Assembly: GCF_001949145.1 (NCBI RefSeq)
Contig: NW_019091360.1
Coordinates: 4,296,159-4,360,158, forward strand
Source: Acanthaster planci
Lineage: Eukaryota
Direction of reading: 5' to 3'
DNA: 64,000 nt
Shown: piece by piece, positions 1 through 64,000 of the stretch
Numbering within the stretch: position 1 is the first letter of the stretch
How the letters are laid out: every line of letters begins with the position of its first letter
Translations under genes and position numbers: made by a program
Notes under the pieces: model-generated
Told to the model about the DNA's origin: nothing
Database searches by the model: none
What the model saw: only the letters and a program-made list of their open reading frames with translations

Positions 1-368
1 GAACGTCGGGCACACGACTCAAGAACACTGCTCTCGGAACAGGATCACACACCACCTCCTCGTCAGGGTTTTACAGGAACACACGGAAAAACTCGTAAGA
101 AATGGCTTCCAAAGCAATAGACAATGGGAAGTTTTGCAAAATTAACAATAACCCTCCTCAATCCTTCACCTGTTGGAGGACGGAGGAGTGTTAGGGTTAA
201 TTATTTTCCGGAACACAGAAATGAATGTTACTAATAAATAGAAAAGAATTCAGCCCGTCCAAACATTAACTCCCGAATAACGTAGCCTACAGGGACGCCG
301 CCATGTTGCATGTTGCTTGTCACTAACTACCAGCGATAACCGGTTGTTTGTTCTCGGCGTTCGAGCGG
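1..368 (+). mobile_element. Non-coding fragment of a repeat family, inverted homologue of 29404-29766 (which adjoins a tyrosine-recombinase remnant)
   Basis: 1-96, ~102-145 and ~197-368 align by eye to the reverse complement of 29404-29766 (shared blocks include GAACACTGCTCTCGGAACAGGATCA and CAGGGACGCCGCCATGTTGCATGTTGCTTGT). Runs off the window start. Confidence 0.7.
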
Positions 369-3300
369 CTACCCACGAACAACAAATCGAGCTGTTCGTG
401 AAATAAGGGGAACAAGCCGCCAGAACTCGGCCTATGCGTTCCTCAAGAACCTTGTTACTCCTGCCATTCCGTCGGCATGGCGACTTATATATTTTTGTAA
501 CGCCCTCTGTAGACAAGGATAAACGCCGTAAAATGTTTTGACCTGCGGAGACAAAGTGAGTATCACTTTGGAATAGTTGAACGATTTTTTTAAATTGAAA
601 GTAATGGTTTTGTTCAGAAGTGCAATACAGTCTAGAATGGACAAAAACAAAACGGACAAATAAACGAAATCTAAGCGCTTTCTTTTCATGGTGTATCGAC
701 ATTTATTTGTCCTCCAAACTTACCGCTGATTTCTCTTATGAGCAACCTTGGGACAGACATTCCTACTAATTACGGATTTCTATGAAGACAGCTAATAAAA
801 CGGAAAAGACAATATTCGTATGTAGAGGGCGCACTGGCTATTCCTGATGGAGAGCTAGTATTGTGACAACTTAGAAGCCATACCTATTAGTAGGCATGAA
901 CGTAACGATGAATTGTTCAACTTTGATCACTCGTATGTTGAATCAACCCAAATCGTTATAAATTAAACCATATTTTTTCCACCGATTAGTGTGATTCCTT
1001 GCAAAACACACTAGTATCATGCAGCATGCACGTCATACAAGGTCTGACGTTGCAATTCTTTGGTTCTACAGTGTCTAGGTCTAATCACCGATGATCTGTT
1101 ACGTAATTTGGACTAAAACATTTGATATTCATTTATTTTTATAAGTGCACGCAGAAATGACCTCAAACTTCGAATGCTAACCGGTTATTTCGACTTAGAT
1201 TTCAAGTAACAGCTGGCTTTTTTTTTTTAAAACTTTTTCCCCTTGGTGGACATCAAAATTATCCTTCGTGTCTTACTTTTTCCCGGAAAATGAAAAAACC
1301 AAGCATCCAATGGTATCAACAAAGTGCAACTCTTTCCGTGCAAAATATACTTTTAGATGATTTGGAATTTCTTTGCAGTAAAGTTGTACGTCATAATGTA
1401 TGAGGTACAAATGGAAAGCGACAACAAAGATTTGATTGTCATTTGTTAAATATCGAATTCAGTATAAGTATGGGAGCCTTTCAGTACCTGACCGTTACAA
1501 AAGTATATCTTCCCCGGTTAAGTAAAACGCACCGAGAATGAAGGTCTTCAACATTGCAGAAATATTTCCTCAGGCTCCTCTTTTGTGTAAAACCTACTGT
1601 CTAATGGAACTCGGCTGCGCATTCGTGTACTGCTCGTAATTTGGCAATGTGCACGGTAAATGAAGGGAAGAACTTAACAAGAGGGCAGAAACTAGTACGT
1701 ACTGTCGCCATTTAGGAAGCCCAAGGTTGTCACTATAAACATTTTACACTTGTTATTTGCTTGGCGTGTATCTGTGGAATTAACGTGGCCAATTATAATT
1801 TTTTTTATTTTAATTGAGCGTTTCGACTGGTGAAAACTACACTTAACACATTGAAAAAATACTTCGCAAAATACTCAGATAACGTGTTAGATATCCAAAA
1901 TCTATGATCTGTCTGAAATTAATTGTGATCTTGACCGATTTTCGGCAATGTAGCTGTCCTTAATGACACACGAAGTACTCCATTCTAACTTACAATGCCT
2001 TGAAACCCTAGAGATTCCTGTCAGACTGCATGGGACCTTATAAGCAAATATAGGCCTAATATAACCCTTACAGGTTGTCAACTAGGAGCCGTCAATTTGG
2101 GGGATATGCTTTCTTCCTTCAGTCATCATTATAAAACGGAGAGGCAAAGGCGGTACATCTCATTTGCGTTCGAACAGATGGGCGGTGTTATCTTTAAAGC
2201 TGGACCATCTGTTGTCAGCTGCCAGAATGACGTCTAACCGGCCCTTGCTCTATGGTACCAGCAAGCTTCAGTTTGCTTAAATGGTAAGCATTTGGATGGT
2301 TATTAAAAGTTGGATTGAATTAAAACATCCACAATTTATCATAAAAATAATCTCAATTGGAGTGCGCATTCTCTCGATTGAGGCGTGTAATTTGTGGTGA
2401 ATACCGCCCTCAATAATTGCAGACACTAATTTCGTGATTCTGTTCGTTGTGCTCGGCGAGTTGGAACGAATTGAATACTCGTCTCTGCACGAGCTAAAAA
2501 GGTTCATATTTGCATATTTGTTACTGATTACGCTGTTGACTGTTGCCTTTTTCGGAAGTCGTTTTCCCGCTTGATACGTGGCGGTTCATACCGCAAGGCA
2601 AAGTCATAGTGATAAATATATAGCCTACCACGCGTCAACAGGAAGTTATAATGATTCGGTTTTAAGTTTTGAGTTTCCCATAACTGCTAGTGAGGTTGGT
2701 ACATACAACCTGAAGAAATGTGTTTATCACAAAAAACCTTGTCTCCAATAGGAACTGGTTCAATAAGTCATTGAAGAAGTTTTCCAGTAGCTCTTCGTGC
2801 CTGTCGACTTGTGAAGTCGAGACATCTAAAATAAATTTGCCCGAAGGAACAAATACACAACTCAATGACGTCAGGACACCTGCTCACACCAACCCCGCAT
2901 CATTTCGGTTTCTGTGAAATGAAGGCTTTGGGGATGAGTTTTGCTTATGTGCTTATCTTAACTAAGTAGTTTAATAAAAGGAGGCATGACGTAAATTATT
3001 TAACCTAAACGTTTAGTATAGGCCAAGTGAAGCTTTTGCTCTCGACATGAATGTATCCAAACACTATACCTGTGTGGTCTTACTCCAGTCGTTTGTGGTT
3101 CAGAAGACACCCCCTTCAGGCTTTCTGTGGCCGTCACCGTTTACAAGATTAACTCACTTTTTTTGGTCGGCCAATAAATTCAGTTCTTATCGTCGACCTT
3201 GTTTGAGGGATGCTGCGCTGTCGTGGTTTCAGCGCTACTCCAACACCTTGTCTGCCTGAGGATGGTTCACTAGTCCGTGTCAGGCCAGGAGCAACGAGCT

Positions 3301-4716
3301 AACATCTGCTCCAGGGCCTTGCACTTTACTGAATGTCCCTACAGTAAGCTAAAACGAGCTGTCATACCACTGAGTCTTGTGATTACAACTGCTGGTCTTT
3401 AGAATTTAACCCAATTTGGGAGTCGCGAGTGCGGGAGAGGCTTTTTAAACACCGTGCTGTCACAGTTTCGATGCTTGTGAATGTACCTTTTTCAAAAGTG
3501 GAGTCGTAATTCATAAATAATTAGAAAAGGTTAGGTAAACTCTCAGAGATGCTTCATTATCTTCAATCGAAATTATTTCAATTAACACTTGCAGTATTAA
3601 TTCGATTCTGATATTTTAGAAAAGAGACAACTGTCATACATCATATAAGTATTCGTAAAACATAACTCTTTTTTTCATTGCTTAATGGCAATAATTCATT
3701 CATGCTTCTTGGTAAGGCAATAGTTTACTAGAGATTTCCTAGCAAGCTCATCCTAATGCCTCAAGGGTGTGAAAGTGAAATGTAAATTGGAAGATTCGGG
3801 ATGTTTTGTTCTGAACAGATCAGAAAACAGTACATCCGAAGTTTCGCTCTACGTTGTCTTTCAGATGCCAGATTTAGAAATGGTTGTGCTGAACAAAAGG
3901 AAAAAACTAATTAGTGAGAACTCGAGAAACTCACTCTCTCCCGACAGAAGTGAAGTTGTTTTTCTGTACGTGTCATGCACACCCTACCTGAAGTCAGCAT
4001 TGTCAAGTCCAAACCAGACTAATATGCTACTTGAATCCAAAGTATACATGTCCCGTTGATTTAGCGAAGTTACACCACACCTCACTGCTGTCTTACTCCA
4101 TTCTTCACAAAAGTAACCCAAGAATTCAGTTTCAAGCAATAAAGCCAAAAGCCTGTTGACATTTATGCGGTGTGCCTTCTAATCCAATTACTGTCTAAAT
4201 CCTTAGTAAGATATAACCTTACGGTAGTTTCAATTACTCCAAAGGGAATGTACACTTGTGTCCAAATGTGTACAAAGTTAGTAGCCTACATCCCCTAACA
4301 ATCTAAAAGCCCATGGAATCCTCAATGTTCGTGTATCATATAATGGAAACTTAGGCTTGACTTTTATCTTATATTCGACTGTCATTTATGATATATTTGC
4401 GCGGATATATAGATTTTATTGTCAGCTTGATTTGAAACCGCAAGTTGCGTCATAATGCACATTATTCAAATTACCTGCTTCGTATTAATTCAATTTACCC
4501 TGCGAACAGCCCTCCCACAAAATAACACGGAGAAGAAGCAGGGAGGTATGAACATTCAACTTGCAGGATTAACAACCAGACACAAAGCACAAAATACTTT
4601 GAATGGACACACTATTGTTGGGTTGTTGAATTCATGCCACTGAATTCCAAAAAGAATACCTAAACAGAGGTCTGTCAACAGCAGTATTTGTAGTGACGTT
4701 TTCTTTCCACGCACAC

Positions 4717-4888
4717 TACGGGCGTTTCACAATAGTGCGCCTCTAAGAGTTTGCAACGCACTGGCCAATCATAATGCGCGAAATCTGTCGACCTAATGCG
4801 CATTTGGAAAGGGTGGACAGATTTCGCGCACTTTGATTGGTCAACGCGTTGTGCACTCTTGGAGGCACATTATTATGAATCGCCCGTA
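4717..4888. mobile_element. Palindromic MITE (foldback)
   Basis: Termini TACGGGCGTTTCACAATA ... TATTATGAATCGCCCGTA; internal arms (TGGCCAATCATAATGCGCGAAATCTGTC / GACAGATTTCGCGCACTTTGATTGGTCA) are reverse complements; second copy at 17655-17784. Confidence 0.8.
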
Positions 4889-7770
4889 TTGCAAATAATG
4901 TGCATGCTTAATCGGGGGATTGGGCGTGGCCGACTTTGAAGGTGACCGTTTTTAGTTTTTGTTAGTAAAGCTCCGATGTGAGCAACTGTGAAACATTGTG
5001 AGGTTTTGAGATAACATAACAGGACAATTGATGTTATATTTGTTTCACTTGGAATTAGTCGAATAAAGTGGAATCATAATTCCGTCAGGGTTGGATCCAG
5101 GAATATTTCCAGGAAGGGGGTCAAGCTGGAGATCTTTTATTAATGTCTAAGTTTTGCGGCGGGAACGATAATGAAACATAACATGGCATACATTGTTTAC
5201 AATGGTATTGGTGCACTTGCCTTTGTACACTTTAGTTATTGTTTTATCATCTTCCCTATTTCTATTACCTTTTTTGTCTCAAAGTGGGGGGGGGGTGCGA
5301 CTCCTCCCCCCGATACACATCTGCCCGTCCTGGAATAACTTGGATAGAAGATCGGTATAACTAAGGACATTGCTGCGGTTTCAGAGTAAACAAATTACAT
5401 GAGTAAGGAGATCTTAGCAGGTTGTGCTTTATTCTCTCAGATGTGTGCTACATTGCCACATTGTAAGGTGTTTGCATGAAAAGTGTGGTGTACTGTTAAG
5501 TGACATCCTTCGTCGATAGTAAAACTTAGCCTTCACCGATGTAACAAATGATGGCGTAACATAACGAACTGCTCTGAAACATCTCCTCACAAAACACTTT
5601 TCTTTGCTCACGCGGTATAACTCGTCTTTATGTCTATAGTAACTCGGGAAAACAACTTGTTTTGCTGTAGCATTCATCTCGGCATACGTTGTTTATAAAG
5701 ATTACTTTCAAAATGTGGATTTACGTTAGCGTGAATGTAAAATATATTCGTACAGATATCAAAGAGTTTTAAATGGTACACCCGGTGGAATGACTATGGG
5801 AGGGGGTGGGGGAACATCCCCCAGCGGATGCCTTTGCTCCTGGGTGCCCCCTTGCCATTTTAAATCTATAAATAATCCCCGTTGAGTTTATACAGTTACG
5901 GTATGGAGTTGCAGCTTATTTTCTTGCAGTGGCGTAACTAGGGCTAAATGTCGGGGGGGGGGGCATCTGGGGGTGTTAAGGGGCACCACGAAAAAACCGA
6001 GGATGAATCCCCGGATGATCATTACTTCTGTTAAGCCTTAAAAATAGGAAGATCGCTGCTGTTGAGGGGTTGCTGCCCAAAGAATTCATATCTCGAACAT
6101 CCCCTCACTCAGATACTCCGATTTAGAAAGTATGCGCTCCAGAGCTGTATTTGTAGAGAGATAAGCACCAGCTTCAAATTTTGGAAACAAAATGGTTGTC
6201 CACTACGTGTAGAGTAGAGCGTGTGGCTCTTGTACACCAACTGTCCATATACACTGACGCACACACACAAGTGTGTATTTGCCTGCAACTGGGGACCACC
6301 TGTTGTTCCTCTTTTGTTTGCACTTTTTTAGAAGACCACCCATATGTTTTGTACACAGTTGTCAATCGGGGACCCTCTGTCAATCGGGGACCTTATTGTC
6401 CTCTATTGTTCAGGGTCCCCAATTGAATCCAGAAACAAACTAACTTACACCGGTCACTTTACTTCCAACTATTATAGTCGTAACTATATATACACGGCTT
6501 TGATCTTTTCTGGCTACAGAAACGCCCCCTGACGGGCAAAGAAGAGACAGATTGTTGGCAAATGTCCAACTGACAAAACCAGAAGTTTTTTTGAAGTTCT
6601 TCAGGTTTTGAGTGGATTCCTCGACAAGTCCTGGATGCCTCTGTAACACTAAGAAATAATTTTGTTCCAAGAAGAGAGCAACGGGGGACACGCCCATCCT
6701 CCAAATGGGCAAAGTTTTTGATGCATAGTGTGAAAAAAAGGCAATTTCGTGGGTAACAGGACTCGTTTCCTTCCCAAAGTGTTTACAAAACTAAGGACTT
6801 TGAAAATTGTTTGGCCCCCCTGAGAAATTGTCCCTGCAACGAAATTTAGTTTAAGCTCCGCCCCTGTGCCTATATAGGGAAAATGATTCAAAGTAAACGC
6901 TGTGTTCTGATTTGAACGATATTGTAATACTTTCGTGAAGTCTGCAGAAGACGTTTATTTTAGGAACATCTTCAAAACCAGCTAACTGGTGCTGTTGTGT
7001 AGGTGCAAAATCAAAGCTGCGTTTTCTTTCTCCAGTGTGATACTGAGTGAGTTGACGTGACGTCACGGTGCGTCTATACGTTTTAACGTGATTCTACAAA
7101 ATCACTTCCAGCGTCAGAATGTTCCAAATGCAGTTTGTTCCGGAATTAGGTTCAGTGTAGATAACCAAGACCGTGTTGGTTAATGCATAGAAGTCGATTG
7201 CACGTCACTAGTCAACATTCGAAATTGCTTTCATTGTAAAACGTGGAAATGGCCAAGCTACTGGAACGTGTTAATTTCAAAGACTCCATTGGATTACCAC
7301 TTAAATCAAACATGGAACCCTACCATTACTCCAGTGCTTTTAAATTGACAAAAACACTTCCTGAAAATCGGCATTTGGTGTGAGTACTTATAATGCGGTC
7401 TTATTAAAGTCACTTATGATGTGATTAATGTAGGCACATGCCTGCGGCCATGTAGATTTCCAATCACATCCGTCAAAGAGGGTGCACATTTTCTCTCATG
7501 GGAAGCCACTAAGTGCCAGCCTCAATGTTCCAAGTCTGGACGTTGATTATTCAACGGCCCGAAGAAGTTTGCAGCTTAATTGATTTGGAAGGGACGTCGG
7601 TCAGAGACGCACCTGACGATTTAAGGCAATTCTCTCATTTGAAAGTCTTATGTTTCCATGAGACTAACAGCATGAAGTAAAGAAGATGTTGAGGCAAGAA
7701 AAGCAAACATGCAGACATCTGCTGGTAGTCGGTGGACAGACAAACAACTAAAAAAAAAGATAAAAGGATG

Positions 7771-7967
7771 CACTCTAAAAACACCTGGGTCAGACTGACC
7801 CGGGATCTGGGTCCCACGGGCCCTAACCCTTTCCTGGGTCAAATTATGACCTGTTTTGGGTCATACTTTACACGGAAATGGTCAAATTTGACCCAACGGG
7901 GGAAAGGGTCAGGCCCCATGGGACCCAGATTCTGGCTTTAAAGTCTCACCCAGGTGTTTTTAGAGTG
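7771..7967. mobile_element. MITE with CACT termini (CACTA/EnSpm-like non-autonomous element)
   Basis: 20-bp perfect TIR CACTCTAAAAACACCTGGGT ... ACCCAGGTGTTTTTAGAGTG, with imperfect internal symmetry (ATCTGGGTCCCA / TGGGACCCAGAT). Confidence 0.8.
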
Positions 7968-10900
7968 TATTACTGAAACAAGGAAGTAAAGGAGGGCTGA
8001 TTTCTTACATCATTTATATAAGACGGTGGTTTGAAAGACAATGAATGCGATATCAATACCTGGCTGAATAACGCATAGGCCTGCTGTTACATTATAATGG
8101 TTGTTTCCTTGTCTGCTGAATGTAGGGCCTACTTTGACCGATGCCTTCAACATTACACAAGTACAAACACTTTGTCGTTATCTCAATGCATTATTTGAAT
8201 AGGCTGCTTTTGAAATGTACAATATTTTAAGAGAATTATGCTGCATGAATCGGTCCTGTCTGATGAGAAACAGCAATGCTGTATGTGGTCCTGACTCTTG
8301 ATTGAAAAATTGACAAAAGATTTGTGCATACTCAACGCGGCATATGATTTTATTCCATACTACACAGCGTCGGTAATCTGTTGTTGGTTATAACCGAGGA
8401 TTTGTGAGTCTGAATTTCTGTACTTTTTTTAGTTACACTCTCTAAGCAATTTTTTTCACAGTTATTTCAACCTTACATTTTTCCTCAAGTATTAAGATTT
8501 TCCCAAAAGCGTTTCTAATCTGAGTCCCTTTTTTGCAATATTAACCAGCATGTCACACACTATCAGATTTTCGTATCTACTGCTAGTGGTTTGTTTCGAG
8601 ATTTATTTTATATCTCTGATTGTTCTCTAATTATTCTCTCACAAATCTAGCTGCTCATAGAGCTTCGTGTTCAGTCGATATGCTGATAGTTATAAATACG
8701 AAACAAAACCATGATATTTAATAATCCATAATTCATTAGATTACGATATCTTGAGATGTACAAATGACCCTGAATTTGAAGACAGAGCCCCCCCCCACGA
8801 ATGATTCGTCATTCAGCAGTGTGGCATGGTTTCTCATTCAAGAACACGTTTCGAACTACAGCCTGGGAAGACATCACCGGTGTTTCGATGGGCAGCGTCG
8901 AGTGGCGTGACGTAGGTCTTTCCGTCGGGTTTAGTACTGACAATGTTAACTTTTTTCGAAGAGCAAAGTAGTAGAGGGATTTAATCTTGTAAAAGCGCCG
9001 TATTGTGTCCAAGGTAATAGCGTTGACTTCCGAGAATATGAAGTCATCAATCCAAACCCACGGCTGATTTCAAAGACTAGGAGTAATAACAACCGATGGG
9101 GCACGATCTTAAATCGAGACTGCAGGAAACCAATGCAAGTTTATCATTCTCAATACCATCATCAAAATATCTTAAAGAATTGCTCTCATAATAAAGAACG
9201 ACGGAGCCGTATACACTTGATCCTTCTGATTCTTTAGTTCATAAATAATATGAAGGTCTTAAGGTATAATTTCTGAGATGTGCAGGTCGTGCGGATGGGT
9301 TTCACTTCACAACACTTTTGGGCTTTTTCATGTTCATTTTTATAATCAAACTTCTGGTGTTTTTAGAGGATTTTACCTATTTTGAATAAAAGTTGAATAG
9401 GGTAGAGACGTTTAGAACGAATGGTACCAGTATATAATATTAGGTGATTTCGTGTTTAATTTGGTATTGTTCAGTTTCTCAAGATGTGGGCAAGATAAAG
9501 TTTGTAACAGAATCTTAGGGAATGTCGTTTTCCCGGGGGTGGGAAAAAGTGCTGAGGGTGGGGATTTTCAGAAATTAACGAACTTACATGCCAACCTAAA
9601 TCCATAAATACACTTTAAAAAGTCTTGTGTAAAGTAACAAAATGAAAACGAAATGTAACGTCAAATGGATGAAATGCGTCAGCGACTCGTATTTTGCATA
9701 ACCTTCACAGATGAAGTTGTTGGCTAATTAATTGTTGATTTCAAATACGAAAGTAGCACGTACATCATAAGCAATTCACTGGTTAGCAGTATAGGCCTAT
9801 TATTGTCAGGATGTGTGCTTACTTTCAGTCGGGGTACCAGCCGGCCTCAGTTGCAATTGATAACTATCTGACCCGTATTTACTACTGATCAGAACTGAAG
9901 CATTTTCAATGTGTAATGTAAGAGAACGAAATCAGTCGAATTATTCGATAAAATTAACATCAAATAATTTGAAATCAAATCATGAATAGAAATTATGAAG
10001 TTAAAATTCAGCAAGATGGCTGTTTGGTAAAATTTGACCTAATTTTATCCTTTTGTGCCAAAATGTCGAAGACTGCGATGTATAACTCTTTATAAATACG
10101 TATTAGCATAAAAAAACAGTAAGAAAGACAAGGTTAAAGGCTTTGGGAATCGATTATTTAATTGAATGAGTTTGCTTGTGCATTGCTTTGTACAAAGGCT
10201 TTAATCGAACATGAAACTGTCGCATCCTTTTGCATTTGCGAATAATACTTGAAAGGTAACAATATAGCATAACATCAAGAACATCTGAATTCACTAGCAA
10301 TCTAAATATCTAAAACAAATACTGATAAAAAGTTGTGGAAAAATGACGATACTAGAATATTCTGCAGACGTCACTGTGTCACTTTACAAGGTCATCATGT
10401 TCACGGGCAGGCATTTTTATAATGTCAGGTCTGATTTTGTGGCTAACTTTTACCTTAGGTTACTTATATGCTACAAGTGCTGGTTTGTCACTAAGCGTGC
10501 TTTATACTGGGCAAAAACTGCTAACAAATCGTGCATCTATTTCAATATTTTTATTAAGCGACAGCAGTGGGTTTGTTTAGTTTAAAACATATTTATACAA
10601 TAATGTTCATATATATTCCATCAAAGTAATATCCAGTTTGCCCTGAAACCGAAAACATATGCCGTAAAGGACTTAATTATCTTTTGGTGTGTCCCCACCT
10701 GTATCAGTAAACACAGTGTGATATCATCACACCTCAGCTCATTACTTCCAAGGTTGTAAGCGCCAGTCGAAATGTTATAATTATTTGCAGGTGTCCCATA
10801 GCCAATAATTGTTATTAAGACAATGAGCCCGAACTCCCCGGAAATGACAGCTACAATAAATGTGGCGCGTGCCACCCACAAACCATGTTTTGCGTTGTTT

Positions 10901-11252
10901 TTGAGTGAGAGTAAACCCTCATCCTTCATGGTCGGCTATTAATTTCTGTTGTAAGTCTACAAGCTTTTGTCTTTCAATGCTGAAAAGAGTCCAAGATTGG
11001 GCGGAAAGTGCGCCCCTTAAAGTGAACAATTTCAATCCTATCTGAATATTATTCTATTTAAACATAGAAGATCGTATACAACAATACATACGTAGTTTAT
11101 TCATAGGAGAGAGTGAAGTCCATACATTAGTGCCTTAAATGATAATTCGATCAAATTTCAAACTTAAAACACTTTTCTCATACATTTCATTTGCAATGTA
11201 TAATACAACAGACCTACTCCGCAAAGAAAAGCAAAATTCTCTTTGAATAGCT

Positions 11253-11258
11253 TTTATT
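11253..11258 (-). promoter_or_regulatory. Candidate polyadenylation signal (AATAAA) of the SK/CCK precursor gene
   Basis: TTTATT on + strand about 400 nt downstream of the stop codon; another at 11096-11101. Confidence 0.35.
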
Positions 11259-11659
11259 TCATAAAAAAAGAGCTCTTGTTTTTGGCATGAAATTAGCGCA
11301 TGACGTGAATGTCAATAGCACAGTTGTGGAATCCACGCAACCTGTCCAAACCCTGCATAGTCGAAATAACACAACAATCGATTCAAAACAGCGACGAAAT
11401 AGAACAAAGGAAGTCCAATTTCAATCGGTGAAGCTAGACAATGTTTATCAAATTTGAAGATTTCCCCTTGAAACGTGAATATCATGATAACTGAAAATAC
11501 ATGCTCCTTTTCATAGGCCTAAATCAAATTTCTAATGCATAAAAATCCAAAATTCTCTTTCCTCACGAAAGGGCTTGGGGTCAATTTATATTGGTAACCT
11601 TCAATGAAACAAGTAAGCTTTGTGTGCTCCTCATTTGTTTGAATTATTCGTCAGATAAT

Positions 11660-12136
11660 TTACAATGTGAAGTCATCGTAATCTGCACCATCTCTCTTGC
11701 CAAAGAATAGACCGAAGCCATACTCATCATGTGCCCTCTTGCTTTGTTGATCAGCTCTGCCACTCTTCCTTTCATCATGATGTAGCCAAGTACCTCTTTT
11801 CCCCCAGAACATACCGTGACCGTAGTCGTCCACTTTGGACTGTCGTTGTTTGCGTAGGAACCCTTCATGATCGCCAGGGTTGTTTGGGTCTTGCAGAGCT
11901 AGCAGTAAATCCAGCACGGAACCCGAGTCCCTTGGCTTATCCAGTAACATTGACTTGGCCGATTCTGCCAGCTCTTTGGAACCCTGATTTGTCATAGCAT
12001 CGGAGGGGTCTAACCACGTGTTCAGTCGTTCCCGCCTGTCGTTGCCATCAGCTACGTCACGAAGAGGCAGGCACGCGATTGGCGAAAGCAAAAGGCACGT
12101 AACTGTTGCTATGGCAACACTAGGCCAATTATTCAT
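11660..12136 (-). CDS. CCK: Sulfakinin/cholecystokinin (SK/CCK)-type neuropeptide precursor, 158 aa, single coding exon
   Basis: ATG at 12136 begins a signal peptide (MNNWPSVAIATVTCLLLSPIAC). Two peptides with amidation/cleavage signals: RKQR-QSKVDDYGHGMFW-GKR (11795-11842) and KR-AHDEYGFGLFF-GKR (11693-11734), each with acidic residues before a sulfatable Tyr at position -7. Near-identical to starfish SK/CCK peptides (Asterias pQSKVDDYGHGLFWamide, GGDDQYGFGLFFamide, from memory). Splice acceptor TTTTCTTCTGCACTGCAG|GTCACA-ATG. Confidence 0.95.
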   Translation of the reverse strand: MNNWPSVAIATVTCLLLSPIACLPLRDVADGNDRRERLNTWLDPSDAMTNQGSKELAESAKSMLLDKPRDSGSVLDLLLALQDPNNPGDHEGFLRKQRQSKVDDYGHGMFWGKRGTWLHHDERKSGRADQQSKRAHDEYGFGLFFGKRDGADYDDFTL

Positions 12137-12142
12137 TGTGAC

Positions 12143-12163
12143 CTGCAGTGCAGAAGAAAAGAC
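12143..12163 (-). other. Splice acceptor of the 5'UTR intron of the SK/CCK gene
   Basis: Minus strand GTCTTTTCTTCTGCACTGCAG|GTCACAATG: polypyrimidine tract plus CAG, with the exon starting at 12142, 6 nt before the ATG. Confidence 0.8.
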
Positions 12164-15100
12164 GAAATGATAACTGTTTCTTAAAGCAAGGTTACATAAG
12201 CTTGAATAAGAAAAGATTTCCTTGTAATATGAAGAACGTGTTTGACGTATGAAAGAAGACAGTAATGGGCCTTCTGTTCTAACCTTCACTCCGATACACC
12301 GAGAACCAGTTTTGATTTCTTCCCAACTTTATTGCGAGAGGTATGCAGCTGCTAGTTGGAATTCGCACAAAACAAGACGTAACACCTCGGTAGTGATAAT
12401 TCTTCCTGAAAAGAACTACGTACCTGAATAATGCGCGGCAGAAATATCAGGTTATAAATATCAGAATATAAGGTTGTTGTAGGTTTCTTTCCCTTTAGAA
12501 TATAACTTGTTTTATTGTCATGCGTCATTTTTTTGTTTCTCGTTACTGGACTTAACACCAGATAACAAAAAAGTTAATCTTCAAACTAAAAGACTCGTCA
12601 AAGACCAACTTATTCCAATACCATAAAGACGGAGGTTGACTGCTGTCAAACTGAACCCAAACTCTTGTTGTGTGTACAGCAACGGATGGAATTAAAAAGA
12701 ACATATATCACATCTACTGGGATCAGCTGCAGATACCAACGTCTGCTCTTACGGGTAGTTCGTCTTCGTTTTTATCCGCCACACAGACTTAGGGATGCGA
12801 CGTTACACTGTTACTATATACTGTCATACTCTCTGGAGTCGTTAGATTTCCCACCTTTATTTTCCTAAGTTACCCTCGCAGATGTAGCTAATGAAATTGT
12901 TCAGGTCTCCCTCCAATACACTGCAGAAGTCCTCATCAATTTAAGTGACAAAGGTGTTTTGCCTGAAGCAAGGAATTCCTCGATGAGTGATGAACTCACT
13001 CGGCAACCGGACGATATCAAGGAGCACTAATGTAAAATCATTTTGACTGAAAATATCGGATTCACGCACAGCCCGCCAATCACTTCCCAATAACTTTACT
13101 AGAGACTGTCAGTACTTTGCGACGGAGCGTTTCAAAAGATATCTAAATTAGATTGAACATGTGTTTGCTCATACTTTGTGAGGAGCTCCAAGTTGTTGAT
13201 AAACACGAATCGATTTTTCAGACATATGGTTGCCTAATATTGAAAGAGTCGATAAAAATTCAGCAGTAAATATTTTTTATTCAGAGTTTACAATACATTT
13301 GGCAATTGAGAAATACATTTTATGGCCAACCTATGAAAGACGTGTACCGGTTTCTACCTCATTTAAATATTGTAAATTAAGTTATCATCTTTCCAGGTAG
13401 TGCTGCATCCATGATATAAAACAAATTTGTTTAAAATAAAATTCAAATTTAAAATAAAATTCAAAATTTGAAGCTTATCAGAACAGCCTTTGGGAATCGC
13501 TTTGGATGTCGGATTTGTTTTCAATACGATAATAAATGTCAAATAGCAAATATTGGTGCATCAAAATTAAAAAATTGAAGCTGATTCGTCTAACATTTGA
13601 CAGCTCGTCGTTACTTTTTCAGTCTGGTGACTGAATTTTGCCTTTTTCAAAACGTACAGGGTGATTGTTCCCACGATGATGTCTTCTTATAGACTGTGCA
13701 TCCATCCATGCGTTCATGTGAAGACTTCAGGAAAATGTTAAAGAAATTTTGTGGGGTTCATTTCCCTACTAAATTACAGCTCCAAAATCCATGACTTATC
13801 TTCTAATCATCCTCAGGACAGAGAAAAGAATTTGCATTTGAAAGAATTTTTGTCGTCAATTGTCCATTTTGGGAAGACAAAATGACACTCAACCATTCCA
13901 AACGCCAGAGAATTTTTAAGCATCTATGCACATGAGAGACGTATAGGACTGATACCTAAATATCTTTATAGAAGGTAAATTTACCGAAGCAATTTGGTAT
14001 GAGCAATATATTAGCTGAAATGATTCACGGAGGAAAACAAACGTTCAGTAAAGCCGAGGTGGGTTCATCGGTAGGTCGCACACCGGTGGTGCATTATGCA
14101 ACCATTTGTCCGATCCATATTCACATCATCATAGATAAAGTCTTGCTTGTTAACCAAATGCATTCATACAAAGTATAATCAACTTAATTGGCAGGTGTGT
14201 CTGGGTCTAGTCCTTTTACATGATGGATCTTTTTCATGTAGATAATGGCTTGTAATCCTCATTAGCTTATGCATTGACTAACAATCATAATAACCCATAG
14301 TATTATAATACAAACATTCTTTACCTCAGCTGTGTTCAAGGTACTCCTTGATACTTTTGTCGTGACATCTGTACCAATACTGGTTCTACCAGAATATTTT
14401 TTTCTTGTTGGATAATTACTGTTGACTAAATTGCAGAGCTTTGTTTGAAAGGTGATGTTTTCCCTCTTGGGGGGAGGGGGACAATCATGAAATCATTGCT
14501 CTGACAGAGATTGCATTTTCTTCAAGGCTTCTTTGTTCACTGTGTTAACATAATTGTTAAGTTATTAGCGGGGCCAATCCCTGCACGTGGAATGTGTGCA
14601 AAATTTTATCAGAATTGGAGAACGAAGGACTGTTTAGGAATCAAATTGGACAAATACTGAATGGGTAAGTTTCTATAAACAGTTTAAAGGCCTAGACAAT
14701 CTTACGGTCACTGACCATTTTCAAACACGATTACCACGTGAGAATTTTGCATTGCTGTACAATTTTGAGTTTGTCATCAAACGCTATCCCTGTGCAGAGT
14801 AATCATTTGCTAAAACAAATCTTGTATTCTTGAAGACTCCAATGACTTCTTTCATCAGTTTGTTTACGAACAATTTTCCAGAGGGAAACAGTACTTGTAG
14901 AATGTATTACAATACACAGTGGGAAACCGCATCGTGTGTTTTGTGTTTGATTCGCCTTACACAGGGCGCATTGTAATTGGAAACAAATGACGACTGAAAT
15001 ATCTAAGATGATGAACCCGAGCGAAGTGTGGACTAGCCAAGACTTGGTGTTTATCTTAAGTGAAGAAATCTTTTCTCTTAATTAATAAACTAGTGCAAGC

Positions 15101-17654
15101 AAGGGACAACTATGCACCAACATATGATTGTAAAAGTATCGAGACAGACACACATAAGCCAGAAACTGATCAATGTGGCGCACCTTTTCCTCCTTTGCTT
15201 TCCTTATGTATGATTTCGTGAAAAGAAAAATAATGTGATAAAACCGGAAGCTGTGATTGATCCCAAAGGACCTCCTGCTGTCCTTATGCTCTAGTCCCTA
15301 TTTCAGACATAGTGTATGAAACCTGAACGCCAATTGACCTATACTCCGACCTGAGAATGGTTGTCCCACTAAAAGCCGAATAATCTTCAATTCACCGATA
15401 GCCTGAAATTCACGGTCACTGCTTTTTCTGAATACAGAAATAATGTTAATGATACATTGGCAGCTCACCCCTTGTTATTATGACGTTTAAATCAACTTCA
15501 ACTTGTTACTTCTCTAACTATTGTTAGACAGAGTATGAAAGAACTAAAAATATATTAAAAACGAAATTATCAATACGTGAAATCTATCGAACGACTGCCA
15601 AATTCATAAGAAGGCATATAATTGTAGTCATTTCAAGACACTAAATGTTTACATTATAATGGTACAAATTTAACAGTTGCATCGAACAAAACATGGATGC
15701 TTGATGGCGTTCATATCCAAACAGTGTCCCAGATGTATTGCTTATATTTTCAACTCGATAATGGCTTTGTGCAACTCGATACACAAGGCAGTTTGTCCTG
15801 TTTATCGCCTTTGGTGTTTTGTCATTATCACCAGAAAGTGAACAATATTTCACGCGCAAGAAAATGCCTATAGCCTAGGGTGTCTGGATGCGCGGCAGAT
15901 GGATTCTATCCCACCGGGACTACCTTCCGCGTTTGACAACTAAACGTCAAACCACTTCAGTCGTCCTCTGGTGAATTCCGAACGACTACTGTGCGAGATT
16001 TCAGTCGAGCGCGGAATTCGTCACGCTGAAAATAACGCCAAAAATCGACTGAGTGATATCATGGAGATCAGCAAAAAAATTACAGAAGGAGAGTCAAAGA
16101 TTTGGGGTTTATTTTGTTTAACGGAAGACTTGAGGCCTGGCATGGTGATGATCGATGTTTGTGGGTAGGCCTGCATCACGTGATAAGCCCTTAGCTCTGA
16201 GAGACTTTCGGTAGAAGAACTCGGCATATCGCCTTCAGTGTACTTACATTAACCGTAAGTAGACTGATTTACATAATAATATTTTGTGTGGTCAACATGA
16301 GGCGTTTTAGGAATGCTTTGCACTGCTCCGTTGTACAAAATATCATAGGATTTTGAATAACAAAAGATGAACCAAGCTTTTCTGTTAAATGCCTTGGGTG
16401 CACTTAGTGACTACAGTTGACTTATCAAATTACCAACACGGGGGGATTTTTTTACATTCGAAAGTGACCTCTCTTGCGGCAAGAAATGTGCTTACTCCCT
16501 TCCTACCTTTGTATCAAAGAAGAAGAAAATAATGTTTCATTTCAGTCTGTCAATCGCTCCTTAGTATACCGTGTAAGAAGTTAAATTCTACTTCAGCATT
16601 TATAGGCGTAAAATGCATGAATTCTATGAATTCTTTTTTTCACCAGTGGCCTAATTTTCTCATCCCATTTCAATAGGCATAGATTTAATGATATTTTAGT
16701 TTTTACCGGATGACTTCATTTCGCCTAGTGTACCTCAAGTGGCTTTTGCGTCACAAACCCTTGACTTCTTGAAGACTGCGCTAAGGAAGAAACTTATGGG
16801 GGTTTAAATGTCCTTGATATATGTCACGATGTTGAAAATTGCCCACAGCATTTCGAGTCCACCTCTTCTGTCGCAAGCACCATAAGTAAATGGCTAGGAT
16901 GTACAATCAAGGATGAAGACAGGCTGTATCTACGGAATTAAACCCCAAAACATGAAATTACTGGACAGAAAAAGGTACAGTTGACATGTGTATCTCTAGT
17001 AGTTTCCCAGCCTAGATTCTGATTGATGCTGGCCAAATTGTCTGTTGTAACACCTGCTCTCCAAACCCCAGCCGCTAGCAATAGAAGCCTTTGCCAATAT
17101 GTAAATTTGTAAGGGCCGTTTGGAATACTGTAGGGATAACAAATCACGGGTACACCGAAGGGGAATCGTCTTTGAACTTTAAAAACCAAAAAACAAAAAA
17201 CAAATAACTGTTTCTTTTATCACCTCTGTAGGCTGAATAGTTAATGGTTTATTTTTTAATGTAATGCACTGTGGTAACTTCAAAAGGAGGAATTTGCGAT
17301 AAATTGGATCAACTAGGCCTAAGTGTGTGTATTACAAAATCAAAATTTTTCTTTTGTTCATTTTGTAAGTCCAGAAGACTCTAATTTATTGCATTTTGTT
17401 TTGCTCTTTGGAGTATCCAGAACCTTTTTTCGAACCTCACACTGAGCTCAGATAACACCTTCCAGCATTTTTGACTAGTTGTTAATGTTCTATCGTTCAT
17501 TTGTGGGATTAAAAAGTACTAACAAATTTGAGAAGAGTATTTGCTCCTCCATTTGAAAGTGAATAACGATTTCATGCAAATGCTAATTCATGGTTATATT
17601 GTCAGAACTTGTTTCCAGCCACAATTAACCACCATTAAGTCGCAGAAATTTCCC

Positions 17655-17784
17655 CGTTGGCCAATCACAATGCGCAAAATCTGTTGACCCAATGCGAGTT
17701 TGGAAAGGGTCAACAGATTTCGCGCATTGTGATTGGCCAACGTGATGGAAACTCGTGGAGGCGCGATATTGTGAAATGCCCGTA
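17655..17784. mobile_element. Truncated second copy of the palindromic MITE at 4717-4888
   Basis: TGGCCAATCACAATGCGCAAAATCTGTTGACCCAATGCGAGTTTGGAAAGGGTCAACAGATTTCGCGCATTGTGATTGGCCAACG...TATTGTGAAATGCCCGTA matches the 4717 copy; the left terminus is missing. Confidence 0.8.
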
Positions 17785-20700
17785 TTAGTCATTGTTATGT
17801 CTCGTTTTTAGCGCTCTAGTTTACATTCTTGTCAAGGGGCATCACTGGTGTATTATGATTAGCGGAATCTAGACAAAACTTTGAAACTTTTCCCGTTACA
17901 TTCGGTGTTTGTAATTGTCTTTTGAAATGGGAACATGAAGATAATTCTATGAAGTTCAAAATAACAACGAAATAAAGCATAATTGCTTAAATATTTTGTA
18001 GAAAGCGAGGACACTACACACCATGTATATAATATATTTCCCCCCTGGAATTTACCACAAAAATAAAAGATAAGAAATGCGGATGTGAGGCCTGTCGCTG
18101 GCCGTTTTTTAAGATCACTGTTCGCGTCATTTTGAGGTACGGATTTAGACGTGCTTTCAAGTGTATCAAACTTTACGCTTGGTAGTCATTGAATTATCTT
18201 GATTCCTTATACCTCTGGATGCTATGCATTGTATTCCTGAAGACTTTAGGTTTGTAGAAAAAAAATACAGTCGCAGTATTTGACCTCCAACTGAAATATA
18301 TTCCTGGGCATAGATCATAATGTCGCCTGGTATTCGTAGGGCTATTTTGCTGGCTGTCAACAAGCCATGAAATTGGTAGTTAAATCTACATGGAATACAT
18401 GAGACGTTGCAGGGATAATTTGATTCACCTGCAGGTTTCACTTTTCCTTTTTTTTTTTTAAATGAAAAGACCAGCCAGTGATATAATCAAATCCGAATAC
18501 CACACCTGCAATAATAAGCGTTACTATATCAAACTAAAATTTCTATGCTTCCACGTTACCTTCACACAATGTTGAACGGTGGTCAAACATTATTGAAAAA
18601 TTTTAATATAAAAATTCATAAATCGTTTCTTACAGTCTGTGAAGCAGGTGTTTGCCATCTTCCAAGGATGGTTTTGGTGGCGGGTAGACAAAGACGATTC
18701 GGAAGATTAATAGTAAGAGTCTCTGTTTCATATCACAATCCCATTAAGATTACATTTGTTTTGCGGTTGTTTGGTTGGTTTGTCTTGTCGTGTTCTTTTT
18801 TAGATATTCTTGTTCAGAAAAAAAAGAAAGGATTGATTTGATGGTAAAAAGCTTTGAAATTATCGGCTTAAAACCTGTTAACCGTCTTAGTGTATAAATG
18901 AGATTCCTGTATGCTAAATTCAGTTTGGAAATGACCCCCTTTGTTTGAATTTTCTAATCCTCACATTTGCCGGTGTGCTGTTCAGTTTGTTACCTTTATT
19001 TATTTGTCTTCAATCATCATAACTGGCTGACCAAAGTGTCAGTTGACAAATGTCGGAAGCAACTGACAGGTCACTCAAAAAATGTCCGACATTCACCAGG
19101 CAAAACTCCACAGCCATAGGTCAACTTACGTGCATGGACTTAAAGAAATTCTCGCTGTCCGTGTTGCAAATTGGTTAATAAACCCAATGATCCTAAACAC
19201 TTATATGAAATAAAAAATCAAGGTATATAGATATGTCCTGTTCAGACTACAATGTCAAAGTATCCAAACAGATCAGAATGTATCACGTGTCTACTCCACG
19301 ATATATAGCAAACTATACGCTTTGTTTACTAGCCACGAATACTGAAATGAGTAACGGGTGCTGTGAATTCAATGTATATTATGCATTCATTCAGTCTAAG
19401 GAAAGTTTGTTAATATCTGATGGGCATGGAGTATGCTTCGAACACAATGTCATACTAACTGTGTGACAAGCTGTAGGAGGTTCCTTTCTCTAGGGTTCCT
19501 TTCTCTAGAAAGCTTCTCTGTCTGCGCTTTTGAATTGACATTGGTAAAATAGATGTTGTTGGACCGTATCTTCATTGTAATTCAGTCATAGTCATTCATG
19601 GTTGTCATTTCTATTCTTACTGTAAGTATGTCCACTTGAATGCGAAATTAAAAACCGCCTCCTTGCTAGCCTTGGTCTTGATTGATTTTCTGAATTTAAG
19701 CAATCAACGGATAACCTCCGCTAAATATCATCCGCTGATGGTACTTGGCAGGGTACTTAACTCACCAAGCACGTCTCTAAACGGACTCCTACGTGAAAAT
19801 ATATTGTGTCCTGGGGGTAGAGACGTGGAGCCTTGTCTCTTGAACCTTCTTGAACAAGAATGTTGGACAGGTTTTGGGTGCGGCGTGTAACACGACGTTC
19901 ACTAGTTTAGAAGGGTTGATTGATACCATTTACAATGCATTCCATCATCTGACATGTTTTAATTACTTGTTCCAAGACTTACGGCAGTCTTGAGCCTTTT
20001 GCTCAGCCTTTTGCCGATATCTGATGCCTTGCTTTAGGGTATCTTTAACTGTCTGTATAATAATTTGACTCTCACAAAATTATTCCTTATTCTCTTAAAT
20101 CATGCTTTTCTTTTAACACCTCTCACCGTTGCAACCAGGGGCATACATCCCGGGGGACGCAAAAATTGTTTCCCTCCACATTTTGACCAAAGGATGAGCC
20201 ATTTTATCATCAGCCCACGCGTTTTGTTTGTGAGAATCAAAACGTGAAGAATTTGAGGATAATTTCGAGCACTCCATCAGCCCAGATCTATGAAATAGAA
20301 CTGAGAAGCAGTAAACTAATTTGGCGAAAACTATTACAAGAAAGCAGTGCGGTGATGTTTATACATTGCCGCGTAAGTGAGCGAATATACAGTAAATTTT
20401 GTAGGCCTATGTCATGGATTTGGGTCATCGCAAATAAACCCAATCGCCAGTACGGATTTATGTCTCTAAATACATTCAGAAACATCGTCTGTCTAATCTT
20501 TCAACGAACGTTTTGAGATGAAAGTAAAAATATAAATCTATATCCTATGCTGAGGAAGATTGGAAAATGGGTGAGAAATTGCAAACGTTTATGCCACTTG
20601 TAATAATACTGTACTGTTGGCTAAATGAGAGTCTTGTCACTCGGTTTGGGCCTATGATATAACATTGGTCTGTACACTCAATATAAGAGGTAATCTACGA

Positions 20701-20943
20701 AAAGTTCAAGTCAACGTCTCCACTACTCTCCATTATCTCTCCTGTAATGTTTTAAAAGGATGTGCTTTCTGCCATGTTTTTTACTTTAAATGGTGCGCTA
20801 ATTTTTATGGTAAGCACCATATTTATGTGCTTGCTGTATACTTTTGATGTGTAGTGGAACACGGGGTTGCTACTTTTAGCTTTTAATCCAGGGTTCTTTA
20901 GAAGAACAGTTCTTGAAAAAGATGATTAGGCAAACCCGTTATA

Positions 20944-21609
20944 CAGGGTGTCATAAAAAAGGGAGATGACAAGATGACATTGTTTCAATTTTGTTATATG
21001 ACTGATTATTTTTGGCAACTGGTAACCATCATCTGTTTCCTTATGATGTCATCTTTCGTGTGACACCAAGAAGTCCGAGTTTTCGCCACAGATGACCGAG
21101 TATGAAGTGGTTTAATGGACCAGGCCAGAAATGGCTTTGCGCCTAATTGCTGCTTTGATGTTAAATTCCTACTGTCCAGAGATGGCTGTTTTGTCCGAAT
21201 TATGTAATGTTTGCTAGAATCTCCAAACTGCATATTAACTATTTTGAAGCGATGAGAACAAGGGCAAAAATTTGAGTTGAAAGAAGTTGGGGGCATATTG
21301 AAAGAAAGTGCATGGTGTTAGGCTGAATAAACCCCTAACTGTGGGTGTCTTTGATTTAATGATTTTGGTACTATACATTATGCTTCACGCTGTGCAAACC
21401 TGTGACGCATCTAGTGCAAAGCCATTTCTGACACGGTCAACGGTCCATTAAACCACTTTGTGCGCGATCATGCGTGACAGAAATGGGGATTTTTGGTATC
21501 CTATGAAAGAAGACATCATACTGAAACAGATTACATTGACCATTTACAAAAATAATGTCACATTCAAGAAACAGATTATTTAATCTCGTTTACATTTTTA
21601 AACATCCTG
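20944..21609. mobile_element. Tc1/mariner-like MITE with long subterminal inverted repeats
   Basis: TA|CAGGGTGT ... ACATCCTG|TA termini with TA on both sides; ~150-200 bp imperfect inverted arms (AAGTGGTTTAATGGACC...CAGAAATGGCTTTGC / GCAAAGCCATTTCTG...GGTCCATTAAACCACTT). Confidence 0.75.
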
Positions 21610-24600
21610 TATAAAATGAAACAAAATATATAATAAATTATACATAATATATTATAAACGCACTCAATTTCTTCTCACTTTCAGTAAAAAAAAAAGATAC
21701 AGAGTTGCCTCAGCATGTTGTGGTTTTTGTGGTCATGCCCAAAAACCTCAGCTGCGCCTGAAATCACATAGAAGCCTATGACACTGGCTGTGGTCACTTC
21801 CCATAGAGTTGTGTGTAGTCTCAAGCCGCAGTCATGTAATTCCGACACCCTCTATATTGGATAACCTTTCTGTACGTGGACCAAACCGTGACCTAAACAA
21901 TGCCTTGCAATATTTAGCATGATATCAAAGTCATAGAGGGTTAAAAGCTCCTAATGCAAATGAAAGAAACGCACAAGAAAATGTGTAGAAATGAGATTCC
22001 TTCGGAATGCCCACGAAATAGGTTTCAAAATAATATTTATGGGACGCAATAACTTCGTCGGCTAATATTAGGAAAATTATATGCATTGGAGTACAATACT
22101 TGTTACTGTCATGTAACTCAGTAATATTGTAATAACATATAGATCCAAAAATTACACAAACAATGAAAAATAAAGAAGTAAAAAAAATAAGAAATACGCG
22201 CATGGTTCCAATCCTGTTGTTTGGTGTTTTATTTTATGCAGTGAAACGTTACGCTGTCGTTATTTTCTCTCCAATTCTGTCCATCATTGATTAAAACTTT
22301 CACTTCAGGAAACTATTACCACTAGCATCAAACTATGAAGAGATCGGTTGCTGGTTTGTTTTCACAAGATTCGTCTTACTGATTCTAAGTGAAGTAAATG
22401 TAACTGTGATTTCATGCATGTTTACCGTACGTATTACTATTTCAAAGAAAAATGGAGAAAACATTGCATCCTAACAAAACATAGGCCTAAAGTAAGTTCT
22501 ACTCCGCACTCTTCCCACAAATCACCGAGTAAATACAAAACAAGGTAATTGTACACGTTGTTGTTACTGCCTCCGTCGAGTCACACCTAGCTTCTCACTT
22601 TTTATAAAATAAACCTGGAGTGACTGTTTCATTTTCAAGTCGGAATTCAGGAGAAGCCAGGGTGGAAAACAAGTCCTACCGTGCGTTTACGCCTACACGC
22701 TGTGAATGGAACGTCGCTAATGGAAGAGTGTAGTTGGAAAATACCAAAAAGCTTTCAAATTGGGATACTTCCATTAGAATAGCAATAACCAAATTGGCAA
22801 TTCATCTATATATGTCATGTAGGCGTGTTGCTATAAAAGGTATCACATTTGTACAAAATCGCCTTAACCAAAACTATATTTCCTGAAGTAAAGTATCCGT
22901 TTTGTTGGAAGAAAAAGCGCTGAATATCGTTCCAAATAAAGTTGAACTTTAAAAATCGGAAAACTTGCATCACTGGTTATATCATTATTTAATGTATTAC
23001 AAGCGTTAATTCATATACATGTATTCACGTATGTTGTGGTGGGAGTATCAATGAAAACTATGAAGCCATCTCCATCTTGAATGTTGTAGTATCCGCTTTT
23101 TCGTCCTGTTTTATACAGGACGAAAAAGCGGATATTGTTTTTTGAGGCTAAAATGCAAACTGACTGTTTTCTATTTGATTTTGCATGATGAGGTTGATTT
23201 CCAATCACAGGGGTTATTCCCAAACGCATATTGAAATTGAACAAAACAAAATACCAATACGCGGTCGTCATGCCCCCGAATCAAAGCACATCTCCAAGGA
23301 GTTGCTCTAAAACTGAAAAACAAGAGAGTGTTTGATAATATTTTTATTTAAATTGTAATCGTTGGGGGTTGCCTTTTTTTTTCTTTTTTTACTTTTGCTT
23401 GTCTTTTTTAATCAAACGCTTAATATAAAACCAAAGACCTTTTACTATTGGTGTCGCTTTTGGCAAAGCTGTTATTTTATTAATCCCTGTTTGTTAGAAC
23501 TCGAAAACAGTGTTAAACACCACGCACTAGCGCTCATTCATTGCTAATTAACTCTGCGCACCACAGAGATAAATCGTGGGACGGCATAACTGTAGAAACT
23601 TTCTCCGTGTACACCGACAGTCTTGCAATGTCGCGGTGATACATTGGTTAAACCCCTTACCATCTTACCCTTAACCGATCCGTTACATGGATTGCAATTA
23701 GGAAGCAACATCTCACATCAGTTACACTGCATACAGTGTCCTTCACTGTCAAGAGCTCTCTTACGTCTCACTAAAACCACAACGGTATTAACCTGGCTGA
23801 GACTTTCCAGAGATCAGTTTGATTCAAGGGCGTTGTCATGGATTGTCTGAGATGGATATCGCATCATCCATTTCATTGAAGTTCGACTCCGTCCCATTCA
23901 CTTCTTTGAACGTAACGTATATACAAAAGACGCAGACAGTAACAGTCAGCGGCGATTTACATAAGGCTTTCGTTCAGCTGTAATCTAACCACTCTGTCAA
24001 TTAGTTGAAGACAGATTAAATTTAAGTTTTATATTTCCCTTTCCAGCCATTCTCCAATTACCGCTTGGCAGCATGCCTGAATTTTCATGCCCTTTCATTA
24101 TACGTCAGAACCGTATATTCAGATTTAAAATCCACGAAGCTGTGGAGTTCTGACAAAAATTTAAAATTCCAACAGAGTTTTGTCTTTTTGTCTTTCCATA
24201 AAATTTATCCTTAGTGTGAGAACTATTGGTAAACCGCTTCATATGTAAAGCTTGATTTGTTTATTGCCCGAACACGTTAATTTCTTGTGCTCTAAAAACA
24301 TTCTCATGTAGCTCTAAATTAGGAAACTAAATCTACAAAATTTCGAGTACATCCTTAAAATTTCCGTAAACTTGCTGACAAGTCATGAGACTTGGGCTAT
24401 AAAATAATATTCTAAATTAAAGAATAAATCTTGTATTCAGCACTTTCCCCATTTTGATCATTTATCAACCAGAACACATCTTGAAGGATTACTTTGAGTG
24501 AACCAAGTTTTGTTTTGGAGGAAGTATAAGTGGAAGGAATAATTTTGAGCCAGTCATTTTTTTTCTGCGAATAACGAATAGAAATGTCTCAGCAAAATCT

Positions 24601-25770
24601 ACAAAAAAGTTCTGACCAATTTGTTGAAAGAAAGAAGTTGGCAGATATGTGGATCGGGTGAGGAAGGAGCAACGGAGTTCATGACCCAAGCAGTTTAATC
24701 AGTTTCTCGTTTATGATGAGAGAAAGATGACTTTAGGAGAATGAATCACTTCCTTTCCTCACCCGAGCGTGTGCAAAGTGTCAAATTATCATAAATCCCC
24801 ACAAAAAGGCCATTATGGCGCATACAGAGAAATACACTTTTCTTCCTTTTGATAAATTTAGTTCTAGATCCGCCCTTTGATTTTCGAAATTTATCCTAAT
24901 GACACTTTTATGGACCAGTGAAACTCTGACGATTACACCACCAAAACCAACTGATCTACTCAGAAATTCTGAAAATACAATCCCCACCCGAAACGAGATA
25001 GCTGAGAAGTAAATGTTTCAACTCCAATCCATTTCAAATTGTAGTATATAAAAGAAAATAGTGAATTTATTAATAAATCTAGCAGCTTCCTCAAGACAAT
25101 TCTAACATCGTTTATAGGGTTGCACGCGAGCTCAAGAAAAGCAAGGGAACGAATTCGAATCTTTGGATTTATTCATGCCTATAATCAAATTCTGTAATTA
25201 AAACCAAAATTAAAACCAACTTTTCATTTGCCACTCAGATTTTACTTTTTCCAACGCAGATAAGCTGCTTGGGCAAAATGGAGTGAAAATCGTAATTGAC
25301 CATCCATCTATACATCACCTTTTACGAATATGCTGACAATGTCCTAGAACAACGGAGTAAAATCTCTCGCGGTTCTAATTCCCTTTGGGTATCGGGGAAG
25401 TTTATTGTAATACTGAATATCACTGCATTCTTGTTCAACCGTTCAAGATGAAATAACGAAAGGCCTGTGTAATGTCAGCGGCCAAAAAATATCCCTTATG
25501 GACGAACCATCAGAACATGAAAGTTTGGACTCACCCTTGATACAAATGGGTCTTCGTGAGCGTGTTCGCTATCGCACATGCGTTCAAAAACATTGACTTT
25601 ATAATGCATTGAAGAAGACACTTTTCCAAATTCTTAGACAATTTTTAACTGTCCAGTCTCATCTACAAGATTCATATTCTGTGCTCTTCATTAAAAAAGT
25701 TTAAATTTGGAAACTAGACTAATATAGATGTATATTTATTTGTAATGAGCAGGCAAACTCAAATCAAATT

Positions 25771-26160
25771 CTTACCTTTCGGGGGGAACTCTTAATGCAG
25801 TTTAGGCACTCGCGTAAAAAGAGTCAGAAATATTGCGACGCAGTGGATGTCAGAGCTTAGAATGAAACTCTAGCAGGCGCGTAAACTCGATGCCGTTTGC
25901 TTCTTTTAAGAGCAGAGTTTTGTAACAAGACAGCCAAGAAAGTTAAGATGAAATCACCTCGGTTTTCATGCTCCGTCGAGACAGATAAATAAGGACTTGA
26001 TTGGGTTGTGCTCTTTGCTGTACGACAGAAGCCTGGGTGTTGAGATGTAAGTCAAAGTGGTTGAGCAGACTATGATGAACCCTACGAGATGACTTCTACC
26101 TTGGACAGTGGTAGGAAACGCGCACACGCCAACACTGACGCACGACAGTTAACCAATGAA
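25771..26160 (-). promoter_or_regulatory. Candidate first (non-coding) exon and promoter of the SK/CCK gene
   Basis: Strong minus-strand donor GAAAG|GTAAGA (exon end 25776); CpG-richer segment; TGACGC (26136-26141) plus TTAACCAAT (26149-26157), as in the candidate promoter at 47.9 kb. Linkage to the CDS is not proven. Confidence 0.3.
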
Positions 26161-29029
26161 AACAAGATGTCAACCTAAGCATGCGCCCCAAATTCAATTA
26201 TAGCCCACACGCTGATATCTTGGCATTAAAAGCGTATGAAATGGTCCTACTGCGGTGGCGGACTTCAAACATGGAGGCCCCTTGTCAGTAATTGCCTATA
26301 TCTTATCCCCTCCCCTTCCTGCTGTCTGTGACGCACCCTTGTCTGAAAAAGGATGACTTTTATCTTAAATTATTTAACTTCTTGATACTACGTGATAAAT
26401 GGACGATACTCACAGAAGTCGGATCTTACAAAGTCCTTGAACGAATCGGCTTTAAGTAGGGGGAAGGTCTATCAGTCATGCATGACCTATCCATCAAGAA
26501 AAAACAGCAGTCATTCGTAGGCGACTGGGATGAAATTAAGTTCAAATATCCTTAAAATTGTCTTGTGCAAAATGATTAAGAGTATTTGTTATACATGTTT
26601 TCTCTGGACAGGACGTTTAGGAGGGAAATAAACTTGATCTCGGTCAGGGAGGGACGCAGGAGTTCGCGGTAATGGCAGACGGCGTGCGATGTCATGCAAA
26701 AGTGCATGGGATTTATAGACCTAACGCGTGATATCAGAAAGCCAAGTTGGGAACACAATCGCAATTGTTGCCAATAGGATTGAGCAACAAATGATGTTTA
26801 TAAAGCCACTGCATTTATCCCAAGAGAAAGTGAAAACCTAGCTCAAAAACAAAAAAACAAAAAACAAAAAAAACACCTAGGCCAGAGCAATCAGCCTTTC
26901 CCTCAAGTTAAATTACGTTAGAAAAATCTCAGCAGACATTGCGTCGTTGATCTTGTGGAGGGCGCACTTCGTTTCACCGTTAAGTTTATTTTCAGTCCGA
27001 TTTTTCACTCTGTGGAGCTGTGCGTGAATCATATGACGACAGACTGGCCAGTGTGTCATACATGAATATCGACCGAAAAAGACTCCAATATGACGTAGTT
27101 TTTAACCTTTAAAGACATACTAATTTCCGTGTTGACTTTTAAACAAATAAATGCAGAATATACACAATGCATAAAAATATCCTTGTCTCCACTAAAGCTT
27201 GAAGTTCCCATAGACTTATTCTTAGACAAGTAATAACTTCAGATGTTTCCACTAATTTTAGACCTATGAAAATGTAATGTTAAATGGTAACATTTGATGC
27301 GCAAAATGGTGATGACCTTGAAAACTGCAACGATTCAGAATATGTCATGCGCATACAAAATATCCCAGTTTTTGTTGAACTTGTTTACCGATGGGGGCGC
27401 TATGTACAATAGAAAGCTCGATTCTGGATATTTTTTTCTGCACAGATTACCAGAGCAAACAGACTAATAGTGGACGTATGGCCGTCTTTTAAACTTGACC
27501 TTTTTGGGGGGCGCTATAATACCGGGTGATTTTGACCAAGCGATTTATTGCAAATTTTCAGTACGTGCTCTTGTCGAAGATAGAGTGTAATTGGTAGTCA
27601 AGGCAATGTTGACGTCATCATAAGATAATTTAAGCGCCATGCCAAACGTTCGTACATCAGTCCACCAACACTCTGTCTTGTTTCAGGATTTTTTGAAAGG
27701 TTCTCAGCATTCCAGCGTCTGATCTGCTAACGATGCAATGATTTCTCTTTGTCTGTCATGAACTGTCACAAGGGCCAAAGGGCTGTATCTTGGAGATCTC
27801 TGTTTGTACTCATTGCCCGATCTTACTTTTACTTATTGGGCATTATTGAGTGTACATTATCTTCATTTGACCATTGTGCTGTTATTATGGCATCATACAA
27901 AAGCACGGGCGTAAATCCCAGGGAAACGGGGTTTTTTATCCTTCAACTGGGGGTTGGGCTATATAGGATTTGCATTTGCTGCAACTTGTCAAAATTTGCC
28001 GATTTGGGGGTTTTCGATTTACTTTTGTATCATTCCACAAAGTTGTTTCATTTTTTGAGATCACTGCTTTGAGAAAAATCGAGAAAACGCAGTTTATTTT
28101 TAACTCTCGAAGCGCAGCTCATGTATACTAGCTTGTCTCGCAAATATCCACGGGTCACAGGACATTCCTGAGTGCCTGAACAATGTACAGGCGAGGTCGA
28201 TCTGCAGACCGATTATGGCCCTCAAAAATGCATTTTCCCACTGTTTCGCTTTGTACAAGTTGACAAATTTACCTTCTAGCTTGTGCTTTCTCTTCAACAA
28301 TGCAGCGCTGAGAATTTGTCAAATAAACAATGTTTCGTCGGTAGATGATGTGACTGCAGCCATCACATTCATTGCGCAACCACACATACTTAAAAAAAAA
28401 GTATTCATGTGTATGTACACGTGCACGACCGACCACACAATCATTCAAGTTGGGTTCGCTCTCCACATCGTTCAAAAACCCTCTACACGTCATCAGTGCC
28501 CACCATAAACACTTCATAAAATAATAAACGATATGGTAACAACGGACATGAGAGTTACTGTTATTGAAAAAAACAAACAGAAAGCTAAATCGAAATTGGA
28601 GATTTGTTCGGGAAAAAGGCTTCGGCACGGAGCTACGAAGGAACGGACATTGGACCATACCATTATCTAAGGGATGATAGCGATATGATATATTCACGTG
28701 AGGTAAACTTCCAAAGTTTCATGAGGAACTTTAATTTAAACCAGTCCAAATTCTCCATTTGCAAGTTAGTTATGGATATGTACCTACCTATTTACTTCAT
28801 AATAAGTTTAGACTTACCGAAGACGTGTTGGCAGTTTGTATATTACCCTTTCAAATAGACTCTTCCAAGAGCTCAATACTTTTCACACATTTTCGCTGTG
28901 CCCGTTAATGGTTGCGGTATTTAAACAAACGGCATTTTCTTACTACGTTCCTGCGTAAGAAACTTAATTTCTTATCTATATCTACCTCAGCTGACAAGTT
29001 TGAGCTTCCGAACGAGAGGTAGTTTTGAA

Positions 29030-29970
29030 TCACTGGATTCCCCAAGAACAGTGAGATACCTTCAGCAATGGAGACTGGGCGGGTAAGCTTGCGGGTTCTG
29101 GCAATTGTGACGTAAGCGCCTTATCTGAACTGATCCGTTTTGACCCGGGTAAATGAATTACGAGACTGTCGTTTGAGAAAGTGCAGTCGGATGCCGTAAC
29201 AGAACTGACCTCGTCGAACCGGAGAAAGCCGGCATAACTAATAAAACGAATGAAAAGTATACGAAGAAGCGTCGGGGTTACCGTGTTTGGGGAGCAAATT
29301 TTGATTGTTTGTGGCGTAATCGGCTCTTTCCGAGGTTTCGTATAGATACGATTGTAGCCCTGCACAGCCGATTTGAACCATGGACTCTCGGTTGGAGAAA
29401 CTAGGCCGCTCGAACGCCGGGAACGTACAACCGGTTATTGCTGGTAGTTAGTCACAAGCAACATGCAACATGGCGGCGTCCCTGTACGTTATTCGAGAGT
29501 TAATGTTTGGATAACCGGGCTGAATTCTTTTCTGTTTAAACAGGAACATTAATTTCTGTGTTATGAAGAATAATTAATGTTACTTTTGCAAAATTTCCTA
29601 TAGTCTGTGGCTCTGTAAGCCATCACTCTACTTTTTGCAATGTTTGCAGCTGTTCAAAAATCAAAATCTCACGAGTTTTTCCGTGTGTTCTTGTAAAACC
29701 CTGACGAGGAGGTGGTGTCTGATCCTGTTCCGAGAGCAGTGTTCTGGAGTCGTGTTCCTACCGTTCGAGCGCGAGAACAAGAAACCTGTGTTGAGAACAG
29801 GTCGCCCGAACTCGACCATAGTGTCAAAGTGTCCTGCGAGGTCGGGCCATGTCCCGTGCAGTTTAAGGGCCCGGGCCCCGCTCGGCTGATTTGCAAGCAT
29901 ACAACACCTGCAGGTGAAGAAGTATGACACCATGTCCAGCCAACCACTTACACCGCCCCTTCTCGAGAGT
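29030..29970 (-). mobile_element. Internally deleted DIRS/Ngaro-like tyrosine-recombinase retroelement remnant
   Basis: Minus-strand translation SPTESPWFKSAVQGYNR...ISYAGFLRFDEVSSVTASDCTFSNDSLVIHLPGSK contains the YR box I (GFLRxxE) and the downstream SK motif; fused directly to the non-coding block shared with 1-368. Confidence 0.7.
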
Positions 29971-30049
29971 TTATGCAATATCAAGCAAAACCTCAGGGTG
30001 CATCAGAAGAATTATATATCAATAGGCCCTATTACAGTTCTGAATATAT

Positions 30050-33000
30050 TTAATAATGCGGTGAAAGTTCTGTTTTTCACAAGAATTTAGGAAAGATTTG
30101 TGTGTATTTCAGACGGGGTAAGATATTTTTGAGGATTTGTCTTTGTGTAACATATTTTCGACAGGTAAGGAGAAAATGTTCGACATTATCAACACATCCA
30201 CATATATCACAAAGATCATTTGGGTGTTTACCGATCTTATGAAAAACTGGTTAAGACCCTTGCATGTACCTAATCGTAACCGGTGTATGGCTACTTCCTC
30301 GGCACGATTCATTGTCCAGTTTGGGAACAAGTCAGAAGGAGACATCATTGTAAATATTATTGGTATGTTTTGGGATTGATTTTTCCAGTTATTTTGAAGT
30401 TTTACTTTAAGAGTGTGTTTAACTTAATTAATCGATAAAGGGATGGGAAGATCAATACTGTTTTTCTTGGTCGCGTTTTTAGCAATCTGATTAGCTTTTT
30501 CATTTCCTGGTATACCGCAGTGACCGGGGATCCATTCAAAGTGAAGAGTGTTCCCTTGATTGCCGATATTAATCGTGGTGTGGCGAGTATCACAAACAAT
30601 TTTATCTGCAGGGAAAGGTTTATCGATTGCCTGCAAAGCACTAAGACAATCACTAAAGATGCAACCTTGTAATGGTTTTGAGTCTTCAATCCATTCTAAT
30701 GCAAGAAGAATGGCAAACAATTCTGCAGAAAAAAATTGATATACCATCATTGATACGAAAGCCTTTAGAGTAATTTAATTGGGGAATGTTTATAGCGCAT
30801 CCAACAGTTTTGTTATCAAGGTCTTGAGAACCATCAGTACAGGCCTATATTTGTAAGTAGTTCCCCAGGTAGTGTTGTTAACGCCAATAGTAATATTTCT
30901 TTTTTCATAAGTATTGTCTGTATGAGCTACTTGGTTAAAAATGTCCGTAGAGAAATGAGCTTTTCTGTAACGCCAATAAGAAAAGATATTATTGAGGGGG
31001 AAGATGGTTGAAGGATAATGAATGATTCTCGCTTCGTAAGGTGTTTTATAACTGGAGTCAGACCATTTGTCCTCAAAATAGTGTTTTTGCCAATTATTAA
31101 GGTTAAAATGTTTATTTGGATGGTCCTGGTGGGCATTTAGTTTAATAGCATATAAGCTAGCTAAAAATTATCGTCGAAGAGCGAGTGGTGGTTCGCCACA
31201 TTGAATGTGTAGTTTAAAGAGGGGAGAGCCCTGAATCGCACCAGTGCATATTCTCAAAGCTTGATATTGGATACTATAAAGTTTTTGTTTAAGAGTAGTT
31301 GAGGCTGAATCAAAGGCTTCCCAACCATATTCTAGGATGGGTTTTATGAGGGCACAGTAAAGTTGGTAAAGAGATTGGCCATGTGCCCCCCAAGAGGTAC
31401 CATCAACGCATCTCAGAATATTCAGTCTTTTTTTGCACTTCATAATAATATCATCGATTTGTTGTTTCCTGGTGAGTTTACAATCCAAAGTAATACCAAG
31501 GAATTTGGCAGCAGATTTGGTCTGAATCTTAAGGTCTTGGATACGTAAAGAAATGTTACCATGAGTTTTGTTGGTAAAAAGGACAGCAACTGTTTTCGGG
31601 ACCGAGAGCTTAAAGCCCCATTTATCAATTTTTAATGTTATTCACATCCAGTTGAATTTTCCTTTCCAGACAGGAGATATTCCTATTTGATTTCCAAATT
31701 GCTATATCATTCGCATATTGAGTCATATTAGCATCAATTATATAATTCGAGAGATCATGTTGAAAATGATGACAAGGTATTCCCGTATTTGTCAGGTAAT
31801 CGTTTGATGACAGCATTACTGATGCCATCTTTACCAGGAGAGGTACAGTTACTGGAATTAATGGCGTGATTAAGTTCCTCTATTTCGAAAGGATCATTGA
31901 TAACACTATCGTTGTTTTCATTAAACTGGAAGGCCTCTTCAGTATCATTTTTAATGATGTTGAAAGGAGGATTGTAATTACGATTACTACTAACTGCAGC
32001 AAAGCTGCTAGCCATGGTGTCAGCCATTTCTTTGTCAGTAACCACATCAGTGTTGTTAAGGCAAAAGGTCGGGATGCTGTTGCTGTGGGTCTGGCCAATA
32101 CATTTGATTTTATTCTAGACTTTTTGGGTATTAGTTCTGGGGGTTATTTCTTTACAGAATCTCTCACAATCTTTTCTTTCAGCTTTATTTATGGTTTTCT
32201 TAGCAATAACACTAGCTCATTTTAAGCTATCAGGTCAGAAGGCAAGCATGTTTTCTTGAGGCTTTTCAAAGCTTGTCTTTTTTCAACTATGGCTTGTTTG
32301 CATTCTTCACTCCACCAAGATTTTGGGGGACTTGTGATGATTGAGGTGAGTTTTTAGGAATGGAATCATTCATGGCAGAAACAATTTGTTCGATAAATTT
32401 ATCATAGACTTCATTAATGGTATGGGAAGGGTTGGGTTCTGAGCTGTGCTTATTACATGCAGTTTTGAACATATTCCAATCGGCTTTTTTGAAGGACCAC
32501 TTCGGAATTGGATTGGCTAGATTTTGGTGAAAAGAATGGTCAATTTCCATGATAACAGGACAATGATCACTTCCCCATGTGTCATTTATAATTTTCCAGT
32601 TACATTTAGCAGCTAAATTTGGGGACATAAAGGTAATGTCTAGACAGGAGAAAGTGCCTTTGGGGATGTTAACTCTTATGCCCTCACCAGAGTTCATACA
32701 GACTTAAGTTTGTCTCGGCAGTAATGTCATCTATAATCTTGCCATTATGATCCAAAGAGGAACTTCCCCGGAGGGGGTTGTGTCCATGAAGGTCGCCACA
32801 ATCTATATTAGGAGTATCTGTTTTATGAAAAATCTCTATAAGGGAGCCATCAAGCTTGTTGCAAGGATTGTACACATTAATCAGTTTAATTTTTTTCCGG
32901 CACTCGGTGTAGAGTTCACCAACTTGGTATTTGATTTGGTTAACTGAGTGTGACAGGTGTCTAAAAGCTAAACTACGTTTGATGAAAATCGCACATCCTC

Positions 33001-34430
33001 TACCCCATTTTTCGGGGCTGTGTTTGTCCAGTCATTACGGAATATCATAGCCCGGTAAATTGGAAATTTTCCCTTCTTTGAGCCAGGTTTCCTGAATTAA
33101 GGTCAGGCTTGTGAGTCCAAGAGTTTATGGCATTTTAAAATTCGTTACCATGAGCTAAAAGAGATTGCGCATTCCATTGTAGAATAAGAATCATTAACAG
33201 ATAAATCATGAAGATGTGTTGATTGGTTTACCTTTTGGAGTGTTACTTCAGCTTGCCTCGTCATTAGTTGGATTCTTGTAGCTAACTCTACTCTTACGGC
33301 TTGAGCCACTTCGCTTTGTTCTGATTAGGACTCGGACTGTGAAGATTGACTTGGTTTCCATTGTTTGGATTTGGAAGCGTCCTCAAGGTGCTCAATGTGC
33401 TGGACCAGTTCCTTATCAGCTGAAAGTCTTTCTTTCTGGTTTTGTATGGTGTCCCATATTTGCATAGTACCAATGAGTAATTCAGTGAGCTATTGCTCGT
33501 TACAAATGCACTTAATGTGTTCAGTTTTTGTTCCCGTAGTTTCTTCTGTTTCAGTGCAAGCATCTTTGGAGTTGGCGATTTGCATGACAAGAGTCGACTA
33601 GTTGTTCTCCTCGTTAACATTTATACGATGAATAGAACTGTGCTCATTGACAGTATTAGCAGGTTTCGATGAGGGTGCTGATTGAGTGATGTTATCTGGT
33701 CGAATTGAGATATCAGTCTTAATGGCTTTTGCTGTGTCAGCATAAGAGATATTATATGTTACTCTGATTCCCTGAATTTTCTTGTCTTGTTTTACTCTAT
33801 TGCAGCCTGCGTAAGCAGATGAGTGTCTTTCAACGCATCTACAGCGCTTCACCTGATTCTTTCGGTTACATTATTCAAAGGTGTGGGGTCCCCCACATTC
33901 AACGCGTTAGAGTTTTCAATTTTCCTGCTTGTGCTGAGGTGTGACATTTAACAACCCTTTGGTTGTTTTTCGACACACTTTTAATGTAGGCTTTACTTTA
34001 TTAAGTGCCGCAGCGGTGCGTATTGGATTGACTTTAGATGATTTGATATCAGGAGAGTTAGTAACCAAAGTAGGTTGGGAAATGGAGGGTTGTTCTTCGG
34101 TGTATCGTCGCTTTGACGGAGTTTCACTACAGGGGTATCATAATCCGAGTCCGAATAAACATCACTGTAATTGAGTGGTTTCGGGCGTTTTCTATTCTGT
34201 CTTTGCGTTTGCGCATCATGCGTTTGAGAGTTATTTTGTGCTTGACTGATTAGAACATCTATGGTGGGTCGTGGTTGATTGTTTCCATGTTTTTCCTGGA
34301 CTTCCATTGGGGTTTGTTGAGATGCCGATTGGTTCCATGACGAATTATCAGATTCGGAGTCAGTTAATTCCCAGTCGGTGTTATTGGCCATGAGGCCAGA
34401 TTTAGCTCAGAAAGAGATGAAAAGCTCGAT
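30050..34430 (-). mobile_element. Decayed non-LTR retrotransposon (I-group LINE with ORF1, APE endonuclease, RT, RNase H, C-terminal CCHC)
   Basis: ORF1 remnants 33294-34391 with a knuckle-like CRCVERHSSAYAGC. ORF2 from ~33209: LQWNAQSL, LIQETWLK, GDLHGHNP, CLDITFMS, GSDHCPV (APE); SPGKDGI, QYANDIAIW (RT, YADD degenerate); TDGS, SAELFAILLALEWI, IFSDCLSALQAI, WIPGHCGIPGNEKAN (RNase H); CDICGCVDNVEHFLLTC. Many frameshifts and stops. Confidence 0.92.
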
Positions 34431-34689
34431 CGATGCACCTTAGGATTTACTGATATTGCTTACTTGTATCCCGTGAAGATAAAAGTGGATCACTTTCAAC
34501 GACATTGATGGGAGCAACAAAATTTGAATTTCGCGCCACAACAGAGATACAACCGTACTCAATCGCCGCTACAGAGAGACCTAAAGGAAAGGCCTATTGT
34601 TGTTGTTTGGTTTTAATGGCGCTTTCAGCAACTCAGGCTATTTGCACCAATAACGTTAACTGTACGTTTATTCATACATTTTATTAATC

Positions 34690-34838
34690 AGCATCACATT
34701 ACGGAGTTAGGGAGAAGGTCCAGTTTTAGTGGCAGAAGGAAACCGGAGTACCCGGAGAAAACCTGCGAGAGCGAGTATGGACAGGAAACCAAATGCAGTT
34801 AAGGCCTGGGCCAAGCCAGGACTCGAACCTGGGCCTCA
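34690..34838 (-). mobile_element. tRNA-derived SINE fragment (V-SINE-like core)
   Basis: Minus strand has Pol III B box GGTTCGAGTCC (34819-34829) followed by GGTTTTCTCCGGGTACTCCGGTTTCC (34738-34763), the conserved V-domain motif; 5' end interrupted by the adjacent MITE. Confidence 0.7.
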
Positions 34839-34847
34839 TTAAATGAA

Positions 34848-35140
34848 AGGCATTGTTAAGATACACGGGTTTATAGTTAGATGCATCGGACCGTAGCGCT
34901 ACGTTAATACGTAATGAGCTTAATGAGCACACCTGTCGTTCGATAACGAAAAGAAATGTCATTTTCCAAAGATCGTCCGTAAAAAAACATAAAATTTCTG
35001 TTTTCTCGAAAATGACAGCATTTCAGGTGGTAAAATTTGACAGATTGTCTAACACTATTATGTGCTTAATTTACAGTAAGATATTTCAAGATAATTCGAC
35101 AGTTGCGTTTTTGAGATCTTACAAATCCTAAACACTGCCT
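34848..35140. mobile_element. Kolobok-like MITE (TTAA target)
   Basis: TGAA|AGGCATTGTTAAG ... CTAAACACTGCCT|TTAA: imperfect TIR, with TTAA on the right and a mutated TGAA on the left. Confidence 0.5.
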
Positions 35141-36481
35141 TTAAATCATCTCCCCACATTCCCTTGGCGAGAAAAAAATAAGGTAGATCGTGAAGCATTT
35201 TTCAGACGTTCTACTATCCAAAATGTATCAAATAGCATTCACAGAGGGAGAACACTTTAAAACAGCCACAGATATGCCGGTCCGATGTCAGATTCTGACT
35301 CTGTAGGAATGACATGCGTGTTACAGATGTTCATCTGGATCACGAATATCGCCCCCTAGAGTCACATTGTATCTGCATTGCCGGGCAAGTCATCCTCCAA
35401 CAATTCCCTATCCGCAATCCCCGGCCCCCGGCACAAATTTAATTTTTACGCCACTGTGCATAAGTGAAATAGACAAACGAATGCGTACTTGAATGGCCCT
35501 AGAAAGTATTTGTTTCTGAATGTTACGATGTGTGTAGTCCTGTTGTCCTCTTCGAATATTTTTTATGGGGATGTTCTACAAACTAAGTTGCTTCAATCAA
35601 TGTTCACGCCTAGTTCGACATCATCATGAATTTAAGACTGTTCCCAGGGACGGGTCAATCTGACAGGGCTGGTAGATCAGGGATATCTTCGCTGGTTAAT
35701 TATCAGACTGACCATGACGGGCGGACAAGCTACCCTGTTGAAATTCTTGGCTGTGCATCAGATAGCAATGGCCAGAGTTTAGGCAACGTGTGTCGTAAGT
35801 TCTTACAATTGCAAATGGGACTGGCCTGTGTTCTTCATCACACATTGCGCTATGCCGTCCTAGTGCTGTGGTGACCATCAGAGCACAGAGCTGGGTTTGT
35901 AGCTCTATGGTCAGAGTTTGTTCAGTCTCGTTAGCGCCCTCAATCATCAAATTTCGTTTACAGTGTTTGAAAAATTTAAATAAACCAATAAATATGATAA
36001 TAACACGATTTACATGTAAAATGATTTTTTTAAGGAATGGGTTATACGTGTATTATCCGCCGTGCGCAGAAGCACCCCCTCATCGGTTGAAAAGAGCCAT
36101 GTCGGTCGGGAGTGTTTATTTTGCTGGTAGCGCCACGATCGCAATGCGTGCATTTCATAGTCGATTGTGAACCTGTGAACCAGCGAAGTGGAGTTTCAAC
36201 CAAAAGAGCATCTGTTGCTAGAAAAATTGCGCGCGCCCTCTCTTGTTCCATCTTTGGACTCATTGCGTCAATGATGAAATATTTCTCAGTCCAAGTTCGC
36301 TATTATTGGCGTTCTCTCAGCCAAGTTTGTGATTTGTTTCATAAAATGTTATGATACCATTTTTGCTGACACTGATGGCTTCTTTGGATTTAAATTCTGA
36401 TACCAAATTAGATGCCAGTTTGTAATCATGAGCATATACCGTAACGTGGCATGCATACACGAACAAGTACATGTACTTTAT

Positions 36482-36750
36482 CAGTGGCGTATCCAGCTTT
36501 TGGCGGGGGGGGGGGAATTCAAAAGCGAATGCGGCTTTGTCGTGATGTTGGGGAGAATAAAATATCAAAAGCCTTACTTGGGGTCATCTTTGCTTAGATT
36601 TCATGATGACGTTTTCTTGGGATGTTGGTGCTAATATGTGATAAATAAATATGCCGATTACTTTCTTACCTATGAAGTATTCTTTGTAAGGAAAAAATCC
36701 GGGGGGGGGGAGTTGCCCCCTGCCTCCACCCCCTGCTGGACACACCACTG
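36482..36750. mobile_element. hAT-like MITE
   Basis: TIR CAGTGGCGTATCCAGC ... GCTGGACACACCACTG, with subterminal poly-G/poly-C tracts typical of these elements; no clean 8-bp TSD. Confidence 0.6.
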
Positions 36751-39700
36751 TTTTATTAATAATATCACAACAGAGAAATCTTGTTTCCCCTCCCAAAGGG
36801 ACCTCTGCATGCCAATGGGGAAAAAAACACTTAAAAATCCAAAAGTATTAAATTATTACATCAGAAGACGGAAAGGTCATGATATTTTCTGTATCTGTTA
36901 GATAACTGATAGACGAAGCAAATAGCCGGAGAGATCTGATGCAGAGGCTCTTTCTTCATCCGATCTCTGGTGTCCCACGGGGCAGTTTCTCCTGATCGTG
37001 ACAGAACACAGGGACATACACACATTACTCAATATGCCCCTAGGATTGGGGTCTTTAAATCCAAGCCGGCGTCAGTGCAGTAAAACGCAGCAAAGACTTT
37101 AAGCCACCTCTTTGAGATGATCGCGGAACCTTATTGCAGGATCGTTGTCACATCCTCGACGAACACGAACACCGGTCACAATCGCCTCTGGGGACGTTAG
37201 CCTCGACGTAGTTGAAAAGCCCAAAGACCTGTCGTCTTATCATTTGCTATTTAAATTCTCACGTGTGTTAGCACAGCCTAACTACATGTAGGGCCACATG
37301 GGCAAGTTATAAACACAAACATTGTCCGTTTTACTTGCAACCGGCATTCAATTACAATTCAAAATCATGTCCTTGTTTGATTTCGACTGTCGAGTGATTT
37401 TATTTGTGTACTTTTGGTCAACAACTTCCACTATGACGTTTTGATATCGGTATTTCGCAATAAAATTTTGAAAAAGAGTATCACGTCACAAGTTCAAAGA
37501 TTAGAAATTACAATAAGTATACATTGCAACTGAATAGCAACAAAGTTGAGTTAAATCAAATGATACAAAATACACTGACTGACAAAATTATGAGAATTTG
37601 TTTCAACTACCATGTGTAAAAACGTCTATGTAAAGAAATGTAAGTATAGATTGAATAAACTTTAAATGTGGGTATTTAGTGCATTTATAATTTGTGAAAG
37701 TTACTCAGGGATCTCCATTATAATCCCGAAAATTGATCAGTATAAATCTCTATCCATGTAAATATAAATGAATATATCCTCGGTCAGTATGATACGCATT
37801 TGTAGGGGTAGTAATCTAATTTTGCAAATCATATCTTTTCAGGTTGTGGATGCTTTAACTTCAGTTTTACACGAATACATCAACGTTATCACGCAGCGCA
37901 GAACTCTTTCGTTGTTGATTGAAACTGTGAAATTAATTGATTAACGAAACTCAGGTAAGCCCATTTGCGCTCAAAAGCTAATTTAACCCAAAGTTTCAGA
38001 TTTTGATTTTTAACATCTAATTTAAAACTACAGTATGGTTCATTTGCTTTCTTTGAGGTCCCAACATCAGATGATCTAAGCAATGTTATTTTACAGTTAT
38101 ACACCTCACTTAATTGACAGCACGATTTTAAACAGCGTTGTTTTATGTGCCAATAACAATTTATGCGAACATAGCACGAACACAGTCACGTGGTTTCTGA
38201 TATCAAGCACATTGCACTGGGTATAGTGCGTGTCCAAGTCTTGGGTGGAGAAGGCAATGACCGTCCATTGTTTTTCACCTAGAAAGGTTCCTAATGCTCT
38301 CCCTCCCCACTGGACATGCTACTGATTGGGAAGAATTCTAGTATTATTAAGAAAACCTTGATAAAACGACCTTACTCAACAGTTTTCAACTGCTAAATAA
38401 AGCACACACGTATAACTCTGCGCGTGTCATTAGTTTGAACATCGTTATCAATGAAATCAAATGTGTTTTCTTCACAAGCAGCTTTCTCAACTTTCTCTCT
38501 CTGTTTGCTTTATTCGGAGAAAATACACAAAACTGTTTTACTTTAAAAAGGAAGCCCCGAACGCTCGATACTTACACGTAAAATTAAAGATTTTTTAATG
38601 CTGAAGGACTATAAATCGGTAAATTGCTAAATTTATCTGCAGGCATAGGAACTGACCCGAGGATGTCTACTGCTTTGACTATAAAATATCCAATGAATAT
38701 ATTCACGTGAGTTCGATCCATGAAGTCAAGGTTTACTGTCATTCTTCCCTATTACTTTTACGATTAGAAAAAAACAACAGGAGCCCTCTAGGATAAACCT
38801 GGATGACCACACGTTATGCATTAAAGAAGAATGGAACATTCATAAAACGTTTTCTTCCCATAGTCTTCTTTTATTTTGTCAAATTTACAATGTCGGAAAA
38901 AAGTGTTAACAGCCATTGCATTGCTTTGATTAACATAATGTTAAGCGTTTTATGTAGTACATGTATTCATTAATGTTTATTTTACCATTTTAAAGAAATT
39001 TAGTAAACTATTCGAGAAGTTACCTTGTAGTTGATTTTATGTTTCTTCCATTAACTGTGCTTGATGTACCATTTCTGCATTTGAACAGATTTAGAATTGT
39101 TCATTCTTATAAAGTTATAGACTAATTCAAGCGTTTTGTTCACGTTTAATTGCATGAAGCCAAAAAAGACAAAATGCCCATTTTCAATTCCTTTTTTGTA
39201 TTTCATTATCAAATGGAGACATTTATTGACGTGTGTCTAGCTGTGAAGCTCTCACATAGTTATTTTGGCATCGACTTAATGACAAGTAAAATGAACGTGA
39301 AATAATCTTGAAAGCTGACTGCGCTCAAAGGCAGTCACGGGGGGGGTAAGTATTTGCTGTTCTGTTGGAAATCATTAAATCAGTCAAACGCCAATCTCTT
39401 AAGTAGAGGGCCCGGCATTGTTTCTACTCAAGTACCGCCCCATGTACTTCCATAATAATCATCATTAACAGTGCACTTGCAGAGAGGGTTTCACTAACTT
39501 CATTAGCAGAGTTTGTTGACTTTCATATTGTCGTCAGATAGTGCTAAGCGATATTTCATCTTCAAGCCCAGTCAGTTCTCGCATATCTCTTCGTGTCACC
39601 TTAAAAAGAACAGTACTGGGCAATAAAGTATTGAATGAATAAAAGACGGTATGAAATACTTGTTCAACCGGGAATGGATGCAGAAATCATTTTCTAAACA

Positions 39701-40513
39701 CGAAATCGGCTAACTTCATAAGCAACACGAGTTTCAACTGAAACAGGGCAAGAGGAAGGTAGTCGGGTTTCTTGAACCCAGGATGCTTACTTTAGGAGCA
39801 GTAACAAAGAGACCCACTCCAATAAACCGCCTCTTTTAACGTCAATAATTTGTGTCCAAAAGAAGGGGTACTCAGGACTCTACGAAGGAGCCTTTCTCTA
39901 CATCAGATCATTCCAAACCTCTACGCATCTTAGCTACTACATGGAATATTTCGGCCAACTCATTGCACTTGGGGCGTATTCTAGGTTATCTAAATAAGAA
40001 TAATGTCTCATAGAACGAAATGACGACTACGTCTTAGTGCGCTGCGATATGGCGTGTCAACAAGCCGCAGTCATAGCCATCAATAATTTTTGTCCTACAT
40101 CTATCAAGGTTCATTAAAGCAGTTGCGTTCAATATGTTCGCAAAAAAAAAGCTCACTGCTTGTCTTCGTTGTGTTTTGTATCGTCGGAACCAGTTGGCCT
40201 ATATACAGCAAGGAGACAGCACTGAAATAAATCCAGGAGAAAAATTGCGCAATTTTGGATTAAGGCATAGTGATTTTAGCGCGACTCTTAAAAATGAAAT
40301 AAACAACACGGAACACTTTGAGAATTAATGTCCACGTAACACATATCATTCTTTGGTGAATTCAGAAATTCATCTGATTATGGATGATACCATCAGAGTG
40401 AATTCTTCAGCCAGCTGTAATGTCACGATTCTATAGTCAGTCTATGCGGCAAGGCTGCAAGGAACAGTGTCGCATGTCGGGTAGGAAATAAGTACTTCAG
40501 TTTGTCTAGATCT

Positions 40514-40795
40514 TTACTCGTCTTCGAATGCGTAGTAACCAGGATCTTGAATCACCAACTCGCGATTTCCAAGCATCCTTTTACGGAAGAGAGTACCGCC
40601 AAAGTGGTAATCATGTTGCTCGGGTCTCCTGTTTAACGAGCTCAGCGGACGCCTTTTCCGCTGTGATTCTCGTTCAATCTCTGTGTCTAGGTTGTACTGT
40701 TGACGGAGATCGTCTAGTCTCGATGCATGTACCTGCTGACGGACTAGACACCAACAGCATAATATGGCGACCATAAAGACGGCCTTGGTTTCCAT
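40514..40795 (-). CDS. Putative neuropeptide precursor, 93 aa, divergent SK/CCK-like paralogue (DYHFGGTLF)
   Basis: Signal peptide METKAVFMVAILCCWCLVRQQVHA; acidic spacer; basic sites RKRR, RR and RKR flanking ...PEQHDYHFGGTLF; acidic Tyr-bearing tail DPGYYAFEDE. Splice acceptor TTCCTCCCTTATTACAG|AACATA-ATG lies 6 nt before the ATG, with A at -3. Secreted precursor status is well supported; family assignment is inference. Confidence 0.8.
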   Translation of the reverse strand: METKAVFMVAILCCWCLVRQQVHASRLDDLRQQYNLDTEIERESQRKRRPLSSLNRRPEQHDYHFGGTLFRKRMLGNRELVIQDPGYYAFEDE

Positions 40796-40970
40796 TATGT
40801 TCTGTAATAAGGGAGGAATTTCATTCTTGGTTACGTTTGTGGTCCATATTTTAAGTCTGTCAAGAGCACTCTTAGCCTTCCAATTTCAAAGTGATTAATT
40901 TTCAGTCATAACATACGGAAAGTTAACAATTAAAGACTACAAGAGATGTTAGACTAGTGATCAATATAAT

Positions 40971-41694
40971 GGGTCGTATGAATAAAACGTAGCATTTCCA
41001 TTTTACCACTATTTTTAAAGCATTTACTCGTGTTTGTATGAATAACAACGAAGCAAATGCTTTTACTTGAGTGCAGTTGCTTTTAAGTAAAAGTATTTAC
41101 TTTTTACTCTTTAAGCTTGTGCTGGACAATAAGCAGTTGCTTCATTTTGTATGAATAAAAATGAGTAAGTTCTACAGAATTGGAGTATTTACTTGACATG
41201 TTTCAAGACCGGGTCGGGACAAGCTTGAAAACGAGGAGCATTTACTAATGTTCAAAATGGCAGCGTTCATGAATGTCATTCGAAAGGAAAAACTGTATGC
41301 CTTTAGGAGGAAATCTCAAGAAACCAGATGCAGACAGTTGTACCGATTTGAGAGTGGCAGAGCAATTTTCTTCATCGAGGTTTTTGCGATCAAAATTACT
41401 GCCATCGTGCTTATCTGCCATGCTGAAGTCTCAAGATACAGCACCGTGCTGCACTGTGCATCTGTACATGCAGACAACGGAAGCCCTATTGTGCAAAACC
41501 ATCCGGCTGTGTAGTCAGCCACAAGCATAAAATATTTGCTAATATTTATACTAGTACATACTGATTAGTAAAAAAAACATTTTACTCCTACAAATTCAAG
41601 CATTTGCTTGTTCTTAATGGTTTGACTTCTCAGTAAATGCTTCTAGTGTTTGCTTGAACTTCATAGCATTTGCCAGTTTATATCCATACGACCC
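40971..41694 (+). mobile_element. PIF/Harbinger-like deletion derivative in the intron upstream of the second precursor exon
   Basis: TIR GGGTCGTATGAATAAAAC ... GTTTATATCCATACGACCC. Internal translation MAAFMNVIRKEKLYAFR...CRQLYRFESGRAI loosely resembles a Harbinger transposase N-terminus. Confidence 0.6.
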
Positions 41695-44600
41695 AGTGAC
41701 TGGCATATCGAGAAAGTTAACAAAAAAATTAACAATGAATTAAAAAAGAAACAAATGCCATCCCCTATGAAAAAAACAAAACAGACTCAGTTTCAACAAA
41801 ATGGATAGCCCATCTAACCATTTTTCTTTTTCAATTTCTCGAACAGCGACTTCAACGTTAAGTTACGTTTACCTTTTTCTAAACATTGTAGTGTCTTGTT
41901 CAAGCCTAAAGCCCAGTGCACTCGTACACAGTTTATCTTTCCACAATAAATTGTGGGATCTGGAGTAATTTGTACATGTGGATTTTTGTACAAACATTTC
42001 AATGAACATTATAAACATTGGTTACAGTTTGTGTAAGTAATCTAGCAAAGTCCAACCTAAAACAAATACATTTATTTATCATCATTTAGTAATCAGCAAA
42101 TCTTACACTTTCTTGGAAATTTCACCCCTTGGTGCAATTCGGTAGTTACAGCGAAGAATAGATAGCTCTCCTGTACGAACAAAAATGATAATAAATAATT
42201 GGAACTTGATATCGGCAAGGTTAGAGACACGAAACACCATGTCCAATAAATTACAGGTTTAAATTAGGATTCTCATTTTGGAGACATGTTTATAATCGGC
42301 CGCTGTTGTATAGATATCAGTGCAAGGGGAGAGCTTTAACAACGCCTTCCAACAGTTAGCACCCTCCTTTGGGTATTGTATAAATGTTGATGATGACCCT
42401 ACTTTCAACTTATATCACCGCTACGACGTCGTTTGTAATGAAACACAACGATTTAGTTCTTCAAAGGCTGTGCAGTATGGTCAAGCCGTGAACATTGAAG
42501 TATGTCTGTTTATTCTTTAACATGATTTGGACTATGATGAATTACAGCCGCCTGATTGTTGTTTTAGTCTCGAAATTTAAACGTTTTTAACAACAGCTTT
42601 CGTGATTGAGTAGACAAATGTTGAATTGATGCTGTGGTTATAGAATAGGTGGCTTCCTGGCTACTTTCGCCCATACCTACGTCTGTTCATGATGGATGGG
42701 TCAAATTAAGCTGAATAAATAATGAGCTGTTCCTCTTAACAAATTTGTGTTTAATAATTTAACATTTTAGCATAAACCAACGTGTCATACATCTCACAGA
42801 CTGCACGATCCAGCGCAATTAGTGGACTAGGAGCCCCGTGTGTGTGATTTGGGAAGCATGTCTAACTTGTGGTATTTCAGTCTTAGAATTTCCGACCCAT
42901 TAGAGAAGGGAATTACCTGATAACTATGTTTGTACTTACTCCAGTCAGCTTGTAGTGATTGCAAATGGTCCTTTAGAACGAAATCCGGAAAAAAATAATT
43001 CTGAAATAAGAGAATATCAAAAGCAAAGCTCACTGACTAACAATTTAAAATGTTCAAATTAATATGACGAATGATTGATGGTACCAATCCCAAACAGCCA
43101 AACGATTTCCTTACAGAACAACTGAGTTCATTTCGTAAAAACAAATTTGCTTCTAGAAAAATGCTTGCACTTTTCCTCGTTTCAGGTTCGATTTCTCGGC
43201 ATTTATAACACCTCACTGAGTTTTATAAAACTGTTCAAAGCACTTAATGGCAACTGATTTTGCTCTGGATTATTGGTTCAATCATAGAAAATCCAAGTTG
43301 AGATTTTTATGGAGACCGATGTGAAATATCTCGACAATGTGAGGGCGTGAGATGGCCACAGTTCATCCTACATACTTCTCTACATTGGTCTTCTAGAGTT
43401 GCTTGAACTATTGCTCACTGATTTATTACAAGTTCCCTTACCCCATGAATCCTTAATTGGGAAGTAACGAAAGATCTCCTATTATGACATTTCTTTGCGT
43501 GTGTGTGGATGTGTGAGTGATACGGGCGATTTGAACGATTCTTCACGTTCTTGCTCATCTATACAATAAATAAATGATTTTTTTCTAAACGCCAAATGAA
43601 TATGGTTCCAGCGGACAGTGGACCTCCCTTGCAATTCATTAGAAAGATTAGAATGTCGCTGTCAGTTTGGTTTAGGTGTTTATGTTAACTGGAAATTGCC
43701 ATTTGGTAAGGGAGGGATTGTGTAAACATGGCAAAGGCGGGGGATCAGTTTACTGGATGAAGAAATATTAAGCATGCTTTTCTCTTACCTGTAACAGAGA
43801 TCGTAATCTTCAAATTATCATAAAATGAGATTGAAATACCAAGGCAAAATGCCCAAATAAAATAGATTCCGATCTTTCCTGCGTCACAACAGTAGTAAAC
43901 AACACGAAGCATTTGGAATTGTAAGGACGAGGATAACAATGTCTGCTGTATAGTTTTTGGTAACAAAGCAAAAAAGTTACGCCCTGTTCTTGAATAACTA
44001 GAATTGTTTCGTAATTAATGAATTATATGCATCTTATGTACTGCATTTTATGGTTCAAAGCCCCAACAAGGAATGACTCCCAATCAAGTTTCCTCCTTCT
44101 TACTTTGATCAAAGACCAATCTCCGTGATGCTCATTAATTTACAACATTTTTATTTCGCGATTATGGTGACACGAAGTAAAATTAAATCAGGATATGATT
44201 CCCATTACAGGGAAGTGCGTAAATTTGATTTACCCCAAATATGCTACAGTATGCAAAATCTGCTAAGCTAAACTGGCTTCAAGTTGAACAGAATGTTTAA
44301 TTTGACTATAGAAGAATTGTACATGTATTTGTCATAAATTGGTAATTGATTACCATACCAAGGTCCAGCAGGAAAAGAAGTTCGCTTCATTTCTCTTTCA
44401 AAGACCACACCCTATCAACGTGTGGTTGTCAAAGGTCTGTTTATCAAAGAAACATGTAGGAACTCTTCGTTTTTCAAAGTATAATTTAGTTTCAGTTGGA
44501 AGAAGGCGAAGGCGTGGTGTTTAATATTGAGTTTTATGGATCAGTTTGACTTTGCTGACAATAAAGAGTGCAGTGACGCCCAAGAAAGTGAGTAGGACAC

Positions 44601-47600
44601 TCAAACCTCGATGTTCCAGATATTGATGTCTGTTCTCAATGATGTTTCTAATCCCAAAATTAGTGTGGTGGTAAGTCAGCTCAATCTAGTTCTTTTAGCA
44701 AATCATTTGATCTGTTTATTTATTTAGAAGAAATTTACCTCCTTTGGTTAACTTTCCGTTACTCCCATTTTCGTCGTATAAACAACAATAAGCCGACAAG
44801 ATTTGCATTAATCAGTGCCGTAACTCTGTCGGCCCCCGATGAAACCAGCAAGGCACTTAGTGTTTTTAACGGCAGCGCACATATCTGCCCCGTTCGCTCA
44901 AACCTCATCGTTAAAAAGGGGCTGCACTCCGGAAACTTTGGAGTGGTGATCCTATGACGCACTTGAACAATTCAGGTGAATTTCAGCGAATTCTTGAACT
45001 GCTATAATACGACCAGCGCTGACATCGACCGTTCATCTTGTCACTTGATAGGAGTGATACACTCATCAGACACTGGTCTAAATGGATCGTATGTCCACAA
45101 TTCAGGTAGTTTTCACCTGGCGACAACCGCCCTGAGTCAATTAAAAATGCGGCAGAAAAAGGACCGTACCTCTTCATTCTATACCGTGGAGTATAATTAA
45201 CGTCTACTCGAGAGTCCTTGGGAATTCATTGTTATCCTGTTAGGAAGAAGTTAGTTTTTTACGTTACCTGGTCTAATCCAATTCTGTGTTTTTTCGCCTA
45301 AAATGTAACTATATTTTGTAACTACATTTTAGGCGAAAATGTAGTTGCATTGTAAACGAATGAAATCCTAACAAAACTACATATGCTAGGCAAGATGTAA
45401 CTCGATTATGATGTACATGTAGTCGTACTGTTGAGGTAAGCGTGTGTTTGTAAAAGATTATTATTGTTGGGGGGTGATGAAATCGTGCATATTAAGTGTA
45501 TAACGGTGTGTTAAAGTCAGCTTGTTTGTGCGCATCCAACCCCAACTTTTTAAAACTAAATTGTGTCAACTAAAGCTTTGCATTTGTGTTCTTTCAAAAG
45601 GTGCCACTAGCTGTATATTTGTATTCTTTATCTACATCGCTGTCAGAACTCTCTCCGTGCCTCTGAGGTGGCAGAAACCGACTGGCATAGCCGAAATGTG
45701 CTTTGAATTCCCACTTATTTTGTCCCACAAGACTTTTTGTGTATACATTTTATCATTTTGACCGAACCTGCGGAAGGACGAAATACCTGCGAATGCTGTA
45801 ATTCACCTTATCCTTGATCACAATAACGCGTTAGGTACCTGAATCAATTGTCTTGGATAGCGTTTTGTGAGTTCGTTACTCCGATCATGGATTGCATTCA
45901 GATGAAATATTTTGAAGAAGGACGCATGTGCAGGCTGGGAATCGGAAGATGGTCGTGCCAGCGAGATTGTCCTGCTTTATATTGTTACTGTTTTGCTGAC
46001 AGGATACGAATGTATGGACAGTTTCTCTTCACGGCCTGTAATTCTCTTCACACTGTCATTAATTATCATGTTTGCCGTCAGACAGTGGCTGAGATTTTCA
46101 TTTTTTTATTCATTGGATTTTTCCCACTCAGTTTAGTAACTTTATTTGTTCTTTATCACTTAAACTAAAGGTCATTTGTTAAAATAACGTTTAAGTTTTT
46201 ATGCCTCATCCATTCGAATTTTTTGAAATGTTTTTCTTTTAACCACATAAATTTACGGTTGAAACTATAATTCTGCCCGTATCAACCTGATAGGCTTTTT
46301 ATGCGTCTGAAAACTGAAGTTTTCATGATTTGTTCAGCTGTTTATGTTGGTGTAGTCATGAGATGCGATGTTATTAGACCACTCGTCCCACGGACAAGCA
46401 GTCTGCTGAACAAGAGCGCTGGAGTTAGAGGATGAGTGCTGTTATATGCTCGTTTTGGTTTGAATTTAACATGACAATGAAACCATAATAACCTGTTAAC
46501 AAACTTTGTACATCTGACTACCATGCATTACGTCTGTAGGCCTACCAAGCACTTTGAAAATTTAAGTTTTTCATTGGAAATTGCAAATGATACCGAACTC
46601 TGTTCACACGGTAAAACTGTTGATGTCTAGCTGTCAACGAGAAATTCTCAAACTGTGTCTTAAAAAAATTAAGATAAATCAAAACTTGGTTTAATACGAA
46701 TATGATAATTTTAGGCAATGGTTGAATTGAAGGAGGCCAATCAACCCAATTTTTGTCGATTTAGCAGTAAATAACTATAAATATGTGCCTTTTAAAAAGA
46801 ACTTGCCAAACGTTTTTTTAAATGGAATTTCGAGTTTGTCGTTGTCAACGTGGTTTTGTAGTGCTTTAGTCAGGGACATAAGAGGATCTAATCTCGACTC
46901 ATTCAACTCTCTATAGAATTATTACAAATCGATCCATTTCCAAGCAACACACTTACAGGCCCCTATGCCTTAAATTCTACTCATCCGTTATGTCATTACA
47001 TTCGTTCCTCGTATGACTAATAACTAAATATTTTACCAAATATTTCAAAGCAGACCATGTATAAACTAATGCAGGCATCTCCTAACACAGCCTGGGGCAA
47101 CAGATGTTATCTGTACATTATCCTATCAAAAAATCATATCACGTCAAAAATCCTGTCATGTACGTCACTCTGCATTACATTAGAAATCCAAATATCTCAT
47201 GAAACCGCGACTAGTTTGAAGTAACGAATTATTGACAAATTGAATCTAAAACGAGGGTTTTTTAATTTGTTTTCAGAAGCCGATCTTTTTGTCTTAAAAC
47301 TAATCATACAACTGATTATACAATAATAGAAGAGAGGGTTTCCTATACATAACTGTACCTGATTCGTTTCCATTTTTCATTCGTTAATTTTAGGCAAGAG
47401 TCATCCATTCAATTGTCCAAGTGGTCTACACGATTTGTTCTCTCATAGGCCGGAGAAAATATTCCCCAGTTGACGAAGTAACCAGGTTGAAGTTTCCATC
47501 TCACTCTTGATGGTTTAGTAAGAGCATAATTGGAACCACATGAAAAGCATGAATTTTAAAAATAAGTGCAGAAAAATTGCTTTCGGCCTAAATACAATAG

Positions 47601-47775
47601 AATAGTGCTTGCTGCTTTCGACACTGTCGCACATTTCTGACATTTGACAGACATTTGAAGTTGACAAGAATGTATTTTTTAAATATTTGTTCAATATGAT
47701 TCCCTCAAAAGTGAAATGTCTTTGAAATCAAGCGATCAAATCTGCCACAAAAGCATAAAGGTGAAACAGTTGTCA

Positions 47776-47980
47776 CTTTACCTTGAATAAACGGCTGCCG
47801 TCTGATTACCAGGTACTAATCTCCTTGTGTCGATCACTACCTTCTGTGTGCTGTTCAAATAAGTCCAGCCCGTTATATCTATAGCCTATGACGCCTACTG
47901 CCTCAAAGCCATTAACCAATCACAGCCTTCCGTTCCTTTGGTTCTTTATTTTACCTATCACCGGAACTGTACTGACGTGA
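47776..47980 (-). promoter_or_regulatory. Candidate first non-coding exon (~47782-47850) and core promoter of the second precursor gene
   Basis: Minus-strand donor CAAG|GTAAAG (exon end 47782); TATA-like CTATAGATATAA (47873-47884); TGACGC 47889-47894; TTAACCAAT 47912-47920; TGACGTGA 47973-47980. Confidence 0.45.
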
Positions 47981-49517
47981 GGCTCATCAATAACGAATGG
48001 GCAGGGGTGATTTTTTGTTGATTGTGTGTTGAGAGACGGTTGTTTTGCGAGCTGTTAATGGTCCACACAGTGTCAAGACATCCACATACATGAAAAATAC
48101 CTTCATTACACATCTCCAAGCAGTGTGTAACCCTGTGGGTGGGAGTGTCCCACGACTAGTGTCTGGATTATGATAATCACGAAAACAACGCTCACTTGAC
48201 GTTGACATCAAAATTGATTACATCGTTTTGCTTTTGATATATAATCTTGGAGTTTAATGCATGCATTTTGTCGCGTAATTACGTTGCAGGTTAATCATTC
48301 ATAAAGAGTAGATTAGTTCTTCGTCAAACTGTCATTTCTTCGCAGACCTGGCCAAATTAACACGTATTGCACACAACTTGAAGACCCAATTAAATACCGG
48401 TGGCTACAAGAGTTATGCTGGTCGGATCTTTTGCCTAAGCACCATGGATGAGTCGTAAAATAAGTAGAAGAAAATAATGGTAAACTCTAAATAGTGACGT
48501 TTTATACCATTTATCTTTCCTTGGGGTTTTCGTTAATTGGCGTACTTTAATTCAGTTTCCGTTCATACTGTATGATTTTACTTGGATGTCTAGCTATTTA
48601 AAGTCCTCTGCATGTATTAGGTGTAATTTAATAGAACTCTGTATCTTATTATACCTTGCAGCAATTTTATCAACAAGCTGAGTAAGCCTACAGACGATCT
48701 GTTCGGTTATAACAACCTAGTCCGGTCTCAAGAAAGGGTTTCTGTTGAAACCTACTATCGAAATTGACAGAGAAGCTCACACCCTTTCTAGTTTTGCTCA
48801 TTGCAGATTTCGTCTTTTCACGAAATAAGTGGAAAATATTTCCTATTTGTTTTTCAATAAATCTTAAATTTCCATGTTCATGTCAAGAGGGTTCTACATT
48901 TCATTGCTTAGAAATGAATAATGCTTATCTAAGACCTGTATAACCAGATTGATTGATCTTAGAATATCACTGAGTAACTTGACCCAATTCTATGCCTAAA
49001 GTTATTCGCCAAAGATCAAAGACCACCCAAGGCTGGCGTTATTTACCACAGGCAACAATCGGTGGTCACCAAGGGTAGCTGTCGCTGTACAGTAGGGACA
49101 GTTGCCCTCCGGCCAGACTGTCCGATCAAGGCGCGATCGGTTCTAGGGAATGACCCTGCGGAGTACAAAGTCCTCCCTCTACAGTTCCGTAATCCACACT
49201 TGTCCTCCGGAATTTCCGAATCCCAACTTCGAGACAGTCTGACGCAAGATATTGAATTATAGGCCTAAAAACCTTAACTGGCATAAATCCTGCTATATTC
49301 CCATTGTGGATCACGGTCAATAGTATGTTGATATTCAAGCCATTAGTTCACCCACATGCAGTTTTGTTTTCTGTTCCCTTAGCTTGGTATAATCGTCATT
49401 TCCGAAGGCGGATTGTTAACAAGTCGACTCCTACCATCCCCGCCTATTTGACCTGATGTTTGGTACCTTGCAAGCAGTGGCTTATACTGCAGTTTGTCAA
49501 TAAATTTATTTGCATCC

Positions 49518-49604
49518 TTGGGTAGACATCTACCCAATCATCATAGATTCAATACAAGTGCATAATTAAATATCAAAATTATACACTTGTATTGAATCTA
49601 TGAT
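49518..49604. repeat. Adjacent near-perfect palindromes/hairpins
   Basis: TTGGGTAGA-CA-TCTACCCAA (49518-49537), then ATCATAGATTCAATACAAGTGCATAATT-loop-AATTATACACTTGTATTGAATCTATGAT (49540-49604; 28-bp arms, 1 mismatch). Confidence 0.85.
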
Positions 49605-52600
49605 TTCGGTCTGTTTTATGTATGAAACCGAGGGTATAGGAAAACTGGGTTAATACTTCTAAAATAAGTGAATGTGAATTCTCATTTGGAGCAAGTTTTA
49701 TGTTAAGCCTTTGAAAATATTGGTAAAGTTGCAGTGTATCTGCATGAAAATCCATGCAGATACGGATTGCAGTGGAAGATTTCTGACCATTCTTATCTAT
49801 TTCAAAAGAGCTGTAGATGCATCATCAACGATAGCGATGCCATTTCACTTATGGCTGATGTACAAGCTTTAATTTCAATTTAAGATTAGAAAAACTACTT
49901 CGAAGTGAACTGATTGGATTGGCAATAGTGCTATTTGAACGAAGTTATACTCACTGCACCTGTGAGAAATGAAATTTACACTTTTCTCAGATCCCGAAAA
50001 CAGTTTCTTATTGAGAGTCCAAGATACGCTGAAGTCCACAATGCGATTCAGTGGTGAGCCTATGACGCGAATAGCCTGTTGTCCGTGTTAAGTAATCGCA
50101 AATTAGTCTAGAAATAACCCACTTCATGTGAATGTCCTTCTACAGACTTTTGGGGATTTTATAAATTGATTAGTACCGTAGAATGATTCTCAATTTGCTT
50201 TTGCCTGCACTGTAGTTAACAAGGCTTGTTTCAGTGCATTTACACCTCCTCCCATAGTTTACCCGCTCCTACTACATCTAGCTTGGTCCCTCTGCTTGAG
50301 TAGATATTCAGAGTAAGGGCAACTGACACGTTTGGCCGAAGGAAAATTTATGTTTACCCATGTTGCTTGAAAATTGCCATGACACTTATTCCGTTGATCG
50401 CTGTAATATTTCATTGCAGTGTTTTGAATCATATTCGCCATTCTTATGCCCTGAGTTTACAAATAGCCAGAAAAATCCATTATAAAAGTCTTGTACCTCA
50501 AATGAACTGTTTGTATTTTGTGTTTCAGTATTTTTCAAGTTTCTATACAGGCAATGGGTTTCCCCTGTTCCCTCCACAAGAAGCATTATAAGTTTTCCTT
50601 TATTCAAAGTCTTCACGGAATTCCAAGACATTTTACCCTCGGTCTTGAACTGGAAGGAAGAGGCAGGTGGTTGATACTAGAGTTCATTGATTACATGCTG
50701 TCAAAGCATCGATTGGGGGCAGATGCTCTTTCCCAACGATGGTAACATCCACGCCTAATACACCCCTAACAGTTCCTCCCACGTGTCTTATGGATTGGAA
50801 ATCTTATAATACTGTCGGTATGGGCCAACATCAACGCTTTATAGTCTTCTTCTTTGATAACACTTTTATCGTCACCTTCAACGACGTTGGAGAGCTTTAT
50901 TTTCATGGGTTGAAGAGCTAGAGGGAATCGGAGGGCTTTGATATGAATTTCGATGAAGTTACATAAATCCCTTCAACGTGAGAAAACGCACGAACTTACA
51001 TGTATGTTCTGTAGAGTATTGTATCGGAATTCCCATTAAAACACCTCGAAGGCAAAAAGTATTATAAGTCTTTCTACATGAAAAAACTTCCAACAAAAGC
51101 AACTAAACTATCATGGAAATCAATGACTCATGAAAAATCCCGCAAAGAGAATGACCAGAAATGGAACCGTCAGCGCAAAGGTATAATTATGAAATCAACA
51201 AATAAACACAACAGAGCCAATTTCCTTTCCCTGAAATAATCTCACTTTTCTGGTGTTGATATTTTGAAATACTGTATCCACTTGTTACGTTTCCAGTGAA
51301 TACTACATACTGCGGGAATAACTCCAGGTACAATGTTTCGAGTGTAAAGGAGAAATTTAATGTAATTCCTTTTCTCTCCCTTTTGGTGTTTTTTGTAGTT
51401 TACCCGGTGAAAATTCCATTAATGTCTATGAATAATGAATTGGATTTCAAATATTGAGATTTATTGTCAAGTAAAACAGCGCAACGTACCCCTGTCAAAA
51501 TGTCGATAATTCAATATATTACTGTCGTCATTATATATTTATCAAATGATTGAACATGCGCAAAAATATGGACAAATTCGTGACAAGGAATGAGGATTGA
51601 ATCTTAAGTCAGCTAGGCCTGAACACATGTGCCAGAAATAATCGGATTTGTGCTAAACGGCACTCAATTTGCAGGCGCATGGCTGACACGATTTGACCGA
51701 ATCCTTCGTACGTTTCCTTGTATACATCTCTCGTTTATCATCTCAGTATTTTTGTCTGTAGGCAAGTGAATTTTCCTGCCAACGAAGCATGTGACTCGGG
51801 GAATTTGAAATAAATTTCAGTGAGATGAATGCATCCAGTAAAGACGTAACGTCTGTAGCCGCAGGCCGCACACATTGACAAAATAGTCGTCGGAAGACCA
51901 TTGACGTCATAAGGTTATCAACATAAGGCCTCCAATACCGAGACTGGTGAATTAATCAAAACCAAACTAAATGAACGACAAAGGAACAGACTCGGTCCAC
52001 TCACAATTAACAAAGGACTAATACAATGGCGAAACGAGGGAGACCTTGGAGGAAATGGCGTTTTGTTTGATGCCTCTGGCCCCTTTCAGATAATTTGAAA
52101 CTAGGGCTAAATTCATACATCTCAGGAAATTTTGTATCGCATCTACCGGCGTGAAGAAGAGACATGCGAATTTGTAGTGTAAACTTCATAATTAAAAGAT
52201 TATTCAATCTGAAAATTTGTGAACAGCTCTAAACAAAAAGGCACAGTGGTTTTGCAGTTTGCCCGTGACCTTTTGGTTGAAGGAAGTTCAACTTACGAAA
52301 CGTTCTCCACACCAACCAAATTGTAGACGGGGCATAAACAAGGCCTAGAAAAAAGGATAGTAGTTGAACGGTAATAATCCAATGAAGACATTGACTATGC
52401 TCGGACAGAGTTCGAGAAGCGAGACTTGAGATTGATCGAAGTCCTTCGGTGTCAAGTTTCCAGGATTCAGCCCTGAAATCACTCTATTCCTCGCCAGTTC
52501 TCACTTGATTGACAGACCAATTCTACGTCATCTTAACCTCACTAGACTGCATTTGAACTTGGAGTATTTGAGAGCGAGTGTGTGACCGAGACATTTGCAA

Positions 52601-55320
52601 TGAAGTGTCAGACTCCTTTCAGAGAACTGACTATTCTAAGGGAAAGATAGAGTGGTGGGGCGGATTGGATGGTGCAGTTGGGAGATGTAGAGGGATCATT
52701 TTAAAGAGGGTTGGTTTATGAGGACAAGGTTTGGGGAGTACGAGAATGGAAAGCGGGTTTCGACAGTTTTCTTGTCATGTTATGTCAAATCATATTACCT
52801 CTCTGGCTATACCTTCGAGTTCCAATAAAGTAAATTTTGACTTTTCGGCGACAGCCTGTCATGCGAAATCATTCAATGTCCTTTGTAATCTGAAAAGAAT
52901 CTGTCAATTTTCCTAATTTATTTTCCTAATTAAAGACAGTTTTATGTTTGATCTATCTGCACAGCATGCGAATGTCGTGTACGGAAAACTCAAATGAAAA
53001 CCGAGCATGAACATTTGTTCTAGCGTTCGCTGATGGACGACGCGTCGTACGTGACATTCGTGACAACTGCAGGAACGTCGGAGACCCTACCTGTATCTTA
53101 AGCTTCAAATGAACGCATTCGACGTTGAATGAACGTTGGGCGTGCCTAGATTTGCTCATCGGGGTGCCGTTGGGCCAATACATCATAAATTGGGCCACCA
53201 TTGGATTTCGGTTGTAACATATTTTACCACTGGGAAATGCTGTTTGTTGGCTAAAGCTTAGGACACACTGTCAGGATTTTGGCAACGATACCGTCCGATT
53301 AACCATGGACGTGTTATGTTTATGGTGATGAGTCGGAAAGTACAGGACCAATAATCCGTAATAATCTTACGGATATTGACGGTTAATCTACCGGAGTAAA
53401 AACTTTCGTAAATAAGCCTTTCCCGACCTAAAGGATCAGCAAATGTTCTTCTAGATTCTCACAGATTCCGTAAAGTAATGTCTACGATTTGCTGCGCTTC
53501 ACAAAGTCTTTATAAATCAGGAGCCATCGAGGTCAAAATTGTGACAGTGTGACTTGGGCTTGATATATGGTATGTTTATGTTTATACATGTATTTGAGAA
53601 ATTGGGCCAGCATTGGCTATGTGTTATAACGCAAGTAGCATACTTTTGGGTCCAAACTGTCCGAATACTGGCTTTTGCCTACTTTACAATGGTGCTTCAA
53701 TTCGGCCCATCAGTAGCCAACTCAACAGTACCACATATAACCACATATAATTTAATTTAAGTTTGGTCACCTTACATTTGTTAAATCTCCGTCTCTCTAA
53801 GTCTTGACGAACATTTGCATATTCCTTGATCTTGCTCCTCATTTGGTGGGCCTTGGGTATTAAGCTGACGTCAAAACTTTAATAAGGGTTGAAATTGGTA
53901 GATCAGTAAATTAAAAGAATACACCATTTGAGATCATGATGGCTGAACATCTTCAAAAATAACTATTTTAAACTCGATACGCTCGAGTTTCTAATCTTTT
54001 TTAACGCTCTGTCCTTAAACAGACACAGATGTGAACAAAGTAGGTTAGGTGTATTTCAAAAGTAACAAGTAGCCTTCAAGTCCTTGATATTTAGAAGACT
54101 TACACCATGTGTGGAACTTGACCAAATTAATAACAGCTGTTTGGTATTTGATCTAAAAACCACGCATTGGGTCTTATCGTCACTGACTACACGCCCCCCC
54201 AACCAGCTTCAGGAATCACTGAAAAGAAAGGCAATTGAGGCGAAAAATTAAATTGTAGCCTGCTTTGTTGGAGAGGTAATTACCCAGGATACTCCCCTCC
54301 AGTATGGATTTTTAGTGAAGATGAAAATGAGGCGTCAGTTATTGGGATATGAGAAAACACATAGTACGGTGTTTATTTCTCAACCATAATTATGTTGTCA
54401 TTAAAGTCTAAAGTTGTCATTATATATACAATGATTCTCAGTGGAAAGTGGGCCTGTTACTTATTAACTTTGTGGAATTCTCTAATCTCAAAGTAATTAA
54501 CGATGCAATGATATGAACGCAGTGAACTCTTATTCAAAGAGGATGTTCTGACCAACTGAGCGTTTTAATGACATTCATTTCGAACAGGACAAAATATCAG
54601 GTCTTTTTTCACGTGCATTGATATTTGATAGAGTAAATTCTAGTAAAAGTACAAGGATGTACCCCATAACCTACATTATATAGAATGCAAAAACATACCA
54701 ATGCCAAAAGAAGGTGCCATTGAAATTATTGGCAACTTTGAAATAAAGTTTTCAGAAAAGTGAACCTTAGATACTGCTGCCTGCTTCGGGGAAAATGACT
54801 GATTTAGATGGTATAATTTTCATATTTTCTGCAATCTTACTTTCAGTAATCCGGGGGGCGGATGAGAGATATATATCCTCCTAATTATTACGGGGGGTGG
54901 GCTATTGACTCGTCCTCACCCCCAACTTTTTTGTGGTGAGCAAAAAAAATTACTTACGAATACATTCAGTATCGCTTATATTGTGCCCCACCTCGCTTTT
55001 CATATTTTCATGTCACCCCCCACCTTTCCGCATCGCCATCCACCCAATTACTGGTACAAATTTACACCACTGGACCTACGTAATAGGGTTCCTACAAACT
55101 GCTCCTTTAGACAAGTGCCGGACAGTTACATGAACAAATGTGACGGCGAATCTGCAGTCTCAAGACGCTTTTAGACAAGAATTTGGGTTTGTTGGCTTCG
55201 TAGTCAACCAACGAATCCTTTTCACGAACATATACACAGCACTCAATGTGTTGCGCCTCTTCGGGCAAAACCCCTAAAATCTACGAATAAAACAAACGGA
55301 ATGTATCATCAAAGGTCTGA

Positions 55321-55326
55321 TTTATT
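55321..55326 (-). promoter_or_regulatory. Candidate polyadenylation signal of the S8 protease gene
   Basis: TTTATT on + strand about 265 nt downstream of the stop codon. Confidence 0.4.
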
Positions 55327-55589
55327 GTCAGTGGTCATTAAGGATAATCCATAGGTTTAAACTGATTGTTTTGACCGACTGTATACTACTTTCTTTTCTT
55401 TTTAAATTACTTTCTCAGCTTCAATGCAGAGAGACAATTTGACTTCCTTCTATCCAATGATAATCATTATCGAGACCTATATTGGAAATCATCACAAGGG
55501 ATCATTTTAAAGTTAATTTCCCATCAATGTTAGTGTGTATTCTTGAAACACTCCTTGTGAATTAGTGTGTTGCTAAAGGAGGTCATTCT

Positions 55590-55732
55590 CTACACTACAT
55601 AGAGCAACAGGTTAGGGGAGCCCCCTGGGAGAGGTTCTTGGAGGACATTTGGAGTGGCATTGCTGAGAAGTTTGGCTTTCACTTGATCGTGGTTCAAATC
55701 CTTCTGCGTTGATAGCAATATAGCAACTGCAC
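55590..55732 (-). CDS. S8 protease last coding exon
   Basis: (G)AVAILLSTQKDLNHDQVKAKLLSNATPNVLQEPLPGGSPNLLLYVV*; acceptor TGGTACAG. Confidence 0.9.
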
Positions 55733-58700
55733 CTGTACCAAAGCAGAACAAATTGATAGGTTTTGTCTTATAGCCACATATAGAAAGCCAATAAACAATG
55801 ACAATGGATTTCCAACTAATCCCCTATCTGCCAAAAACAAACATTGAGAAAATCCCACCAGGAACTTTCTGCTAACGTTTCCACTTGATGTTTCCCATTT
55901 TTCTGTTCTTGGCAAAAAAGCAAGTTCTTAAAGACTGGAAATGGTGATTTTCAACCTGTTCCATTAGTCCTAGGGATTATTGTGCTGTCGTATCTCTTGC
56001 ATTAACCAAAATTGAATTTCATTTACGCATTGGAAAATGATATTGTTTTAGTTTAAGTAGTTTGTAACTCGATCAGCCCTGGTATAATTACCTGAAACAA
56101 GAGGTGTTGCTTCCGACGTGCCACTGACTGTTTCTACATCAGAATCACTTCTAATATATGCTCCAATCATATCTTTCCCAGGGGCAAAAATATCGACACA
56201 GCTGCCATGGTTTGAGGCGTACCAGCGAGTGTCACTTTTCGTGGACGCACCAACGGTTATGACCTAGATGAAGCGACCCAAAAATGGTGTGTATAAGCTT
56301 TGAATAAATTATCACCCTTTGGAAAATATCGTTTTATCTACTGGATTCCTCTCATTCTTTTTTTAAGGTTCCCCCCAAAACAGTCAACCTCGCTTTCAAT
56401 TCAATATGGCCGACTTGTGGTGAATAAAGTAAGTTACATTCCATTGTTTCAGTGGCCTATCCAGTATAGGGAGGGGGTACTTTCCCCCTCTGACAGATAA
56501 TTATTGTTTACAAATAATACTTCATAGGGGAGTAGGAAAGAAAGTAATAGGTATATTTATTTATGAAATATTAGCACCAATAACCTAAAAAAATAATTTT
56601 TTCTCCCCCAACATCATGTTGAATGAGCCCGACGCCGCATTCAGTTTTAAATTTGTCCCCCTCCCCACCAAAAGCTGGATGCACCGCTGCTTGCCCTGTG
56701 CCTCGCCCTACCGGCTAACAGAGACTGTATAGTCCTGCACACGATATCAATTCTAGCCATGTAAACCCGCACTGAATAACGTTACACTTTCTAAAGGCCT
56801 GATCGTCCACATTTACCCGTTTGAAGTTCGCTGGGAAATCTTGGCAAGCGTCAACGTTGTCATTTCCCGCTGCTACCGCAATCGTGAATCCTTTATCCAT
56901 CGTGCGTGTCATGGCGTCTTCAAGAACCTTGTGTGTGCCACTTTGACCTAATGAGATGGAAGCGACTGCTGGCTTGGTAGCTGTGTTAAACATGATGTCA
57001 AGCGCTAGGACAAAATCGCAACACAAAGAGAAGCTATATTTTTATCGTTACATAACAAATCCGAAATGGTCATGGGGTGGGGCGAGTTCAGCGTTCTTGA
57101 AGCCTAAAATGGTAGTTTCACAAACTAGTATTTGCCGCCTTTATGCCAGTACCATAATTCATTAATTCAACGTTACATAACTCCGCCTTCAACAAGATTG
57201 GATTACCTATCAGGTAATTCACAACTACATGATATTGACCGGGTATTGACTAATACTGGAGTTATCGTAAGGGGGAAGGGATGGGTGTGGTTCCTGCAAA
57301 GGTCTGTGCCTCTGGGTTCCCTCTCCCTTGAAAGTTTGTATACATGTATACCTCTGTACAAACTGTCCAAAATGTCTGCATCTCCGGGAGTCAGACATAT
57401 TAACCTAGTTGCGCTGTTGCTCATCCATAACTCACCCTTGATGAGAGCCGACCAGGTACCTAACGCGTTACCAATCACATTAGCTACGACAATGTTGGCT
57501 TTATTGGCCGCACCATAGTGATTGCCTGCCGCGACAGAGGTAACCAACGTGCCGTGACCGTAGGGATCGTTACCCTGCATTGATACCAATAAATGGTTGA
57601 AAGAGAAAACTAGATCATAAATTTGGATGTCCGGGTATAAAACTGTTCTTCATTTTCTAAACAAAATTTGACAAACTTTTGAATAAAATAAAATGACATT
57701 AAATAAGCACTAGAATACTTTGAATGATATCATTGCTTGCATGTAAGGTTGCAAAATTATACAGGTGGTTAATTCTACAAGTTTTCTTCCTCTCTTGCTC
57801 TTCCACTGTAATTTCTGACCAAAAGGGGACTTACATTATTGTTATTCACATCGTAAGCGATAGTGACCGATCTTCCTGCAAAATCCTGATGGGTAGCCCT
57901 AATGCCGGAGTCAAACACCCAAATCTCCACATTCTCTCCATGATCTGTCAAAATACCGAGGATTTCATCATTGTTAGTCAGCCCTGTTTCGAGTGACTTT
58001 GCCTGACTACAACTGCGAAGCGCATCGACCCGGTTTAGAGCTGCCATTTGATCACATTTGCCATGGGATAGATCTTAATCGATGGAGATGTGGAGTTTAC
58101 ATATGAGAAACATTATTTCTCAGAACGAAGTTCTCTGACATTACAAACGAAGTATAGAGGCTGTGTTGTACCATATTATGTATGCTCTGTATGTATGGGG
58201 CACAAACATAGGCGTAGCGACTAGAGTCTGTGTGGGGGAGGGATGTGGCACCCACCCCCAATGATAAATTCCAGTTGGCAAATACAGATTCGGTTGGCAT
58301 GTGAATCCAAAAATGGTACATAAACAATCAGTTGGCCGCCGGCACCGCTCGTGAAGCCTGAAATGTAGCGTACCACGATTTCTATTTCCGCACTTTGTGA
58401 ATTTTACTCGGCGCGACTTTGACGAACAAGTTACACGTCGGCAAATTTGCTCTGGCACACCCCCATAGCAAATGCCTTAGCTACGCCCCTGGGCCGGCAC
58501 AAACTCTCTTGCCTTTACGACAGTTACGTACCTAATGTACACGAATTTGTAATTTTGTATGACGGTTTAGAACCTTTAAAATTTCTCACCTCAAACCTTT
58601 TGATCACGGAATCGTGTGACGCTGTTTTGGCGTTATACCTTCAAGACCACGTCGTAATTACGAATGAATGTTTTTAATAATACATAGGATAATTCATAGG

Positions 58701-59530
58701 ATATTTTCAGGCATTACTTGGTGGATTGTATTGGCCATCCAGGGGAAGATTTCTCTGGTCAATTCGGTCCAAACCCCATTGACTTGCTGAGCCTTGCTGG
58801 TCCACCCGACCAACTTGACGAGCACAAGGAAAAATCTTGGGCAATGGAATCACTCCGTTCTCAGAGACATATTCAACCTCCTCCAGAGCCAGTATCTACA
58901 TGTCATGACAAGATGGAGATAATTTCAGTCAAGTGTCTGCAATATACTTCTGTTTATGCTTCACATGTTGTCAAAATCCCAGTGCAAAAATATGAAATTT
59001 TACACTTACATGATGTAAAGATTTCTCCGATAACTTGGCTGTGAAGCCGTTCAGAACACCCGTGAACGTGTCTTGAATGACAACCCCATTCCGTCGCACG
59101 GTGGCGTCTTGAGTAAATTCCCCAATCACGGAGCTGACATCCACTCCATCCTGTTCATATTAATAGTAAAAACATAGAAAAGCTGTACCCACAAAATACA
59201 TAACAGATATTCAATTTCAGCAGCATCGGTATGTTCCAGTTTATTTATCCAGCATCGTTAAAAGTTTTACATTTTGCACTCCTATACCATATTTAATTTG
59301 CCTGCGAGTGGGTTCCAAAAATTACCTGCTACTGCCGCCCTCCCAAAATGTACGTTATTGGCGTATAATTAGTGAAACTTCGGAGTCAAGGCTATCTATA
59401 AATTATGACTCACCTTGAGTTTAATAATGTAGCTGTTAGGTAAGGCTTGGCTTGCACGATGTAATGGTGCAGTCTCAACATAGGCAGGTGGGGCCACCAA
59501 CAGAAAGCAAACCACCAAGTATTTTAACAT
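55590..59530 (-). CDS. Secreted subtilisin-like S8A serine protease (proteinase K/aqualysin-like) with I9 propeptide; 8 coding exons, 395 aa
   Basis: Exons 59530-59414, 59150-59010, 58895-58718, 57944-57835, 57574-57436, 57004-56817, 56263-56092, 55732-55590; all GT-AG with compatible phases, total 1188 nt. Signal MLKYLVVCFLLVAPPAYVET; I9 motifs PNSYIIKLK and LNGFTAKLS; WGLDRIDQRNLPLD; catalytic FDSG, GHGT, GTS; oxyanion AAGN; C-terminal PNLLLY. Confidence 0.93.
56092..56263 (-). CDS. S8 protease exon with catalytic Ser
   Basis: VITVGASTKSDTRWYASNHGSCVDIFAPGKDMIGAYIRSDSDVETVSGTSEATPLVS; bounded by CTAG| and |GTAATT. Confidence 0.92.
56817..57004 (-). CDS. S8 protease exon with oxyanion Asn
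   Basis: LDIMFNTATKPAVASISLG...IAVAAGNDNVDACQDFPANFKR; bounded by CTAG| and |GTAAAT. Confidence 0.92.
57436..57574 (-). CDS. S8 protease exon with catalytic His
   Basis: GNDPYGHGTLVTSVAAGNHYGAANKANIVVANVIGNALGTWSALIK; bounded by GCAG| and |GTGAGT. Confidence 0.92.
57835..57944 (-). CDS. S8 protease exon with catalytic Asp
   Basis: HGENVEIWVFDSGIRATHQDFAGRSVTIAYDVNNNN; bounded by ACAG| and |GTAAGT. Confidence 0.92.
58207..58491. mobile_element. hAT-like MITE in an S8 protease intron
   Basis: Termini CATAGGCGTAGC ... GCTACGCCCCTG; GGCACAAA occurs immediately left and 4 nt to the right (possible TSD). Confidence 0.5.
58718..58895 (-). CDS. S8 protease exon (end of propeptide, start of mature domain)
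   Basis: ILALEEVEYVSENGVIPLPKIFPCARQVGRVDQQGSASQWGLDRIDQRNLPLDGQYNPP; bounded by GTAG| and |GTAATG. Confidence 0.9.
59010..59150 (-). CDS. S8 protease exon (I9 propeptide)
   Basis: DGVDVSSVIGEFTQDATVRRNGVVIQDTFTGVLNGFTAKLSEKSLHH; bounded by ACAG| and |GTAAGT. Confidence 0.9.
59414..59530 (-). CDS. S8 protease first coding exon (signal peptide)
   Basis: MLKYLVVCFLLVAPPAYVETAPLHRASQALPNSYIIKLK|GTGAGT; acceptor TTTTTCTTGTTCATGTAG lies 7 nt before the ATG. Confidence 0.9.
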
Positions 59531-59857
59531 GATGAAGCTACATGAACAAGAAAAATAGAAATATCAACAACGAAAGTAAACATGTTGTTGGTTGAATCTC
59601 TCCCGAGAATAAGCAGGCAGAGGGTGTCCGTTCCTTGAAAAAAATCTCGAGAAAAACCCCTGCTTCGTTTTACATTTTGAGAATTACGCATTTAGTAAGT
59701 TTAAGTAACTTGATAAAAAAAATTAACTAGAAAAAACATATTTTGTAGACGACAGAAATACAACAAAATATCCACAGCAGACACAAAGACGGGAAAACTT
59801 TTTCACGACGTTACTTAAACAATGCAAGGGCTATGCTCATTAGTGCTGACTTATGAT

Positions 59858-59920
59858 ACTTACGAGTCTTGCCTTTGTTCTGCGTTAACTTACTGTTCCC
59901 TCGCTTTGTATAAATAATGC
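59858..59920 (-). promoter_or_regulatory. Candidate short non-coding first exon and TATA box of the S8 protease gene
   Basis: Minus-strand donor CTC|GTAAGT (exon end 59864) and TATTTATA (59909-59916) about 45-50 nt upstream. Confidence 0.4.
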
Positions 59921-60679
59921 TATAAGGACCCATACCTTTGCTATATGTAAGTTACATTTTGTATCCTAATGCAAATATTTGTGTGCTTCCTGCAGATATC
60001 TTATCTAAGACCTGGAAACGACAGACTCAATCTATCTAATTATTGACTATATATATTTTTATGGAAATTTTAAAAAGATAATTTGGATACAGAAAACTAT
60101 AAAAACATGATAGGGTTGGTTCACAGTCAGTGGGAAAAGACACATCTGCAGAGACCAATAGAAACTAGAAGATATCTTGTCTGCAAAAGATAACGTGAAC
60201 CATACTTTTTTTCTTTGGTCTTAAGTGTACACAATCAACTCCAGTCGTTCATCTCAAGTAAGAGAAGGTAAAAATAAAGTTTTCAGACCCCGTTGCTCGA
60301 CGGATTATTACATGTTATTTTTTTAGAGGCATGTGTGTGCTGTAACCACATGTACTGTACATGTATAGGGTGCAGATCGCTAATTCAAGTGAGAGTTTCT
60401 GACCAGCTCATTAGCATTAAAAGTGCCCCCCACAGTATCTTTTGAAAAAGGAGATTGTTTGGCCCCCAAAATGGTGAGATTATGTACATCCTTGCCAGGA
60501 TCAACTTCCTGGGTCTTTGAGCTTTCATATGAGAGCAGAAGGGCTACAAATTACAGTTGAAAAAGGGTCCTAAGTGTTCGAGAAAGTTGAGGGTTGCCAC
60601 TTGAAAAATGGCTGCAATCAGACTTCGGAAAAAACTCACTTTTGGGGGGTGATTTTGTTTTGTGGGAGTAATTAGAAAA

Positions 60680-60775
60680 NNNNNNNNNNNNNNNNNNNNN
60701 NNNNNNNNNNNNNNNNNNNNNNNNNNNNNNNNNNNNNNNNNNNNNNNNNNNNNNNNNNNNNNNNNNNNNNNNNNN
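60680..60775. other. Assembly gap (96 N)
   Basis: Run of N characters. Confidence 1.
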
Positions 60776-60801
60776 CTTGAATAAGTGGACTGTACCCTAC
60801 A

Positions 60802-60842
60802 ATGTACATGTACTGTACATGTACATGTACATGTACACGTAC
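60802..60842. repeat. (TACATG)n simple repeat
   Basis: ATGTACATGTACTGTACATGTACATGTACATGTACACGTAC; shorter copies are scattered through 60.3-63.8 kb. Confidence 0.85.
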
Positions 60843-60932
60843 GTCAGACATCACAGACGCGCATCGAGTTCCAAAAAGTGATAGCGCCCTCACGCGATTA
60901 ACAGTAGTTCTGTGGCGCATTCTATCTTACCA

Positions 60933-62893
60933 ATGGAGATCGACGATGCATCCACACAAGGTAAGAAGCTTTTTGAGGCTTTCAGATGTGTGATGAAAAT
61001 ATTTTAATACCTTGTATTAACTGATGTTAAATTTATTATTTGCATTAGTACTTTCCCCTCGTCTCATATTCGTTTCAATTTTTTTCTCGGTCTGACAGTC
61101 CCGAAGTTGTTTGGAAACCCCTATATAGTTTATAATGGAATGAACCAAGATGAATAACTACATGAATTAGTATATCATCTAAATGCAATGTACATGTAGG
61201 TGCAGTTCAGTGTGTGGGTGTTCAAGCCACTTCCGGATGTGTTAAAGACGCGTGAGTGATATCTAGGTCACACTGGTGGTGCAGCTGGAGTGTATGTAAA
61301 CATTTTTTATCTATTTTTAAACGGAATTTCTGGATGCTGTGTGACCAGCCATCATGTCTTCTACTACAGCCACTGATGGCACGATACAGACACTTAAGAT
61401 TGTGGTTGTTGGCGGCGGCGGTGTCGGCAAAAGTGCCATCACTATACAGTTTATTCAGGTAGACGGACATGGATGAATTGGATGAACTCGTAGGCCTATG
61501 CATATACATGTACATGTATGGCCACCTAGAGTGTGTGGGTTGGACTGAGAGTTTAGAAATAGGTCATTGGCAATTTTAGGCCTTTATCATGTACACCCCC
61601 GTGTAGACTTACATTGACATGTTGCCTGAATGTGTGATTTTCCACGATTGTGATTAATGACTCGGAAGTAAAAGTAGATTTGAAATTAATTTTGGTATTT
61701 AGCACACCCCACGTAAATGTAGGTTAACCCCAATGAGATAGGAACATCTTAGCTCTACTAATTGGAACGTTAGTATTCCTCTTTTTCAAATTGGACGGGA
61801 TCATCACACTTATGCTCCACGCCTGTACATGATATAGTAAGGTTGAAACGGTTCTCAAAAATTCCACCAAAATTACCTCGATCACCACCCACTACTTGCT
61901 TCCGTAAATGCCAACATCAAATGGTTGGGGCTTCAATTACTCTATGCATAAAATAATTTCCACTGCTATTCATCATTTCATGGGTGAGTCCAACAAGGAA
62001 CAAGGTTCTAAGCTCCACAAGCTATGGCAGTTGAAGAAAATAAAAGCGCTTTAGTTAGTAGTATGCAAGGTCAGACACATTCAACATGTGGATTAGCCCT
62101 AACAGTCCTCAATCCTCCAACAGGTGAAGGATTGAGGATTGTTAGGGCTAATTTAGCCTTTTATTTAGTGGGAAATGATCTTCACAAATTTTGCCAAATG
62201 TGTGAAAGGACACATGTAAGACTAGCTACATGTACATGGAGTGGAATTGGAAACAATGAAGAGAATGTGCACAGCAGAATTATTGAACAAATGCTCCCTT
62301 GAAAATGAAATATTGGTAGGCATGAAAGCATGGTAGGCATGAAAGCATGGTATGCATGTACTTAGTGCAGTGTGTCTCTTAAGGTTGCAAATTGTAAGGT
62401 AGGCCTACATCAATGATTTTTTTGGAGCTTTTTCAAAGGAATGGTATTTTGTTTTGATCCCTTTCAATGGTGGTGGTGGGGGAGGGGAGCTATCGCACTG
62501 TCTTCAGCGCTATCCTTAACCATACTTACATTGAATTACTTTGAATGCAGTATGTCCAACCTACATGCAGCCGTCAGCATCAGTTCCAATAATAGTTGGC
62601 ACATTTGGAATGGACTGTGTAGATAATTGAACGATTTTTCACTTATTGCCTGTTGTGTATTGTCACTATTGTACTGGACTTACAGACAATGTGCCTAACA
62701 TCGGGACGGATGCTGTGGATTGCATACAGGTACATGTACATGTCTCGTACACTCAAGATATTGAACATGGATTGACACTGTTTGTCCATTCTGTTCTTCC
62801 TCTAGTCCTGTTTTGTACAGGAGTATGACCCAACCATTGAGGATTCCTACACCAAACAGTGCGTCATTGACAATGTAGTAGCTAAGCTTGACA
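60933..62893 (+). CDS. RRAS2: R-Ras/R-Ras2 (TC21)-like small GTPase, first three coding exons (gene continues beyond window)
   Basis: Exons 60933-60960 (MEIDDASTQ, phase 1), 61370-61458 ([30 protein letters not shown]) and 62806-62893 ([29 protein letters not shown]). GT-AG junctions are in phase; the GGGGVGKS P-loop and [16 protein letters not shown] are R-Ras subfamily signatures. Confidence 0.9.
61370..61458 (+). CDS. RRAS2: R-Ras2-like exon with G1/P-loop
   Basis: TACAG|CC ACT GAT ... [27 protein letters not shown]. Confidence 0.92.
62806..62893 (+). CDS. RRAS2: R-Ras2-like exon with effector loop (G2)
   Basis: [47 protein letters not shown]. Confidence 0.93.
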
Positions 62894-62972
62894 GTAAGTG
62901 TTGCCGTAGTAATTATCATTTGTATTTATTTGAATTGAAACTGAACTTCAACATGTTAGAGGGCTAAGGAGC

Positions 62973-63140
62973 AATTGAATACCTCATTAATTAAAAGAAA
63001 GGCCCAACTCCACCGTTTTGGCCAGTGAGAGTTAATTGATTTCCTTTGCAACTCCTTCCGAAAAATATTCCTTTTTTTTCTTTTGAACTCAAAAAAGGTT
63101 ATGTTGGAGTTGGGCCCTTTGTTCAATTAGGTATTCAATT
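62973..63140. mobile_element. Small inverted-repeat element (MITE) in an R-Ras intron
   Basis: AATTGAATACCTCATT...AAGGCCCAACTCCA vs TGGAGTTGGGCCCTTTGTTCAATTAGGTATTCAATT (imperfect ~36-40 bp inverted arms). Confidence 0.65.
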
Positions 63141-64000
63141 ACAGGTACAGTACCAATCATTTCCTTGAATGCAATGGTGCTACCCAATGGAGGTAATTCT
63201 TGATATTCCTCTACCTACCTTAAAAGCTTTGATGTGTCTTGGGATACTTCCAAGCAAACGGTCACTTCGTATTGCGTTATTGATTTACAGCTCTCGTATG
63301 GTTCACACATATTTGACCAATTTTGAACTGCAGCATTGCACTTGTACATGTACATGTGTATATTAAAAATGTAACATTGGTTACCATTTGAAATGTAGGA
63401 TTGGAACAAATTCGTTTATAATAAAACCTTGTGAAAATTTTGTAACCTCTAAAATGACAATGACAAAAGTCATATTTCATAAATGTGATGAATCAAGGTT
63501 GGAAATTTTATTTTCATAGAAATTCAGAAGTAGTTGTACTATTTATTTCTCCATAGATATTAAGTGTAAAATATTATACTTTTGACATGTTTAAATAGCA
63601 TGTTTATCTCTACATGTAAGTAATGCCTGGGACTAACCCTTACTTTTACTCATATCGCCGCTAATTTGATTTAATCCCACAAATGAGACTGAAAGACATA
63701 TTTCTACTTCATGTTTTCGTACACTATCATCATCATTTTGTCTCGTTTTGTTGGATGTACATGTATTTCATGATATACATGTAGACCTTATGTGCAGGGC
63801 CAAAGTTATGTGATGGTCTGTTGGTCAAAAGTGTCTATGGTAACTAACTTTTTGTCCAGAAGTATTGATTTTGTATGATAATCCTGTTCGGATTAAGTCT
63901 TCATCTGGGAGTTTTTGATCGTTCAAAACGCAAACACTGGGCAGTAATTTTCTTTGTTCATGTACTATTTTCTGTAGCTTGATTTTAAAGACATACATAG

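Follow-up and report, generated by a model that had tools for sequence, protein, structure and literature searches.

Vertebrates possess, in gastrin and CCK, two paralogous CCK-type precursors per genome, which have been ascribed to whole-genome and not to tandem duplication (PMC8921109, PMC8428848) and which have both kept the C-terminal amide. Among invertebrates, only spiders have two SK genes according to a review (PMC8921109): the second spider sulfakinin gene, which belongs to another lineage, encodes a single peptide, the genome also containing a two-peptide gene, and neither loss of amidation nor linkage of the two genes is reported in the passages on them. Starfish have been credited with one SK/CCK gene in published surveys; brittle stars possess a further precursor, CCKP2 (OvCCKP2 and its Amphiura and Ophiopsila orthologues; 10.1101/129783, PMC5627052), that was suggested to have been lost in Asteroidea (10.1101/129783). 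As the “CCK-like” precursors of sea urchin and sea cucumber were later reassigned to the kisspeptin-type KPP2 (PMC9400282), CCKP2 was left without relatives in the literature examined, which likewise yielded no genomic position for the brittle-star gene. The window analysed here, a stretch of 64,000 nucleotides from Acanthaster planci, contains two peptide precursor genes on the minus strand (all features given below are on this strand), designated gene 1 and gene 2.

Gene 1 (CDS 11660..12136) is an open reading frame of 158 amino acids in a single coding exon and is, by its sequence, a starfish SK/CCK precursor of the usual kind, with two peptides that each end in Gly-Lys-Arg: SK/CCK1, QSKVDDYGHGMFW plus the amide-donor Gly (11801..11842), and SK/CCK2, AHDEYGFGLFF plus the amide-donor Gly (11699..11734), each followed by KR. 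Both peptides conform to the SK/CCK pattern ([DE]-Tyr, six residues, C-terminal Phe/Trp, Gly-Lys-Arg) and match ArSK/CCK1 and 2 of PMC4772807; the Asterias counterpart of SK/CCK1 has been shown to be amidated and sulphated (PMC8428848). Four homologues revealed 60-75% identity over the full length, including Patiria miniata LOC119740447 (75%) and P0005 (60%), a protein of 163 aa from its second Met that contains the Asterias peptides as printed. Sequence comparison thus identifies gene 1 as the orthologue of the starfish precursor ArSK/CCKP (PMC4772807, PMC8428848): the same two peptide cores, the Trp-ending first peptide and the DY[DE]DFTL tail are present, and there was no notable difference. 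The predicted splice acceptor (12137..12165) consists of a pyrimidine tract and CAG, with the exon start at 12142, 6 nt ahead of the ATG. It has indirect support, in that gene 1 of the window and two of the four homologues read through upstream into a sequence ending Q-x-x-M.

Gene 2 (CDS 40514..40795) encodes a prepro-peptide of 93 amino acids, likely the starfish CCKP2, and its orthologue P0006 shares 58% identity with it (E 4.4e-25). A predicted signal peptide (approximately residues 1-24, 40724..40795; hydropathy of 3.0 over the best 10 residues) precedes a tetrabasic RKRR (residues 46-49, 40649..40660), the predicted N-terminal cleavage site, which is invariant in P0006. The predicted mature peptide PLSSLNRRPEQHDYHFGGTLF (residues 50-70, or 49-70 if cut after KR; 40586..40648) would be a free acid, since Arg-Lys-Arg (40577..40585) replaces Gly-Lys-Arg: the sequence Phe-Arg-Lys-Arg was found in the window, in RNA and in P0006, and the amide-donor Gly before the dibasic site is absent from all three. 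The Arg71 codon CGT (40583-40585) is one substitution away from a Gly codon, and no other letter was observed in 75 RNA reads of X18 or in the DNA contig. This loss of the amidation glycine in both known copies is the main feature and was missed by the original prediction. Compared with ArSK/CCKP, gene 2 has a single peptide without amide donor, and its similarity is not significant. The acidic residue before Tyr is retained (E-x-x-D-Y in both gene 2 and P0006), which makes Tyr63 a candidate sulphation site; in gene 2 the residue next to Tyr is His, and seven residues come after Tyr, in contrast to the Tyr-Gly and six residues after Tyr reported for ambulacrarian SK/CCK peptides (PMC8428848), the pattern of the SK/CCK family overall allowing five to seven residues.

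Identity to P0006 amounted to 20 of 28 positions over residues 46-73 and to 29 of 65 in the remainder (Fisher's test, p 0.024). Gene 2 is a real, constrained gene in which conservation is highest over the peptide and the basic sites on either side of it, and it shows the general properties of a neuropeptide precursor, i.e. a signal region (by hydropathy only) and conserved basic sites flanking a conserved peptide. A decaying duplicate or a non-coding transcript, in which the lost amide means lost function, might be suggested by two negative results: the exact gene 2 protein was absent from a collection of 15 billion proteins, and a full-text search with five motifs as well as 12 of the 20 supplement files of PMC9400282 showed no gene 2 motif in print (the Acanthaster neuropeptidome of Smith et al. 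2017, outside this search, may list the gene). The peptide motif was also absent from the proteomic supplements of PMC9759900 and PMC9971248, in which long cells are truncated, a weak result as the gene 1 motif was absent there as well. Such decay is nevertheless very improbable, for an orthologue of only 58% identity has retained the open frame, the signal region and the two basic sites, and the peptide block is the best conserved part.

Gene 2 is transcribed from four exons, the three non-coding ones being spliced onto the acceptor at 40801. Exon 4 (39030..40801, 3' end approximate; RNA depth and contigs 39032-39345 and 39340-40801) holds the whole CDS and about 1.5 kb of 3' UTR, the single-exon CDS being as originally proposed; exon 3 (42107..42170; joints 40801>42107 and 42169>42939, cut +1) and exon 2 (42940..43000) have GT-AG ends and no ATG, and exon 1 (47782..47860, 5' end provisional) is defined by joint 43000>47782. 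The acceptor at 40801, used in the reads as originally proposed, was supported by nine reads in X13, six in X16, none in X17 and one contig in X1, and joint 43000>47782 by 7, 14 and 1 reads in X13, X16 and X17, respectively; in X18, 19 loose-end reads run on into exon 3 and the read depth stops at 40801. Spliced reads at all three joints came from two raw-read runs of two studies; a third run gave single reads at two joints and a fourth covers the coding exon. An X6 contig over part of the coding exon was identical to the window, and X8 yielded no alignment here, so that neither contributed cross-species differences. A candidate promoter (47870..47980) is marked by motif matches only (TATA-like at about 47875, ATTGG at 47920, CRE-like TCACGTCA at 47980). 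A first exon common to the two genes and spliced onto each coding exon may still exist, although the three joints listed from gene 2 exons all remain within gene 2. A whole precursor in one exon has been reported for echinoderm SK/CCK genes (PMC13548532); gene 2 shares this trait, which is unspecific, as KPP2 has it too.

The layout of the locus largely agrees with the original prediction: both genes lie on the same strand with coding sequences 28.4 kb apart (about 28 kb had been given), and in each CAG is followed by 6 nt and the ATG, with exon starts at 12142 (predicted) and 40801. The equal acceptor-to-ATG distance has a probability of approximately 1-5% by chance under simple assumed nulls. 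No nucleotide similarity was detected between the loci, as predicted, the best blastn match being 26 nt long (E 0.016) and outside both coding exons. Nor was a host gene found between them: among 242 open segments of at least 45 aa at 12.2-39 kb, a single one exceeded the Pfam cut-off (RNase H), in a scan that is blind to exons of less than 45 codons and to those without a Pfam family and for which RNA alignments were available outside 12.2-33 kb only. Below the cut-off there were retroelement endonuclease matches beside the RNase H and five weak matches. The former belong to a decayed non-LTR retrotransposon (30400..33031) with frame-disrupted remains of endonuclease and RNase H (PF00075, E 5e-07; PF14529, E 2.9e-05 and 0.001, both below cut-off), the sole coding remnant recognised between the genes. 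Elsewhere in the window, an SF3A2 match at 3757-4056 (E 0.006, below cut-off) was rejected as unproven.

The “identical architecture” claimed for the two genes was overstated: gene 1 carries two peptides, each terminated by Gly-Lys-Arg, as opposed to the single Phe-Arg-Lys-Arg peptide of gene 2, and the supposedly matching spacers measure 73 and 21 residues, respectively. The “acidic Tyr tail” of gene 2 is not found in its orthologue P0006, which shares 4 of 20 tail residues and has no Tyr. Over the full length, gene 2 was not significantly similar to gene 1 (BLASTP E 0.40, hhalign E 0.56; an equal score was reached by 53-383 of 500 shuffles). Against the peptides of the gene 1 family, 27 of 2000 shuffles scored as high as gene 2 and 33 of 2000 as high as P0006 (p about 0.015); ten other open segments among the 3303 in the window scored better than gene 2 (29-34 versus 28). 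A CCK-like regular expression matched only the three peptides, with 0.07 matches expected per random 64 kb; it was written after gene 2 was known and is not counted as evidence. For neither precursor was there a Pfam family.

The missing similarity would be explained if gene 2 were an unrelated secreted-peptide gene, either an orphan or kisspeptin-2/SALMFamide-like, whose place beside SK/CCKP1, DY..F-RKR and 6-nt spacing are due to chance. The AAGIF ending of P0006 resembles the SGGIF-amide of ArKP2.2, the Y-x-F of gene 2 recalls SALMFamide S2, the spacing has the chance probability given above, and the Atlas neighbours of gene 2 and P0006 were generic neuropeptide precursors only, which serve as leads (gastrin/CCK was at rank 12 with a score of 0.89 for P0006 and was not among the matches listed for gene 2). 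Echinoderm KPP2 precursors (PMC9400282) do have a single coding exon and peptides ending G-x-F or G-x-x-F like P0006; they differ from gene 2 by a longer precursor and two amidated peptides. The KPP2 and SALMFamide precursors printed in PMC9400282 are longer, amidated and nearly all multi-peptide, whereas gene 2, examined by eye, lacks their several amidated G-x-F or x-F peptides and has a single peptide without Gly. Moreover, the Acanthaster KPP2 already has its own annotated gene, a separate “tachykinin” (KPP2-type) precursor exists in the brittle star beside CCKP2, and this explanation needs the neighbouring position, the identical spacing and the anchored match to CCKP2 all to coincide by chance; we regard it as unlikely.

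The comparison with brittle-star CCKP2 was made by eye with hand counts on the sequences printed in the supplement of PMC5627052, and the match was singled out post hoc among 43 Ophionotus precursors listed. In this comparison, CCKP2 resembles gene 2 in its length (about 100 versus 93 aa) and in its single peptide at a similar position; both have a basic cluster followed by R-x-L-[AS]-S-L 12-13 residues before DY, a DY-x-FG core, a Phe before x-KR and shared anchored residues in the signal region. Gene 1 is without these upstream features. The CCKP2 peptide ends F-Gly-Lys-Arg and has Y-G, whereas in gene 2 and P0006 the ending is F-Arg-Lys-Arg, Y-H replaces Y-G, and there is one additional residue; the tails of CCKP2 and gene 2 are unrelated. 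Anchored at Met1 without gaps, gene 2 was identical at 8 of 32 residues to Amphiura and at 7 of 32 to Ophiopsila, P0006 at 8 of 32 to Amphiura CCKP2, and Ophionotus gave 6 identities to gene 2 with one 2-residue gap. Anchored at DY, 4 of 13 upstream residues (R-x-L-x-S-L) were identical in Ophionotus and Ophiopsila, Amphiura being one residue shorter, and gene 2 residues 49-73 shared 11 of 25 positions with Ophionotus CCKP2 (one gap). The binomial tails of these hand counts amounted to 0.0005-0.036 and 0.006-0.034 for an assumed background identity of 6-10%. In an unanchored block, the unrelated Ophionotus CRH1 shared 8/15 positions with residues 18-32 of gene 2 (5/15 for P0006); by-eye matches of the CCKP2 type can therefore arise by chance. 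Taken as sequence resemblance of this kind, the data make gene 2 a likely orthologue of brittle-star CCKP2, whose peptide retains the amide donor.

Homologue searches returned no brittle-star sequence: the word-based search with gene 2 alone as query gave no match, and the search with the two-sequence alignment gave P0006 as the sole match among 71 candidates. The repetitive beetle protein P0007 (E 5.7e-06) was rejected as a chance match, and nine metagenome loci were discarded because their match is confined to the Cys-rich signal region (query residues 5-37). That P0006 is the only gene 2 orthologue found would also suit a tandem duplicate of SK/CCKP1 born within starfish, independent of CCKP2, from which one of the peptide copies and the amide donor later disappeared, as would adjacency, orientation, acceptor spacing and the weak match to the gene 1-family peptides. 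A younger duplicate is, however, expected to resemble its neighbour more; outside the peptide, gene 2 has nothing detectable in common with starfish CCKP1, yet it shares anchored positions with brittle-star CCKP2. We consider such a recent origin slightly less plausible still than an unrelated gene.

We therefore favour, as probable, an old tandem duplicate of SK/CCK that predates the starfish/brittle-star split and has lost amidation, and whose product would thus activate the SK/CCK receptor poorly. This reading draws on the by-eye CCKP2 match together with adjacency to SK/CCKP1 on the same strand and the same acceptor position. The old local duplication of the original prediction hence remains the preferred interpretation, although on other grounds than those stated there, gene 2 not being significantly similar to gene 1; the analogy drawn with gastrin/CCK likewise holds for two paralogous precursors and fails in the mode of duplication.

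According to this duplication scenario, the SK/CCK precursor gene would have been duplicated in tandem before the starfish/brittle-star split, giving rise to gene 2. Its 93-aa precursor would enter the secretory pathway and be cleaved by prohormone convertases at RKRR and RKR; removal of the basic residues by carboxypeptidase would then release one free-acid peptide of 21-22 residues ending DYHFGGTLF, with Tyr possibly sulphated. According to PMC8921109, SK activity depends critically on amidation, so that at the SK/CCK receptor the peptide would have weak agonist activity or none. Between gene 2 and P0006, the N-terminal half and DYHF of the peptide are kept, whereas the residues before the last Phe differ (GGTL versus AAGI); judged from this pattern, the peptide most likely signals via a different receptor or binding mode.

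If gene 2 is the CCKP2 orthologue, it supplies the relative of the brittle-star precursor, dates the duplication to the asterozoan ancestor and shows that the duplication was local; a conserved SK/CCK derivative without amide is in itself unusual. As a ligand, the gene 2 peptide can readily be tested on the characterised SK/CCK receptor of starfish as well as on orphan receptors, the SK/CCK pathway being one that terminates feeding in starfish. More speculatively, and with less confidence than the duplication itself, a second asterozoan CCK gene may have been kept in tandem since the split, with a single Gly-to-Arg change resulting in a free-acid, Tyr-sulphated peptide that has its own receptor or acts as a natural modulator of SK/CCK satiety; this would represent a new peptide-receptor system derived from CCK.

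The second precursor gene (gene 2) is a real gene, apparently unannotated; RNA reads define four exons on the minus strand, namely exon 1 (47782 to about 47860), exon 2 (42940-43000), exon 3 (42107-42170) and the coding exon 4 (40801 to about 39030). Mapping of RNA junctions, for which the original prediction had asked, revealed use of the acceptor at 40801 in the sequencing runs X13, X16 and X18: read counts at the three joints were 7, 10 and 9 (X13), 14, 11 and 6 (X16) and 1, 1 and 0 (X17), and 19 reads of X18 ran from 40801 into exon 3. All introns have GT-AG ends, the upstream exons contain no ATG, and the 75 X18 reads over the coding exon showed no alternative letter. The exact protein had no match in a collection of 15 billion proteins, in which the gene 1 product is present; among 1.84 billion representatives a single orthologue was found (P0006; 89 aa, 58% identity, E 4.4e-25, on an ENA contig). 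Identity between both proteins peaked over the predicted peptide with its flanking basic sites (20/28; elsewhere signal 14/24, spacer 11/21, tail 4/20), an excess with a Fisher p of 0.024; that gene 2 is a decaying or non-coding gene is hardly credible. No description of it was found in the papers and supplements searched; it may appear under another name in the Acanthaster neuropeptidome (Smith et al. 2017), where several ApNp precursors are named, as cited in PMC9971248.

Immediately 3' of the gene 2 end, a separate 1.3-kb contig of run X1 (37668-38985, depth 17) may belong to an extended 3' UTR or to a different transcript. Short interspersed repeats (34600-34840, 36055-36135, 41070-41430) attracted many divergent, loose-ended RNA reads from other loci. 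Upstream of gene 2, weak Pfam matches to subtilase (Peptidase_S8) exons (56700-58480, minus strand; E 0.003-0.008, below cut-off) are a possible synteny marker.

Judging by its sequence, gene 1 is the already known SK/CCK (sulfakinin/cholecystokinin) precursor: it shares 75% identity with Patiria miniata LOC119740447 and 60-71% with three further proteins, and encodes the two peptides reported from Asterias rubens (PMC4772807), each followed by Gly-Lys-Arg. On this basis the window derives from a starfish related closely to Patiria, perhaps Acanthaster. The Asterias peptides are described as amidated and sulphated, activating the SK/CCK receptor at 0.1-0.3 nM (PMC8428848). The predictions of two of the four gene 1 homologues contain an upstream read-through ending Q-x-x-M, as in the window, which is in line with conservation of a CAG six bases ahead of the ATG, the predicted acceptor. 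Candidates for non-coding exons or the promoter of gene 1 are, all on the minus strand, a strong donor (AG/GTAAG) at 25777, the TGACGTCA site at 27617 and a donor-like site at about 12423, 280 nt above the predicted acceptor. The Patiria miniata homologue (P0002) occurs with identical sequence under two gene ids (LOC119740447, LOC119740413), either as recent duplicate or as assembly haplotype.

A scan of the window for ATG-started ORFs with hydrophobic start, hydrophilic remainder and dibasic site retrieved gene 1 (158 aa), gene 2 (93 aa; also via a second ATG) and one other ORF (36042-36251) within a multi-copy repeat. The layout of the original prediction, i.e. two minus-strand precursors about 28 kb apart with equal acceptor spacing, no host protein-coding gene between them and no visible nucleotide similarity, was borne out: the coding sequences (11660-12136 and 40514-40795) are separated by 28.4 kb, and in both genes a tract rich in pyrimidines leads to a CAG, with the ATG following after exactly six bases; equal spacing would arise by chance in about 1-5% of cases under assumed nulls. 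Among 242 open segments of at least 45 aa between 12.2 and 39 kb, one passed the Pfam cut-off (RNase H), and no host gene was recognised by this search, which short exons and non-Pfam genes escape; the two loci had no meaningful DNA similarity. The RNase H segment is part of a non-LTR retrotransposon in broken frames on the minus strand (~30.4-33 kb, within 30400-34400), in which endonuclease pieces also occur, and strand skew is strong at 30-34 kb. An SF3A2 match at 3757-4056 (plus strand; E 0.006, below cut-off) had no other support and is probably due to chance.

The proposed identical architecture of the pair did not hold: gene 2 encodes one peptide and gene 1 two, and P0006 lacks the acidic Tyr tail. 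In both species the gene 2 peptide ends Phe-Arg-Lys-Arg and thus offers no glycine to give an amide, the Arg codon before Lys-Arg (CGT) being a single base from Gly. Whereas ambulacrarian SK/CCK peptides have six residues after Tyr, gene 2 has Tyr-His and seven residues. Similarity between the two genes was not significant (E 0.40 and 0.56; 53-383 of 500 shuffles equally good); at peptide level p was about 0.015 against gene 1-family peptides, yet ten other open segments of the window scored higher. As the amide donor, a defining SK/CCK feature, is missing, the peptide is not filed as SK/CCK-type; gene 2 is likely a derived SK/CCK paralogue.

In brittle stars, Zandawala and colleagues reported a second CCK precursor with a single peptide (CCKP2); they did not find it in a preliminary assembly of Patiria and proposed that Asteroidea may have lost it (10.1101/129783). 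Visual comparison set gene 2 and P0006 against the three CCKP2 sequences printed in the PMC5627052 supplement. Anchored at the first Met, gene 2 shared 8/32 residues with Amphiura and 7/32 with Ophiopsila (ungapped), and 6 with Ophionotus (one two-residue gap). The motif R-x-L-[AS]-S-L, preceded by a basic cluster in all five sequences, begins 13 residues before DY (12 in Amphiura), and residues 49-73 shared 11/25 identities with Ophionotus (one gap). Binomial tails of the two anchored blocks were 0.0005-0.036 and 0.006-0.034 at assumed background identities of 6-10%; since the counts were picked post hoc from 43 Ophionotus precursors, and an unrelated CRH1 precursor reached 8/15 identities with gene 2 (5/15 with P0006) in an unanchored block, the match is suggestive and not proof. 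These upstream features are absent from gene 1, and gene 2 therefore looks more like brittle-star CCKP2 than like its neighbor; a duplicate confined to starfish is decidedly unlikely.

The ending of P0006 resembles ArKP2.2, and precursors from urchin and sea cucumber that had earlier passed as CCK-like were reassigned to kisspeptin-type KPP2 (PMC9400282), a mislabelling that speaks for an unrelated orphan or kisspeptin-like gene lying beside SK/CCK by chance; we regard this as rather unlikely. In the brittle star, the KPP2-type ('tachykinin') precursor is listed separately from CCKP2. As PMC9400282 cites the same urchin source as Zandawala, we take the urchin 'CCKP2' to be KPP2; true CCKP2 may therefore be restricted to Asterozoa. 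CCKP2 likeness, adjacency, orientation and common acceptor spacing point to a tandem duplication predating the starfish/brittle-star split; the old local duplication originally predicted is thus retained on likeness, adjacency and spacing in place of identical architecture. The analogy with gastrin/CCK is partial, as the vertebrate pair is ascribed to whole-genome duplication.

Prohormones are generally processed by signal peptide removal, convertase cleavage at basic sites and carboxypeptidase trimming. In gene 2, the signal peptide would be taken off, convertases would cleave at RKRR (46-49) and RKR (71-73), and trimming would yield a 21-22-residue free acid ending DYHFGGTLF; an internal RR stands directly before Pro and is not kept in P0006. 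Sulphation may occur at Tyr63, a residue that in both proteins has Asp at position -1 and Glu at -4. According to PMC8921109, SK activity depends critically on amidation and sulphation, and the peptide would hence be a poor SK/CCKR agonist. Conservation of its N-terminal half and of DYHF, with drift just before the last Phe, would suggest selection on a different binding mode or receptor. The CCK paralogue thought lost in starfish is thus probably present, linked and amide-less, with orthology and function inferred, and would be of specialist interest as a directly testable case.

Follow-up and report, generated by a model that had tools for sequence, protein, structure and literature searches.

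SK/CCK-type signalling in starfish stops feeding and retracts the stomach, and one SK/CCK receptor has been described in Asterias rubens; for this receptor, ArSK/CCKR, peptides that are both sulfated and amidated are active at 0.12–0.25 nM, and the unsulfated peptide at 48 μM (PMC8428848). For insect sulfakinins, amide and sulfate are both stated to be critical for activity (PMC8921109). The same 2022 review gives one SK precursor gene for invertebrates except spiders, and the SK/CCK papers of 2021 and 2026, in the parts available to us, treat one starfish precursor (PMC8428848, PMC13548532). Among echinoderms, the Trp that ends the first peptide of that precursor is described as unique to starfish (Tinoco et al., 2021, PMC8428848). 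Echinoderm SK/CCK genes have a single coding exon (PMC13548532), and the Gly after Tyr (DYG) is described as lost in some taxa, making it a common feature, not a universal one (PMC8428848).

A second type of precursor with a single peptide, CCK-type precursor 2 (CCKP2), has been described in brittle stars and in S. purpuratus (Zandawala, 2017, PMC5627052). The same authors did not detect it in P. miniata, of which a preliminary assembly was used, and suggested that Asteroidea may have lost it (10.1101/129783, PMC5627052). We found no receptor data for brittle-star CCKP2 in the literature. The name calls for caution: the sea-cucumber 'AjCCKP2' (PMC6586643) is the protein later called AjKPP2 and placed in the kisspeptin type (PMC9400282), and 'CCKP2' labels have therefore been unreliable before. 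Brittle-star CCK2 is distinct from the tachykinin/KPP2-type protein of the same species set (PMC5627052 Figure S2). Here we analyse a locus in a 64,000-nucleotide stretch of Acanthaster planci DNA (the window), for which a preliminary description had proposed a second SK/CCK-like precursor gene.

Results

A transcribed and spliced gene with one coding exon

The gene is real, transcribed and spliced, and consists of four exons, the last of which is the sole coding exon (Table 1). Four RNA sets were aligned to window positions 37000–56400, namely X21 and X24, which are raw reads from two studies, and X16 and X17, which are contigs presumed to be RNA; none of the runs listed in the run search was recorded as RNA, and expression was judged from the read alignments. 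Three introns, each CT..AC on the plus strand and thus GT-AG on the minus strand, are present in both X21 and X24. Joint 40801/42107 is crossed by 9 reads in X21, 6 reads in X24 and contigs of X16 and X17; joint 42170/42940 by 10 and 11 reads, respectively; and joint 43000/47782 by 7 and 14 reads, together with an X17 contig. A single X17 contig of 2516 nt covers all four exons and ends at 38442. In a fifth run, X18, a loose end at 40801 continues as exon 3 sequence, and the genomic-type contig X5 reads straight through this position. The spliced transcript whose absence was to refute the preliminary proposal is thus present, and the splice acceptor and start codon predicted from the genomic letters are those of the mRNA: the acceptor AG, which sits 6 nt ahead of the ATG, is used in the reads, and the ATG (nt 186) is the first of the joined mRNA, with an in-frame TGA upstream. 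The resulting 93-residue protein, P0001, is the longest of three open reading frames of at least 40 residues in the joined mRNA. Poly(A) hexamers (AATAAA) occur in the 3′ UTR at 39227, 38981, 38875 and 38514.

Table 1. Features of the P0001 gene and of the neighbouring SK/CCK precursor gene in the window.
Feature	Position	Strand	Basis or remark
P0001 precursor ORF, complete CDS within one exon	40514..40795	-	ORF translation; first ATG of spliced mRNA
5′ UTR exon 1	47782..47835	-	43000/47782 joint; 5′ end is a contig end, not a mapped start
5′ UTR exon 2	42940..43000	-	Joints on both sides; border set at GT-AG reading
5′ UTR exon 3	42107..42170	-	Joints 42169(+1)/42939 and 40801/42107; X18 loose end
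Exon 4: 6 nt of 5′ UTR, CDS and ~2 kb of 3′ UTR	38442..40801	-	X17 contig
Predicted signal peptide, residues 1–24	40724..40795	-	Hydropathy and (-3,-1) rule only
RKRR site, residues 46–49, followed by Pro50	40649..40660	-	Cleavage predicted after Lys47-Arg48
RKR site, residues 71–73	40577..40585	-	Occupies the place of the SK/CCK GKR
Predicted 22-residue free-acid peptide, residues 49–70	40586..40651	-	Processing inferred
SK/CCK precursor 1 (P0002), 158 aa, two amidatable peptides	11660..12136	-	Likely tandem paralogue

An overlapping open reading frame of 82 residues on the plus strand (40528–40776) was rejected as a shadow because the minus strand is the one on which every intron has GT-AG borders. 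No coding variants were listed across eight aligned runs, against about 12 in the 3′ UTR; this absence was not counted as evidence because the reading frame is too short and the variant listing is possibly incomplete. The run labelled 'organism E' yielded 166 nt of identical sequence; it is no diverged relative and was unusable for dN/dS.

A CRE-like TCACGTCA lies ~140 nt upstream of exon 1 (47973–47980); another CGTCA (47893) and a CCAAT in inverted orientation (47920) are nearby. CRE-like elements are frequent in neuropeptide promoters. An intronic repeat at 41100–41450 attracts mismatched RNA reads from other copies. Elsewhere in the window, the minus strand carries an expressed, spliced subtilase (Peptidase S8-like) at 54500–58050, with a joint at 55730/56090 in X21 and X24 and weak Pfam S8 matches. 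Imperfect palindromes at 4714–4891, 7768–7970, 17655–17786 and 62092–62157, some of them interrelated, resemble small inverted-repeat elements, and an assembly gap of 96 N occupies 60680–60775.

Precursor layout and predicted peptide

Translation bore out the architecture put forward for the reading frame, with a predicted signal peptide, an acidic spacer, multibasic sites and an RKR-bounded peptide. Hydropathy reaches its maximum (3.1, nine-residue window) at residues 6–14 within a hydrophobic stretch spanning residues 5–14, and the (-3,-1) cleavage rule is satisfied after Ala24. The spacer leads to the RKRR site, an inner dibasic site (RR) lies at residues 56–57, and the RKR site follows the peptide; this is the layout of a secreted precursor. 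The 22-residue peptide would have a calculated mass of 2626.3 Da, or 2706.3 Da when sulfated.

The C-terminal part of the peptide reads D-Y-H-F-G-G-T-L-F and is followed directly by RKR. Tyr63 is a candidate sulfation site with two acidic residues within five positions (Asp at -1 and Glu at -4), and the seven residues from D62-Y63 to the C-terminal end fall inside the published range of 5–7. The Tyr position and preceding acidic residue of SK/CCK peptides are therefore present, as is a C-terminal aromatic residue (Phe70), and each is kept in the homologue P0003 (see below). Two other family features are absent from both sequences: the residue after Tyr is His (DYH) where DYG would have Gly, and the Gly that donates the amide is missing, with F-RKR in P0001 and P0003 versus W/F-GKR in P0002, the neighbouring SK/CCK precursor. 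The codon for Arg71 in P0001, CGT, is a single base away from a Gly codon.

A pattern requiring an ATG-initiated reading frame of at least 60 residues, a hydrophobic N-terminus and (D/E)Y-x4-6-(F/W)-G?-dibasic matched twice in the window, at the P0001 and P0002 genes, and once in 200 shuffled windows, which is a loose control because the pattern was composed after both genes had been seen.

A single homologue

A HMMER search over 1.84 billion representatives gave two matches, one of which, P0003, is a true homologue: a protein of 89 residues from an ENA contig with 58% identity to P0001 (E 4e-25). The other, P0004 (27%), an acaloleptin-like repeat protein of a beetle, was attributed to chance. 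A profile of P0001 and P0003 recovered only P0003 (1 of 71 candidates), a word-based search with P0001 gave no match, and the annotated proteins of Patiria and Asterias yielded none at E values up to 0.001. Neither P0001 nor P0003 gave a result in the ESM Atlas, and Pfam holds no family for P0001 or P0002; a sub-threshold zf_UBZ match of P0003 was rejected, as were the 9 of 175 metagenomic stretches that passed a DNA scan through short matches to hydrophobic residues 5–37 (E 3e-4–6e-4). The exact P0001 protein is missing from a collection of ~15 billion sequences in which P0002 is present; P0001 therefore appears unannotated, which would explain why the gene has been overlooked.

The two sequences agree at 14/24 positions of the signal peptide, 11/21 of the spacer, 13/21 of peptide residues 50–70 and 4/20 of the tail, and at all seven basic-site residues (RKRR 4/4, RKR 3/3). 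Common to both are RKRR-PLSSL, DYHF, the final Phe and an RKR that lacks a preceding Gly, so the loss of the amide donor is not private to this genome. P0003 lacks the inner RR-P, which reads RG-P, and the GG, with DYHF-AAG-IF at the C-terminus. The preliminary description had raised the possibility that cleavage after KR releases a longer form; this has become the more likely outcome, since P0003 keeps the outer sites but not the inner RR, and the 22-residue peptide is favoured. The DYxFGGxxF motif, whose conservation had been named as decisive, is only half kept. Conservation of the peptide also hardly exceeds that of the signal peptide or the spacer, which counts against a strong role. SK/CCK1 peptides, unlike the peptide of P0001 and P0003, are almost invariant in all five aligned sequences.

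Linkage to the SK/CCK1 gene

The neighbouring gene was correctly described as encoding DYGHGMFW and EYGFGLFF. Its product, P0002, shares 75% identity with a protein of Patiria miniata and clusters near relatives of the Asterias rubens 'cholecystokinin-type precursor'. The Patiria miniata SK/CCK1 sequence (P0005) stands under both LOC119740447 and LOC119740413, as a recent duplicate or an assembly artefact.

The P0001 gene lies 28 kb from the SK/CCK1 gene on the same strand, and the one element recognised in the intervening DNA is a non-LTR retrotransposon, decayed and in pieces that match endonuclease and RNase H (30400–34400, minus strand). In both genes an AG is placed exactly 6 nt before the ATG, as predicted from the genomic letters for SK/CCK1; a short distance of this kind may be common in such genes. 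The predicted SK/CCK1 acceptor falls at 12137–12150, and the 5′ UTR exons of that gene may lie between the two genes. At the protein level, P0001 and SK/CCK1 have no significant similarity (BLASTP E 0.40; hhalign 0.1% probability), and over the 16 residues before DY, P0001 shares 0–2 with SK/CCK1 peptides in 12 of 12 comparisons drawn from six proteins. The proposal of a divergent SK/CCK paralogue thus stands in that the gene is expressed, linked and likely a tandem paralogue of the adjoining SK/CCK1 gene, and does not stand as far as significant similarity to SK/CCK1 is concerned.

Resemblance to brittle-star CCKP2

The second precursor of brittle stars is the best lead to the relationships of P0001, a good lead rather than a computed test. 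CCKP2s of three brittle-star species are of ~100 residues with one peptide (PMC5627052), and P0001 (93 residues) and P0003 (89 residues) are of similar length, likewise with a single CCK-like peptide. Compared by eye, residues 46–66 of P0001 match one brittle-star CCKP2 at 10 of 21 ungapped positions (R, K, R, L, S, L, D, Y, F and G). In the 16-residue stretch preceding DY, P0001 shares 5, 6 and 2 residues with the three CCKP2s (6 for the last with one gap), again by eye. The binomial tail for 5–6 identities in 16 is ~0.0002–0.01, a value to be read in light of a post hoc comparison in which frequent residues (R, K, L, S) make up half of the matches. Inspection by eye of the 43 O. victoriae precursors shown in PMC5627052 Figure S2 revealed D-Y-x-F in CCK2 only.

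Discussion

We favour, with some reserve, the reading that P0001 is the asteroid CCKP2 orthologue with a working, non-amidated peptide that is likely a weak agonist or a non-agonist at the SK/CCK receptor. The orthology, which we grade as likely, is judged by eye and from two sequences. P0001 is not filed as a canonical SK/CCK peptide because it lacks the donor of the amide, a defining feature of SK/CCK peptides and of published CCKP2 alike.

The linkage admits another origin, in which P0001 arose independently, and in asteroids only, by tandem duplication of SK/CCK1, retaining one peptide and losing its amidation, and CCKP2 was truly lost in starfish. Tight linkage on the same strand and the equal acceptor-to-ATG distance agree with this, and the HD-EY-GF of SK/CCK1 peptide 2 resembles the HD-YHF of P0001. 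Outside the core, however, the similarity to SK/CCK1 is not significant (0–2/16 upstream), while brittle-star CCKP2 matches at 5–6/16 and has the same size and layout by eye, and we regard such a duplicate as unlikely. Slightly less unlikely, in our view, is an unrelated neuropeptide (kisspeptin-2- or SALMFamide-like, pedal-peptide-like or of a new asteroid family) in which DY and the genomic position arose by chance and which acts on another GPCR. The G-T-L-F end of P0001 and the G-I-F end of P0003 resemble those of KP2 peptides (PMC9400282), PLSS recalls the DPLSS/DPLSA of non-amidated pedal peptides (PMC5656890, PMC5627052), and amide and Pfam family are both missing. Yet the KP2, SALMFamide and pedal precursors described are longer and carry at least two peptides (PMC9400282, PMC5627052), KP2 and the SALMFamides are amidated (PMC9400282), and neither the linkage to SK/CCK1 nor the retention of DY, but not of GG, in P0003 fits a chance resemblance.

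Two further readings concern function. P0001 could be a relic of CCKP2 that is still transcribed and translated, its amide lost and its peptide with little or no function, as might be suspected from that loss and the variable C-terminal residues, from the lack of a match in annotated Patiria and Asterias proteins, and from an identity of 58% to its homologue where SK/CCK1 shares 60–75% with its four relatives. The reading frame, signal and both cleavage sites are nevertheless intact in two sequences ~40% apart, the tail has diverged while the peptide has not, and several RNA sets contain the spliced transcript; we consider decay of this kind improbable. Least credible of all is that the peptide acts on the SK/CCK receptor as a second full agonist. 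The spacing from DY lies within the known range (PMC8428848), and holothurian SK/CCK peptides with one extra residue are nanomolar agonists (PMC13548532), but the characterised echinoderm SK/CCK agonists in those two papers are amidated, the amide is critical for insect SK (PMC8921109), and P0001 and P0003 have no Gly to donate it. The suggestion that the peptide is a second ligand for SK/CCK receptors accordingly seems doubtful, given the missing amide donor, the change of DYG to DYH and a C-terminus that varies where that of SK/CCK1 is near-invariant.

The predicted signal peptide would direct P0001 to the secretory pathway of peptidergic cells, where prohormone convertases would cut after Lys47-Arg48, because Pro50 would block cutting after Arg49, and leave an Arg-Pro N-terminus. 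Such an N-terminus occurs in substance P. A cut at the RKR site and trimming by carboxypeptidase E would then expose Phe70, Tyr63 would be sulfated, and the C-terminus would stay a free acid because PAM cannot amidate without Gly. The rules applied to cut sites, the Pro block, trimming and amidation are those that hold for convertases and prohormones in general. The sulfated Tyr might let the peptide bind the single SK/CCK receptor while the absence of the amide would make for poor activation, and the peptide could damp or tune the action of SK/CCK1 on feeding muscles; second in likelihood would be a separate receptor that reads the conserved N-terminal L-x-S-L segment. Weak or no agonism is expected from the way in which ArSK/CCKR responds to sulfated, amidated and to unsulfated peptides, and from the stated importance of both amide and sulfate in insects; a literature search on CCK free-acid pharmacology found nothing. 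We tentatively propose, as possible rather than probable, that the starfish CCKP2 product, sulfated and non-amidated, acts at the SK/CCK satiety receptor as an antagonist or a biased ligand, or else is the ligand of a separate orphan GPCR.

P0001 likely answers a stated question, the loss of CCKP2 in starfish, which had been left for more species (10.1101/129783, PMC5627052); the linkage to SK/CCK1 would provide genomic support for CCKP2 as a true CCK paralogue, the first that we found. For the SK/CCK family it is unusual that two sequences have lost the amide. A modulator of SK/CCK signalling would matter for starfish feeding biology because SK/CCK halts feeding and retracts the stomach; a signal of this family without an amide would, if the reading holds, be encoded beside the gene for the agonist and might offer a means of promoting feeding in a starfish that is a predator. 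We found no published description of the gene in a literature search whose coverage did not extend to the unnamed precursors ApNp28-31 of the A. planci neuropeptidome (Smith et al., 2017); we think it unlikely that P0001 is one of them.

Comparison with described precursors

Three described precursor types come closest to P0001. ArKPP2 and AjKPP2 (Escudero Castelan et al., 2022, PMC9400282), which earlier bore tachykinin- or CCK-like names, share with it a single coding exon, a C-terminal Gly-X-(X)-Phe and an aromatic core residue, but KPP2 precursors are much longer, yield two amidated peptides and have no DY-x-F in that description; P0001, with one peptide and no amide donor, does not have this layout. 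SK/CCK precursor 1 (ArSK/CCKP, PMC8428848; here P0002) has the (D/E)Y core and the aromatic end, and is further like P0001 in its single coding exon, its acceptor 6 nt before the ATG and its tandem position; it differs in its two amidated peptides, its 158-residue precursor and the near-invariance of its peptides.

CCKP2 (OvCCKP2 and SpCCKP2, PMC5627052), compared by eye in its brittle-star form, resembles P0001 in that its single peptide follows an Arg-rich site and lies in the C-terminal half. Brittle-star CCKP2 and P0001 also have, by eye, L-x-S-L equally far before D-Y-x-F-G, a final Phe and a tail of 20–24 residues. P0001 departs from CCKP2 in having F-RKR for F-GKR, so that of the Tyr and F-amide of CCKP2 the Tyr and Phe are present and the amide donor is absent, and further in having His for Gly after Tyr, an extra residue before the final Phe and no Lys immediately ahead of the DY core. 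P0001 is likely a gene of the CCKP2 lineage with a changed product.

Follow-up and report, generated by a model that had tools for sequence, protein, structure and literature searches.

The window analysed here, a 64,000-nucleotide stretch of the Acanthaster planci genome, carries two peptide precursor genes on its minus strand. One is the canonical SK/CCK precursor CCKP1 (11660-12136), a protein of 158 residues containing two peptides that are each followed by G-K-R, whose identity is 75% with a protein of Patiria miniata and, in alignment, 66% with one of Asterias rubens that falls in a cluster with the named CCK-type precursor, values that suggest a starfish nearer to Patiria than to Asterias. 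The other lies 28 kb upstream on the same strand, and is an intact ORF of 93 codons (40795-40514) encoding a CCK-like precursor. A preliminary description of this locus had taken the sequence L-F-G-K-R to be used twice in the canonical gene; we find that G-K-R does occur twice, but that it is preceded by other residues, the two sites reading F-W-G-K-R (Gly codon GGG, 11803) and F-F-G-K-R (GGC, 11701). Between the two genes (30793-34406, minus strand) is a broken LINE-like retroelement, one fragment of which matches Exo_endo_phos_2 at an E value of 2.9e-5, below the Pfam cutoff. The window also holds a subtilase-like fragment with an HGT motif (57206-57649, minus strand; below cutoff for Peptidase_S8, E 0.004), beyond which a further catalytic motif was not found in the window, as well as dispersed and inverted repeat pairs of 72-82% identity (1-369 with 29405-29766, 4717-4890 with 17655-17786, and 21005-21556) and an assembly gap of 96 N bases (60680-60775).

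Aligned raw RNA reads, which are our evidence of expression, together with RNA-like contigs show that the second gene is transcribed as a spliced mRNA of four exons, with the coding sequence entirely in the last. The first 5' non-coding exon (47782-47837) has an unmapped 5' end, the reads extending about 56 bases beyond the joint, and is connected to the second (42940-43000) through a GT..AG intron (joint 43000/47782; 7 reads in run X21 and 14 in X24). The second is in turn joined to a third (42107-42170; joint 42169/42939, cut +1, with 10 and 11 reads), and the third to the last exon (joint 40801/42107; 9 and 6 reads). All three joints are GT-AG on the minus strand and are seen in both raw RNA runs, and the latter two are also found in both RNA-like contig sets (X15 and X16). 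The last exon (39032-40801) opens with 6 nt of UTR, contains the CDS in full and continues for about 1.5 kb as 3' UTR, as delineated by the X15 contigs (39340-40801 and 39032-39345), an X16 contig (39874-40801) and raw-read depth; its 3' end is unmapped, with AATAAA at 39227 and 38981. Upstream of the first exon, a candidate promoter (47876-47977) contains a TATA-like TATAGATA at 47883, CRE half-sites at 47893 and 47977, and an inverted CCAAT at 47920, all of these being plain motif matches. An N-terminal extension of the precursor was considered and rejected, as the spliced UTR has no ATG. Within the last 5' intron, at approximately 41050-41700, many divergent, loose-ended RNA reads accumulate over what is probably a multi-copy repeat. 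Variants segregate in the 3' UTR at 39437, 39782, 39873 and 40185, with homopolymer length differences at 39338 and 40141, and none falls in the CDS among the variants listed in the compared runs.

Homologues of the precursor are scarce. When 1.84 billion representatives were scanned in full with HMMER, there were two matches, of which P0006, an ENA record of 89 residues, is clearly related (E 4.4e-25, 58% identical) and likewise contains one peptide ending in F-R-K-R, while P0007, a repetitive protein of 453 residues (E 5.7e-6, 27%) without the motif, was taken as a chance match. A word-based search with the single protein returned nothing, and repeated with the two-sequence alignment it returned P0006 alone among 71 candidates. 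Neither named starfish records (Patiria, Asterias) nor ophiuroid proteins were among the matches of these homologue searches. Nine metagenome loci (E 3e-4 to 6e-4) matched no more than the hydrophobic stretch of the signal (residues 5-37) and were rejected as chance. Pfam gave nothing meaningful for the precursor, and missed the canonical one too. Neighbours in the ESM Atlas come from mixed secreted-peptide families, mostly peptide-hormone precursors, which we treat as a lead only and from which no family was assigned.

Comparison with P0006 allows the parts of the precursor (40514-40795) to be delimited. A predicted signal peptide spans residues 1-24 (40724-40795), with a hydropathy peak of 2.7 over residues 6-16 and 14/24 residues identical, its cleavage being predicted after A24. 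Following a spacer (10/20 identical), the putative N-terminal cleavage site R46-K47-R48 (40652-40660) sits in a Q-R-K-R that is identical in P0006 (4/4). The predicted mature peptide is the 22-mer RPLSSLNRRPEQHDYHFGGTLF (40586-40651; 14/22 identical), expected as a free acid, in which Tyr63 (40609-40607) follows an Asp and is a candidate for sulfation; its calculated monoisotopic mass is 2626.32 Da unsulfated, to which sulfation would add 79.96. It ends at the putative cleavage site R71(CGT)-K72-R73 (40577-40585), identical in P0006 (3/3) and without the Gly that donates an amide, so that R-K-R stands on both sides of the peptide. D62 precedes Tyr63, and seven residues separate this Tyr from the basic site. 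An internal R-R is probably not cut, because Pro follows it and the residues are not conserved. The remaining tail matches in 4/20 columns; its Tyr-rich and acidic end (40517-40546) recalls the D-Y-D/E-D-F tail of CCKP1 and is absent from P0006. Conservation is thus concentrated on residues 45-73, where 21/29 positions are identical versus 4/17 in the tail (Fisher p=0.002), the difference from the spacer not being significant (p=0.22). With its signal peptide, basic sites, peak of conservation on the peptide and spliced, expressed mRNA, the protein has the general features of a neuropeptide precursor.

These observations bear on whether the gene is simply a vestigial duplicate, drifting since loss of the amide killed its ligand. 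The defining modification is indeed lost, and the 58% identity to P0006 lies below the 60-75% found for CCKP1 among starfish, a comparison in which the species pairs are unmatched. Against this, both copies have an unbroken ORF, the gene is spliced and expressed, conservation is highest over the peptide with its cleavage sites, and no coding variant is listed in the compared runs, and we regard decay as very improbable. With considerable confidence, the sequence comparison instead points to a functional peptide that would lack the amide.

The codon on which this depends was scrutinized closely. On the minus strand 40612-40574 reads D-Y-H-F-G-G-T-L-F-R-K-R-M, confirming the codons CTC TTC CGT AAA AGG first described; the CGT occupies 40585-40583, its C lying at 40585. 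Besides a naturally non-amidated peptide, the preliminary description had offered a consensus error or a segregating allele as explanations, under which the normal peptide would be amidated. We compared 8 of the 24 listed runs, six of which span 40585. CGT is unchanged in all four contig sets that cover the position, from four studies and in unbroken contigs: two that are RNA-like (X15, 39340-40801; X16, 39874-40801) and two that are DNA-like or unlabelled (X14 and X2, 40480-40830), one of the latter two being a possible source of the assembly. Of the runs under other organism labels, X19 is identical over 40480-40547 and ends short of the codon, and X20 gave no alignment to the window. Among the variants listed for the raw reads none falls at 40585 in X21 (about 12x in that bin) or X24 (about 15x). 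What could still speak for an error or allele is that G>C places occur outside the variants listed (3 in X21 and 2 in X24), and that contigs drop rare variants. With CGT in all four covering contig sets and Arg in the homologue P0006, however, such an explanation is already largely refuted, and we give it next to no weight. Recoding to Gly at the RNA level was likewise rejected, the RNA-like contigs reading CGT.

Because P0006 reads F-R-K-R, the Arg is neither an error, nor an allele, nor a recent slip, and the earlier suggestion of a recent single-base loss does not hold: at 58% identity Arg rather than Gly is what the sole clear homologue conserves at this site. It is correct that a single change at 40585 would restore a Gly codon, but this carries no meaning for the age or origin of the Arg, since any of the six Arg codons becomes a Gly codon by one substitution and the argument is therefore uninformative on timing. 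For the same reason the refutation then proposed, Arg codons in orthologues far removed from GGN, cannot occur. Judged from the two copies, the Arg at the amide-donor position is old. Moreover, the distance between Tyr and the basic site is not the same as in the canonical peptides, the difference being one residue, so that a point change alone is insufficient to account for the difference. We prefer a route in which a Gly-to-Arg change was accompanied by the insertion of one codon, as this keeps the terminal Phe, over an ungapped shift in which the column of the ophiuroid amide-donor Gly may instead have come to lie opposite Phe70 of the starfish peptide.

What kind of precursor this is must be judged from its relation to CCKP1 and to other echinoderm precursors. 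Several features are consistent with paralogy to CCKP1: the two genes stand in tandem on a shared strand, each has a single coding exon, and in the second gene the reads place the splice acceptor 6 nt before the ATG, which is the offset of the predicted acceptor in CCKP1. At the sequence level the two proteins lack a significant profile or DNA match. An hhalign comparison picks out exactly the D-Y..F..K-R block, with a probability of 0.1 and an E value of 0.56 that are not significant, and the best DNA match is no better than E 0.13, on which ground a recent duplication from CCKP1 was rejected. A generic pattern (acidic residue or Gln, then Tyr, 5-6 residues, F or W, G or a basic residue, and a dibasic site) matches at three places across the six frames, which are the present peptide and both canonical peptides, compared with a mean of 0.04 and a maximum of 1 in 100 shuffles, the pattern having been devised after the site was seen. 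It is also conceivable that the gene is a real precursor of another or new family, in which R-K-R is a plain tribasic site, Gly was never present and the likeness to CCK is convergent. The insignificant profile match, the identical R-K-R at both ends of the peptide and the mixed neighbours in the ESM Atlas are all compatible with this, and there is precedent, as motif-based 'CCK-like' labels in sea urchins and sea cucumbers have been reassigned to kisspeptin-type precursor 2 (PMC9400282; cf. PMC6586643, as far as these accounts describe them). It would nonetheless require the tandem arrangement with CCKP1, the shared acceptor offset and the match to an ophiuroid precursor described below all to be coincidence, and we consider it rather improbable.

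That match is to CCK-type precursor 2, a precursor with a single peptide described in ophiuroids (Zandawala et al. 2017, PMC5627052), and it suggests an identity that the preliminary description had passed over. As reported there for OvCCKP2 and for its counterparts in A. filiformis and O. aranea, these precursors are about 100 residues long, with one CCK-like peptide and a tail of about 20 residues, and the starfish proteins are similarly short, with a single peptide in 93 residues in the window and 89 in P0006. In both groups a block R-x-L-x-S-L is followed, after seven residues, by D-Y-x-F, and a terminal Phe stands ahead of the basic site; the spacing of seven agrees with two of the three ophiuroid sequences given, the third having six. 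Over this block, aligned ungapped and by eye with the published ophiuroid sequences, 8/18 residues are identical for the window protein and 7/18 for P0006, but the block was picked after the fact and an unanchored 8/18 (p 7.7e-6 per position) amounts to about 0.07 over some 9,400 pairings. Upstream of the D-Y, 4/13 residues are identical (binomial p of about 0.01 on an assumed background of 7%), and in the signal peptide K4, L12 and C16 are common to the starfish precursor and the ophiuroid sequences shown, identities that are not significant alone (p 0.06 and 0.6). The N-terminal R-P-L-S-S-L of the starfish peptide thus has a counterpart in ophiuroid CCKP2, and is absent from the peptides of CCKP1. 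There are also clear differences: the ophiuroid peptides as published have F-G-K-R with its amide donor, Y-G, and six residues after the Tyr, whereas the starfish peptide has F-R-K-R, Y-H and seven. A crinoid single-peptide precursor is likewise reported to retain F-G-K-R (PMC9793003). Combined with the tandem position, the single coding exon and the acceptor offset, this short motif, one homologue and a by-eye comparison with ophiuroids make it probable that the second gene is the starfish orthologue of ophiuroid CCKP2. The name itself is ambiguous, as a sea-cucumber precursor called CCKP2, like a sea-urchin 'CCK-related' one, was reassigned to kisspeptin-type precursor 2, from which the ophiuroid sequence, where the sources give it, differs.

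How the peptide should be classed is a separate matter. It has the C-terminal aromatic residue of the SK/CCK family, Phe70 after predicted trimming, which is kept in P0006, and the seven residues following D62-Y63 lie within the 5-7 from Tyr to C-terminus reported for the family (PMC8428848). It does not have a Gly donor before the basic site, either in the window, in any of the four contig sets or in P0006, nor the F-amide of ophiuroid CCKP2, and D-Y-H in both copies replaces the (D)YG common in invertebrate members. Because the amide and the Y-G are both wanting we do not file it as SK/CCK-type, and read it as likely a non-amidated variant derived from CCKP2. Of the explanations first put forward, the naturally non-amidated CCK-like peptide is therefore the one that stands, as a prediction from F-R-K-R without Gly here and in P0006.

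In standard processing a precursor loses its signal peptide, basic sites are cut by prohormone convertases, carboxypeptidase E trims the basic residues and PAM acts on an exposed Gly. Applied to this precursor, the signal peptide would be removed after A24, convertases would cut after R48 and R73, and carboxypeptidase E would trim R73, K72 and R71, leaving PAM without a Gly substrate, such that the 22-residue RPLSSLNRRPEQHDYHFGGTLF would end in Phe-OH with no amide and probably with a sulfated Tyr63. On balance we favour the conclusion that an expressed second precursor beside the CCK gene, likely the CCKP2 counterpart, releases without an amide a peptide that precedes R-K-R with Phe in both copies. 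Its conservation, including that of the N-terminal R-P-L-S-S-L block, suggests that the peptide would still be under selection. Its most likely mode of action, in our view, would be that of a secreted signal which activates the single amide-dependent SK/CCK receptor poorly and is recognised by a different GPCR or through a different binding mode.

Studies of related ligands set out what loss of the amide may entail. SK/CCK peptides are described as typically dependent on the amide, which is critical to their activity (PMC13548532) and indispensable at mammalian CCK2R, where non-amidated gastrins are reported to be almost inactive and where, in simulation, the free acid remained on the extracellular side of the receptor (PMC9899899). 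For A. rubens a single SK/CCK receptor has been reported, and the CCKP1 peptides that activate it carry both sulfate and amide (PMC8428848). Given a conserved peptide without an amide and a receptor that depends on one, action through a receptor or binding mode other than the classical SK/CCK one is most likely what the sequence predicts, although we put this at about an even chance. Its main rival holds that the free acid of a CCKP2 counterpart acts at the one SK/CCK receptor after all, whether by activating it weakly or partially or by serving as an endogenous antagonist to the CCKP1 peptides. The D-Y, internal Phe and terminal Phe are kept at a spacing compatible with that receptor, and a single such receptor is reported in A. 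rubens; the near inactivity of non-amidated gastrins and the position of the free acid in the simulation argue against it, as does a conserved N-terminal block that CCKP1 ligands do not have, and we hold this to be unlikely. Returning to the reading that we favour, a shift away from the classical receptor, its fullest form would be that CCKP2 was never lost in starfish and now serves amide-free signalling, the lineage having shed its amide donor because not SK/CCKR but a different receptor recognises the peptide by its N-terminal and sulfotyrosine part. We offer this tentatively. If true, starfish would have a natural CCK-type hormone whose own gene encodes it without an amide donor, and a dedicated receptor for it that is as yet an orphan.

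Taken together, our analysis suggests a fixed and conserved loss of the amide in a likely overlooked starfish CCKP2. In the 2017 account of ophiuroid precursors CCKP2 was reported as not found in a preliminary Patiria miniata assembly, and its loss in Asteroidea was suggested as possible (PMC5627052), a published inference that the present gene would correct. It would also add an overlooked peptide to the control of feeding in starfish, for which papers of 2021 and 2026 consider one precursor and two amidated peptides. Searching the literature by motif and by topic, which did not cover the 2017 crown-of-thorns neuropeptide list, we found neither a starfish CCKP2 nor this peptide reported. The supplements of two crown-of-thorns papers gave no match to the peptide motifs, in files that may not contain sequences, and among the descriptions of A. 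rubens np15-np25 given in PMC4772807 none fits the precursor. That motif and BLAST searches overlooked the gene may itself be due to the loss of the Gly. One of the uncharacterised crown-of-thorns precursors ApNp26-35 (Smith et al. 2017 or later) could be this same gene. More generally, the amide is seen as nearly obligatory in CCK/gastrin/sulfakinin signalling, so that a conserved, gene-encoded form without it would be a natural experiment in how, after duplication, a ligand parts from its receptor.

Among known systems, the nearest by position is CCKP1 of the same window (11660-12136), which shares strand, neighbourhood and the single coding exon with the second gene and differs in having two peptides, where the second gene has one longer peptide without the Gly. 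The precursor CCKP1 of A. rubens and its peptides ArSK/CCK1 and 2, as far as they are described by Tinoco et al. (2021; PMC8428848), are alike in the acidic residue before Tyr and the aromatic C-terminus; both peptides were shown to carry an amide and a sulfate and to be activators of SK/CCKR. A further parallel comes from mammals, where non-amidated, glycine-extended gastrin is likewise a CCK/gastrin-type peptide without an amide, described as nearly inactive at the classical receptor (PMC9899899). Here, in contrast, it is from the gene itself that the Gly is absent, in two species-level copies. Glycine-extended gastrins arise as intermediates in the processing of a product whose gene does encode the Gly.
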